Shown: positions 1 to 63,839, counted from the whole stretch's first letter. The stretch: DNA of 63,839 nucleotides, filler included, from Octopus bimaculoides (GCF_001194135.2; 7 parts of 7 records of this genome joined end to end with filler, not necessarily neighbours in it), one strand, 5' to 3'. A program made the numbers and translations. The notes: generated from the sequence alone by a model not told the origin.

Positions 1-39
<39 letters not shown>

Positions 40-389
40 GAAAAATTTTTATGTATAAATAGAATTGAAATATTGGTGTAACCATGATGTTTCGGCGATC
101 TGATGAGCTTGCCTTCTTTATCTGCACTGATTTGTAAATATACAATTGCATTGTACAGTGTGTAGTATGCATATTGATGCATCCTGTATTTGAGTGATTA
201 AAGTAACAGAGAGAGAGATGGAGGAGAAAGAGAGAGGGAGAAAGAGAGAGCAAGAGAGAGAGAGGTTCAACAGCATCCTATTCTTGTCAAAGTCATAATA
301 TCGCTGCTTATATTGTTGAACATTTTTAAGGGAATAATTAATAAATTTAAGTCAGCTCATCCCTCCACTTATATTTGACCAGCTTAAGG

Positions 390-545
390 GTAGGGAGGTA
401 ATCTTTATAAACCTATTTAGGATTTGTACTTATTAGATCATAATAAGGCTGAAGTGGGGCCACATCTGGGATACTGCTTTTATAATACTTCCTGACATAC
501 TGAATCATATTCAGAAAAGGTCCACTCAGTAAGCTGGTGATCTAT
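390..545 (+). mobile_element. Decayed CR1/L2-group (Crack/Daphne-like) LINE C-terminal fragment
   Basis: Translates to about YNKAEVGPHLGYC...ILNHIQKRS, resembling YKAQVRPHMEYC...LDRIQRRA. Confidence 0.4.
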
Positions 546-857
546 TGCTAATGGAAAAACTCCTTATCTCTGACCCACAAACATATTTTCACCTCTCTCT
601 ACCCTTTTTTCATCATCATTAAAATAACCTCAACTCTTTGGAGCTATCTGGTCTCATACCTTCATCCCTCGTCCAATCCTCCCTTTTTCCACTAACAACT
701 ATGTCAAATCCTTCAATCCCAGAACATTGGCCCTCTAGAATCTCCTTCCCACTCATGTCTTCTCTGCAGGTATGGAGCATTAAAAGAATCAATCTCACCA
801 ATTCCAGAGGGCCATCCCTTTCTCAGACTCCGGAAGTAAAAAGAAAAAAAAAATGCA

Positions 858-1283
858 TACTCTTACTCTTTTACTTGTTTCAGTCATTTGATTGTGGCCA
901 TGCTGGAGCACCGCCTTTTAGTCAAGCAAATCGACCCGAGGACTTAATCTNNNNNNNNNNNNNNNNNNNNNNNNNNNNNNNNNNNNNNNNNNNNNNNNNN
1001 NNNNNNNNNNNNNNNNNNNNNNNNNNNNNNNNNNNNNGGGGGGGGGGGGGACAAACACAGACATACAAACATATACACACATATACATATATATAAAAAT
1101 ATATATATATACATATATACGATGGGCTTCTTTCAGTTTCCGTCAACCAAATCCACTCACAAAGCTTTGGTCGACCTGAGGCTATAGTAGAAGACACTTG
1201 CCCAAGTTGCCACGCAGTGGGAATGAACCCGGAACCATGTGGTTGGTAAGCAAGCTACTTACCACACAACCACTCCTGCGCCT
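858..1283 (-). mobile_element. tRNA-headed SINE, family A (other copies or pieces near 9590-9785, 36880-37230, 42270-42415, 43190-43490, 48270-48480, 60180-60665)
   Basis: Head aggcgcaggagtggttgtgtggtaag...ggttccgggttcattccc with A/B-box-like motifs, a (TG)n spacer and an A-rich tail; recurs many times in the window. Confidence 0.8.
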
Positions 1284-1456
1284 ATATATCTGCAGTTTAT
1301 ACAACTCAATGACTTTGATCTTTTCTTATTCTATATTGCAAGTGATAAACAAGTACAATTAAAGGATTAAAAGCTAAAAGCAATATTGAAAGTGGGATAA
1401 TTTGCTGAAAATTAATGAATTCCAAGTAAAAAAAATATATGACAAAATGAACTTAC

Positions 1457-1526
1457 CAGAAGAAACACTTTTTGAGTTTGACCGATCAATGTTGCTTAAC
1501 ATAGATACAGCTGTGAAGTGTTGTTC
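1457..1526 (-). CDS. Same gene, last visible exon: EQHFTAVSMLSNIDRSNSKSVSS(G); no stop codon reached, so the gene probably continues left of the window
   Basis: Acceptor ccttaaataatag, donor CTG|gtaagt; 70 nt, phase 0-1, in frame with the 6017 exon. Confidence 0.7.
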
Positions 1527-2369
1527 CTATTATTTAAGGTTAATGAAAAAATAAAAATTAATTGTATTTTTATTTGGAAATTAATATCTTGGAAATAGGA
1601 AAATAAGTGTAGAAATGAAAAGTACTAACAAATTTTTTATAGTATTTTGACGGAAGAGAAAACTATTTCTCTTAGTATATGGAATGGCCACTACCTCCAC
1701 CGCCGCAGCCACTATCACCACCACCACCACCACCACCATTTTTATATCTGAAGCATTTCTATATCTGTTCATATTACCTTGCTAAACAACATCATAGTTC
1801 TTTCAAAAAGTTTAGCTCTGACAATTATTGAGGAAAACTATTTCCTGTACAATCTAATTAGCTAACATTTCAGCAGAGCTAATTATACTATTTTCTCACT
1901 TATAGCTGCCTACTAAAGAAGGAATTGAAAACTTTAAAAAGAACCATGTTTAAATATTGACATGAAAACAGAAACATTTAATTTCAAATGCTGTGTTTTC
2001 TTATAATAAGTGTAGATTATCACGCTCAATGGAATAATATCGCCCAACACTATGGATTAGTGAAATTAAAATAAAAACAATGTTGGAAGTGTGAAGAACT
2101 TTAACAAGAGAAAACAATTTGAAAGCCAAAAGATGCTTCTAAAAGACCTGCACTTTTTGCAGATAGAGATAGAAAATTGCAAGGATGTTGAGTACAGTTG
2201 AGACATATTATTGCAAACCTTTGATTACTACTGAAGTCGTAGCGGGAGCCCAGCCAAGAAACAAACAATAAGATAATGGTAAAGTGCTATAATAGATAAG
2301 GTACAAGTTTGGAAAGATAAATAAAAAAAAAAAGAAAAGATATTAAGGGAATATTTAGAATTTAGATAA

Positions 2370-3060
2370 CTTGAACCACCTGTAAGAACAAGTTAGATTT
2401 AAAGACAGAAAAAAGTTCAGCCTAAACATCACTTGCATCAAAGAATATGAACATCTGCAAGAACTACAGGTATCTCTTCTCCTTCACTGACTAAACAACC
2501 CACCAAAAGTTGAGATGGAATATTGACTTAGGTTTATCTATTCAAAAGGAAAAACAACAGCAGGTAGTGTTTAGATAGTATGCACAATGTGAAAGAAGAA
2601 GTGTTCAGAAATTTTGCAAGAATATTCTGGAATATCACAGAACTTTTCAAAATTATTTGGGTTTCCTTGTTGAGGGGTGACAATGAATATCTATGGATAT
2701 GTTTCAATGGGAAAAATAAAAGAGCTCCATAAGCAATGATGATAAGAAAAGCTGTGAAAACTGGAAATCTCAGACAGGTTAAGTAATTTTAACCACAAAT
2801 TTTTACTATCGATGTTATGTAGAAAAAGAAAAAACTTTCCATGGGGTCAGCATTATTAATTGATACAAAGATAGAAAGGGATAAATTACATCGGAGAAAT
2901 TATGATGATCTCAAGCAAATAAATAATGGCAGTAACACTGAAAAACTAATACAGAATACAATGAATTTGAAAAGGAGGCAACTTTTGGCTTGTATTAGAC
3001 CATAGTGTCATAAATGACATATTTCTGGTCTGAGAACTACAAGAGGACTGTCACAAAAAA
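2370..3060 (+). mobile_element. Highly decayed RTE-type LINE endonuclease region
   Basis: Short remnants such as ELD...LNITCIKEY and IIWVSL.RGDNEYL; many stops. Confidence 0.3.
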
Positions 3061-3759
3061 CATCTTTAATAGCTTGTGATATCATCTCATTCTCTCTAAT
3101 CCAGACTGATTAAAGATAGTGTATAGATCTATAAATGTTCTTTGGATTATGATATGTGAGGATTTACAATGAACTAGTTACAGAGTACATGTAAGAAGCT
3201 GCTCTTTAACACAGGGAACATTTTCTTCTCTCTCATATCAATCACATCTATCATTTTAAAACAGAAAGAATACACTTGATAATGCATGCAGTTATGTATG
3301 TATACATCAAGCTATGCTAAAAAAGTAAGAAAATCTTAGAAGTGATATTACTGCCCAAATGTCAAAAACTAACACAAATATGAATTGTTAACATAATGCA
3401 TTAAAAACTCTTAAACATATAAACACAAACACTTGAACACAAAATCAATACAGAAAAGTAAAGATACTATCTTCCTACTAAATCATTGGCTGCAATTTTA
3501 AATTTTGCTGCACTCTGAACAACAATATCCAAAGCAGCCAACACATAAAGCACAAAATCTGAGTGACAACAAAAGTACCCATGCCACATGGCATAAATTT
3601 AGTACAAAAAATCAAACTCACAAATGGTCTAAAAAAGAAAAATACTTTTATGGAATCAAAAATTATCCCAGCACTGGACCTTTCACATCCTTAATTACAC
3701 CCTTACAGGGCAAACCAAGTTGAACCTTGTGAGAGGATTTGATAGACAAGGACCAGCTT

Positions 3760-4100
3760 TTCTAGTTCACAAAGTGAGAAAGGCATGACAATTAAAGATA
3801 TGAAGTGAGGGAAGGCCTCGGATCCATCAGAAATTTCCACCAAGATGCTTAAAATATATGTAAGAATAGAATATGGTCTAGTCACCTGTACAGTTACTCC
3901 TCCTTCAAAAATATTCACAGGGCTGCTTTCAAGGAAAAAAGGAATAGGAGGAAGAACTGCAACACCATATCATCAAATCCTGACCAGACCTTCAACTGCA
4001 GCTACTATGGTCGTGTCTGCCTGTCCTGCATTGGCCTTGTCAGTCACAAGTATGCCTGCAGTCAATGTGGACCAGCCCTTTCTTGATTTTCATTCATGAA
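3760..4100 (+). mobile_element. RTE LINE fragments: a pre-RT piece followed by a BovB-like C-terminal zinc-knuckle tail
   Basis: IKDMK.GKASDPSEISTKMLK, then AAFKEKRNRRK...TFNCSYYGRVCLSCIGLVSHKYAC*. Confidence 0.65.
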
Positions 4101-4842
4101 ACCAAGCCAAGTTGAGAGAGAGAGAGGGAGAGAGAGACATCATTCAATGACTGGTGTAGCAGCATTATAGTCAACTGTTACAAGGGTGAAGAAGATGTCT
4201 CTTGAATGCATACAATTCTTGTGTGTTGTATTCTGTTAATATCTGGTGTTGTTTGTAGTATATATATATCCTTCTCTGCATCATTGTTTTAATGCCCACT
4301 TTTTCAAGCATGCATGGGTCAGTTGGAATTTGTAGAGGCAGATTTTTAATAGCCAAACTCACCTGTTTCCCAGTTAGGTAATGTTTCACCATGACCAGGC
4401 ATGTTTTTCAGAGAAGACTGAAAATGAAAGACACCCTTGAAGAATTCCTTTGATCATATGGTCACTCAGTTTGTCAACCTGGGCTAAGCAACAACATAGA
4501 CTTTGTGGTACACGTATTCAAGAAACAAAGAAGTTTCTACAAAAATTATTTCACAGGGTAATATAATATTATATAACCCAGATTACACCACTGAAACAAT
4601 CAACTTGAATAAAATTTAGTTTTAGTCAAGTAAATAAAGAAAAACCAAAACTATGCAGAAAACTAATAAAAAATAAAAACCCAACATAAGCCACAGTAAA
4701 ACTTGATTCAAAGTAATTAGCAGTGTTAAAAACTCTAATAATGGCCACACTACATCATATTTCACAGTAACAGGTCTTCGTCTAATTATTTAATCTGTAA
4801 GAAAAACCAGCCAAATCTTCTAATGAACACTATCATCTATAG

Positions 4843-5095
4843 CAGTGGTACTTAACAGAGGTCCATATGACCCTTAAGATCCATATAAAATTTTGTTGTT
4901 AAAATTTGTGCAATAAATTGCTTGCATTTCTACAATATGTCTAAATATTTTAACAATTTTTAAAATAAAATTCTTAATAATATATAATTATAAAAATATA
5001 TTAGGAATTTTTAAGCATTGAATAACTATGAGGGTCCAACTGAGTAAAATAGGTATTGAAGGAGTTCATAGGTAAAAAATGATTGAGAACCACTG
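4843..5095. mobile_element. hAT (Charlie-like) MITE
   Basis: Termini cagtggtacttaa / ttgagaaccactg; 8-bp flanks atctatag / atctgaag resemble an NTCTAGAN target. Confidence 0.7.
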
Positions 5096-5250
5096 ATCTG
5101 AAGGAAGGAAGGAAGGAAGGACACACTGAACGATGTACTAGAAGTATTGAGCCTGGAAAAAGAAAGAAAGACAAGAAGCTCAACCCTGTTTTATCAGAGT
5201 TAATCTTGGGATAATCAATAATTATAGCATTTTCAATATACTTCAACAGT

Positions 5251-5632
5251 TGTTGGCACTCCGTTGCTTACGACGTCAAGGGTTCCAGTTGATCCGATCA
5301 ACGGAACAGCCTGCTCGTGAAATTAACGTGCAAGTGGCTGAGCACTCCACAGAGACGTGTACCCTTAACGTAGTTCTCGGGGATATTCAGCGTGACACAG
5401 TGTGACAAGGCTGATCCTTTGAATTGCAGGCACGACAGAAACAGGAAGTAAGAGTGAGAGAAAGTTGTAGTGAAAGAGGACAGCAGGGTTCACCACCATC
5501 TCCTGCTAGAGCTTCGTGGGGCTTTAGGTGTTTTCGCTCAATAAACACTCACAACGCCCAGTCTGGGAATTGAAACCACGATCCTATGACTGCGAGTCCA
5601 CTGCCCTAACCACTGGGCCATTGTACCTCTAC
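5251..5632 (-). mobile_element. Full-length tRNA-headed SINE, family B, with TSD
   Basis: A-box tggcccagtgg, B-box-like ggtttcaattcc; 11-bp TSD ACTTCAACAGT at 5240-5250 and 5633-5643. Confidence 0.9.
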
Positions 5633-6016
5633 ACTTCAACAGTAAACAAACACATTTACCAAAATCAGTAAAAAAAAAGAAGACAAAAACAGAAAAAGTA
5701 AGATATGTTCTTGCTCCACTAAATATCATAAAAGCAACCAAAAAATCCCAAAATTTTAAAGTCTCAGATTTTAAAATCCCAAGTATACACCTAAAACATA
5801 CAGGCTGGAAGAAAATATTGCATTCACAAACAATTATAACACCATTTCTAAATCTATAGAATTTGGAAACTGAGTAAAATTACAATTCAAAAATTTTACA
5901 AGTTTCAGCTAAAATAACATTACATAGGACCATAACCCATTCCAGCAGTATTGGTACACACATCATAAGCAATACATCAAACTTTATTTAAAATTAAATA
6001 AAAAAATATTTATTAC

Positions 6017-6123
6017 TGTGTCCACAGTGAAACTGATTTCAAATGTTCCAGAATGAATAAGTGAGTTCAAATCCCTTAAAACTTGATCGCTGGATAAAGA
6101 GTTACTTTTCTGTTCCTTAGTTT
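6017..6123 (-). CDS. Same gene, exon: (K)TKEQKSNSLSSDQVLRDLNSLIHSGTFEISFTVDT
   Basis: Acceptor ttctttttattgacag, donor ACA|gtaata; 107 nt, phase 1-0. Confidence 0.75.
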
Positions 6124-6292
6124 CTGTCAATAAAAAGAAAATAACAAACATATATTCTGTTATGGACAGAATACAAAGAAACAACCTTTAATTAGGAATG
6201 TTTACTTCATCTTTAATACCCTCAAGAAAAAGAAATATGATGTGAATCTCAAAAACATTTCAAAAGCACCATGATTTTATGCAATTCTTCGA

Positions 6293-6654
6293 ATAATATT
6301 GGTTTCAAATTTCGGCACAAGGCCAGNNNNNNNNNNNNNNNNNNNNNNNNNNNNNNNNNNNNNNNNNNNNNNNNNNNNNNNNNNNNNNNNNNNNNNNNNN
6401 NNNNNNNNNNNNNNNNNNNNNNNNNNNNNNNNNNNNNNNNNNNNNNNNNNNNNNNNNNNNNNNNNNNNNNNNNNNNNNNNNNNNNNGGAGGGAGTAAGTT
6501 AATTACATCAACCCAAGTGCTCAACTGGTACTTATTTTATCGACCCCAAAAGGATGAAAGGCAAAGTCAGCCTTGGCAGAACTGGAACTCAGAATAAGAC
6601 AATGCTGCTAAGCTTTTTGCTTGCTGTGCAAACAATTCTGCCACCTCGCCCCCT
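6293..6654 (-). mobile_element. tRNA-headed SINE, family C, with a Meta-like core (other copies near 7005-7208, 32315-32466, 37285-37480, 41960-42155, 44160-44335 on -; 61776-61985, 62022-62145 on +)
   Basis: Head ggcgagctggcagaatcgttagc...gagttcaaattcc and core gactttgcctttcatcctt..ggggtcgataaaataagtaccag, recurring. Confidence 0.8.
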
Positions 6655-7703
6655 AATTCCTTGAATAATATCAAAAATAATTTTCAATGGAACCTGATGT
6701 GACTCCTGATCTTGCCAGCTCCTGTCATACCATCCAACCCGTGCTAGTAAAATTAAATGATGATGATGATGATGTTCAATCAGAGTCCTTTGATAATAAT
6801 ACTAAATGAACTGTTTACTACTCAAATGATATAAACATCTCATGAGTTATTCTTGAACATTTTTCCACCTCTACTTCAACCATCTCTATAAAGTGTTATC
6901 ATGCTATTGTATTGATATTTCTTGAAATACTTGACTGAAATGGTGGTCTGTTTCTATAACAATAGTACTTCTCAAAAGTTTCATTATATATATATATAAT
7001 CTTTTCTACTTTAGGCACAAGGTCTGAAATTAGCAGGGATGTAGCTAGTTGATTACATTGACACCAGTGCACAACTGGTACTTATTTCATTGACCCTGAA
7101 AGGATGAAAAGCAAAGCTAACTTTGGTGGAATTTGAACTCAGAATAGATGAAATTACACTAAAGCATTTTGTCTGGTGTGCTAACAATTCTGCCAGCTCA
7201 TCACCTTTATATATATATATAATGCAAAATTAAAAAGCAGTTAAGAACACAGCCTTCCAAAACTGGTGAGACTGATTTGGCTAATGTTTCTTTTGTGATG
7301 TTGATAGTCAACACTTGTAGGAAAATCATAGACAGAGCAAGAATTCTAGGAGTCTGTCATTCTGATAAGGAAGTACTGTGCATTGTGGTTAGTGCCAAGA
7401 CTTGTGCAGAGAGGTCAATACAGGTAATGAGAAAAGGAAAGATGAATGAATGAGAAGGGCCAGAGTAGAAGCGATATGTGATCAGCCGACTCCTGTAGAA
7501 GGAAAGATAGGCTTCTTCTCTCTGCACATGAAGAATATAAAAAGTCAATAAAATTTAAAATTTTCTTTAATTTAAATAAAAAGAATTAGAAATTTAATGC
7601 TCTAGGTTAGATGATTTGTTTGTGTTTAATAAAGTTTTAACTAAATAATCTCAGAAAACTATAAAGTTAATAAAAATAGTAAAATATAAAATACCTCACT
7701 TAC

Positions 7704-7913
7704 TGGTATATATATTACAGTCGTCAGAATCTTGGTTGTTTGTAGGTGATTCAGTGAATAACTGGCACACTTTCCTTCCTTTACAATATGTAAATGCCTT
7801 ACAGTTGTTTTTAATACATGAAGATGCACATTCATTTGGAGTCTGTATTTTTAATTGTGTCTTTGCCTTAAGATTTGGATTAGGCTTAAGATTTGATTTA
7901 ACAGTGAATAATT
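7704..7913 (-). CDS. Same gene, PAN/apple-domain exon: LFTVKSNLKPNPNLKAKTQLKIQTPNECASSCIKNNCKAFTYCKGRKVCQLFTESPTNNQDSDDCNIYT
   Basis: Acceptor tttatctatttctgcag, donor CCA|gtaagt; 210 nt, phase 1-1. Six cysteines with PAN spacing: CxxxC...CxAFxYC...CxL...CxxY. Confidence 0.88.
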
Positions 7914-8642
7914 CTGCAGAAATAGATAAATACGAATGATCGAAATATATTTTAGATTAATGTTTTGTTAACCCTTTTGATACCATAGAAGGAAAGTTGT
8001 GAGTGATATATAGAAAAAAGTGAGAATGGGATGAAAAGAAACTTGTCAGAACATACAGCAATAGTACAACAGAAACTTGGATTTCCATGAAATAAGAAAC
8101 ACATGGTACCAATAGGCAGGCAGCTTTGCTAGGAGATTCTCATGCCAGCCACTGTTAGCAGCTTTATTGATGATAAGTGTGCAATACTTCTTTTGCTTGA
8201 AATGGTTCTTAATTGTTTGTCAGAGTATAGTAAAGAAGAATAATTAAGTTAGTACTATCAAATTTAATACAGTAAGCATTAGAAAGCTAATTAAAGATAA
8301 TTCTAAAATTACAATGTTGTAAAAACAATATAATTGATAAAGTTTTAATTATTTCAGCAAGTACAAGAGTAACCTCAGGATAAGTTTCAGTCTTATGATG
8401 ACTTCATTAGCAAAGTATAGACATTACTACACATGCTGAAGTATTAATGAAAGTAAATAAATACACAAAAATCTATGCTAGATGACATAGAAAACTAGAA
8501 TTATTTTGAGAATAAATTAGACAGAGACATGATCTATATAAAAAATAACTTTGTTAATGTTAATATATTTAATGCAGAGATCTTTAAAAAACTCATCAAA
8601 TATAATTATGCACTGGTAAAAAAACAGCAGAAACAAGCATCA

Positions 8643-9280
8643 TTATTACCTCCGCCAAGGAAGGAGGTTACGTTTTCTTTGGCATTGGTTTGTCCGTCTA
8701 TCCGTCTGTGTGCAAAGTAACTCAAAAAGTTGCGAATGGTATTTGATGAAACGTGCAGGAAAAGTTAGTAATGACACAAGAAACAGATGATGAAATTTTG
8801 GCAGGTATTCGGGAATTTTTATGGATTCTTAAAGGATTTATCATTTTTTATATTTACTTTACATGAAGTATTACAATGTTGTGTTCTTTGATTATCTCCC
8901 TTGAAAACATGTTCATCGTTTCAACGTAACCTATGGTAGCGTTACTGTTTCCAAAGTTTATTTTCGTTTCTCTATTAGTAATTTTACTTGCGTTGTGTGT
9001 GTATCACTCAAGATTTAGGTAATTGTTGTTTCTTTTTAGTGGTATGGTGAAACTAGCTTGCTGTGGTCATTGATGTATTATAACTGCTTAAGATGATTCC
9101 TGTTTTTAAAGGTTTTTTTAAAAAAATCATATGGCTGTGTTATTTTTTTTTAACCCTGCTAAAGAGGTTATGTTTTTGCCGGTGTTGGTTTGGGAAATTG
9201 GGTGATTTTCAGCATGTGTGTATATGGGTGGAAATGAGCTGCTTGGCAGAGATCTGTGCTCTCTGAGTGCTTTTCTAGTT
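8643..9280 (+). mobile_element. Non-autonomous Helentron-type element (HINE/DINE-1-like)
   Basis: 5' sub-TIR acctccgccaag (8648-8659), its imperfect complement cttggcagagat (9242-9253), then a 3' hairpin gtgctctctgagtgc and ttttctagtt. Confidence 0.65.
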
Positions 9281-9588
9281 TGATTAATAGTTTTTAAATA
9301 TTTCAGCAGGAATGGAGACAACTTTGCTTTTATTATGACTTTGTTATGTTAGTAAAACATATACTTCACAATAATTACAAAACAAATGAGGGAAATATTG
9401 CTAAGTAAATGTATTAGACTGTAGTACACTGCCAGGCTTTGGAAATTAAAACTGTTCTGCCCTTTCTGTTTCCAACTTTCACTTGTTTCCAAGCAAGGTG
9501 ATATTTCCTCATGACTGGATATGTTTCCATGAAAGATTGAAAACAAAAGACAATCACATGGTATCAAGACAAGGAAGCACTCACTCAC

Positions 9589-9630
<42 letters not shown>

Positions 9631-9928
9631 CAGATTTATTTCTATTCAACTTCCAAATTCACTCACAAGGCTTTGGTGAGTCTGAGGCTATAGTAAAAGA
9701 CATTTGCCCGAGATGTTATGCAGTGGGGTCGAATCTGAAACCATGCAGTTGGGAAGCAAATTACTTGATCACACAGCTATGCCCAATCTTTCATAAAAAT
9801 CAAAATAATTATGATAATATTGGGAAATGAAAATTGTGTGAAGTATTGTTAACATCAAAAGTTATACATTTTAGATTATAGTAATTAACAAGTTAGATAT
9901 TATGAAAATAAATATTGAAAATATTTAC

Positions 9929-10093
9929 CAATAGGCTGTGGACTTGGATCAATTAAAGAGAATCTGAAATATGTTTTGTCCTCATCATAAGAAAGCTCAG
10001 GATTTTGAATATTTATGAGAGGTAGATGTGTAAAATCAATTATCTTATTTACTGCTGCTATAATAAAATTTACTGATCTTAGTTTGTATGCTC
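9929..10093 (-). CDS. Same gene, exon: AYKLRSVNFIIAAVNKIIDFTHLPLINIQNPELSYDEDKTYFRFSLIDPSPQPI(E)
   Basis: Acceptor attatctttttcag, donor TTG|gtaaat; 165 nt, phase 1-1, open throughout. Confidence 0.82.
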
Positions 10094-10344
10094 CTGAAAA
10101 AGATAATATAGAATTAATATATTAGTTCTAATTTTTTTTTAATTAAACATTAGCTGATTCTTTGTGAAATTAAAAATCAATAGGAAGTACATGCAAAATA
10201 TTTTTATGTTTAAAATGGCTTAAATGGATGACATAAGATGCTCCAGTATTTCAAACTAGAATGAATAAAAATAACCAGATAAAATAATAAAAATAATAAA
10301 AATAATCCAAAACACACACACACACACTTGCGTTGTGTGTGTGT

Positions 10345-11433
10345 AGGATGCATCTGGAGCCATGACTTTTCCTTGGGAATAAGTTCATCATCATCATCCG
10401 AAAAGTGCTTCCTCTTCAAAAAGACTTCACAGTTGGAAAGAGGTGGAAATTAGATGGTGTGAAGTCGGGAGGAGGACGGATTTCATAGCAGCAGGAGTGT
10501 GCTTTCATCTGGGCAACATGTGCATTGTCTTGAATATACCATGCCTCTCTGCTTTGATGGTGTCCTGCAATCTCTGTAGCAGAGACGCATAATATGCCCC
10601 ATCAATTGTGGTACTCTTTCCAGAAAATCCATCATCATTACTCCACACTGGTCTCAAAAGACTATGAGCATCTTTGCCTGCTGAGAGCTGGACATGAGCC
10701 TTTTTGGAGGTGGTGAGTTATCATGTTTCCATTGCTTTGACTGGATTTTAGTCTCAGGATCATAACAATGGACCCATGTTTTAGCTTGTGTGATATGTCT
10801 GCTGAAAATGTCCTACTTGTTTTCTTGGCACATTGTCAAAAGAGCCTGGGAGCAATTGACTTGTTCCTGCTTCTGAAAAGGTGTGAGCATCCGGAGAATC
10901 TATTGCACAGACAACTTCTGCATGTGCAAATGGTTGTGAATGATTTTTTCCACAGACCCTACACTTACCTTCACTTCTTGGAATAGCTGCAGAATAGTTA
11001 CGCAGTGATCCTCCAAAATGGTGGCTTTCACTTTATGGAGGGTGTCATCATCAATGGCAGAATGTGGCTATCCAGAAATAGAAGCAATTTCCACTGATGT
11101 CTGACCATATTTGAACTGGCAATGTCAGTTCTTGACTATGTCATATGATGATGCATTGTCACCATAAACTTCTTTCATCTCATCGAAGTCTCTTTTGGTA
11201 TACGACCTTTCTAGTATAAGAACCTGATCACTGATCTGCATTCAACTGCCTCCATTATAACATCTTAGTCCACTTCAACAGCCGTAAATAATAAACGAAT
11301 ACTAGTGGAAAGCTGTAATTTACAATGTAACATTTACAGACATGTATGATTAATGTATGATTATACCTGTACAAGTTCTGTTTCCTGCAATAACTAGAAG
11401 TGGATCAGAGGAAACCTTTAGTGAACGCCTCAT
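10345..11433 (-). mobile_element. Mariner transposase pseudogene, 3' end truncated
   Basis: ATG at 11255 (MEAVECRSVIRFLY...VYGD); WVHCYDPETKIQSKQWKH; PDFTPSNFHLFP...KRKHFSDDD; several stops and frameshifts; degenerate TIR near 11405-11433. Confidence 0.9.
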
Positions 11434-11918
11434 GTGTGTGCATGTATATATATGTTTCTTATTTTACAGCTACACCATCAATCCAATGTCAACCCTTTAC
11501 CTTCTGCAACATTTCATCAGTTCACTTCCGTGTTGCTGTCTCCCATTGCAGCCCATTTCTGGAAAGTACCCATTTATGTACAATATCTCCATTACACCTC
11601 CATTCATTTGACTATCAACCATACAATGGGTCATGTTAGATGCAATGCTGACTGCCTCAAAGGTGAGTATATCCACTGACAACTTTTTTTGGTGGGTTCA
11701 AAAATTACATAATCTCACTACTCCCAACTTTCCATGGTAAGTTAGGGCCTGGAAACCTCCAAACAGACGTATTACATATTGCTTAGTCGAATTAGACCAT
11801 CATTTACTCCACAAATGCAATGCTGCACTTTCCCGTATCACCTGTTTCAACACAACTGTAATATATTTTATACAAACTATACCATTTTAATCCCAAGCAA
11901 CACTGTGTATCTCTGCTA

Positions 11919-11960
<42 letters not shown>

Positions 11961-12248
11961 ATGTATGTGTGACTGAATGTATGTATATCAACATCATCAT
12001 CAACGTATGTTTCCCATGCTGGTAAGAAATGGATTTTTGACAGAATCTGATTAGCCAGAGGACTGCACCATACTCCAACATCTGCTTTGTCAGGATGTCA
12101 GATGGAAATAGGGGAAGGCAGAAGTAGGAGTGAGTTAGGGAGCTAACTGGTAGAAGCACAGATAATGTGAAGTGTGTGAGGGTGTGGTGAAAGAGAGATG
12201 CACAGTATCATGGTTGAAGTCAGAGGATAAGGGTAGAAATAGCAGGAG

Positions 12249-12292
<44 letters not shown>

Positions 12293-12530
12293 ATACGTGC
12301 ATGTGTATACATCTTGATGGAATTTACCTCGGACTAATTATTTTATATTGGTTTATTTCTTAATAACTATTCAGTCAGAAAATATGATTGAAGTCCAGTC
12401 AAAATTACAGATGTTGATGTCACCAGTTCAATTTAGAGAAAGAGTAGTGCATATATATATGGTGTTTACAGTCCAAAGATGGTAACCTTTCTTGAATTGG
12501 GACAGATAAGTATTCACTATTTAATAAAGG

Positions 12531-13078
12531 GGATCTTTTTTAAAACGGGGGCCACATTTTTCATTAACGAAACACTTTGAAACTTGGAACACTGGTAGAA
12601 TGTGTCATATAAAACATCTTTTTCTCTTAGTCTTCTTAAAAACAAAAGAAATCCATAAATTATTCCATGTTAAAGTTGTCGTATTTCTGTAATTTCAACC
12701 AATCACTGACGTCCATTCAGCCGATATACATTAAGTGCCGACTACATAAACAAACGATTCTGAAACAATTAACCCTAACCCTAACCCTAGGGTTAGGGTT
12801 AGAGTTAAAGCAAATTTAAAATGAAAAAAGCAAATAAAACGAAGAATCGTTTGTTTATGTAGTCGGCACTTAATGTATATCGGCTGAATGGACGTCAGTG
12901 ATTGGTTGAAATTATCGAAATAAGACAATTTTTTACATGAAATAAATTCGAATACAAAAATATTTTTCTGTTCTATAACACAAAATAGATAAGTATACGA
13001 AGTTTGAAAGTCTTTCGGTACCAAAAACACTATGTAAAACATTAATGAAAAATGTGGCCCCTGTTTTCAAAAAGATCC
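12531..13078. mobile_element. Palindromic MITE with nested inverted repeats and a central telomeric-repeat palindrome
   Basis: 37-bp TIRs starting ggatcttttt; perfect 70-bp inner IR (12691-12760 / 12844-12913); (CCCTAA)n/(TTAGGG)n centre at 12769-12808; near-8-bp TSD aataaagg / aataaggg. Confidence 0.85.
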
Positions 13079-13149
13079 AATAAGGGCTACCTCTTTTGAA
13101 CTTCCCTTGGACTTGAGTTCATGACAACTACATTTGTGATCTGATCATG

Positions 13150-13790
13150 TTCTCACCAACAAGACTATCAGTCAGTCATATTTTCTGAATGAATAATCAC
13201 TGGTAATGATATTGCTGCATCAAAGTCTTCCATAGTTTCTTTTATAGATTTTTTTTACCCCAGCTTACTGGAACAGACTATGTGGAACAACCTCTCTGAT
13301 TCTAAAAGCTCATATCTATTATCAACATCTCCAAGGTTATGGAAATAATCATAAATAACGTTTTCCCTTCTCTCATTTTAGTCTCTTTTTAAGCACAATG
13401 CTAACATGTTTGAATTTCTTAGAGACAACCTTTATGTAATCTGTTCTTTTTCATCTCAACCCAGTGGTCTTCCACTTTTGAGAACTTCAGGGAAAGTGAT
13501 AATGTTGCATATCTATAACACTACATAACTCTCAGTAAATATCTGCAGTGACTTAAAATGCTGGGCTTCACAGTCAAAGATCACACATCTATAATATTGC
13601 CAGCAATACATCCCAAAAGCTAGGTTTCTTCTTCAAAATCAGATATATTTCAAGTTTGAACAGTTACTGATTCTCTACAAAGAACATGTATGGCAAATAA
13701 TATACTGCTGCTTACATATCTGGAAGAGTGCAGGTGCTGCATAAATAAATATTCATAAGTCATATCAGCAAATTTAATTAAAGGGGATCT
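13150..13790 (+). mobile_element. Decayed CR1/L2-group LINE RT to C-terminal remnant
   Basis: Remnants resembling PISLLSIISKVME and SQKLGFFF...LLILYK.HV...YC..HIW. Confidence 0.55.
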
Positions 13791-13988
13791 CTTAAATGAC
13801 ATGAGATGTAAACTGGTTTTATCAAGTTCTGATCATGCTTCAGAAATATTTCATTTTCCTTAGTTTTGTTAGTTACAAAGCATGTCAGATTATCTAGAAT
13901 CAAAAGACCCCAGAGAAAGTCACTGGAAAAGAATTTATTACTTCCAATAAATTTTAATTATTTTTTAATATTAATTTTTGCTTTTTAC

Positions 13989-14112
13989 CTTTAAATGTTA
14001 TTTGTAAATCAGTTATTTTGTTGTTTTCTCTGTAGCATGAAGAAATATCAAATGCCGACATCAAAATATCATCAAGAAATTCGAAATAGTTATCAGTTCT
14101 ATAGAAGTTACT
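13989..14112 (-). CDS. Same gene, exon: SNFYRTDNYFEFLDDILMSAFDISSCYRENNKITDLQITFK(G)
   Basis: Acceptor catatatttcag, donor AAG|gtaaaa; 124 nt, phase 0-1. Contains an FDISxCY motif. Confidence 0.85.
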
Positions 14113-14779
14113 CTGAAATATATGAAGCATAAAGCTACATTAATGTTAAAAACACTAAAATTTCTTCAAAAATTGATTCTATAAATATAAGGCTTTTAAG
14201 AGCGTACTATTTAAAAATTATAATATGTATAGTTTTTCAAAGAGTATAATGGAATAATTAAAGTAGTCACTACTGATTATACTTATTGCTTGATGATTAC
14301 TTACCATATCACCTGCAATAAAACCAGCAGTAACAATAATATGAATAATCCTTTTACTCTTTTGCTACTTCCTGTCCATGGACCATGCCCTTGCTGAGTT
14401 ACCATCACTGCTACTGCACACACACACACACGCATGGACAATTATACATTCTTTAATTTGCCTATGCATGTTTCAAATAGTATTTCAAAATTCTGTGATG
14501 CAGAAATCATACATATTAATCAATCCCATTTTCATTGACTAAGATTCTACAGTGATATTAAAATTTAATACCGTCCTATCTCTATTAAAGCTATACCACA
14601 CTGCTTAGGATAGAGGACATTTTCAGGCGCACAGCAGTAAAAGTAACAATATTTGATCAGTATAAGGGGTAAGAGATATTAGAACAGGCCTACTTAGGAA
14701 CAGTATTTGTCAGATCATGCCAGAATTGTAATATGATACTTAATTTCAACAATCCCACCTATTAACTTGAGGAATACTT

Positions 14780-15035
14780 ATGGCAAAAATTCCACCTAAT
14801 TGAAACTACTACTGATCAATTCAAATAAACAGAGGAAAGATACAGAACCAGGTTATTCAGTAAATAATTATTTGGGTCATGGTTGTAGACAAACATTTCT
14901 CATTATCAAGTGGATATGGTAGGTTATTTAAGAGACACACCATTAAATTTGCTTATTCATCTATGAGAAACTTGGTTGAAATTATAGTAGTTCATAATGC
15001 CAGTAATCTACTTAATAATAATAAGCATAGTAGTA
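14780..15035 (+). mobile_element. Penelope-like element fragment
   Basis: DKHF...LFKRHTIKFAYSSMRNLVEIIVVHN resembles the PLE motif DKHF...IFNRNTIKxSYSCMxN..II..HN. Confidence 0.65.
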
Positions 15036-15079
15036 ATAGTAGGAAAGAAGACAGTACAATGACACTGATAGGGAAATGG

Positions 15080-15895
15080 TCATCATGTTCAGTATGCAGA
15101 ATAGGATCAGGGAGAAGTAGGATGTGCCCAATATGATCTATGAGTATCCTAGAAGTGTAGTGGGATCAAAGGTAACCTGACAGTAACTAAAAGTTTTGCC
15201 TGTTTTAGATGTACAGAAATATTTAATCCCCAGGACACTAGCAAAATATATTCCTTGAAATATTCAGAAGTCTCCATTGAAGCAGTCGATAGCTTCTGTT
15301 ACCTAGGTGACCTAATCAACAGAGGAGGTAGGTGTTCTGAAAGCACAGCAGCCAGTTTGGAATAAGGTAGAAAAAGTTTTCAGTGCTGTGACCTTGTTTA
15401 ACAAGGGGGTTATATCTGAGAAAGGGGTGGAATGTATAATGCTTGTATATGAATTGCAATGTTGCATCATGATGAGACACAGGCACTGAATGCTGACGGT
15501 GTGTGAAGGTTGAAAAGAAATGAATTGAGTATAATTTACTGGATGTGAAATGTCTGTGTGCATAAATGATCAGGCACAAATAAACTGAGAAAAATTTAGT
15601 ATAAGAAGAATCAAATGTAGCATTCCAGATAGATGGCCATTCTGGGTATGGACTTGTAATCCATATGGATGGTGACAGGTGGATGAACAAGTGCTAAAAA
15701 GACTCACTTTGAAAGAATCAGAGGAAGAAGAAACCCAAGGAAAATATGAGAAAAAGTGGTGAAAGCTAATCTTGGGAAGCAGAACCTCACAAAAAAGAAG
15801 TCAAAGGAATGCAACAAGTGGTAAACTTCTGTATTAGTGAACACTTAACCAACCCATGGAAGCACTTGGAAAGTAGATGTAAAAATGATGACGAT
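15080..15895 (+). mobile_element. Older, decayed copy of the RTE LINE seen at 21300-23115
   Basis: CSVCRIGSGR..., VDSFCYLGDLI...GGRCSES, ending in a (GAT)-like tail. Confidence 0.75.
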
Positions 15896-15961
15896 GGTAT
15901 ATATATATATATGCACGCACACACACATGCAGACACACATTTAAATTTTAAAAATACTTAC

Positions 15962-16021
15962 GCCATCTGACACAATTTCCAATTTCACTGGTACAGAGAA
16001 TGGACTACCACTCCAACCTTC
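15962..16021 (-). CDS. Same gene, exon: EGWSGSPFSVPVKLEIVSDG
   Basis: Acceptor atatttctttatag, donor GGC|gtaagt; 60 nt, phase 0-0. Confidence 0.85.
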
Positions 16022-16644
16022 CTATAAAGAAATATAATTAGAAATTAACTACCAATAAATGTTTAAGTAAAAAAAATTAATAGATTCTAAACTTATATTT
16101 AGAAGTAAGGCATGTTTTAATAAAGAATTTTTTTATTCTGCATGGGGAGGAGTGTAGGGACCCCGCTTGGCTCTGCCTGAGATTTGAAACCAAATCTACC
16201 CACTTGTTGCTTGTCAAAACAAGCAGGAAATCCTCTCCACACCAGATGGTTGATGGGGAAACACTTGACCCTCAAGGACCTGTGCTGGTCAAGGAAAGTC
16301 AGTCCTTTGTTTAGAGTTTGACTTACATTACTGACCATAGTCTATATAACAGAGAGCATTTCTTATCTCTTCCTCTTTTGTGTCAGCCATGATCAAGAGC
16401 AGCACTTTCCCTTCACCCTTTGCTCAACATAGAAGAGAAACTTTCAGCCACAAGAAAGACGATGCCACCTTTATACTTTCTTCCTTCCTAGTCAGCATCG
16501 TGCATTCCTTACTCTTTCCCTCTCTGTTGGCAGACAGCAACTTCTACTCTATCAACTACCAACCAGTGAGCGAACTTGTCACTGCCACTACAATTACTGC
16601 TGTATCTCTAACTACATGCTAGGCAAACAAATAAGTATATGTAA

Positions 16645-16918
16645 ATGTAAGACATTCGAGCAAGATCGTTGCCTGTGCCGATGGACTGGCTCCTGTGCAG
16701 GTGGCACGTAAAATACACCATTTTGAGCATGGCTGTCGCCAATACCGCCTGACTGGCCCTCGGAGTGGTTGGCATTAGGAAGGGCATCCAGCTGTAGAAA
16801 CTTTGCCAAATCAGATTGGAGCCTGGTGTCACCTCCTGGTTCACCAGTCCTCAGTCAAATCGTCCAACCCATGCTAGCATAGAAAGCGGACGTTAAACGA
16901 CGATGATGATGATGATGA
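16645..16918 (+). mobile_element. RTE LINE 3' UTR, 5'-truncated (similar tails near 6682-6775, 41500-41705, 43500-43680, 52485-52800 on +; 4280-4440, 11993-12130, 28100-28300 on -)
   Basis: gtggttggcattaggaagggcatccagctgtagaaac...ccatgctagcat...cgttaaacga(TGA)n, the same end as the RT-bearing copy at 22940-23115. Confidence 0.8.
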
Positions 16919-17679
16919 AATAATATTTCTGCCTTCTTGGTGTTGAGTCTTCAATGTTTACTGGTTACTCTGATGCGAGAACCTTCAAGTATTACATCTA
17001 CATGCTACATTTAGTAGTCGGCTACATCATATCGATGTGATATGGCACTACACTCTGCATCAGCCTTTGTTTAAAATGGGTAAGAAGAATGTGAAACACA
17101 AGTATGAATATAAAGTACTGGGATTTTTAAATGAGGAATTCCAAAGGCCTCCTCATTGTTCACTGTTCATGTAATATATTAAAACCTTTCACTCTACCTC
17201 ACCTTCACGTCATATTTAAATTTTTTAATATTTCATTTTGTCATTTTTCTACATTTTCCATAATTTTTTTCTTCATTGTTCTCTTCTGTTATCTTTCATT
17301 CTTAGCTTTTGGTTTCCCCATCACTAATTGCTAACTTCTCAAGTATCACTTCCTTCTACGTGTTCATTCCTCATAACTTAGCTTTACTTCTCTTAGCATA
17401 GCACACCTCTCACCATCCTACTATGGCATTACCCTGTTATCTCTCTGTACTAGACAAGTATGAATGGTTTAAATGTGAAATATTTTCTACCATGAATTAG
17501 AACAGAACCAGTGACTTTGTTTCCTTAACATATGTCTCCCATATGGCATTTTTTACTTGCTTTTAAGGTAACAAATTCAGTTCTATGAGGGATTGTTACT
17601 TAAAATGAACAGATACATGAGTGGTGTATTAATGTTGTTTCACCTGTAAGACAAACCATACGCTTATGTTGTGCCAGTT

Positions 17680-18650
17680 AGAGAGCTTTATGTAGTGGTT
17701 TACTTGATAGAAATAACTGCTAATTTCCCTCAAAGCATAACCTACAATCCAAAGAATCTAAGGACACATTGTAGTTGTAGATTCACTGGACTTGGTATGC
17801 TGTGGCTAATGATGAAGAGGTATGCACTTAGGTTGTGGTATGTGCAAAGATTTCTGAACTATTTGCAGGTGAAGTTGTCATTTGTCAGACATGGCTTCTC
17901 ACAACTCATCTCTTTGATGAAGCTGCAATCATGTGTCAAAGAACTAGTAAAATTTGGTACTAATAGTTCTACACTAGATAAACAATGCAATCACTTTTAC
18001 ATTCACTGTTTATTCTATGAGGGATCAGCAGTGGAGAAAAATGATGATGTTCTCAGGGAGACTCTCTGTCTCACCAAAATTAATTGAGCAGTCTATTCAG
18101 AAGGGCATGCAGCCCAGGGATTGTGGAAAACTTCTACAAATCTCTCACCTAACAGTGCTACCAGTAGGTGAGGTGAGGCAGTTTTCTGGTAGGCAACAAA
18201 CTTTAGAGATATAGAAAGGCTGTAAACCAAGCTTGTTCAAGATGCATGCTAAGTAATGAAATTGTTTTTCAGTTTCAGTGATCAGGCATTGCTGACTTAT
18301 GAAGCTATATCAAACAGTTGTTACATGTAAGATGGATGTGGTTGTCAGACAAGTCCAATGCTGCTTTTCTTTGTCCAGAAAGGGTAGACAGTTTTCCTTT
18401 GTATGATGGATAAAATTGAAAGGACTTAGGACTGATATTTTTCTTTGCAGTCAAGCTGCCATCAACTTCAAGTTCTTCTTGGAAATGAAGGTAAAGGTAT
18501 AAAGGAAAGTATTACCCTCCATTTAATTTACAGAAAGATGTGTGATGACGTTGAGTATGGTCTACATGAAAGGGCTTATTCTCAGCATACTTCTGAAGAA
18601 CAAAGAACACAGCTAGGAGTTAGCACTTGCTTTGGCAATAAAGATAATCT
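17680..18650 (+). mobile_element. Highly decayed CR1/L2-group LINE, endonuclease to pre-RT region
   Basis: Ordered remnants LYVVVY, HIVVVD, HGFSQLI, IEQSIQKGM, ILLKN follow the EN-linker order. Confidence 0.4.
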
Positions 18651-18844
18651 GAAATCTGTGATTCCTTGATTGGGCTAAATCCCAGTATTTGATCCTTATA
18701 CTTCATTTCATTTCTGTTAATATTGATGTATTTTTTATGTCTGTTTTCTTATACTCAGTTCTATTTGTAAAGACCCCACCTATGTTTCTTTAAATTCTTT
18801 TTGGAATATCTCCCCATTTGTTGTCATTGTAATAAATAAAAACC

Positions 18845-18868
18845 TATTATTATCATTATTGTTATTGC

Positions 18869-18912
<44 letters not shown>
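18845..18912. repeat. (TTA/TAA)n microsatellite at the 3' end of the Dong/R4 element
   Basis: Direct reading. Confidence 0.95.
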
Positions 18913-19720
18913 GATTTTCTTCCTTCAATCTTCTTTCTATTTTTATGGATATTTTCTTGACACCTAGGGCAAAGAAACTCACTGTATACATTGATAGGCC
19001 ATTAAAATGAACATACCAGATTGTTCGTTTACAGAATCAGATGAAGTTATGTAGAAAAATAATTATGTGCATGTAATGTAATTGTTCTTACAGTGACAAT
19101 GCTCTTCTCTACATGTAATGTACTAGTTAAAACAATTTTTTGCACTTCTTGCAGAAATGGTAAACTAGGGATCATTCTCAAATAATTTTCAGTTCCTTTT
19201 TTTGATCATCCCAAGTGCTCCTACAATCACTAGTATTATAACCACCTTGAAATGCCACATGTTTTCAATTTCAATGAGCAAATCTTTGTATTTTCTGATC
19301 TTGTAAAATTCTTTTGTTGCAATATTATGATCACAAGGGATACTCATGTCAATCAATAAACAAACTTTATTATTTTGGTCTTTTACAACAATATCCAGTT
19401 TATTAGCTTTGATGGTTCTGTCTAAAAGTACAGGTAAGCCCCAAAGACTCATTATAGTTTTCTCTCTCAGTTATAGCCCCAGGGTGGTGCTTATACCATT
19501 TTTCAGCAGTTTTGATTTTATAATGCCAACATATTAACCAATGTAGATATTGGCCAATTCTGTCATGTCTTGATTTATATTCTATAGGTGCTAAAACTTT
19601 ACATCCAGAGTTAGAAACCATTATTTGACTTCCTGGCACATGGTGAAATTCTTTTCTGTTATGCAGTTCTGTTTGGTTAAACCTCAATGCTGATTTGTTT
19701 TAGTGTCTAAATTTTGATTC
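18913..19720 (-). mobile_element. R4/Dong-clade non-LTR retrotransposon 3' fragment (zinc knuckle and restriction-like endonuclease)
   Basis: SGCKVLAPIEYKSRHDRIGQYLHWLIC, RTIKANKLDIVVKD...LLIDMSIP (PD-D/ExK), KYKDLLIEIENMW, VIVGALG, LQEVQKIVLTSTLH. Confidence 0.88.
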
Positions 19721-20331
19721 CAAGTACTTTGGAAATTTTATAACTATAACACCCAGAACAATAACAGGTGTAGAATAGTTATGAAACTAATTAAAATCTC
19801 TAGTATACTGAAATGGTAAAACCTTACCAAATCACTATTTGCTATTTTCTTCGATAACTTAGACATAGTAGGTGATATTCATGAACAGGTGTTGAATAAA
19901 GAAACATCTTGCAATAAAACATTAAAATTAATGCCAAACTTATGTATTTAAGGGCAGTGCCAATGACAATCTTCCCGAAAATTATTTAGTAAAAATTTCT
20001 GAAAATTACATACAGTTTTCATCTAGACCATACAGTGTATTTTAAAACAATATAGAAGTAACAATTGTTTTGAACTAAACTTTCGTATTAACATAATATT
20101 CTTTGAGACAACTATTTCTGTTTCAATTATCACTGCAATGTTTCTTCTCTGACAAAGAAAATAAGAGCAGCAGATACAGTATTTCACTACTAAAACAATA
20201 ACAATGTGCATACATTATGTATATGATATTAGTAACATTAACATTATAGTGTGGCTTCTATTACATAATTTGAATTTATTCTACTTGTTTGATGCAATTG
20301 TAAATCAGCAAATAGTTTTTACTCTACTAGT

Positions 20332-20549
20332 TTGAGGGAGCACTGAAAAGTTCCTGGCTTTGAGGGTATTGCAAAAGGCCTGGCCGGAGGTCCAATCCTC
20401 CGAGTTCTTCTACAAGACTTAGAAAAACTGAAGAACTGCTGTAATAAGTGTGTGAATCTGAGAGGGGAGTATGTTGAATAAAATCATAATCAACTGATCC
20501 TCCTGTATTTTCTTTTACCCAAAGCCAGGAACTTTTCAGCATCCCCTTG
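20332..20549 (+). mobile_element. Mariner-derived MITE keeping the transposase C-terminal codons
   Basis: TIRs gagggagcactgaaaagttcctggctttg / caaagccaggaacttttcagcatcccct; internal LEKLKNCCNKCVNLRGEYVE*. Confidence 0.85.
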
Positions 20550-20859
20550 TATGTATTTCAGACTAGTGATTCCAATTGCATTTCCAAAGTGAGGCACATG
20601 TATGGAATTGATAAGTGGCAAAAACAGTGAAATACTGTATCTGGTGCCCTTGTCTCCACTTCCAGGGTGATTTCGTTTTTTCTATTTCTAAAGTATACTG
20701 TTTTTTTTTATGCTATACATCTTGAAAGGACTCTTTCTCAGACAAAAAATTGCAGTTTCTGGCTTGTAAACAACACACATACATTAAGCATATGATAATA
20801 TGATTAATTAGCTCTTTACAATGCTTATCATAAAACTAAATTTTAAAATTGTCACTTAC

Positions 20860-20946
20860 ATCCAGAAAGTAGAAGCGAAAGAGGTTATTTTGAAATGAAG
20901 CCACATAGGATTCAAAGATATTTGTCAACATACCACGAACATGTTG
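20860..20946 (-). CDS. Same gene, exon: QHVRGMLTNIFESYVASFQNNLFRFYFLD
   Basis: Acceptor ttctcttttatag, donor GAT|gtaagt; 87 nt, phase 0-0. Continues YVGQ into VRG. Confidence 0.85.
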
Positions 20947-21299
20947 CTATAAAAGAGAATAAAACATGTTTTTTCGTTAAATTAAATTAATCACAAAATT
21001 CTACTTGTTTATTGGAGTACATTAAATTAAAAGCCATATATGTAACTGAACTTATGCTTGAATTTTTTCTTAAGGGGAAATATATTAAAATGAAAATAAA
21101 CATTCCATTTTGTAATATTTCTTTAAATCTTTCATTTTAATAATTTAAATTAAGGAGAAACAAGCAGTACTCATTGTCTTTACAGGCACTTCCTTTGCAG
21201 TCGATAGAGATAACTGAGCAAGGTAAATATGTTTAATGTTCAGTTTGAATAATTTTATGTTAGTGGTGAGCCAAAAATTTCATTAGAGTGAGTTTCAGA

Positions 21300-23115
21300 A
21301 GAATACAGTTTCAAAAAGAAGGGATTAGAAAAAAAACCCCTATACTTGGCTTTTGTGGACTTGGAGAATGCTTTTGACAGGGTCCCTCGATCCCTTATCT
21401 GGTGGGTGATGTGGAAGCTGGGGATTGATGAATTGTTAATAAGGGCTGTAGAGGCCCTATACAGAGATGTCGTTAGTAAGGTTAGGGTTGGCGATGAGTA
21501 TAGTGAAGAATTCTGGGTAGAAGTAGGGGTCCACCAAGAATCAGCCCTCAGCCCATTCTTATTTATCATTGTCCTTCAGGCAGTAACAGGAATTCAAGAC
21601 AGGTTGTCCCTGGGAGCTCCTCTATGCTGATGACCTGGCCCTCATAGCAGAATCACTACCAGAACTAGAGAAGAAATTCCAGGAGTGGAAGCAAGGTTTA
21701 GAGTTGAAGAGCCTTAGAGTCAATGTTGCAAAGACCAAAGTTCTAGTAAGTGGGAAGGTGACCACATCACACACCCATTCAGGTAGGTGGCTCTGCTTGA
21801 TCTGTAGAAAAGGTGTAAGTAGAAATTCCATAAGATGTACCCAGTGTAAGCTATGGACGCATGAAAAGTGCAGCAACATCAAAGGAAGATTAACCGGGAA
21901 GATAGCTTTTGGGTGCAGCAGATGCATAGGGGCAATAAATACCACAGATGCTAAGAAAATAAATTCCATCACATGCCAGGGGAAAAAACTAGAAGTAGTT
22001 GATAGCTTCTACTATCTAGGGGACCAAGTCAGTAGTGGAGGTGGATACTCAGAGAGCATGACCACTAAAATAAGAATTGCCTGGGCAAAGTTCAGACAGC
22101 TTCTACCCCTACTGATGACAAAGGGCCTCTCGCTCAGAGTGAAAGGTAGATTGTACGATGCATGTGTGCGAACTGCCATGCTTCATGGCAGTGAAACATG
22201 GGCCATGATTGCTGAAGACATGTGTAGGCTCAAAAGAAATGAAGCTATCATGATCCGTAGGATGTGTAATGTCAGTGTGCACACATGACAGAGTGTATGT
22301 GCTCTGAGAGAAATGTTAGACATAAAAAGCATTGGATGTGGCATGCAAGAGAGACATTTGAGTTGGTATGGTCGTGTATTACAGATGGATGAGGAGAGCT
22401 GTGTGAAGAAGTGCCACTCCCAAACAGTAGAAGGAATCTGGGATAGAGAGAGACCCAGGAAGACATGGGATGAGCTGGTGAAGCATGACCTTCAAACATT
22501 GAGCCTCACAGAAGAAATGACGAAAGACAGAGACCTCTGGAGATATGCTGTGACTGAGAAGACCCAGCAAATAAAGTGAGATCACAGCTATAACCTACAC
22601 CAATGTTGCATAACCAGCCAACTCAAAAAGTATCCTTGGATCATAGGGCGACATGCCGTGCTTGAAGAGACCTATTGAGTCAAGTACATCAACATCAAAA
22701 TGAAATCAAATCACAATCAAATGGAAATTGTAGTTGTGGTCCCTGTGCTATCTGAACATGGTCGATGCCAGCCCCCTTGCCCCGACTGGCTTCTGTGCTG
22801 GTGGCATGTAAAAAGTATCATCTGAACGTGGCCTATGCCAGCACCGCCTTGACTGACTCCCGTGCTGGTGGCACGTAAAAAGCACCATCCGATCATGGTC
22901 AATGCCAGCCCCCTCTAGCCCCTGTGCTGGTGGCACATAAAAAGTACCCACCACACTCTTGGAGTGGTTGGTGTTTGGAAGGGCATCCAGCTGTAGAAAC
23001 ATTGCCAGATCAGACTGGTGCCTGGTGCAGCCTCCTGGCTTTCCAGACCCCAATTGAACCGTCTAATCCATGCCAGCATGGAAAACGGACGTTAAATGAT
23101 GATGATGATGATGAT
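21300..23115 (+). mobile_element. 5'-truncated RTE-superfamily LINE: RT with a PHD-like insertion, tandemly repeated 3' UTR and (GAT)n tail; frameshifted
   Basis: AFVDLENAFDRVPR, GVHQESALSPFLF, YADD at 21623-21634, KTKVLVSG, VDSFYYLG, LSWYGRV, ERPRKTW; frameshift near 21600 and stop at 22286. Confidence 0.95.
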
Positions 23116-24414
23116 ANNNNNNNNNNNNNNNNNNNNNNNNNNNNNNNNNNNNNNNNNNNNNNNNNNNNNNNNNNNNNNNNNNNNNNNNNNNNNNNNNNNN
23201 NNNNNNNNNNNNNNNNNNNNNNNNNNNNTAATCCATGCCAGCATGGAAAACGGACGTTAAATGATGATGATGATGATGATAGTTTATGGGCTTATAGTAT
23301 GAGACATGATAGAGATGACTGAATAGAAGGTAGTAGGTAGTATGTATACACATTTTACTCAGTTGCTTCATAGAAGATGCCAGTGCATTAACAATAATGA
23401 CATTTTAACAGTATTAGATGACACAAAGTAAGGACATTACATTGAAAAGGCAACATATTAAGCAATGTAAAGGATGTGATACTGTAATAGCAGTAAGTGA
23501 AACCATGTAAGGACATAAAATATAATGGTTGTAGATAAGACAATACAAAGACATTGCATATAACAGCAAAAGATTAACAGCAATAAATGAGATAAAGCAA
23601 GATATGATAATAGGTAGAAAATGCTGAACATTAATGAGCTATAAAGCAAATCACCATTTTGTTGTAAGCCAGAATGTGAATGTGTGTAGTATGCACATTA
23701 TCCCAGTGCAGACTGATGCAAATTAACATATCATAAAACTACCATCAAACTAACATTTCATATTCTATGAAAATATTTCAACAGATGGAAGGATTTACAT
23801 GCAACTCATATGCTTCCTGAATATGCATCGTTAAATATGATAGCACATGGACTAGTGGTTAGGGTGTTGCACTCATGATCGTGGGATTATGGTTTCAATT
23901 CCTAGACCAGGTGGTGCATTGTGTTCTTGAGCAAAACACTTAATCTCATGCTGCTCTATGATTATCATTTCAATACCTGACGCATGGTACATCTTGCACT
24001 TGTTCAAGCAATGTCGATTTGATGGAGTGAACTAATGTACAGCACATACATTCGATCACTATAAACAAATCATTTTGTGCAGGTTGTTTGTAAAAGCTGA
24101 ACTCTCGTACGTTGTCTTTAATGGGAAATACCACCATCACATATGATGGCAATCCATGATGAGGCCAATGAGATAAATGCAAAACTTCATTTCCAAATAT
24201 TCTTTTCTTTTATCTGTTAAAGTACTTTAAAATAGCTGTTCTCTATTCTGGTATGAGCAAGAAAAATTAAATGTCTTTATGGGACTTGACTAGAAAATTT
24301 CTTTTGATACTTGGATGCTTTCCTTAATTCAGTTGCTCAACTCCAAAATGTGAGCAACTAAGGATGAATATACATAGAATTAGAAGAAATTATTTTCTAT
24401 TTCAGAAGAATAAT

Positions 24415-24804
24415 TGTTGTTGTTGGCACTCTGTCGCTTACGGCGTCAAGAGTTCCAGTTGATCCTATCAACGGAACAGCCTGCTCGTGAAATTAACATG
24501 CAAGTGACTGAGCACTCCACAGACACGTGTACCCTTAATGTAGTTCTCGAGGAGATTCAGCATGACACAGAGTGTGACAAGGCTGACCCTTTGAATTACA
24601 GGCACAACAGAAACAGGAAGTAAGAGTGAGAGAAAGTTGTGGTGGAAGAGTACAGCAGGGTTCACCACCATCCCCTGCCGGAGCCTTGTAGAGCTTTAGG
24701 TGTTTTCGCTCAATAAACACTCACAACGCCCTGTCTGGGAATCGAAACCACGATCCTATGACCGTGTGTCCGCTGCCCTAACCACTGGGCCATTGCGCCT
24801 CCAC
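24415..24804 (-). mobile_element. Full-length SINE, family B, with TSD
   Basis: Head gtggaggcgcaatggcccagtggttagggc; 12-bp TSD CAGAAGAATAAT at 24403-24414 and 24806-24817. Confidence 0.9.
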
Positions 24805-25008
24805 ACAGAAGAATAATACGCTTTGTCTAACACAACCCATTATTTCTGGTAGTTTTAAAAAAATATTTTCATCTTGCATAATAATATTTAGTATTTGTTT
24901 CAGTTTTGATTTCATCAACAGTGAGCCAGGGTATATCTAATCTGCTAGTTTTTCAACTAAATAATAAATGAGATAAAAAGGAAATGTAATAAAACTGATA
25001 TTACTTAC

Positions 25009-25148
25009 TTGGCCAACATACTTATATGTTTTGTCAAAATAGAACAACTGTGCACCACTTTCCATTCTGCTTTGTGACACATCAAAAGCTTGGAAAAGAG
25101 GTTGAATTTGGCAGGATCCATTAAATTTGTCTATCACATAGGAAACAC
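25009..25148 (-). CDS. Same gene, exon: VSYVIDKFNGSCQIQPLFQAFDVSQSRMESGAQLFYFDKTYKYVGQ
   Basis: Acceptor cacttatttaaag, donor CAA|gtaagt; 140 nt, phase 1-0. Shows the GVxYxIDxxxGxC...YxYxG pattern. Confidence 0.87.
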
Positions 25149-25285
25149 CTTTAAATAAGTGAATAAATGAAAAGAATAACTACCATAATTAAAATATTCA
25201 TTTGAAAATTATTAGATATCTTTTTAGAAACACTTAATTAGTAATGCTACTTTTTTTATATATTAAAATTCTTCTTGTTTACATA

Positions 25286-26146
25286 CAAGGTGTATAGGTT
25301 AAATTTGACAAATTTTTATGCCTCGTTTCTTCAAGATGTATTGGTGAATGGTCAACAGCATTGGAGAGCATAAAGATTAAAGATTAAAATTGTTGAGAAA
25401 AAGTTAGCTGACATGGAAGACTGGAAGCCATCTGAATATTGGAAAAGAGTTACCTATCTCATGATTCACATAAGTGTCAAAATGCTGACATCATGACTGC
25501 TGTTCAATGCTCTGTGAACACTGTAAGGGCCATGTGACATAGACATGTCCCACATATTATGAAAGCCTAGTTCATTCCCCCAAGCTGTAATGGGCTTTGT
25601 GTGTGTCTCCAGTGAAGGTGATATTATGTTACTCCACGTCTTTGAACAGGGCCTTAGGCTCAATTCAGACAGCTATGTGAAGCAGCTGGAAATTGTGGTT
25701 AAACCCTGCCTGGAGACGGGTGCTGTTGGAAAGCCATATGTGTGGCTGCATGTTTTTTTACTCCTTGCCATATGCCCAGAAAAGTCAGAAGTGGTTGTCT
25801 GAATTTCACATGCCCCAATTTCTGGCCTCCTAATTCTCCTGATTGTAATCCTGTGGATTATTGTGTGAGGGGCATGGTTGAGAAAGGCATCAACTGCTCT
25901 GCCTGAAACACCAAAGCCAACCTGGTGGCCAAGATCAAGGAGGTCTTTGATGATCTTCTCAGGGATACTGTGAGTAAAGCATGCATGAAGCCATGATGGA
26001 AGCTGAGGGTGGCTACTTTGAGTAATCTCTTAGCCATAATCTAGTTGAGGTTTTAAAATTTTTTTTAGAATACTTTTATTTTAGTATGGGATTTTGTGTT
26101 TTCTTTTCCTTTTATGAGAACTGTGAAATTTAGCCCAAATATCCTG
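25286..26146 (+). mobile_element. Internally deleted Tc1/mariner element, maT/DD37D-like
   Basis: TA-flanked imperfect TIRs (caaggtgtataggttaaattt / aaatttagcccaaatatcctg); VSSEGDIM...FEQGLRLNSDSYV...GKPYVW and FWPPNSPDCNPVDY. Confidence 0.85.
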
Positions 26147-26272
26147 TATCTATATATTTGTAACAGTATAAATGCGGAGAAATAGAAAAGTCAAGAAATG
26201 AAATACTGTAAAAAACTTATGATTATCATCCTCTAACCTCAAACTTATGATAATTGTATAATAGAAACTTAC

Positions 26273-26378
26273 CTCTTGTAAAATCTTGTATAACATCTGA
26301 TGGTCCACTGCATAAATTTGCACAGTGATTTTGGTTTACATCGAACCTTGATAAATTTTTCGATCTATCGTAAAATAT
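26273..26378 (-). CDS. Uncharacterised LolA/ependymin-like + PAN gene, first visible exon: IFYDRSKNLSRFDVNQNHCANLCSGPSDVIQDFTR(G)
   Basis: Acceptor ttcttttcatttag, donor AG|gtaagt; 106 nt, phase 0-1. Shows the YDxxxxLxRxD...IxDFxxG pattern. Confidence 0.85.
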
Positions 26379-27297
26379 CTAAATGAAAAGAAATTGATTT
26401 CATCAGAATGCTTTTATTTTCCTTTTATTAATTATTTTCCTTTTATTAATTCTAGCTTAAAAGCTGCACTCCATGTGAACTTTTAAACTAGCTCCTGTGG
26501 AGGGTGAATTGGGTCTGTGGCCCAAAACTAAGGAGAGCTAAATAGCATGAGTACAATCTATAAAGACTATATGCCTATCTATAAATATATACAATCTATA
26601 AAGACTATATGTTGTTTGCTCAGAGGTTAAAGATGAGAATTAATTCTGTAATGCAATCATTCTATTGTTTCAGTCCCAAGTTGAATTCCAACTTTTGGCC
26701 AATTTGTCTCAAAGTTCTTAACTTGATGTAAAATTAATGAAGCAAATATCATTTATCTCCACCTTGATCTCTGACGTCATCTGACAAATGCCAACCAAGA
26801 TGGTGTGAATCAGCCAAACTTTATCTACTAGAAGTAGCAACCCAAATGCTTTTAAATCAGATCCCGATACTGGATGTTCAAGAACTAAATGAAGGGCAGA
26901 TTTTCAATCCCAGGATCATTCTGATTCCAAAAAAGGCAAATGTTTATGTAGAGCAAATGTAGACTGAGATACAGGGGTCCCAGGCAGACAGAATTTTGCT
27001 TTTATTGTCATAGATAAAATCATATTTAAAACCAAGAGCTCAAGCAAAGTTACTGTATCCTCTGCCAATTATTTAGAACTTTGCATAAAGTATTGAAATC
27101 ATTTTTATATACTGAAAATTTCTGCTGAGTCACTTTCACTAACAATTATTAATCTAAACCTTAATCCCTTATTTTTAAAATTTATGACTGAATAAACATT
27201 AAAAACCAAATTCATTTGATGCAATAGCTAAAGCTGTTCCACATGCTTAATTCATAAAGAAATTTTGTAAATACACTTTCTCCAAATATTATTGGAT

Positions 27298-27679
27298 TGT
27301 TGGCACTCCGTTGCTTATGACGTCGAGGGTTCCAGTTGATCCGATCAACGGAACAGCCTGCTCGTGAAATTAACGTATAAGTGGCTGAGCACTCCACAGA
27401 CACGTGTACCCTTAACGTAGTTCTCGGGGATATTCAGCATAACACAGTGTGACAAGGCTGACCCTTTGAATTACAGGCACAACAGAAGCAGGAAGTAAGA
27501 GTGAGAGAAAGTTGTGGTGGAAGAGTACAGCAGGGTTTGCCACCATCCCCTGCCGGAACCTTGTGGAACTTTAGGTGTTTTTGCTCAATAAACACTCACA
27601 ATGCCCGGTCTGGGAATCAAAACCGCGATCCTATGACCGCGAGTCCACTACCCTAACCACTGGGCCATTGCGCCTCCAC
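27298..27679 (-). mobile_element. Full-length SINE, family B, with TSD (partial or older copies near 23850-24160, 27830-28110, 33220-33332, 46600-46910, 48050-48250, 56725-56905)
   Basis: 10-bp TSD ATTATTGGAT at 27288-27297 and 27680-27689; tRNA-like head. Confidence 0.9.
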
Positions 27680-29114
27680 ATTATTGGATAAGCTATATCA
27701 AACCATTGCATGGAACCAGAATTATGTCTTTTTCCATAAAACTAGTGAAATATAAAATATTAGATGAATTAGTAATTTTAAATCTTAGGTAAATTATTTA
27801 TTTATGTCTGAATTGAACTTGTTTAACTTGGCATCTTGAGCAAGTGTTATTCCTGTATTACAAGTCAATTCATATTGTGTCGATGAAATTGGGTAGACAG
27901 ACACTATGTGGAAGCACATTGGATGGATTGCATTTGTAAATCAAAGATTTACCTATGCCACATTATGTCCTGTTGATTTCACCTGTGGTTTACATTAAAA
28001 GCACAGATGTATGTGGAATGCTCAGCCATTTACATGCTAGTTCAATGAGGTTGGCAGTTCAGTTGACCAAACAACTGAAAGTTCACAGTTGAACTCAATA
28101 TACCATCACCATTTAAATTTCATGTTCCAATGGGCTGGATGATTTCAATGGATATGATGATGGTCTGGGGACTGCATTGTGCTCTGATGTCTTCTTTAGT
28201 TTCTATGTCTGGATGCTCTTCTTAAAGCTTTACAGTGTGTGTTAGGTACTTTCCATGGCATTAACACTAATGAGGTTGCAATACAGTTTGTAAGACTACA
28301 GCCTCCTTTGACTGAATGGAGCCACAGTAGAAAAGAAAGAAGCTTTATTCTGGGAGATGTAAGTTAAAGTTTGAGAGAAGGGGACCAGAACAGAACAGGT
28401 TTCTTGCTGTAGGGCAGTTACATGACAACTCACATTATAGAAGAGAAAGTGAGAGTGGATAGCATGGAGCTGGGAGGAGATAAAAATATAACGAAGTATC
28501 AGAATGGACTCTCAAGGTACGAGGTGAGTAGAAATGAATGGGGACAGGAATGTGGGTGAGTAGAAATTGCAAAAGTGTGTGGTAGATAGGAAGATGGTTA
28601 GAAATGAGGAATGAATGGGTGAAGATAATAAAGAACAGGTGTTAAGGAATAAGTAAAGAAAGAAGGGAAGAGTAGGTGACAACTGTAGAGACTGGACAGG
28701 GCTGAGAGGGAGATGTAGTGAGTGATTGCAAAGAGGTGGAGTGTGACTTATGATAAATATGACTTAGAGGAGATAGGAGAGAATAGGAGATGAATAACTG
28801 AAGAAAAAGTGTGTGTGCATGTGTGTGTGGGAACAGCAGAATAGTAAGAATGACATAGTATACAGAGGAAGGATGAGAGATAGATCGAAAACAAATCACT
28901 GAATTGAAGCCTTTTCTTGCTAATTGTCAAGAAAATAGCATATCAATGACAATGGTGGTATGTGCGGTAAATATGTATGAAATAGTTAATTAATGACAAT
29001 GAAAAGAGAACAAATAGAGATGAGATAATAAATGATGAGATAATGAAACTGTTGGAGTGAATGTTGTAACTCACCAAGTCAATATTTTAAGGAAAATATG
29101 AAAAAATGAAAATG

Positions 29115-29166
<52 letters not shown>

Positions 29167-29266
29167 NNNNNNNNNNNNNNNNNNNNNNNNNNNNNNNNNN
29201 NNNNNNNNNNTTAATTAATTAANNNNNNNNNNNNNNNNNNNNNNNNNNNNNNNNNNNNNNNNNNNN
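29167..29266. other. Artificial assembly spacer 44N-TTAATTAATTAA-44N (also 39396-39495, 53055-53154, 55045-55144, 60817-60916, 62629-62728)
   Basis: Six identical 100-bp constructs; the 12-mer gives stops in all six frames. Confidence 0.95.
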
Positions 29267-29271
29267 TACAC

Positions 29272-29480
29272 AAACATAATTAAGGGATCAGCAACAGTTG
29301 CTTCATCACATATCGAAGTTCAGAAATAGCAGCTAAAGTGCTATTCCTTGTTTTTTTTCTTCTTGTTTTGCATTTGTGAGTTACAAGTATTGCTATCTGT
29401 TGGAGTTTTAGCACTTTAGCTGCTACTTCTGAACTTCGGTATGTGGTGAAGCAACTGTTGCTGATCCCTTAATTATGTTT
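29272..29480. mobile_element. Palindromic MITE, Kolobok-like (TTAA|GG termini)
   Basis: 72-nt arms (29272-29343 / 29409-29480) with 3 mismatches; ttaa-gggatcagc ... gctgatccc-ttaa. Confidence 0.75.
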
Positions 29481-30309
29481 ATAAATGTATAAGAACTTTT
29501 AACTAAGTTCTTCACCGATAATGGGGTTTACATACCGAAGGGCTTGGTAAGAATTATTAATTATTAATGTATTAATAAATTAATAATCCTTTACCCTTTT
29601 ATTTGTATATATATATGCAATTCCTGGGAAGAAAAGATGTTGCAGCACTCTGTGTTTAAACGGGCTTGTCGCAAAGGCAAAATTGGAACAGAAACCAACA
29701 GTGAACATTGGATATGTATTATATGTGATCGTGTAGGAAATACAGAAAAATCTCTTATAATTAAAACACGGCTAAAATGTTTACAATGACAACTATACAG
29801 AATGAATATTAGTATTAAATTAAAAGTCGACATATTTTTACTGGTTTCATAATTCTTCAATGTCTTATAATACATCTTGATTGGAAGCATTATTTCTGAA
29901 ATTAAAAATAACAGACTAGTTAAATGTTTTATCTTTCTCGTAAATACCAATAAAGAATTGATCGAAGATACATAGCATTTAGTTGGCAATATCACCTAAT
30001 GCATATTAAGAAACAATATCTCCTGTCACAAAAGAAATGCTAACTGAGTCGGAATTGCAATAGAAATTTAGAGGATAGCATTCATAGCATTAGCTAACGA
30101 AGTGCTGTACAAAACGGAAACAATTATCATAGAGAAAAAACATGATGTATTAGACAAGACAACTGATATAATACGCTGTATATAATAGGCAAAGAAAAAG
30201 TAATGAAAACATTTTAAAGCAGAAAACGTGGAGTTAAATTTTAAAAGACATGAAATACATCACCCGATGAAAGAAATATATCAATCAAGTACGAGGCAAA
30301 ATATAAATT

Positions 30310-31000
30310 AGTTATTCACGTAAAATGAAGAACGCTAGAAAATCCACATAATTTGAGAAAGAACATATCCTACTCAAAGAAATACAAAGAAATTAGAAAC
30401 CAAACTGAAACATGCCGGAAGGCATCAGAAAAAAATATTATCATATCAGTTGAAGTGAAATGATTTTAAATAATTTTTCTAAAGAATTAAAGCTGAGCAC
30501 ACAACTGTACATTCGTTAGATAAATAATCAATGGAGTCAAAATTAAAGAGAGTTACAAAGGAGTCACTTATCAAAAACGATATAGAAGAATCCATTCTGG
30601 AAGTAAACGAAGAGACTTTAAAATAGGGGCGGTGCAAATAGTAAGTGAAGACATTTTAGTAAAATTAACGTATATGAATACCGAATTTTGATTTTATTGG
30701 CTCATAATTGTAACCTCTCTCCTAATTATATTTGACTTTGTACAAATATCAGACAAATGCACATTATAATTCCCACTATCATTTTAAGAATTGGTGAATA
30801 CGCTGGATAACATAGTCTACTATAATTATTTGAAAAAAGAGGAGTTACAAAGTTGATCAGAGGATAAAGTTTGATCCCAGAAAGCCACAGCAGTTGAACG
30901 TAAAGGTAAAACTTCAGGACACATAAAACATGGGAGCCTTTTTCAACAAGAAACATTCAATGGGTAAGTACAAGACAACAATATACTCACAAAAAGTGAC
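30310..31000 (+). mobile_element. Possible highly decayed non-LTR endonuclease remnant
   Basis: Weak ordered remnants NARKS, NIIISVE, ILRIGEYAG...KRG; many stops. Confidence 0.3.
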
Positions 31001-34000
31001 AGCAAGATGCACAAATATGCATAAATATAATTAAAAAAACAATTGCAATAATTTTTTTAAAAAACAAGTTTTCTATCTTTACCTCCATTGTCATATTCAT
31101 AATTTAGCTGCGAATATAAAAAAAAACCAATACAAGAATCATCATCTTATACATAAGACACACAGAAACAACGAGAATAACGAAAGGGACCACCAACATA
31201 CGAAATAAAGAAACTATTTATAATATATTACTGCCCAGCCTTACAGTTCTGAATATATTTGTGGAACTTAAAATTATCGCATATAACATTCAAATCATTG
31301 CTTTATAAAGTCTGTAATTCCATGTCTAATACTTGAAACATTAGATCCCGAAGTCCTTATCTGCAGGGATTGAAAGATTATCATTCCTGCTAGTAGGGCC
31401 CGTATAAATTACATGGAATGGAAAAGATTACGAGGACCAATTTAAGAAAGAAAGGATGATTTGCATTTTATAGCATTCATAGCTTAGCTTTCTTTAAATA
31501 TTTTTGGCGTTCGTCTACATTAATCTCCTCACATCTCCATCGAAGTTGTCTTTTTCCCCTTTTTATTATGTCTTCTCGCTAATCCTCTCTACATCTAGTC
31601 ATCCTCTCTCCGGCAGCTTGTAACCGTCTTTCTTATGAATCCACAAATAAACTCTTATAAACAAGTATCAACTTTCTAAACAAACAGACGATAATGGATT
31701 GCATTTATGCGCATGCATTAAGCGATGATCACTAAAACAGTCTGCCCTGTCCATCACTCTCTATCTACTTTTCTTTAACCTCATCACTCTCTGCTAAATA
31801 TTGTATCCTAAACATATCTCTTTCTATTCACCTTTCATTTCTGCTAACTTTCTGTCCACGTAATAAGTATTCCTGTCCCGCCCCACCACACGTCGTTAAC
31901 ACTTCTCTCTCCCTCTTTTTCTCGCTGTTTTTCTCTCGTTCTTCGCCTCTACCTTCAGCTGACCACGTGACGCATTTGGCCGAAGTGTATTAATATTGAT
32001 CACCTTTCTCTATTTCTTCATCACTTATTTCTTCACTCCTCTCTCTCTCTCTCTCTTACTGTACCTCTCATTCACTCCGCCTCCACCTCTCTAACTAACT
32101 AATGTATAACGGACGAACGATAACGAAGATTATTATATAGATGCTTATGCATAATACATGTAGCACAAACATTATCTGGGCATTAATACAGCACAGACAA
32201 TTTAAAATAAAAGCATTCAACTGTAGAAAGCACTACTGATGGGTGATCTGATCAAGTTATTCGATTGCAAGACTGATATATTGGTGATACAAATATTATA
32301 CAATGCACTTAAAACGAGTACCAGTGCTCAACTGATACTTTCAACCCGGAAAGGATGAAAGGAAAAGTTAACCTCGGACGAATTTGAATTCGGATCGTAA
32401 GGGTGGACGAAATGACACTAAGAATTTTGACCTTTGTTCTAACGAGTTTGCCAGCTTCACGCCTTAATATTATTATTTGTATTGAAAAAGATAAATGGAT
32501 ATATCACTTATAACTTCACCAAACCTTGACCAATTTTGATTCATTGACTACAAAACTTTTCTATCACTCCCAACTCCTAGGACAACATAATAAGATCGAC
32601 TAGAATGCACATAAAACAATCAGGTTAAAAAAGGTAATGACATGAATGACGCCTTAGCGTCACAACAGATTTCCGTTTGTATCCTAAATATTTAAGACAA
32701 AACACTAACATAATAAGGAATAGATTACTCGTTGCTAGTATTAAGAAATTGACAAAATTCTTATTCGCATAACTTCCCATAGCAACCTCAAAAAGAGTGC
32801 CTACTCCGAGAACTGTTGTGAATCAGCCAATGGTAAGAGAAAGAAGAAACATAGAAAGAAGTCAAAATAGAAATCTAAATATATTTATCATTCTTATAGA
32901 GTCCTTCCTTCTGTAGGTCACGAAAAAATAAGATATGAAAATTAAGTGAATTCCGACATCTCAAGTCCCGATAAGACCACAAACATATATGAAGATAAAT
33001 CTCAAGTGAAGTAGAGTGACACATACGCACAACGCTCCTCACTACAATATATATGCTAAATATATCTAACGCGTTCAACTCCTTCTCAAAATCCCCTGAT
33101 TTCATAGCATTGTGTTCATTCACCTACAAACTATATATAATAAGTACATAAAAACAAGCACCATTCTAGATTGTATGCTTTTAGTAAGACACAGATAAAG
33201 TAATCCCCTGCCTCGGGGAGCTTTAGGTGTTTTCGCTCAATAAACACTCACAACGCCCGGTCTGGGAATGGAAAACGCGATCCTATAACCACTAGTCCGC
33301 TGCCCTAACCACTGGGCCATTGCGCCTCCACATTAGATACTAAATAAAAGCTAATAATAGTCATGCGTAAAACAAATGAAACGATTTATAAGGAAAACAT
33401 TGTAACAACAATGCTTAGGTGTTCTTTCTTTCTTGACACCTAACATTTTGCAAACTACTTATTAATTTTCTTGCGCCGCCAGTATATATTAATGTCTGTT
33501 GTTTTCTTCTATCAATCATTATATCAGAAATAGTCACGCATTATTAGATTGTCAGCTCAGAGAGATATTCAGAAATTCAAGGATGGTAACTTATTGTTGC
33601 TTACGGTTCGAATTATATCGTAATACAGAAAAAAATTGGCATCAAATCTGGGTGCTGGTGTGGATGTGATTACGGCTTTCACTTCTCATAACATGTTTTT
33701 AGATTCAATTGACCTAGTGGGGAATCTGAAAGAATGTCTTCGACTAAATCATCTGCGTTGCCTCTTTGTACATTAGATATAATTTCCAGTCCTTCTGAAA
33801 TGAGTTTCTAATGTTGTAAAAAAAAAATTAAAAAAATACTCGTCGATATGAATAAATATACTTGTAGATATGAATAAATATATAAATCAGAGGGTTACAG
33901 CAAGTTTTGCTTTGACTACATTGAATGGTATTCGGGACAAACTATAAGAGAGGAATAATAAATACTACGCAAAACTCTCCCCTTCAGTCGACAAGCATTT

Positions 34001-34449
34001 TCAATGCCATACCTAGAACCTGACATTTCTCACATGGTTTATATTAAACACTGTCTTTGCCTACACTTTTTAAAAATATTCTTAAAAGATAAACCACACT
34101 TACTCAAATCATGCAGACATCCTTACACGAAGATGCAGTCATAAACACAAATCAGTTCTCTTTATTTTCTCAAGTATTCAATTGTCATTTGGAATAAATT
34201 GTTATTTCTCAAATATTTTCCTTTTTTTTGTGGAATTTGTATTACTATATCATTTCGTATACTTCTCCATCTGTAATTATCATTTCTTCTTCATTCCATG
34301 ATCAACAGTTTGCTCATTTATTTTTGTTATTAGGCTTAGTACATCCAGATTTGTGGGATAGTTCTGATCAGAAAACTGACGATTATTGTTCATTTTTGTT
34401 GTTGCTGCTAATCATCGTAATTCTCGTTTCGCTTTGCTTTTTCTTCGTG

Positions 34450-35050
34450 CTTCCACTTCTCTTAAGCTGCTAACTTTGAAATGAGATTTACTCCAGAAAA
34501 TGCAGCAACTAAGCTTTCTACATTATACTAATAATCTGATACTCTTGTCTCGGCGCGTTTTAATAGACATGTCTCTGTGAACCTCGAGTGTTATTTGAGC
34601 TTGGTTATACATTCGGATACCTTCTGACACCATGTCACCTTATTTTAAATTTGCTTTCACCACTCGTCGACACTACGATATAAAAAATGACAACGAACCA
34701 CGGATCTACGTTGTTTACGATGTTTCTTTTGGCCACTCTTGTGTTACTTTTACCCTTATAATGGCGAACAAATTCATTGATAGTCAGTGGGATGTTGAAC
34801 AATATCAGTCCGTATTTTGGTTGGCTGTTCCGTTTTGAAGTCATAGCAGATAGTACCATAGCTTTTGCCTTTTTAGCTGAACAATCATCTCCCGATATAT
34901 GTGAGAGAACGTCTTTTGTTACTGAATGTGAGGTAAGATTAAGTCCACGTAATTTGTTTCTTGTAAAAGTGATACATCTGAAAATCATGTTCAAATACCA
35001 TCCAAATCGACTGTTAATCATCCAATTTTGAAGTGGTAAAGAATCATTTC
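34450..35050 (-). mobile_element. Possible LINE ORF1-like remnant (I/Jockey group)
   Basis: 140-aa ORF containing GLILFNIPLTINE...KRNIV...FVVIF, followed by VRRYPN; family assignment weak. Confidence 0.3.
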
Positions 35051-35329
35051 GAGTCACATGTTTCTTTCATTATTAAGGACAAGGAGAATATGTATGGTTA
35101 ACTCGTCTATAGAGGATTACGATCTAGCCAACTTAGACATAATTTACCCGTTGATACGTTGAGGATATTGATTGCCAACACGCGCACACATATGTATATG
35201 TAATCTTTCTCAGTGTCATCTACAGGATATTTCTATCTATGTATCTATCACAGTGTAACTTTACGGCTGAAAGAGGCAGTGGGTATGATTTTAGGCATGA
35301 GGCAATTCCAAAGAAAGTCTAGTGAGCAT

Positions 35330-36330
35330 AGCTGAGACCTTTGCATCACTTCTGAAAATCTACCTAAAGCTTCAGAAACCGTATCTAGGGATGCTCTTTG
35401 GTTTGTCGTTAGAAATCTAGACGCATATGTCTATGTGTCCACTTACTGGAATCTCTCTAGTTCTGGGGTCTCGTATTTGTTGTCGGTGAATGGTCAGTAT
35501 ACTTCTTATAGTAAGATTTGTTTGGCCTATGTACATACTTGAAATTTGTTTGCGTATATTAAATTCCTTGAAGAATATGTAAAGTGTTTTTTTACGATAA
35601 AAATCTGTACTGATTTGAATCTGTACGTTGTGTCTTCAATAAGGTTAATGCAGGTTCCGGAATTAGGGCGGCCACACTTTTTGAGTGTTAGTATAGGAAT
35701 TGTGGAAGATAATTTAGCACTTGGAAGGAACTTTTTGAAGGACTTTGATTGTCTTTTACTTTTGGATGTTTCTGGAACGTTTTTCCTTTATCGTAGTTCT
35801 TCGATATTTATTGCTTTGGCACGTTCTGTTCTGCTGTCTATTAACATTAATGGATATTATCTTTTAAGTACTACTTGTTTTAGCTCCTGGAATCTTTTAT
35901 TGCGAATTTCAGGTTGCGTAGTTTCTTCTTGTTAGATTAAAGGGGATATTATTCTTCGTGTGTTTGGGATGGCATGAGGGGAACAGTAATTATTGTTTAA
36001 AATCTGTTTGTAGTGAATATCTGTTTCAATGTTTTTATCTCTTTTGATGATTAGTATATCCAGGAATGGTTGTTCAGTTTTACTATATTCCACAGTAAAG
36101 TTAATATCATTGTTTATGCTTTTGATTAGATTTTTGGAATCTGTAAGCTGTTCAATGTGTGCGTCCATAGAATTAGGCAGTAATTTAAGTCACGTTTCCA
36201 GTTTTCTAGTAGATATTTATAGACGTTCATGGAATACGTGCAGGTCCAGTTATATGAACAATCTATATTAATACATGGCTTGAACATGTCGGCCGTCTTT
36301 TTAGGTGCAAAATGCACTGTAACGTGACAT
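35330..36330 (-). mobile_element. Penelope-like element: RT C-terminal half and GIY-YIG endonuclease, decayed
   Basis: INFTVEYSKTEQPFLDILI...TDIHYK; KCGRPNSGTC; NLIYA...YIGQTNLTIRS..TIHRQQIRDPRTREIPVSGHIDIC. Confidence 0.88.
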
Positions 36331-38105
36331 TAAAGCACGGACGTAGGGGGAAACGTAAAAAGGGTTATACTTAATCATGTGTTCATTCTCTAAAAACACT
36401 TAAGTGAAAACATTCAGATCATTGATCGTTTCGACATGTTCAGTCAACTTTACAAAAATTTCTAAGAGCAGTCATGTGACTATCCCCTAACAATGAAATA
36501 CTAATTTGAGCCACGAACTCCCCATGAAAGTAGTGCAAGCTTCAAACATTAGTCAGAAGCAAGGCAGCTGCAACAGAAGCCACGTCTTTCTATCTGAACT
36601 ATCTGAAAATCTGTGTAAACTGTGAAACTAGTTAAAGCTTTAAGCATTTTAATAAAACTATTTTAACTGTTCTTAATACATTTTCAACTTCTACTTTTCC
36701 CTATATTTCTACCCGTATGCAATAAAATAACGTTGCTTTATANNNNNNNNNNNNNNNNNNNNNNNNNNNNNNNNNNNNNNNNNNNNNNNNNNNNNNNNNN
36801 NNNNNNNNNNNNNNNNNNNNNNNNNNNNNNNNNNNNNNNNNNNNNNNNNNNNNNNNNNNNNNNNNNNNNNNNNNNNATTTTTAGTCTAAGGAATCAGCAC
36901 CAGGACTTATTTTTGTAAGCCTGATACTTATTCTATCGTTTTTTTTGCCGAACCGCTAAGTTACAGGGACGTAAACACACCAACATCGGTTGTCAAGTGA
37001 TGATGGTCGGAGGATAACCACATATACAAGGATTCACACACACGCACGCGCGCACGCACACACACACACACACATCTATACATATACGACGGGCATCTTT
37101 CAGTTTCCGCCTACCAAATCCACACACAAAACTTTGGTCGACTCGAGGCTAAAGTAGAAGATATTTACCCAAGGTGCCACGCGTGGAATGAACGTAGAAC
37201 CATGTGGTTCGGAAGCAGGCTCCTTACTACACAGTTAGTTTTGTATTTATCATCATTTATAATAGTTTGAAATTTTAGTACAAGGTCAAGAGTTTTAGGT
37301 GGACAGGAAAGTCGATTACACTGAACACCAGTACAGTACGGATACTTATTATGTCGACGCTGAGAAGATAAATGACAGAGCCGACCACGCCAGAATTTTA
37401 TCACAGAACAGAAAGACGGATGCAATGCTGCTAATCATTTTGCTCGGCGTTCTAACTATTCTTCTAGTTCGCCGCCTTATGATGCGTTATAATAAAAGCC
37501 ATTTTACATTAATCTGAAGGTTTTCTGTATACTTTTGTAGAATATAAATATATTATTCATAAACAGAATATTACTGACAGTGACTTCAAAGTTTTGACGA
37601 ACTAAGCCATCGTCAAATATAGCTGCCCGACACTTTGGAAATCTCAGTCAATAATATTCTTGTTTAAGAATAATACATTTACACACACGCGCGCGCAAAT
37701 GTATAAATATGTATGTATGTGTATAATATATTTCAATAACTTTTCTGTCGCGCTACATTCAAGAGGAGAGTCTAATTCGATTGGATGATATTCGTTTTTT
37801 GTTACAGTCCATATGTAGATAATTTCTCTAGCAATTAACTGGGCACACATGGCTTCTACAACTGAAACTCCTCAACGTTCATTTATAATAACAATGCAAA
37901 GATGATAGCCCTACTTCAGATATCACATATAGCGTTTTATTTATGGATATTCTGTGATAAATTATTGACAGATTGCTAAGAATTTGATGTAGTGACTATC
38001 ATTTGGGGTTTTTGTACCAAAGATACGTTAACCTTTTATACCATTGAGATTCTGCGGTTCTCTGAATGAAGCTATTATCATATCAGAGACCGTCTCCTGC
38101 TCTCG

Positions 38106-38106
<1 letters not shown>

Positions 38107-38176
<70 letters not shown>

Positions 38177-38217
38177 TGTGTGTGTATACATCCACAATAC
38201 ATACATAAACACATGCA

Positions 38218-38276
<59 letters not shown>

Positions 38277-38290
38277 ATATATATATATAG

Positions 38291-38358
<68 letters not shown>

Positions 38359-38360
38359 AT
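38107..38360. repeat. Compound microsatellite (TA)n(TG)n(TATC)n(TA)n
   Basis: Direct reading. Confidence 0.95.
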
Positions 38361-38830
38361 ACATACACACAAACACACACATACATACATTCACACATAT
38401 ACGCTTATATTTATAGAACCACCTTGACGCATTCATGAAAAATCCACAAAGCACGTAATATATACGCGTATACGTACACTATCCAGACGGCATCGCACAG
38501 ATACTCATACGACAATAACACGTGAACTTACATTCGAACACATGGGTACACACAATCATGCCTACTAGCTTGCAATTAATTTCCATTTTGATCTCATGCT
38601 TCTGATTATTTTTCACGTTCCATCACTTCCGTACATTTTATTCCCTGCATGGAATGAAACAGACGAAAGTGAACGTCTTCATTACTCACATATTCTACTT
38701 GCACTACACTTTTTCTGCACAAGTTTCTGAATAGGCGTTTATGCTCAAAAGATCAAAGACATTCTTAATTTTTTTTCCTCTGCGTATGGCGTTATTCGAA
38801 CAATTGATTTTAGTTTGTCGTTTTGTTCTT

Positions 38831-38896
38831 TTTATCACTGCTTTTGCATTTCTTTATCACTGCTTTTGCATTTCTTTATCACTGCTTTTGCATTTC
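38831..38896. repeat. 22-bp unit tttatcactgcttttgcatttc, three tandem copies
   Basis: Direct reading. Confidence 0.9.
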
Positions 38897-39495
38897 TGTG
38901 GGGTGTTTATACAAATGTTTGTATATAGATACACGCACGCATAGAGATACATACCTATATTGTCCTTTTGGCTATATATATATCTATATGTATGTATAAC
39001 ATTATGAATATATATAAAGATATATCCAAGCATATATATGTGTGTATGTCTGTGTGTGGGTGTGTGTAAATACGTATACACATCATCTATACACGCTGAT
39101 ACACATACAAATAATTATGTGGGTGTTTGTGTACGTGGATTTTATGTTTATAGATAGATATTCAAAGACTCCCGTATGACGATACTACCAAACAGTTCCT
39201 GTCATTGAAGCCGCCCGTTTACCTGAATATATAATGATTATAGTTTGTGTGTTCGGCAGATAGAACAAAGCGCATAAAGTCTGACAGCAAAAGATTTAAA
39301 AGTGTAATTAAACTACTTTAAATATATATATATATATATATTAAAAAAAAACTTTGCTTATTTAGGTTATATTGTGCACAAATATTAATCATGCANNNNN
39401 NNNNNNNNNNNNNNNNNNNNNNNNNNNNNNNNNNNNNNNTTAATTAATTAANNNNNNNNNNNNNNNNNNNNNNNNNNNNNNNNNNNNNNNNNNNN

Positions 39496-39800
39496 GGAGG
39501 TAGAGAGGGGAGGTAGAGAGGGGAGGTAGAGAGGGGAGGTAGAGAGAGGGGAGGAGTGAGGAGTAGAGAGAGAGGTGGAGAGGGAAAGATAGAGAGATAG
39601 ATGGAGAAAGAGAGTGAGAGAGGGGAGGATGGAGAGAGACAGAGAGGAATGGAGAAAGAGAGTGAAATAGAGAGGGGTGGAGAGGCTGAAAGAAAGGTGA
39701 AGAGAGAGAGGTGGAGAGGCAGACGTAGAAAAAGAAAGAGTAAAAGAGAGATGGAGAAAGTGAAAGATAAAAGGAGAAAGACAAAGATAAAGGAAAAATA
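39496..39800. repeat. Purine-rich (GA-rich) low-complexity tract
   Basis: Direct reading; explains the S/L/P-rich and E/R/K-rich ORFs in the track. Confidence 0.9.
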
Positions 39801-40492
39801 AATTACTGGGAAACTGCTGAGCGGATTTTCACCAAATTTGAAAGAAATATTTATTGTGTAAGTAGCTTGAAATGACAAAAATTTGGTTTGATTATCTTCA
39901 AAATTGGCAGACATGTGAATCAAAATATTTCAACTGGGCAGATATTTTGTGAAAGTATTTATTTGCAGCATGTTCTCAGCATAAGAATCTATTACCAGCA
40001 TGCAAAAACATGTATTATTTCATATATTAAAAGGCAAGTTGTCTGTGTGTTGTGTGAACCACTTCTACTCATACAATTTTCAACTGAGTTTCACCAAATT
40101 TGACATGTGTGCTCTCTTTGACTTAGGACACGTTTTCTTATAATTTAATTTTTTCCTCGAAATTCCACGCCCCTAACATAAATAGACTACTTTCAATTCG
40201 CCTAGGATTTGAACCCACCACATCTATGCAACAGTGTGCGTACAATTTTCAGCACACCTCTCCTGCCAGCAGCCACCACCATTCCATTCATTCGTCCTCT
40301 CGCCATCGAACGTTCGGTTTCTTCCTCACCTGCGGCTACACGCCGTCATCGCTGCCATGCGCCTACACGCCTTTGCTCATGCAGCCAGTATGACCTCGTA
40401 GCATGTGCCTTCCATGCTCGCTCACGGGTTCTTCTTTTTTGAAGAAAGAGAGAGAGTGAAAGGGGGGAAGGTAATATGATGAAGATTCTCAC

Positions 40493-40683
40493 CTGTCGTC
40501 CGTCATTATGATTGGTTCCTTTTGCAAACTAATAACACAGTGCTTCACAGACAAGTTCTCACAGCGAGCAAGCATACGTTCAATATTCTTTGTCCGTGAG
40601 TTGTTAATGCTGCGTCGAATGGATCGTGAGAGAAAGTGAGAAAGAATACTGACAGACCAGTGTTCAGGTAACAGTTGTAAAAC
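40493..40683 (-). CDS. TGFBRAP1: TGFBRAP1 exon, last one visible: VLQLLPEHWSVSILSHFLSRSIRRSINNSRTKNIERMLARCENLSVKHCVISLQKEPIIMTDD(R)
   Basis: Acceptor ctgtttcttttgcag, donor CAG|gtgaga; 191 nt, phase 0-2. Matches VLQMLPDTWSV...LARSENL, just before the C-terminal Vps39_2 zinc finger. Confidence 0.93.
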
Positions 40684-40829
40684 CTGCAAAAGAAACAGAG
40701 TGGAGGACTCTCCAATATATTAACCAATAAAATAAACACAATAGATAATTGTGAATGTAATCATCTTGAGGTGACTACCTATATGTTGGAGGGTTGATGC
40801 TGGTGCCATGTATAAAGCACATGTGCCAA

Positions 40830-41174
40830 TCATCATCGTCATTGTCATCGTTTAACATCCACCTTCCATGCTGGCATGGGTGGAACAGTTTGACAGGAGC
40901 TGGCCAGGCAAAAGCCTGCATCAGACTTCTGTGTCTGTTTTGGCAGGATTTTTACAGCTGGATGCCCTTCCCAATACCAACCATCTGGCAGAGTGGGTGC
41001 CACATAAAAAGCACCTAGTACAGTCTGTAAAGTGGTTGGCATTATAGGAAGAGTGTCCAGCAGTAGAAACCAAGTCAAATCAGATTGGAGTCTGGTGCAG
41101 CTTGCTAACTCTGGTCAAACCATCCAACCCATGCCAGCATGGAAAACAGACATTAAATGATGGTGATGATGATG
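40830..41174. mobile_element. Two RTE 3' tails in inverted orientation
   Basis: Minus-strand tail at about 40830-41000 and plus-strand tail at about 41015-41174, each ending in ccatgccagcatgg plus (GAT)n. Confidence 0.8.
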
Positions 41175-42473
41175 GACAGTTGTACACGTTCCATCTCTAG
41201 GACTAACTGAGGGACATTAATCTAGTGTGACTAAATACAGGAGAACTCAAACACAACCATGCCAGTTTAGAAAACTTATTTAAACAATGTCCTCACATAC
41301 ATGTGGCCACCCATTTCCCTAAACACACAAGCATGGGTCATATGTTATATCAAATAATCCAACTACAAGAATCACATACACTTTTCTCTCTTTTAAGCTA
41401 GGGTGGTCATGTATCACTTCTTTAGCAAGACACTTGTTCCTGTCCTGTCATACTTTTACTTCCTTCGATACTACACTTCACTCAGTTGATGGATCTTGTT
41501 TTGTGAGTAATTGGTGACCTCACTAGTACTGGTGCTATGCAAAAAGCATACAGTATCGTGTGTAAAGTGGCTGGCATTAGGAAGAACATCCATTAGTAGA
41601 AACCATGCCATAGTAGATAATGGAGCTTGGCATAGTCATCTGGCTTGTCAATTCCTGTCAATTCCAGCATGAAAAAAAGACCCTTTAAAAGATGATGGTG
41701 ATGATGTATGAACAGATCTTGACAAATATACAAATTTCAGTTAATGAACATACAATACACACACACACACACACATTTGAAATATAAACACAAACATATA
41801 CACACACTACTATATAATTACACATATGTGCCAATAAAGGTGACTCTATAAAGTTGACCAACCTTCCAGAGAAATCAGCCAAATTTAACTCATATATTGC
41901 CTTAAAGTGGACAAATTTGAGACAACAAAATTCTAGATATAAAAGTACTAGACAGAATATATTGGTTTCAAATTTTGGCACAAGGCCAACAATTTTGGGG
42001 GAAAAGGGTAAGTTTGATTATATTGACCTCAGTGTTCAACAGGTACTTATTCAATCAACCCCAAAAACAGAATTTGAACTCAGAATATAAAACAAATGAA
42101 ATGCTACTAAGCATTTTGCCCAGGGTGCTAACAATTCTGCCAGGTCACTGCCTTAATGTTAGATATGACATATTAGGAGAGAAAACAAGATGGTCATAGT
42201 GGGAACATTCGCTAAACAATGGAAGCAATATCAACACGAAGTAAATTTATGTATAAACATATGCTAATAGACACAGGCATGGCTGTGTGGTAAAAAGGTT
42301 GCTTCCCAACCACATGGTTCTGAATTCAATCTCACTGTGTAACACCTTGAACAAGTGTCTTCTACTACACCCTGAGGCTGACCAAAAAATTGTAAATGGA
42401 TCTAGTAGACGGAACCGTTGACTGAACACTATTCAATTTTTTTTTCTCCGTGTTTTTCTCCTTGTCTCTGTAT

Positions 42474-42510
42474 TCTTTCTGTTGAAGAGCGTAGCTCGAA
42501 ACGTCAAAGA
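42474..42510 (+). ncRNA. Minimal type-I hammerhead-ribozyme-like motif with a variant core, probably in a Penelope-derived end
   Basis: Stem I UCUUU/AAAGA; core CUGUUGA (consensus CUGANGA); stem II GAGC-GUA-GCUC; GAA; palindromic stem III ACGU; GUC triplet ending at 42505. Confidence 0.55.
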
Positions 42511-42614
42511 CTTTCCGTATTCCCGAGCATCATACTAATATATACTTTTGTTATTTACACCACCTGTCCTCGTCTGTTGTTATTATTTGTATATTCTCCC
42601 GTCATATATATATA

Positions 42615-42834
42615 CACAGGGTGTGGCAGAAGTAACATTTTTTGCATTTAATAACTTTTATAGTATATAAATATTTATTGAGTCATTTTTTATTGAACAG
42701 AAATTTGTTGCATTATTTAAGAAAACAAATAATAAACTAACAAAAAAAAATTGGATAAGTTTTAGGAAATAACAAAGAAACTCATTTAGAAAGTAGAAAA
42801 CTCAAATACAAAAGGGCGTTACTTCTGCCACACC

Positions 42835-42839
<5 letters not shown>
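42615..42839. mobile_element. Tc1/mariner-type MITE inserted in (TA)n
   Basis: Perfect 22-bp TIRs cacagggtgtggcagaagtaac / gttacttctgccacaccctgtg flanked by TA. Confidence 0.88.
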
Positions 42840-42882
<43 letters not shown>

Positions 42883-43381
42883 CAGAGATGTACTTGCATA
42901 CCAAGTGACTTGATCTGAGATTGCACGCTAAAACAAATTCAATGCAGCGTGGAAGGTGTTTATAAGCCATTTAAGAACACATGAAAACTGTTAGATTCAC
43001 TTCAACATTTAAATTTAATTTGTCAAAATATTTTCATCGCTTTGAAACCACGACTGACAAAATTCCATGCAGCATTTGAGAAAGAAACAGTTGATTCAGT
43101 TAGTTCACAGAATTTTGTCAGTGAACAGGTCACGGTTTCAAAGCAACAAAAATATTTTGACAAATTATGTATATATTTGTGTGTGTGCATGTGTCTGTGT
43201 TTGTTCCCCCACCATCACTTGACAACTGATGCTGGTGTGTTTAGGTCCCCATAACTTTGTGGTTCAGCAAAAGAGACTGACAGAATTAAGTATTAGGTTT
43301 ATAAAGAATAAGTCTTGGGATCAATTTCTCCAACTAAAAAACCCTTTAAGGCAGTGTTCCAGCATGGCCACAGTCAAATGG

Positions 43382-43490
43382 ATGAAAGAAGTAAAAATAT
43401 AAAAGAATGAAAGAAGTAAAAATATAAAAGAATGAAAGAAGTAAAAATATAAAAGAATGAAAGAAGTAAAAATATAAAAGAATGAAAGAA
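43382..43490. repeat. 25-bp unit tgaaagaagtaaaaatataaaagaa, four copies (expanded SINE tail)
   Basis: Direct reading; lies where the family A SINE tail ends. Confidence 0.85.
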
Positions 43491-43813
43491 TAACTATGGT
43501 GACCTAAGTAGTGCTGGTGCCATGAAAGAGCAGCCAGTACACTCTGCAAAATGATTGGCATTAGGAAGGGAATCCAGCCACAGAAACCGTGTCAAGAAAG
43601 ACATTGGAACACAACACAATTCTTGAACCTGTCATCCTGTTAAACTGTTGAACCCATACCAGTATGGAAGATGGAAGTTAATTGGTAATACACACACACA
43701 CACACACACATACACAAGGAAACATAATGACAAGTTATAAACCAGTAATTATTGGAACTATTTTGCATATCTATTAGATCTCCTAATTCTTCATCTATCA
43801 GTATAATACAGAC

Positions 43814-43886
43814 CTTTATAGAATCAAACTCGGCAACATTGCTGTTTAAAAGAGCAATTGCGGGCGGAATAAGGATGTCTCGTCTC
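43814..43886 (-). CDS. TGFBRAP1: TGFBRAP1 exon: RRDILIPPAIALLNSNVAEFDSIK
   Basis: Acceptor ttttactttcag, donor AAG|gtctgt; 73 nt, phase 2-0. Matches AVDLLNxxAxEFD and joins both neighbours in frame. Confidence 0.9.
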
Positions 43887-44429
43887 CTGAAAGTAAAAGA
43901 ACATTTCATTTATTTTGTCTCATTAACTGATGGCAGATTATTTCCTAATATTCTTCTGTAATCTTAACTCCTTTTTCATAGACTCTTTTCCAATTTTAGC
44001 TGAATTTCTTACCATATTACATCTATCTTTAAACCAGTGCTGCAAGCCCAAAACAATTAATTGCATTGTGGTTGCTAGAAGTAGCAGCCAAATTTTCTTT
44101 AAAAAGTTTGGCCACTACTGTCTTTAAAAAATGCTATTGAAGACAACATTAGATAAAGTAATATTGGTTTAAAATTTTGACACAAGGCCAGCAAGCTTGG
44201 GGGAAAGTGTAAGTAGTTGCATTGACCCCCAGTACTCAACTGGTACTTATTGAACTCAGAAGGTAAAGATGGACAAAATGCTGCTAAGCATTTTGCTCAG
44301 CATGCTAATAAGTCTACCAGTTCAGCACCTTTAGATAAAATAATATTAAATACATGTTACTTGAAAAAAAGTTATCAGTAGGATTGTCAAGGCTGGAATA
44401 TTTTGATCATAGGTCTGCTAGATCAAGCC

Positions 44430-44990
44430 CGATCTGGAGCTGCACCCAGTGTAAGCTTTGGACACACAAAAGGTGCAGCAACATCAGAGGAAGGTTAACA
44501 GAGAAACTAACTCTTGGATGTGGAAGGTACATAGGCATAATAAATTCTGAACATGTGTGGAAAATAGACTCCATCAACTGCCAGGGAAAAAGCTAGAGGG
44601 AGTAGATAGCTTCTGGTATCTAGGCAACTAGATTAGTAGTGGAGGTGGTTATTCAGAGAGCGAAGCTGTGAGAATAAGATTAGGTTGGGCAAAGCTTTGA
44701 GAGCTCCTACTCCTGCTGGTGACAAGGGGCCTCTCTCTCAGAGTGAAAGGCAGATTGTTTGATGCCTGTGTGTGAACAGCTATGCTGCATGACAGTGAAA
44801 CATGGGTTATAACAGCTGAGGACATGCGTAGGCTTGAGAGTAATGAAGACAGTATACTTCGCTGGATGTACAATGTCAGTGTACATGTTTAACAGAGTGT
44901 AAGCATCTTGAAAGAAAAGTTAGGCATAAGAGGAATCAAATGTGGTGTGCAAGAGAGACGACTGCATTGGTATAGTCATGTGATGGCTTT
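44430..44990 (+). mobile_element. RTE LINE fragment, same family as 21300; starts inside the PHD-like finger
   Basis: SCTQCKLWTHKRCSNIRGRL...VDSFWYLG...KGLSLRVKGRLFDACV. Confidence 0.88.
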
Positions 44991-45028
44991 CTGTATTATC
45001 TTAGCGATTAGTGGTGTCTAAAATAGTG

Positions 45029-45360
45029 TCTATCATAAGAGAGGTTTGAGAAGAAAGGAATAAAGGTATAAAGAAATAAATGTATAAAGGATTAAAGGTA
45101 TAAAAGTATAAAGGAATAAAGGTATAAAAGAATAAAGGTATAAAAGTAAAAAAGCATAGAGGAATAACAGAATAAAGATATAAAGGAATAAAGGTATAAA
45201 GGAATAAAGGTATAAAAGTATAAAGGAATAAAGAAATAAAATGATAAAGATATAAAAGTATAGAGGAATAAAGATATAAAGGAAGAAAGGTATAAAGGAA
45301 GAAAAGAATAATGGTATAAAATAATGTCTATCATAAGAGAGGTTCAGGAATAAAGGTATA
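45029..45360. repeat. Degenerate AAAGGAATAAAGGTATA-type tandem tract between two copies of tgtctatcataagagaggtt
   Basis: Direct reading. Confidence 0.8.
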
Positions 45361-45371
45361 AAAAAACTTAC

Positions 45372-45526
45372 TCATAGCTAGGATCAAGGTAAACACTAAG
45401 TAGAATGTGGAAGAGTTTCCTCTTGTAGACAGCATCTTTGGCATTGACCAGGCAATAATTCTCAGCAGCACCATAATCCTTCAGTTTGTGAACTAAAATC
45501 TTTAAGGCTTTATCATGTTCTTCCAG
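45372..45526 (-). CDS. TGFBRAP1: TGFBRAP1 exon: LEEHDKALKILVHKLKDYGAAENYCLVNAKDAVYKRKLFHILLSVYLDPSY(E)
   Basis: Acceptor tttccttttag, donor GA|gtaagt; 155 nt, phase 0-2. Matches the HEKALxILVHxLxDxxAAExYC region of the VPS39/TGFBRAP1 family. Not in the ORF track. Confidence 0.93.
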
Positions 45527-46350
45527 CTAAAAGGAAACCAGTAGTTGGCAAAGTTGTGAAAACTTTGGATTGACAGAAACATGCAACATATGCACTCATG
45601 AAAGCAAGAAAACCTATTCATTAGAACACACACACACACACACACACACATTCCTTATATATAAACAAGCATACACATGCACATATGTCCTCTTTAAGCA
45701 CGTATCCCAAACCACACATCCCTTACATACGAGCCATGAGGGAGCTTCTGTGTTGTCACTCAACCTGCAAAAAGTAGCAACCCAAGTCACCCTAAAATCG
45801 TACGCTAATATCTTTTTTTAAAAAAGGAAAGATAGGTAGGTTACGCAAGACAGTCACAATTGCAATAAACAAGAGTCACAATTGTAATGCTTCTGATCAC
45901 AAGATGGCTCAATTCTGGTTGATTCAGTGTTAAACAACATCACTTACACACTCATTAGCCCAAACAAACACACACACACACACACACACACACCTCGCAT
46001 ATACACTTTCGCATACACCCCCACACACTCACAAACAGATACATTCACACATGTTCACATACACATACCTGCACATACAAACACACACTCCCACAAGTAT
46101 ACTCTCACACATATACACACACTCACACACATACAATCTCACACGCTTTCTCACAACTATACTCATAACACACTCAGACACATGCACATATACACACACA
46201 CTCGACATGTACACTCTCTCTGTCTTTCTCTGTCTCACACATGTACACACATTCTTAAGATTTATGAAACACAATAATAATTGAAACAATGCCATGTAAA
46301 CCATGGGACATACCTTTCAGATAGATTCTGTTGTAACATTACGAACATAC

Positions 46351-46462
46351 CTTACCGTAGAGGATTGCACACTCTGCATGCATATTCATTTCTCTAGCTT
46401 TGCCTAGGATAAGTTGCACTCTATAGAGATCAGATACCTGGAGCAGATGTCTTAACTTTGAC
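46351..46462 (-). CDS. TGFBRAP1: TGFBRAP1 exon: SKLRHLLQVSDLYRVQLILGKAREMNMHAECAILYGK
   Basis: Acceptor ttgttggttgcag, donor AAG|gtatgt; 112 nt, phase 2-0. Matches KLRxLLQxSDLYRV...ExAILxGK. Confidence 0.93.
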
Positions 46463-48764
46463 CTGCAACCAACAACAAAACCAAACATGAAATCAGAAAC
46501 TGTTGCAATCATTCCTGCAATGATCATTGCCAGTTCAATTCCTTCATCCCGTTGGAGAGGAACACAAAACCAGCTAATATTTCTAGCTTAATTAGCACTC
46601 TGTTGGTTATGAAGACAAGGGTTCAAGTTGATCGGATCAATGGAAAAGCTTGTTCATGAAATTAATGTGCAAGTGACTGAGCACTCCACTGACACATGTA
46701 CCCTTAAAGTAGTCCACAGAGAAATTAAACATGAGACACAGGAAATGACAAGGCTGACTCCTTTGAATTGCAGGTACAATTCATTTTTGTCAGCTAAGTG
46801 GACTAGAGCAACATGAAACAAATTGTCTTGTTCAAGAGGATAACATTCCACCTGGAATTGAACTCACAACCTTACAATTATGAGCCGAATACGCTAACCC
46901 ATAGGCCACCTGCCAATACAACTAATATTTCTACACTTAAGAACATGGAATCAGTTTGATGAAGCCTGTAGCTTTAATGGTTAACTTGTTTTAGTCATTT
47001 AGCTATGGTCATGATGGAGCACAGCACGGTATTTTTTTTTTTTTTTAAGTCTGGTAATTATTCTATCAGTCACAATTGCCAAACTGTTAAGTTACACAGA
47101 CATAACGAAACCAACACCCATTATCAAGCAATAGGTGGGGGTAACATACATAAATGCAAAGACACACAAACATGTATGTGTGTGTGTTTATAAATATATA
47201 ATGGATAATAAAATGAATGGTTTACACCTGGTAGCTGACTAGTAAAGCATGGTCACTTTCACAGTGATCGTTATGAATATGGCAAATGAAAGACAGAAGA
47301 TGGAATATACGAGAATTTATTATTAATCACAACAATTGTTTCCACACATCTAGCATCGATTCCTCACGGATTTTTCATACTTTTCTCACTGGATTGTGTG
47401 TTCGTTTCCCTTTTTGCCATCTAAGATTTTATTTTTGATCTTCTATATAAATGAAGATATCTCATCCAGTTGGCTGCTTTTCTTTCTACAAAAAGGTAAG
47501 TTACATTGCAGAACAGTTATTTTAATGAGTTGCATTTATTTATCACCTAACAAGATACATCTGCACCACGAGATGCTCCTGAACCAGTTGTTTGAGTGTC
47601 CCACTCATAAGGAATGCTAGATGTGTTGAAACAATTGCTGTGATTAAAAATAAATTNNNNNNNNNNNNNNNNNNNNNNNNNNNNNNNNNNNNNNNNNNNN
47701 NNNNNNNNNNNNNNNNNNNNNNNNNNNNNNNNNNNNNNNNNNNNNNNNNNNNNNNNNNNNNNNNNNNNNNNNNNNNNNNNNNNNNNNNNNNNNNNNNNNN
47801 NNNNNNNNNNNNNNNNNNNNNNNNNNNNNNNNNNNNNNNNNNNNNNNNNNNNNNNNNNNNNNNNNNNNNNNNNNNNNNNNNNNNNNNNNNNNNNNNNNNN
47901 NNNNNNNNNNNNNNNNNNNNNNNNNNNNNNNNNNNNNNNNNNNNNNNNNNNNNNNNNNNNNNNNNNNNNNNNNNNNNNNNNNNNNNATATATATATATAT
48001 ATATATATAGTGTAGGTGTTCAGTTTTTGCTGAGATCTGCACAAATGATTTGCTTATAGTGATCAAACGCATGTGCTCACTCCCTCCATCAAATTGACAT
48101 TGCTAGTACAGGTGTACAGTGTACCATACATCAGATGTTGAAACGATTGTAGCACAATGTGAGATGAAGTGTTTTGCTCAAGAACAGGAATTGAAACCTC
48201 AGCCTCACAATTGTGTGTGCAACACCCTAACCACTAGGCCATATGCCCTCACACAAACACACACACATGATGACTGCTCAGTTACAGGGGTGTAAACAAA
48301 CAAACACTAGTTGTCAAGCAGATGTGGGACAAACACAAAGACACAAACACACACATATGTTAGTTTACACATAGTTTCTGGTTCACTCCTACTGTATGGC
48401 ACTTTGGGCAAATATCTTGTACAATAACCTCTGGCTGACCAATGCCTTGTGAGTGAATTTGGTAAATGAAACTGTGTGAAATTGGTTGATCAAAGGCTAG
48501 TGTAGAAGATACTTGTGCAGTGAACCAGAAACATATAACTAATTTGTTTCCATACAGCACCTAGATTGCTTAATATATAACGTGCTCAATATAGGTGGGC
48601 TCTCTACTTAATTATCCAACTAAAAATTAATGGAAAACAAATAGAAAAAATAGGGAAAGGGATATTTGTTCCTTTGCTTAACAAATTGAAAAAACCCTTG
48701 ATACCTTTCTTTCAGTAGACTACAATATAACAGAGCAGACTTTTAGCATTTAAACTGGCCATCA

Positions 48765-49330
48765 TCATCATCATCATTGTTTAACATCCGCTTTCCATGC
48801 TAGCATGGGTTGGACGATTTGACTGAGGACTGGTGAACCAGGTGGTTACACCAGGCTCCAATCTGATTTGGCAGAGTTTCTACAGCTGAATGCCCTTCCT
48901 AACACCAACCACTCTGAGAGTGCAGTAGGTGCTTTTACGTGCCATCGGCACGAAGGCCAGTCAGGCAGTACTGGCAACGGCCACGCTCAAAATGGTGTCT
49001 TTTACATGCCACCTGCACGGGAGCCAGTCCAGCGGCACTGGCAACGTTCTTGCTCAAATGTCCTTACACGTGCCACCGGCACAAGTGCCAGGGCACCGGT
49101 GCCATCACGATTTCGCTTGCCTCAAAAGGTCTTCGCAAGCCGAGTTTCTGTGTCCAATGAAGGAGACGACGTTGGCATGGGTGCCATCCGTTGGCATGGG
49201 TGCCATCCGTCGAAATTAGTTCGATTCGATTTCACTTGCCTCAACAGGTCTTCGCAAGCGGAGTTTAGTGTCCAACGTAAGAAGGTACACACCCTGGCAG
49301 AGGCCTTCGATTTAGGTCTCACTTGGCTTG
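48765..49330 (-). mobile_element. RTE LINE 3' UTR with internal duplications
   Basis: Reverse complement of the tail; gttggcatgggtgccatcc twice at 49170-49207. Confidence 0.8.
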
Positions 49331-49679
49331 CCGGGTCTTTTAGGTATCACTTGGCTTGCCATATCCAGCCCAAATGTTCTACCTGTTTTATGTTCAAACC
49401 GGTTGGATCCAGCCTCTCATATCTACCCAACAATGCTAGTCTAAAAAATATACAGCCACATAATCAAAATCTGAAGGCTACAAGATAATGCAAGATAAAT
49501 TCAAAACAATGTGAATAAATAAGTGTTACATTTGATAGAATAAGTTGAATACTAAAGAGTTAAGCAATCAGTCATTTAATCAAGTAAACAAATTATTTTG
49601 GGGGGGTCTGGTTAAATATGAGGGGTGTGGGGGATATGAAAGAATAGGTTGTGTAGTAAATTATACATTGTATTTTCCA

Positions 49680-50330
49680 GTACGTAAGCAGATGTGCCAC
49701 TCCCTAAATGTGGAAGGACCCTGTGGAAGAGGTAGGCCCAGGAAGACATGGAATGAGGTGGTGAAGCATGACCTTCGAACATTGGGCCTCACAGAGGAAA
49801 TGACAGGAGACCGAGACCTTTAGAGATATGCTGTGATTGAAAAGACAACTAAAATGAGATTGCAGCCATGGCTGATGCCAGTGTTGCATGTCTGGCCCAT
49901 TTAAGAGTACCCCTGATGTGTCAGGCAATATGATATGCATGAGAAGATCTGTTGAGTCAAGTAAAACCAAAATCATAACTGTAGCCAGTGCCCCACTGAC
50001 TGGCTCCTGATCTGGTGGCATGTAAAATGCATCACCTGAATGTGGGCGATGCCAGTACCCACTGACTGGCTCCTGTGCCGGTGACACATAAAAAGCACTC
50101 TCCGAATGTGATCGATGCCAGGCCCGCCTAAGTGGCTCCTGTGCCGGTGGCACGTAAAAAGCATCGACTACATTCTCGGAGTAGTTGGCATTAGGAAGGG
50201 CATCCAGCTGTAGAAATATTGCCAGATCAGATTGGAGCCTGGTGAAGCCACTGGCTCTCCAGACCTCAGTCAAACCGTCTAACACATGCCAGCATGGAAA
50301 ACGGACATTAAACAAAAATGATGATGATGA
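49680..50330 (+). mobile_element. RTE LINE C-terminus and 3' UTR with a tandem-unit array
   Basis: CHSLNVEGPCGRGRPRKTWNEVVKHDLRTLGLTEEMTGDRDL; four actggctcctgtgccggtggcacgtaaaaagca-like units; (GAT)n. Confidence 0.88.
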
Positions 50331-50334
50331 TATA

Positions 50335-50375
<41 letters not shown>

Positions 50376-50550
50376 AATAAAACATATATCAGAAAAGAAG
50401 CACACTCTAAAGAATAGAGCAGTAATTATTACAACAAAAATTTTTAATTTTGAACATAGAGTTACCAAAGGTTTCATATCCACAAACCCAANNNNNNNNN
50501 NNNNNNNNNNNNNNNNNNNNNNNNNNNNNNNNNNNNNNNNNNNNNNNNNN

Positions 50551-50584
<34 letters not shown>

Positions 50585-50585
<1 letters not shown>

Positions 50586-51037
50586 TATGCTCCGATGGAT
50601 GAGTAATGTCAGTGTGCATACTCGACAGAGTGTAAGTATCTTGAGAGAAAAGTTGAACATAAGAAGCAGCGGTTGTGGTGTGCAAGAGAGACGATTGCGC
50701 TGGTATGGACATGTGGTGAGAATAGCTGCGTGAAAAAGTGCCACACCCTAGCAGTTGAGGGAACCCGTGGAAGAGGTAGGCCCAGGAAGACCTGGGATGA
50801 GGTGGTGAGGTAAGACCTTCGGACATTGGGCCTCACCGAGGCGAAGACTTCTGACTGAGACCTTTGGAAATATGCTGTGCGTGAGAAGACCTGGCAAGCC
50901 AAGTGAGACCTAAATCCAAGGCCTCTGCCAGGGGTGTAGCCAGCTCACTTATGCGTACCTTTCCTTCATTGGACACTAAACTCCGCTTGCAAAGACCTGT
51001 TGAGGCAAGTGAAATCGAAACCAAACTAAATTCGACA
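50585..51037 (+). mobile_element. RTE LINE C-terminal fragment running into a gap
   Basis: LRWMSNVSVH...RLRWYGHVV...GRGRPRKTWDEVV. Confidence 0.85.
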
Positions 51038-51762
51038 NNNNNNNNNNNNNNNNNNNNNNNNNNNNNNNNNNNNNNNNNNNNNNNNNNNNNNNNNNNNNNN
51101 NNNNNNNNNNNNNNNNNNNNNNNNNNNNNNNNNNNNNNNNNNNNNNNNNNNNNNNNNNNNNNNNNNNNNNNNNNNNNNNNNNNNNNNNNNNNNNNNNNNN
51201 NNNNNNNNNNNNNNNNNNNNNNNNNNNNNNNNNNNNNNNNNNNNNNNNNNNNNNNNNNNNNNNNNNNNNNNNNNNNNNNNNNNNNNNNNNNNNNNNNNNN
51301 NNNNNNNNNNNNNNNNNNNNNNNNNNNNNNNNNNNNNNNNNNNNNNNNNNNNNNNNNNNNNNNNNNNNNNNNNNNNNNNNNNNNNNNNNNNNNNNNNNNN
51401 NNNNNNNNNNNNNNNNNNNNNNNNNNNNNNNNNNNNNNNNNNNNNNNNNNNNNNNNNNNNNNNNNNNNNNNNNNNNNNNNNNNNNNNNNNNNNNNNNNNN
51501 NNNNNNNNNNNNNNNNNNNNNNNNNNNNNNNNNNNNNNNNNNNNNNNNNNNNNNNNNNNNNNNNNTATATACAGTGTAAACATTGAAACATTGTCACTCT
51601 CTTTTTGCAAATCCTGCTGCATTTCACATAGAATTTCTGCTCCTCCAAAGTCATTTTGGTATGTAAGTCAACCTATCTTTTTTGATTATAAATTTTGGTC
51701 TGCAAAATGAAAAATTCAACTTGTATGATGGAAAATATGGCAAACAAGTGAATGACACCTAC

Positions 51763-51863
51763 CTAGCTATGTCTATCGTTTCGCTTGGAGTGGTACTGTC
51801 CTTTTGTAGTTTCAATACGTGGTCTAAATACAAGACAGCTAAGTGAGTGTGGTATTTCTCTCT
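51763..51863 (-). CDS. TGFBRAP1: TGFBRAP1 exon: REKYHTHLAVLYLDHVLKLQKDSTTPSETIDIA(R)
   Basis: Acceptor attatctttcag, donor AG|gtaggt; 101 nt, phase 0-2. Contains YHTHLAVLYL, the same motif as vertebrate TGFBRAP1. Confidence 0.93.
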
Positions 51864-52172
51864 CTGAAAGATAATGTGGAGACAAGTACTAATGACAGAG
51901 AATCACTCTAACATGAAACACTTCGTCTGCAGCCATTAATAAAATATCCACTCAAAGCAGATTTGGCTTCTATTTCTAGAAGAGTAAGCAACTATACAGA
52001 GGTTACTTTCACTGGCTTGCAATGATGATGCTGATGGTAGTGGTGATGATGATATCTTGGTTATATCTTTTCTACCAAAAGCATGTGAGATCGTGCAGAT
52101 TATGTAAAAAAAACAAAAACAAATGTACTAAGATACAAAAAAAAGAAAAGAATAGTAAAAAATTCCACAAAC

Positions 52173-52307
52173 CTGTAGTTTTTTCTGAAAGACTAGAAAC
52201 TCAAGGTAAAAAACAACAGCCAAAGGAAAACTATGTAAGAAATCAACAATGGTATCAGGTGCCATCTTATCAGATTCCTCTTCACTTGCAGACCGTTCTG
52301 TGAAAAC
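52173..52307 (-). CDS. TGFBRAP1: TGFBRAP1 (VPS3/VPS39 family) internal exon, first of six visible: VFTERSASEEESDKMAPDTIVDFLHSFPLAVVFYLEFLVFQKKLQ
   Basis: Acceptor ggttttccag and donor CAG|gtttgt; 135 nt, phase 0-0. Peptide matches the recalled human TGFBRAP1 segment VFTKRP...PDDIINCLKKYPKALVKYLEHLV...LQ. Confidence 0.9.
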
Positions 52308-52795
52308 CTGGAAAACCATATAAGAATGAATAAAAATCATAAGCATGATTATTAATTATGAAACAAATTACAGCAATTGCCATTAGAGAATTCCAAAGTT
52401 TGAATAATTTCTTTAATGTCACAAGACATTTCTAACAATCGACTGATGGCCTATATACATATATATCATATAACCATGTCCGTCCTCAATAGCAAGATAC
52501 TTGTTTCTGCCTCTGTGTCTCTCTGTCACACTCTAATTTTTCATTATCTGACACAAAGTCCCCTCCTCCAATGCCCCTGACCCTCTCAAAATTCCTTGTC
52601 TTGCTGGTGGTGGTGCCACGTGAAAAGCACTGAGTCCACTTACCAGAGTGGTTGGTGTTAGGAAGAGTATCCAGTCGTAAAAACCCTGCCAAAACAGACA
52701 CAGTAGCCTGGGGTAGTATTCCACCAGGCTGGCTCCTTTCAACCATCCTGCACATGAATGCATCAAAGACAGATGTTAAATGATGATGATGATGA

Positions 52796-52839
<44 letters not shown>

Positions 52840-54888
52840 TTGTTTAAAAGAGTTCCAACACTGTCTGTTTTTTATGTTTTATTTATATTCCTGCAGAACC
52901 AATGTGGGGTATAGAATATGGAATATACAATATATAATATAATATACAATATATAATATAAAATAAAATAAAATAAAAATGGATGGCACCATGAAAGAAA
53001 GTATTGAATGTAGATGAAATATTGAGTGTTCAATATAAAGGATCAAATATATAANNNNNNNNNNNNNNNNNNNNNNNNNNNNNNNNNNNNNNNNNNNNTT
53101 AATTAATTAANNNNNNNNNNNNNNNNNNNNNNNNNNNNNNNNNNNNNNNNNNNNCATATATATATATATAGATGTACACAAGCACAGACACAACACATAT
53201 ATACATATATATATATAAATGTCACACATACATTTGTACGTGTCTATAGATAATTATGTGTAGATATATATGCACGCATTTACGCACATACATCCGGAAA
53301 AAAGATTGTGCGTGCGAACGTAGAGACTGAGAGAGCGAGAAGGAGGGAGGAAGAGAGAGAGGGGAAAGGAGGGAGAGAGAGAGAGGAAAGGAGGGAGGGA
53401 GCGTGTGGAAAGAGAGATCAGTGAATGGTTGGGAGACGCCCTCCTTATCCCGGGGAATCCCGAAATTCCTTAAAGCAGAATGCGGCACACGGCGTTTTTC
53501 GTCAATATAGACATGTTCAAACACACACAACGCACGTATGTATATGCAAAGTATATATACATATACAACACACGCATGTATATACGCAAATACATAGACA
53601 TATATGTACATATATATATATATATATATANNNNNNNNNNNNNNNNNNNNNNNNNNNNNNNNNNNNNNNNNNNNNNNNNNNNNNNNNNNNNNNNNNNNNN
53701 NNNNNNNNNNNNNNNNNNNNNNNNNNNNNNNNNNNNNNNNNNNNNNNNNNNNNNNNNNNNNNNNNNNNNNNNNNNNNNNNNNNNNNNNNNNNNNNNNNNN
53801 NNNNNNNNNNNNNNNNNNNNNNNNNNNNNNNNNNNNNNNNNNNNNNNNNNNNNNNNNNNNNNNNNNNNNNNNNNNNNNNNNNNNNNNNNNNNNNNNNNNN
53901 NNNNNNNNNNNNNNNNNNNNNNNNNNNNNNNNNNNNNNNNNNNNNNNNNNNNNNNNNNNNNNNNNNNNNNNNNNNNNNNNNNNNNNNNNNNNNNNNNNNN
54001 NNNNNNNNNNNNNNNNNNNNNNNNNNNNNNNNNNNNNNNNNNNNNNNNNNNNNNNNNNNNNNNNNNNNNNNNNNNNNNNNNNNNNNNNNNNNNNNNNNNN
54101 NNNNNNNNNNNNNNNNNNNNNNNNNNNNNNNNNNNNNNNNNNNNNNNNNNNNNNNNNNNNNNNNNNNNNNNNNNNNNNNNNNNNNNNNNNNNNNNNNNNN
54201 NNNNNNNNNNNNNNNNNNNNNNNNNNNNNNNNNNNNNNNNNNNNNNNNNNNNNNNNNNNTGAGAGACATATATATCTACATACATACATATATATATGCA
54301 CACACACATACATACATACATACATACATACATACATACATACGTACCTGTATATGTGTTATGTTTTTGCCCAGTTTTCGTCTATTATTCCTTTCTCTGT
54401 TTAACTTTTGATATATATATATATATATATATGTACACACACACAAACACACACACCAATACATGTATTTGAGAAATTCGCACCAGTAAAATAAAGTATA
54501 TTTGGGGTATAGGCGAAACAGGGTGGGAGATATTCGTGGCTGACATAAGACAAGAACGGGGTGTGTGAGAGTGACTGCATGGAAGGGGTATATAACGACA
54601 AAGGAAGAAAAATTCCAACCCTTTGATGTATTCCGATATAGTCAAGAGACAGGGTGAGGTGGGGGAGGTGTTGAGAATACAAGAACTTGAGAACCGAAGA
54701 GGGATGGTTGTAGGGTTAGAGGAATTATACAGGATGGAGAAGGTGGTGGTGATGATGTAGGTGAAAGAGAGTGAAAACGAAGTCGGGGTAGGAGTGAGAC
54801 AAGTGAATACACACACACACACACACACACACAGTAACTGATGGTACACACACATATATAGACATATATTCATATAAACATACACTCA

Positions 54889-54949
<61 letters not shown>

Positions 54950-55005
54950 ATATACACACATATATCTACATCTGCCTATCTGTGTGTGTGCATGCATATA
55001 TAAAT

Positions 55006-55044
<39 letters not shown>

Positions 55045-55144
55045 NNNNNNNNNNNNNNNNNNNNNNNNNNNNNNNNNNNNNNNNNNNNTTAATTAATTAA
55101 NNNNNNNNNNNNNNNNNNNNNNNNNNNNNNNNNNNNNNNNNNNN

Positions 55145-55179
<35 letters not shown>

Positions 55180-57604
55180 ATATATATACATATATATGCG
55201 TGTGTGTTTGTGCGTGTGTGTGTATGTGTATGTGTAAGTGTATGTAGGCATGTAAGAACTTATGTATCCACTATATATGTCTACTAATTCCTCTAACTAG
55301 CGGCAGCACCATAAAATAGCTTAGTTTTCCTTCAGTTTGCAGTACTTAGTTCACCTCATCCAGTTGGTCTGTCGTCTGAAAGAAGTGAATGGGCTTCACC
55401 AAGGTGATCAGAAGTAGCTGATCGACATAAAGGCTTTCATCGGGGCTCTAATGAACATTTGGGTTATAAGGTAGGGAAAAAAATAGACAAAAGAAAACCA
55501 AACCAAACAGTACTCGTTTCTATACATGCCACACAGTAGCAGTGAATGGAAAAACCAAAACAAGGAAAGACAGTAAGAATATAAGGAAAATTAAGTCAAA
55601 AAGTTGCAGAATAAGTAAACGTGGGTGAAAACCTCGAGACAAGAGACTTTAGCAGGTTTCAACTGGTTATGTTTTTGTTTCCACACCCAATTAACCAGCT
55701 CTGTTTACAACAAAAACACCGACAGATCTTTGAAGTCCTTTAATTGTCGAAACTTTGTTGTTTATTTAGGTTTTTACCTATGTTATTTTCATTTATTTGC
55801 TTTTGTAGATTTTGAGTGAAGTCGAGAATTAGGTGATCCATGTTTTTTTTTAATATCTGTTCTATAGAAAAATCTGGTTCAGGTAATAAAACCTTGGTTG
55901 ATCGAGGCTTTTGTCAAAGCACTTAAATCTACCTGACTCAGTTCGCCTTGATTTTGTTGCTATTGTTGTTGCTATTGTTGTTGTTGATAATGATGGTTAT
56001 GATGATGATTATCTCTATGTTACTCTTGATGAAATACAGCTATGCTAAAAGCAGTTTTGGCCGTGAGAGTCAAACCTTTTTTGTCTATCAGAAACTAAAT
56101 TGTTCAAAGAGACGCAGGTAAGGCCGTGTAAGTCGACTTCAAAACTACGTTGTTTTTTGGTTCGATCCAATGCGTCGCATTTCTACTCGTAGCCACTGGT
56201 CTACTAAACATTGTAAATAAAATTTGCTGGGTTGCCAGAAACTATATAAAATTAAATCGGGGGCTTTACCAGTTTATTGGATGTAGACGTAATCTATTGC
56301 CGGGTTTAACGTTACGCCTGGCAACTGTGTTTAACAAACTGCACTCTTTTTGTAAGCATCTTGGTATGGACTTCCTTCCTTCACCACTTCGATCCTGGTG
56401 CTTAGCTTTATTTAAGATGGCAGGGAAGTACTTAGTGACCTGTGCGTTTGGACCCTTTTCCACGTCAGAGAATTGTCCGATATCAGAATAATCTTATCCC
56501 TGACTTCTTTTCCTACCAGCAGTAGTTTTAAAATGAAACCTTGCTTTAATGAGCATACTTACAATTAAACATTTTTATTTCTTTATTGCCCACAAGGGGC
56601 TAAACATAGAGGGGACAAGCAAGANNNNNNNNNNNNNNNNNNNNNNNNNNNNNNNNNNNNNNNNNNNNNNNNNNNNNNNNNNNNNNNNNNNNNNNNNNNN
56701 NNNNNNNNNNNNNNNNNNNNNNNNGTACCTGTATTTCAAAGGGGCCAGCCTTGTCACATTCCGTGTCATGCTGAATTTCCCCGAGAACTACGTTAAGAGT
56801 ACACGTATCTGTAGAGTGCTCAGCCATTTGCACGTGAATTTCTCGAGCTGGTTGTTCCGTTAATCGGATCAACTGGAACCCTCGTCGTCGTAACCGATGG
56901 AGTGCCACTTAGCTAGTTATCCATCTATGTATCACGCTTAATGTACACACACTGTCGATAGGCCACCAGCCACTGCAGCATTTGTCCTTATAAAGCATCA
57001 CTTACGGACTTACTGTGTTAAAAACACAATGAATGCCAAAGAGACACACAAATTCATCCCAAAAAGAACGTTAGACGCATTTAAGCTTTTGGGGGTCTTT
57101 TAGAAGGTGTATGGTTGCAGCCAGTTACATGCTGAGACAAGAGTTTGTTGTCTCTGATATCAGAAAAAATGAATAAAACATTCACTGATGTTTCAAATAG
57201 TCGCCTAGTTGAATAAAAATCCAATATACACAATTGCGGCACTATTGAATTAGAATAGTCTGGATTTTTAATCAGTCAAGCGACTATTCGCAAATTCAGC
57301 GAAGATTTTATTCACTTTTTCCCTGTATCTGAGACGATGAATTCTCGTCAGATCATGTGGTTGGTTGTAAGCACGCGTCTTCGTAAAGACCTCAAAGGCT
57401 GAAGTACATCTGGTACTTTCGGTGACCGCAGCTGGGACGAATTTTTGTATCTCAATGGTATTTATTATGTTTCTAACATTGCAAGACCATAAAAGCTGTT
57501 ATCTGGGAGCAAATACTGAAGAGATTGGATGATCAGCAATGTGTGCACGTTGTGTATGATACATAGATTTTAATTAATTAAATACCACCTCAACTCTATA
57601 TACT

Positions 57605-57700
57605 GGACACACACAGACACAGACACACACACAGACACAGACACACAGACACAGACACACAGACACACATACAGACACAGACACAGACAGACAGACACAC
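57605..57700. repeat. (ACACAG/ACAG)n compound microsatellite
   Basis: Direct reading. Confidence 0.9.
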
Positions 57701-58923
57701 ATACAAGCGTAGGCATGGCTGTGTGGTTAAGAAGCTCTAGTTAAAATAAACAATGTTATATATATATATATATATNNNNNNNNNNNNNNNNNNNNNNNNN
57801 NNNNNNNNNNNNNNNNNNNNNNNNNNNNNNNNNNNNNNNNNNNNNNNNNNNNNNNNNNNNNNNNNNNNNNNNNNNNNNNNNNNNNNNNNNNNNNNNNNNN
57901 NNNNNNNNNNNNNNNNNNNNNNNNNNNNNNNNNNNNNNNNNNNNNNNNNNNNNNNNNNNNNNNNNNNNNNNNNNNNNNNNNNNNNNNNNNNNNNNNNNNN
58001 NNNNNNNNNNNNNNNNNNNNNNNNNNNNNNNNNNNNNNNNNNNNNNNNNNNNNNNNNNNNNNNNNNNNNNNNNNNNNNNNNNNNNNNNNNNNNNNNNNNN
58101 NNNNNNNNNNNNNNNNNNNNNNNNNNNNNNNNNNNNNNNNNNNNNNNNNNNNNNNNNNNNNNNNNNNNNNNNNNNNNNNNNNNNNNNNNNNNNNNNNNNN
58201 NNNNNNNNNNNNNNNNNNNNNNNNNNNNNNNNNNNNNNNNNNNNNNNNNNNNNNNNNNNNNNNNNNNNNNNNNNNNNNNNNNNNNNNNNNNNNNNNNNNN
58301 NNNNNNNNNNNNNNNNNNNNNNNNNNNNNNNNNNNNNNNNNNNNNNNNNNNNNNNNNNNNNNNNNNNNNNNNNNNNNNNNNNNNNNNNNNNNNNNNNNNN
58401 NNNNNNNNNNNNNNNNNNNNNNNNNNNNNNNNNNNNNNNNNNNNNNNNNNNNNNNNNNNNNNNNNNNNNNNNNNNNNNNNNNNNNNNNNNNNNNNNNNNN
58501 NNNNNNNNNNNNNNNNNNNNNNNNNNNNNNNNNNNNNNNNNNNNNNNNNNNNNNNNNNNNNNNNNNNNNNNNNNNNNNNNNNNNNNNNNNNNNNNNNNNN
58601 NNNNNNNNNNNNNNNNNNNNNNNNNNNNNNNNNNNNNNNNNNNNNNNNNNNNNNNNNNNNNNNNNNNNNNNNNNNNNNNNNNNNNNNNNNNNNNNNNNNN
58701 NNNNNNNNNNNNNNNNNNNNNNNNNNNNNNNNNNNNNNNNNNNNNNNNNNNNNNNNNNNNTTCGGATGTTCTCAAAGTGTAACCGGTCGAAACTGTAAGG
58801 ACGATTTGGAAACTTGACCGATGAGAGAAGGCTGTGAATGACCCGTCCTTGTTTCTTCCTGTCCGTCTTTGTATTGTCTATCTGTCCGCATGTTTTATTG
58901 TCGTCTATTGTGTTCGTGTTCCA

Positions 58924-58972
<49 letters not shown>

Positions 58973-59323
58973 TCCAGTAAGAAGCAAGTGATTCAGGAGT
59001 GAATATTTGCGAAGATATTATTGATACTGTTATTATCTAGGGTAATATAAGTAAATTGATAATAACAGAATTAATACTATAAGCGATTGCAAACCCCCAA
59101 AAGCATTAAATAGCTGAAGAATTAAAAATCGCATACGGTGGACTACTCTAGTTAATATCAGTGTTATTTTTTCGGCGGTTAAATAAGAGTTTTGACTGTT
59201 ATTTTCAGCAGGTAGACATACTCCGTATGTCCTTTGATTAATATACATATAAATGTGTATACACACATATATAAATAAATATATATGAATTTATATATAG
59301 AATACATATATATAGTATATATA

Positions 59324-59373
<50 letters not shown>

Positions 59374-59700
59374 NNNNNNNNNNNNNNNNNNNNNNNNNNN
59401 NNNNNNNNNNNNNNNNNNNNNNNNNNNNNNNNNNNNNNNNNNNNNNNNNNNNNNNNNNNNNNNNNNNNNNNNNNNNNNNNNNNNNNNNNNNNNNNNNNNN
59501 NNNNNNNNNNNNNNNNNNNNNNNNNNNNNNNNNNNNNNNNNNNNNNNNNNNNNNNNNNNNNNNNNNNNNNNNNNNNNNNNNNNNNNNNNNNNNNNNNNNN
59601 NNNNNNNNNNNNNNNNNNNNNNNNNNNNNNNNNNNNNNNNNNNNNNNNNNNNNNNNNNNNNNNNNNNNNNNNNNNNNNNNNNNNNNNNNNNNNNNNNNNN

Positions 59701-59742
<42 letters not shown>

Positions 59743-59747
59743 TATGT

Positions 59748-59782
<35 letters not shown>

Positions 59783-60370
59783 ATCATATATGTATTTATA
59801 TGCATAAAAACATGTGTGAATTTGTGTATCGGTGTACGTATATGTATGCGCGCGGTTGGTCGTCTGTTTGTTTGTTTGCCACAGACACTTTCTACTTCAA
59901 TAGTAATTTCATAGTATTTACGCTTTATTTCAATCTCTCTCCGTGTATTTTCGTTGTAAATCAAAACCATGGCGCCATTCAAGGTTTCGCTTGTTCTGAA
60001 TATAGATAATACTTATTCAAAGCCATGTTTACCTCATTTGTTGTTTAATAAACGAACTAATCCAACGTATCATTAATCGGCCATTCGGTACACTCAATTA
60101 AGGAATGTGTGAATTTCTATCACTGAATACTTAACAAAACATATATTTCGTAAACCAGCTATTCTGGGTTCACGTATCGATGTAGCTGGATTGCTTCCCA
60201 ACCACATGTTTCCGGGTTCAGTTCTACTGCGTGGCACCTGGGGCAAATATCTTCTACTATAGTCTCGGACCGACTTAAAGCCTTATGTGGGCTTTGTAGA
60301 CGGAAACGGAAAGAATCCCTTCGTATCTATCTATCTATCTATCTGTCTGTCAGTCTGCCGGTCTGTCTTT

Positions 60371-60438
<68 letters not shown>

Positions 60439-60775
60439 GTGTGTGGGTCTTGTCTCCCACCACTAGCGCTTGACAACAGGTGTGGTGTGTTTACGTCCCG
60501 TAACTTAGCGGTTCGGCAAAGGAGATTGAGCGAATAAGTACAAAGCCTAAAAGAAAAGGAAAATAAGTACTGGAGTCTATTAGTTCGATTAAAAGAAATT
60601 CTTCAAAACAGTGCTCCAGTATGACTGCAGTCTAACGACTGAAACAAGTAAAAGATAAAAGATAAAATATGTATATATATGTATGCGTGTGTTTCTATAT
60701 ATGTATGTGTATGCTTCAATGTATATATAATATACACACAAGTTGGTCCATACATACATATACAGACACATGTTC

Positions 60776-60816
<41 letters not shown>

Positions 60817-61159
60817 NNNNNNNNNNNNNNNNNNNNNNNNNNNNNNNNNNNNNNNNNNNNTTAATTAATTAANNNNNNNNNNNNNNNNNNNNNNNNNNNN
60901 NNNNNNNNNNNNNNNNTATATATATATACATACATACATACATACATACATACATACATACATACATACATACATACATACATACATACATAAATATCAC
61001 ACACATATACATGCGTGCACGCAAAGGAATAATACGAGTTTAAACCAAAATTCTTAAAACATTGGAGTGGGTATGCTCATTTCCAAATCACAAACATTCA
61101 TACATGCTTATTCATCGTTGCATCTTTAACTAAGCTTGTCACATCTGTCCGACAAATTT

Positions 61160-61480
61160 CATGGCGCGGGAAAAGAAAGCGACATTAGTCTCGGAAGTGC
61201 TGAGCGTAAAGGGAAATAACTAGAAATACGAAAATAACTTTGCCTGAAAGTCTGTTTACTGATGTTTTCCAAACGTGAAGTAACCATGGAATTTAGTATT
61301 GTGTTCCATTTGCATGGTATGACTTGTATGAGTACTAATTCCACGATGATTACTAAATGGACTGCTACAAATTGTTGTAAGTTCGATAAAAGAGTTTCAA
61401 TGTAAGAATGATATAATGCTCCGACTGGATTCGTAACTAACCGTCTAGTCACATAAAAACTTCGAATTCTAAAAGAAATA
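61160..61480 (-). mobile_element. L2/CR1-group LINE C-terminal remnant
   Basis: IRSFYV...LYHSYIETLL resembles the L2 pattern LRSFxV...FYxSxIESxL. Confidence 0.45.
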
Positions 61481-61554
61481 TAAATTAAATGCGTGGATGA
61501 TTAATTATACCATTGAAGAAATGCTTTGCCTGTTATTAATAGATAATTTATCAT

Positions 61555-61720
61555 CATGTTCACCACCACCACTACCACCACCACCACCACCATCATCATC
61601 ACCATCATCACTATCAGCAGCAGCGGAACCACCACCATCAACATCATAATTATAATTGTTGTTGATTTTGTTGTTTATTTTTGTTGTTGTTGTTTTGTTG
61701 TTGTTGTTGTTGTTATTACT
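61555..61720. repeat. Compound trinucleotide tract (ACC/ATC/AGC then GTT)
   Basis: Direct reading; explains the poly-T/I/V ORF. Confidence 0.9.
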
Positions 61721-62596
61721 ATCATTGAAGCAGGCCTTGTGCCTATAGTAGAAAGGATTATTATTATTAACATTGAAGGCGACGAGCTGGCAGAATCGTT
61801 ATCGAGCTGGGCGAAATGCTAAGTGGTATTTCGTTTTCGTCCGTCTTTACGTTCTGAGTTCAAATTCCACCGAGGTCGACATTGCCTTTCATCCTTCAGT
61901 GTCGATCAATTAAGTACCGGTGAAACACGGAGGTCGATATAATCGACTGGTCTTCTCCCAGCAAATGTGAGGCCTTGTAATTCCAATAGAAAGGACTATT
62001 ATTACTGTTATTGTTATTGTTAAGGCGGCTAGCTGGCAGAGTCGTTAGCACGCCGGCCATAATGCTTAGCGGCATTTTATCCATATTTACGTTCTTAGTA
62101 GAAATTCTGCCCAGGTTGACTTTACCTTTCATCCGTTTTGGAGGTCGTAGAATTACTAGTAATAGTAGTAGTATTACGAAATTGGTTCTAGTGAGCGGAA
62201 CAGCTATGTCGAATGTTTATAATGATACTGAATCCTTAATATATTTATCTTTGTTTCTTTCTTTTAATGAATATCTACAGATTTCACGGAACAAGCATTT
62301 TAAGCAGATGCAATTTTAAATAAGCGTTCGTGACTAGCTTTTCTTATATTTCATTGTTTTTTATAGTTTAGAGTAGACACGACATATACATAAATAAATA
62401 AATGAATAAGTGAATAATTAAATAAGTAAACAGCTAAATGAATAAATAAATAAATGAGTTTACCAGCATCGGATGCAACAAAAGAATGGCGAAATACGTT
62501 GTAAGGGAGATAATGCTAAATAGCAGTCAGTAAAATTCTTTGTCCAGAAGTTTATGAAAGGAAAATACAAACATGCTAATTTCCATACGTTTTGAA

Positions 62597-62628
<32 letters not shown>

Positions 62629-63040
62629 NNNNNNNNNNNNNNNNNNNNNNNNNNNNNNNNNNNNNNNNNNNNTTAATTAATTAANNNNNNNNNNNNNNNN
62701 NNNNNNNNNNNNNNNNNNNNNNNNNNNNATGATTGGTAGTGTGTCTGTTTATTTGACTCTCACTCTTTTTCCTTCGTTCCTTTATCTTTTTTCTTGGATC
62801 GTTCGTAACCGTTCATAAGAGAAAGTAGCAAATGAAACGATTTATAAGAGGAGTAGAAAGAGTTAAGTAGATTGTTTTAGAGGGGGAAAGTGATTTTGCA
62901 TGTAGTTTTATGGATTTCATTCGTAATTGGGAGTTATTTTGACTGAAAAATGATGCTGTGACCTAACTTATTGTATTTAGAATATTAATTCCAATTCTTT
63001 CATCCAAGAAATTTGGAATTGTGTAAATGTATGAATTTTA

Positions 63041-63077
<37 letters not shown>

Positions 63078-63120
63078 AAACTTTGCCTTTTTATAGATAG
63101 GATATATATATATATATATA

Positions 63121-63825
63121 TATCAATTTAAATAAGAGCCATGACGCAATCCTGTAATAATAAAACTTGTTTATTATCCTATGCACATTTCAATGCAAGA
63201 TCCCGACTCACTCTTGTCTGAGATAAGAAAATAGGGCCTTGCATCTCTCCAGGGCCAAGTTACATTAATTCACAGCAGACAACAAACAACAGACAACATT
63301 ATTAGTTGTCCTTAAATTACATGTGTATAAAAAAGTTATAATCAGGTTGTAACGACATGAACATATTGAAACTGCTTGCAATATAAGTTAAGAAAAACCG
63401 TGATATAGTAAAGTAACTAAGTAGAGTTGTTAACCTAGGATATTAACCTAGGATGTTAAGTAGCGACAAGCATACAACGCTGTAAATTCAATAAAAACCG
63501 TTAGACTTTTGAAAAGAAAGTAAATAAAACGAAGAAAGAAAAATTATCTATTATAGAACTTAATAGAAAAACAAATATAAATTGATGGTCAAAGAGAGAT
63601 AAATCTAGCAAATAATATTTTTGATTTACATAATTCACTCCATTGTGAATAATCATATCAAATAATTATATATATTTTTAAGTCTAGAATATTTTTGAGA
63701 CTTGATTTAAGGATATGTAAACAAGATAATTTAGAAATATAAATTATAAATTATAAAATAAAAAAGACAAGTTAATAAACAAGTTTTATTATAGGATTGC
63801 GTCATGGCTCTTATTTAAATTGATA
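63121..63825. mobile_element. About 700-bp non-autonomous TIR element
   Basis: About 55-bp TIRs tatcaatttaaataagagccatgacgcaatcct...aaaacttgtttatta, one 3-nt indel; AT-rich non-coding interior. Confidence 0.8.
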
Positions 63826-63839
63826 TGCACCCAAAATTG

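What the first reader, a model, noticed from the sequence alone, without database searches (positions are those of the whole stretch)
1457..26378. Hidden nine-exon gene: ependymin/LolA-like domain fused to a single PAN/apple domain
Seen: nine minus-strand exons with canonical GT-AG sites join with matching phases into 356 open codons: IFYDRSKNLSRFD...IQDFTRGVSYVIDKFNGSC...YKYVGQQHVRG...FYFLDEGW...VPVKLEI...FDISSCY...ITFKG...FRFSLIDP, then a six-Cys PAN module, then a linker. The ORF track shows only two fragments. Established: ependymin-related proteins such as human EPDR1 adopt a LolA/LolB-like lipid-binding fold, and PAN/apple modules mediate protein or carbohydrate binding. Inference: this is a secreted or membrane-anchored protein coupling a lipid-carrier-like pocket to a recognition module. 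I recall similar architectures in uncharacterised invertebrate proteins, usually with several PAN repeats. I know of no function for it. It is the best candidate here for an undescribed system.
Basis: partly seen in the sequence, partly recalled or inferred. Interest (0 to 1): 0.75.

Follow-up and report, generated by a model that had tools for sequence, protein, structure and literature searches.

The report
Fragment of octopus LolA-fold/PAN membrane protein
The nine exons are real, but they are only the middle third of a large octopus gene that is already annotated yet unstudied; it encodes a cell-surface protein combining lipid-carrier-like (ependymin/LolA-fold) modules with PAN/apple modules, so this is a correct but fairly ordinary gene find.

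Summary
Observation confirmed. Nine minus-strand exons (26378 to 1457), all AG/GT and phase-compatible, join into 356 open codons. These align without a single gap, 84.8% identical, to aa 516-871 of Octopus vulgaris CAI9729013.1 (1143 aa, "hypothetical/Apple domain-containing protein"). Window and O. vulgaris locus are collinear. Both assembly gaps are intronic and hide no exon.

Interpretation partly supported. The PAN module passes Pfam's threshold. The N-terminal module misses Pfam's Ependymin threshold, but an AlphaFold2 model (pLDDT 84) finds human EPDR1 first in the PDB, then only LolA-superfamily proteins. A newer Pfam release already tags the ortholog as PF25898 LolA_2nd_metazoa.

"Nine-exon gene" and "single PAN" are window-edge artefacts. 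The whole gene spans about 98 kb and encodes a signal peptide, two to three LolA-like units, three PAN modules and one transmembrane helix. Relatives occur across molluscs, an annelid and a rotifer; every one whose source name I checked is labelled uncharacterised.

Evolution between the two octopuses is nearly neutral at the amino-acid level (dN/dS 0.81), yet the frame, splice sites and all ten cysteines are kept.

Likely a type I surface protein presenting hydrophobic-ligand grooves plus PAN binding modules; this function is inferred, not shown. New member of a known, uncharacterised kind.

The parts
26273..26378 (-). Exon A (106 nt, aa 1-35 of the joined peptide). It starts inside the LolA/EPDR-like unit (IFYDRSKNLSRFD...); the first ~35 residues of the unit are encoded upstream of the window.
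   Evidence: AG/GT, phase 0 in and 1 out. Ungapped counterpart at L004 58422-58527. No upstream exon in 26379-29166.
25009..25148 (-). Exon B (140 nt, aa 36-82). Beta-hairpin motif GVSYVIDKFNGSC, holding the family-invariant Cys48 and an N-G-S sequon.
   Evidence: Cys48 is invariant in 103/103 units. hhalign puts it opposite EPDR1 Cys113.
20860..20946 (-). Exon C (87 nt, aa 83-111). Strands of the LolA-like sheet. The family's 'CDVF' cysteine is replaced by Thr here.
15962..16021 (-). Exon D (60 nt, aa 112-131), containing VPVKLEI.
13989..14112 (-). Exon E (124 nt, aa 132-172). End of the LolA-like part (FDISSCY, with invariant Cys157) and start of the beta-alpha-beta-beta tail sub-domain.
9929..10093 (-). 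Exon F (165 nt, aa 173-227). Tail sub-domain of the unit: helix 179-194 and strands 201-208 and 212-220.
   Evidence: Conserved across the family (consensus SPxRxQN...TLLD).
7704..7913 (-). Exon G (210 nt, aa 228-297). One complete six-Cys PAN/apple module, the first of three in the whole protein.
   Evidence: Pfam PAN_1 E=3.5e-7, 30.4 bits against cut-off 21.4. HGF N-domain hits in the PDB. Against a third octopod contig, L001, the exon is 88.6% identical with no indels and all six Cys kept, while the flanking introns are 82-85% identical with indels.
6017..6123 (-). Exon H (107 nt, aa 298-333). First half of the linker between PAN1 and PAN2.
   Evidence: AG/GT. Matches P0002 aa 813-848. L004 74891-74997.
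1457..1526 (-). Exon I (70 nt, aa 334-356). Second half of the linker. The open frame continues into an exon beyond the window's left end.
   Evidence: AG/GT. P0002 aa 849-871. The next exon (aa 871-952, PAN2) is at L004 82649-82894, about 2.2 kb past window position 1.
23117..23228 (.). Assembly gap inside intron 2. It is spurious: about 50 bp is duplicated on both sides.
   Evidence: The flanks map to L004 61132 and 61182, which overlap. No residues are missing at the Q82|Q83 junction.
6327..6486 (.). Assembly gap inside intron 7, equivalent to about 19 bp in O. vulgaris.
   Evidence: The flanks map to L004 74688 and 74668. No residues are missing at the exon G/H junction.

Best explanation
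SHOWN. The window, from an Octopus species about 7% diverged from O. vulgaris, carries nine internal exons of the ortholog of O. vulgaris CAI9729013.1 / A0AA36B7T2. The segment encodes four things: most of the second LolA/ependymin-fold unit (a curved beta-sheet part of about 160 aa held by the invariant Cys48-Cys157 pair); a beta-alpha-beta-beta tail of about 65 aa; the first of three PAN/apple modules; and a 59-aa linker. The whole protein, read from the ortholog, is a type I membrane protein: signal peptide, two to three LolA-like units, three PAN modules, one transmembrane helix with a G.G....G motif, and a short basic cytoplasmic tail. It belongs to a family found in all sampled mollusc classes, an annelid and a rotifer; every member whose source name I looked up is labelled uncharacterised or hypothetical.

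INFERRED (about 30% for this specific mechanism). The ectodomain presents LolA-type hydrophobic grooves, as in EPDR1, LolA and LprG, which bind lipids or other hydrophobic ligands. The membrane-proximal PAN modules bind a protein or carbohydrate partner. Because there is no catalytic or signalling domain, the protein would act as a capture, adhesion or co-receptor molecule. The tandem units might pair within one chain the way EPDR1 pairs as a homodimer.

Amino-acid replacement between the two octopuses is nearly neutral while the frame is preserved. That fits either a fast-evolving recognition interface or weak constraint.
For: Exon model and orthology:
- Gapless alignment, 84.8% identical, to aa 516-871.
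- Collinear introns, 87-93.5% identical.
- Conserved AG/GT at all exons in both species.

Fold:
- AlphaFold2 model pLDDT 84.1, pTM 0.71.
- Foldseek top hit EPDR1 6e7o_A (E=6.2e-4, TM 0.57 over 160 columns); most of the other top-50 hits are EPDR1 orthologues or LolA-superfamily proteins.
- hhalign against an EPDR1 alignment gives P=0.0012 over 80 columns in the correct register.
- The four family cysteine columns have the order and spacing of EPDR1 C42/C172 and C113/C210 (PMC6363788); hhalign directly aligns only the Cys48/C113 position.
- Precomputed Pfam PF25898 LolA_2nd_metazoa on the ortholog and relatives.

PAN.

Topology: one C-terminal hydrophobic segment (Kyte-Doolittle score above 2) plus N-terminal signal-like sequences in 11 relatives.

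Fusion of the domains in one product is real: L003, a 4.5-kb contig from a Logan assembly of a sequencing run, carries a single uninterrupted 3.9-kb ORF, so it is read as a spliced mRNA (library type not checked); the product carries PF25898 and PAN_1 hits and the C-terminal transmembrane segment.

The frame is maintained:
- 0 indels in 1069 nt against 6.9 expected from the intron rate (P about 0.001).
- No stop codons (P=0.043) and all ten Cys kept (P=0.16) under a neutral simulation.

Ligand-groove function of the fold: PMC6363788.
Against: - No expression data for this species. The ortholog is itself a gene prediction, with a doubtful C-terminus.
- The window unit misses Pfam's Ependymin threshold, and a profile search of PDB sequences does not find EPDR1.
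- TM-scores are moderate (0.43-0.57).
- The unit has lost the cysteine pair equivalent to C42/C172.
- dN/dS is 0.81, and the 54 amino-acid changes match the neutral expectation of 56 +/- 3.7. Residue-level constraint is therefore not demonstrated between these two species.
- No ligand, partner or tissue is known for any family member.
Confidence: 0.65

Rival explanations
1. One reading: a self-contained nine-exon gene encoding a secreted ependymin domain fused to one PAN module.
For: Within the window only one LolA-like unit and one PAN exon are visible.
Against: The peptide is aa 516-871 of a 1143-aa ortholog. The frame is open at both ends, and the flanking exons lie just outside the window. 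There is no start codon, signal peptide or stop codon in the segment.
Confidence: 0.02
2. A gene, or this part of it, drifting towards pseudogene status in octopuses. The exons are relics of the spiralian family and evolve neutrally.
For: dN/dS is 0.81. Amino-acid changes equal the neutral expectation. Exon divergence (7.4%) is not lower than intron divergence (6.6%). This unit has lost one ancestral disulfide pair. Octopus has fewer PAN modules than bivalve relatives.
Against: No indels (P about 0.001), no stops (P=0.043), all 18 splice dinucleotides and all ten Cys kept in two species. The PAN exon is intact with fewer changes than its introns in a third species. The O. vulgaris ORF is full length.
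Confidence: 0.1
3. The multi-domain protein is an annotation artefact: tandem single-domain EPDR-like genes and a PAN gene wrongly merged. This has been reported for EPDR gene models (PMC6280359).
For: McDougall et al. treated models with multiple ependymin domains as mis-predictions. The O. vulgaris protein is only a prediction.
Against: A 4.5-kb contig, read as a spliced transcript, carries one 3.9-kb ORF whose product has PF25898 and PAN_1 hits and a C-terminal transmembrane segment. The same architecture is predicted independently in many species. Exon phases run through, with no internal signal peptides or stops.
Confidence: 0.04
4. The cysteine-containing module is a BRICHOS-type chaperone domain rather than a LolA/EPDR fold.
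For: 10 of 44 family units give sub-threshold BRICHOS hits (best E=0.0074). One whole protein scored 21.6 bits against a cut-off of 25.
Against: All hits are below the threshold. Foldseek returns no BRICHOS structure in the top 50, and EPDR1 and LolA-superfamily proteins dominate the list. Newer Pfam assigns a LolA family. The weak Ependymin hit covers only the hairpin motif around Cys48 (aa 27-59), so I suspect, without having seen the BRICHOS coordinates, that the weak BRICHOS hits reflect the same local motif.
Confidence: 0.03
5. The same protein, but with a structural or matrix role (mucus, cuticle or extracellular-matrix adhesion through PAN modules), in which the LolA-like units serve as scaffolds and have no ligand pocket.
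For: Single-domain EPDRs are recurrent shell- and matrix-associated proteins in molluscs (papers listed). There is no signalling domain. Sequence evolution is fast.
Against: The fold's known members mostly bind hydrophobic ligands (PMC6363788). Membrane anchoring with a conserved small-residue transmembrane motif suggests a cell-surface rather than a matrix protein.
Confidence: 0.15

Closest known systems
Octopus vulgaris CAI9729013.1 / UniProt A0AA36B7T2 ('Hypothetical predicted protein' / 'Apple domain-containing protein'), locus OX597823.1:44115894-44216130
   Same: Ortholog. The alignment is gapless and 84.8% identical over all 356 codons, with identical exon boundaries and collinear introns.
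   Different: It comes from a different Octopus species (dS about 0.09). The window holds only aa 516-871 of 1143. The protein is a prediction with no known function.
Pfam PF25898 LolA_2nd_metazoa (with PF25899 DUF7959 in the shorter paralogues) - spiralian type I membrane proteins with tandem LolA-like units, with or without PAN modules
   Same: The window's unit is homologous to the units of proteins carrying this annotation (jackhmmer E values 1e-50 to 1e-76; precomputed hits).
   Different: The HMM is not in the local Pfam copy, so the window peptide could not be scored directly. The octopus unit lacks the first cysteine pair. The PAN number varies from none detected to about five among the relatives scanned.
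Ependymin-related proteins (EPDR1/MERP; Pfam PF00811; PDB 6E7O, 6E8N, 6JLA, 6JL9)
   Same: Best structural match. It shares the LolA-type curved sheet, the N-terminal motifs (P..W/F, YD, GV.Y.ID...C) and cysteines placed as in the two conserved disulfides.
   Different: 13-15% identity. Below Pfam's threshold. EPDRs are secreted or lysosomal single-domain homodimers of about 213 aa (PMC6280359, PMC6363788). Here the domain is tandem, carries an extra 65-aa tail, is fused to PAN modules and is membrane-anchored.
Bacterial LolA superfamily (LprG, LprF, VioE; RseB and MucB listed with poor superposition)
   Same: Fold-level similarity for LprG, LprF and VioE. RseB is also a two-domain protein: a LolA-like domain plus a smaller C-terminal domain.
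   Different: No sequence similarity, no disulfides, periplasmic or lipoprotein context. The RseB and MucB alignments have about 20 A rmsd, so the two-domain arrangement does not superpose.
PAN/apple modules (HGF N domain, plasminogen, prekallikrein/factor XI; Pfam PF00024)
   Same: The HMM score is above the threshold and the module has six cysteines.
   Different: It lacks the kringle or protease context of the vertebrate proteins. No binding partner is known.

Membership tests
Orthologue of O. vulgaris A0AA36B7T2 (spiralian LolA-like/PAN type I membrane protein family) | Collinear locus with the same exon boundaries and high identity | tested here: met
   Gapless alignment, 302/356 identical. 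All nine exons ungapped with AG/GT in both species. Introns 87-93.5% identical and collinear.
Orthologue of O. vulgaris A0AA36B7T2 (spiralian LolA-like/PAN type I membrane protein family) | Signal peptide, C-terminal transmembrane helix and short cytoplasmic tail | not testable with these tools
   These parts are encoded outside the window. They are present in the ortholog and in 10 relatives.
Pfam PF25898 LolA_2nd_metazoa | Match to the family HMM | not testable with these tools
   The local Pfam copy lacks PF25898. Only precomputed hits on whole relatives are available.
Pfam PF25898 LolA_2nd_metazoa | Homology to units of proteins that carry the annotation | tested here: met
   phmmer E=2.3e-135 to P0002 and 2.2e-57 to P0003. 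jackhmmer places the window unit on both full units of each relative. Scallop P0007 reads LolA_2nd, PAN, LolA_2nd, PAN.
Ependymin / EPDR (Pfam PF00811) | HMM score above the gathering threshold (32.3 bits) | tested here: not met
   15.0 bits, E=0.029, aa 27-59 only. No hit when the 297-aa peptide was scanned. 6 of 44 family units give sub-threshold hits.
Ependymin / EPDR (Pfam PF00811) | LolA-type fold (curved antiparallel sheet with groove) | tested here: met
   Predicted, not solved. AlphaFold2 pLDDT 84.1. EPDR1 chains are the best compact Foldseek matches, probability 1.0, TM 0.50-0.57.
Ependymin / EPDR (Pfam PF00811) | Two conserved disulfides (EPDR1 C42/C172 and C113/C210; PMC6363788) | tested here: inconclusive
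   The family has four cysteine columns in matching order and spacing: CxGR 54/103, GNC 103/103, CDVF 71/103, DISxC 103/103. The window unit keeps only Cys48/Cys157. hhalign directly aligns only the Cys48/C113 position.
Ependymin / EPDR (Pfam PF00811) | Single-domain secreted protein of about 200 aa with a signal peptide (PMC6280359) | tested here: not met
   This is an internal unit of a 1143-aa multi-domain membrane protein.
PAN/apple (Pfam PF00024 PAN_1) | HMM score above the gathering threshold, plus the conserved cysteine framework | tested here: met
   30.4 bits against 21.4, aa 244-287. Six Cys (256, 260, 265, 271, 277, 293) are conserved in O. vulgaris and in contig L001.
BRICHOS (Pfam PF04089) | HMM score above threshold (25 bits) and the BRICHOS fold | tested here: not met
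   Best E=0.0074 among 44 units, and no hit on the window unit. No BRICHOS structure among the top 50 Foldseek hits.

The most novel reading that the evidence does not exclude
The spiralian LolA-like/PAN proteins form a previously unstudied class of cell-surface receptors. In this reading, tandem EPDR-type units pair within one chain into an EPDR1-like pseudo-dimer that captures lipids or other hydrophobic ligands. The high replacement rate in octopus would reflect diversifying selection at a recognition interface (microbial lipids, gametes or chemical cues) rather than relaxed constraint.
Probability: 0.12. Interest if true: 0.6.

Novelty: new member of a known kind. Interest (0 to 1): 0.3.

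Why it matters
The main value is corrective. The finding is a true spliced gene that prokaryote-style ORF calling cannot see, but it is a window-truncated piece of a gene already predicted in a sister species, with domain families already in Pfam.

A modest biological interest remains. No member of this Spiralia-wide family has a known function, and I found no paper mentioning it. It shows that the ependymin/LolA fold, usually described as a small secreted single-domain protein, also exists as tandem, membrane-anchored, PAN-linked modules. In octopus it combines strict maintenance of the reading frame with an almost neutral amino-acid replacement rate. If a ligand were found, it would give a handle on what animal LolA-fold proteins do, which is still unsettled even for EPDR1.

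Tried and rejected
- Single-sequence AlphaFold2 of the 297-aa peptide failed (pLDDT 42.9) and was not used.
- The word-indexed protein search found only an unspliced genomic ORF over the PAN exon, P0001. It missed the ortholog, so it says nothing about transcripts.
- Sequence searches of the PDB, with the single sequence and with the family profile, gave no EPDR1 hit.
- The local Pfam copy gave no family for the N-terminal module in ten relatives.
- The BRICHOS lead was rejected on threshold and fold.
- I looked for further exons in 26379-29166 and 1-1456, by open frames and by tblastn with the ortholog. There are none; they lie outside the window.
- The idea that the exon H/I linker repeats the linker between units 1 and 2 found no BLASTP similarity.
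- Coupled loss of the first cysteine pair across the family could not be shown, because my N-terminal extensions did not always reach that cysteine.
- Literature searches by accession, by Pfam name, and by the LolA/ependymin/PAN combination found nothing on this family.
- One bacterial hit, P0048 (Cellulophaga repeat protein), was judged spurious: eight short stretches.

Full report
THE OBSERVATION

The window is AT-rich (GC about 0.31-0.47 per kb, mostly 0.31-0.39), repeat-laden eukaryotic DNA. I rebuilt the model from the sequence. The exons are:
- 26378-26273
- 25148-25009
- 20946-20860
- 16021-15962
- 14112-13989
- 10093-9929
- 7913-7704
- 6123-6017
- 1526-1457

Each exon is preceded by AG and followed by GT, and the phases are compatible. 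The sum is 1069 nt, or 356 open codons, ending at 1457 exactly as reported. The mechanical ORF list holds only two pieces of the gene.

INDEPENDENT VALIDATION AND THE GAPS

An exhaustive HMMER scan with the first 227 residues gave 102 hits. The best, P0002, is Octopus vulgaris CAI9729013.1 / A0AA36B7T2, 1143 aa, named only 'hypothetical predicted protein' / 'Apple domain-containing protein'.

The 356-aa peptide aligns to its residues 516-871 with no gap at all, 302/356 identical. I fetched the O. vulgaris locus (L004, OX597823.1:44115894-44216130; the gene spans 98 kb). The window is collinear with L004 55171-80186, introns are 87-93.5% identical, and every exon has an ungapped counterpart with AG/GT.

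Both assembly gaps named by the scan's program are intronic:
- The flanks of 23117-23228 map to overlapping L004 positions, so about 50 bp is duplicated and nothing is missing.
- 6327-6486 corresponds to about 19 bp in L004.
- The ortholog has no extra residues at either junction.

No exon is hidden, and frame continuity across the gaps is not an issue.

The segment is the middle third of the protein. The preceding exon (aa 483-516) sits about 1.1 kb beyond the window's right end. The next exon (aa 871-952, the second PAN) sits about 2.2 kb beyond the left end.

The whole protein has, in order:
- an N-terminal signal-like sequence;
- a first full unit (aa 183-437);
- the window's unit (aa 516-742);
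- three PAN modules;
- one strongly hydrophobic segment (aa 1057-1075);
- a short tail.

'Nine-exon gene' and 'single PAN' are therefore artefacts of the window's edges.

THE FAMILY

Relatives of 600-1450 aa carry two to three copies of the unit, from no detected PAN module to about five, and a C-terminal transmembrane helix with a recurrent G.G....G motif followed by a 20-45-aa basic tail.

The 30 hits whose source names I looked up come from:
- bivalves (Crassostrea/Magallana, Saccostrea, Mizuhopecten, Mya, Mercenaria, Solemya, Tegillarca);
- gastropods (Physella, Pomacea, Aplysia, Haliotis, Lottia, Patella);
- a chiton (Liolophura);
- Octopus;
- the annelid Owenia;
- the rotifer Seison.

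Every family member among them that carries a source name is labelled uncharacterised, hypothetical, unnamed or 'Apple domain-containing'. Two named hits are exceptions outside or at the edge of the family: the bacterial P0048, judged spurious, and the Owenia model P0063, named for a glutamate-receptor domain.

A 4.5-kb contig from a Logan assembly of sequencing run SRR29271461 (L003) carries one uninterrupted 3.9-kb ORF. Its product carries PF25898 and PAN_1 hits and a C-terminal transmembrane segment. Family genes are split into many exons over 38-98 kb in scallop and octopus, so I read this contig as a spliced mRNA; I did not check the library type. It shows that the domains are fused in one product and are not merged by annotation error. 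That point needed checking, because McDougall et al. (PMC6280359) treated multi-ependymin gene models as mis-predictions.

IS THE N-TERMINAL MODULE EPENDYMIN/LolA-LIKE?

By sequence it is borderline:
- The local Pfam gives no Ependymin hit on the 297-aa peptide, and 15 bits against a 32.3-bit cut-off on the unit alone.
- Among 44 family units, 6 give sub-threshold Ependymin hits and 10 give sub-threshold BRICHOS hits.
- A family profile finds no EPDR1 chain in the PDB sequences.
- hhalign against a 24-sequence EPDR1 alignment gives P=0.0012 over 80 columns. The register is sensible: P..W/F, YD, R, GV.Y.ID...C. The human EPDR1 query sequence was verified as identical to PDB 6E7O_A.

By structure it is clear:
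- AlphaFold2 with the 44-sequence alignment gives pLDDT 84.1 and pTM 0.71.
- Foldseek against 350,542 PDB chains returns human EPDR1 6e7o_A first (E=6.2e-4, probability 1.0, TM 0.57 over 160 columns).
- The other matches that superpose compactly are mouse and frog EPDR1, LprG, LprF and VioE.
- RseB and MucB are also listed, but at about 20 A rmsd.
- A few unrelated chains appear among the top 50: a PNGase, a sandfly salivary protein, a royal-jelly protein and an NTF2-like protein.
- No BRICHOS structure appears.

The family's four cysteine columns are CxGR 54/103, GNC 103/103, CDVF 71/103 and DISxC 103/103. They sit in the order and spacing of the two disulfides conserved across EPDR clades, C42/C172 and C113/C210 (PMC6363788). 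The window's unit keeps only the invariant pair, Cys48/Cys157.

Finally, Pfam hits precomputed with a newer release label the O. vulgaris ortholog, the L003 product, the scallop protein and a clam paralogue as PF25898 'LolA_2nd_metazoa'. The clam paralogue also carries PF25899 DUF7959. The local Pfam copy lacks these models.

Membership of the Ependymin family proper is not met.

Residues 163-227 form an additional beta-alpha-beta-beta tail that EPDR1 lacks.

PAN MODULE

Pfam PAN_1 scores 30.4 bits against a cut-off of 21.4, and the PDB sequence hits are HGF N domains. The six cysteines are conserved in O. vulgaris and in a third octopod genomic contig, L001. In L001 the exon is 88.6% identical with no indels, while its introns are 82-85% identical with 15 and 27 gap columns.

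EVOLUTIONARY RATE

Between the window and O. vulgaris the exons are 92.6% identical. dS is 0.092, dN is 0.074 and dN/dS is 0.81. By part of the protein, dN/dS is about 0.6 in the LolA-like part and its tail and about 1.0 in PAN; the linker has nine replacements and no silent change.

Introns differ at 6.6% of aligned sites and have 6.45 indel events per kb. That predicts 6.9 indels in 1069 nt, and none is seen (P about 0.001).

In 20,000 neutral simulations:
- P(no stop codon) is 0.043;
- P(all ten Cys kept) is 0.16;
- the expected number of amino-acid changes is 56 +/- 3.7, against 54 observed.

The frame, the splice sites and the cysteine framework are therefore maintained, but residue replacement is close to neutral. 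That points either to a fast-evolving surface protein or to weak constraint. I cannot tell these apart with two species.

HOW IT PROBABLY WORKS

Shown: a type I membrane architecture with extracellular LolA-fold units and PAN modules, and no catalytic or signalling domain.

Established for the fold: EPDR1, LolA and LprG present hydrophobic grooves that hold lipids or lipid-like ligands, and EPDR1 is a homodimer (PMC6363788). PAN modules mediate protein or carbohydrate binding (general knowledge of the family).

Inferred: a cell-surface capture, adhesion or co-receptor protein that holds a hydrophobic ligand and is positioned or partnered through its PAN modules. The tandem units may pair within one chain as an EPDR1-like pseudo-dimer, and the small-residue motif in the transmembrane helix hints at helix-helix association. 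I put about 30% on this specific mechanism. By contrast I put at least 95% on the identity and architecture, and about 85% on the fold.

NOVELTY

The gene is an ortholog of an annotated, unnamed protein, and its two domain types are in Pfam. Searches by accession number, by Pfam name and by the LolA/ependymin/PAN combination found no paper on this family. I rate it a new member of a known but functionally uncharacterised kind. Interest is moderate to low.

Noticed in passing
window 5249-5634, 24419-24806, 27297-27680: Three copies, about 91% identical, of a ~385-bp interspersed repeat, all in introns or the flank of the gene. Each carries the same spurious ORF (VFIERKHLK...GDGGEPCC). It looks like a young SINE-like element.
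   Followed up: partly
window 21343-22579 (+ strand), intron 2: Fragment of a non-LTR retrotransposon. It has a reverse-transcriptase motif (Pfam RVT_1, 26.7 bits, just under the cut-off) followed by a PHD-like zinc-finger ORF. Copies 67-70% identical occur elsewhere in the O. vulgaris locus L004.
   Followed up: partly
window 25359-26134 and 10581-11321: Decayed DNA-transposon remnants. The first contains ...NFWPPNSPDCNPVDY..., which I recognise from memory as a mariner/Tc1-type transposase motif. Both have 69-71% matches elsewhere in L004. Pfam gave no hit on the short ORFs.
   Followed up: partly
window 23060-23290: The sequence on the two sides of the N gap at 23117-23228 is duplicated (the same ...NPCQHGKRTLNDDDDDD... 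ORF text on both sides). The flanks overlap by about 50 bp on the O. vulgaris locus. This is an assembly artefact, not missing sequence.
   Followed up: yes
window 852-1289: About 430 bp, comprising the N gap at 951-1037 and a ~240-bp repeat at 1042-1289, corresponds to only about 5 bp in O. vulgaris. This looks like a lineage-specific repeat insertion. The repeat has at least seven copies in L004 (77-88% identical) and a partial copy at window 9653-9775.
   Followed up: partly
window 12657-12948: A ~290-bp region matches its own reverse complement (75% identity), forming a palindromic or foldback repeat in intron 5.
   Followed up: no
exons of the finding compared with L004: dN/dS is 0.81 between the two Octopus species. 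Exon divergence (7.4%) is no lower than intron divergence (6.6%), yet there are no indels or stops. This is unusually fast protein evolution for a gene whose frame is maintained.
   Followed up: yes
relatives P0002-P0036 (transmembrane segments): The single transmembrane helix of the family members checked carries a recurrent small-residue motif, G(I/L/V)G....G (for example GIGTFILG, GIGMFILG, GLGIGMLV). This may be a helix-helix association motif.
   Followed up: no
P0063 (Owenia fusiformis CAH1789473.1, 1400 aa): One family unit sits at aa 1005-1211 of a model named for an ionotropic glutamate-receptor ligand-binding domain. This is either a real fusion or a merged gene model.
   Followed up: no
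P0002 C-terminus (aa ~1098-1143): After ...MKVNFYKLDK the O. vulgaris model continues with a Cys- and Phe-rich tail from two extra exons. The L003/P0003 product ends at the equivalent point (...MKVNFLKMEDQ). The annotated 3' end of the O. vulgaris gene may be wrong.
   Followed up: no
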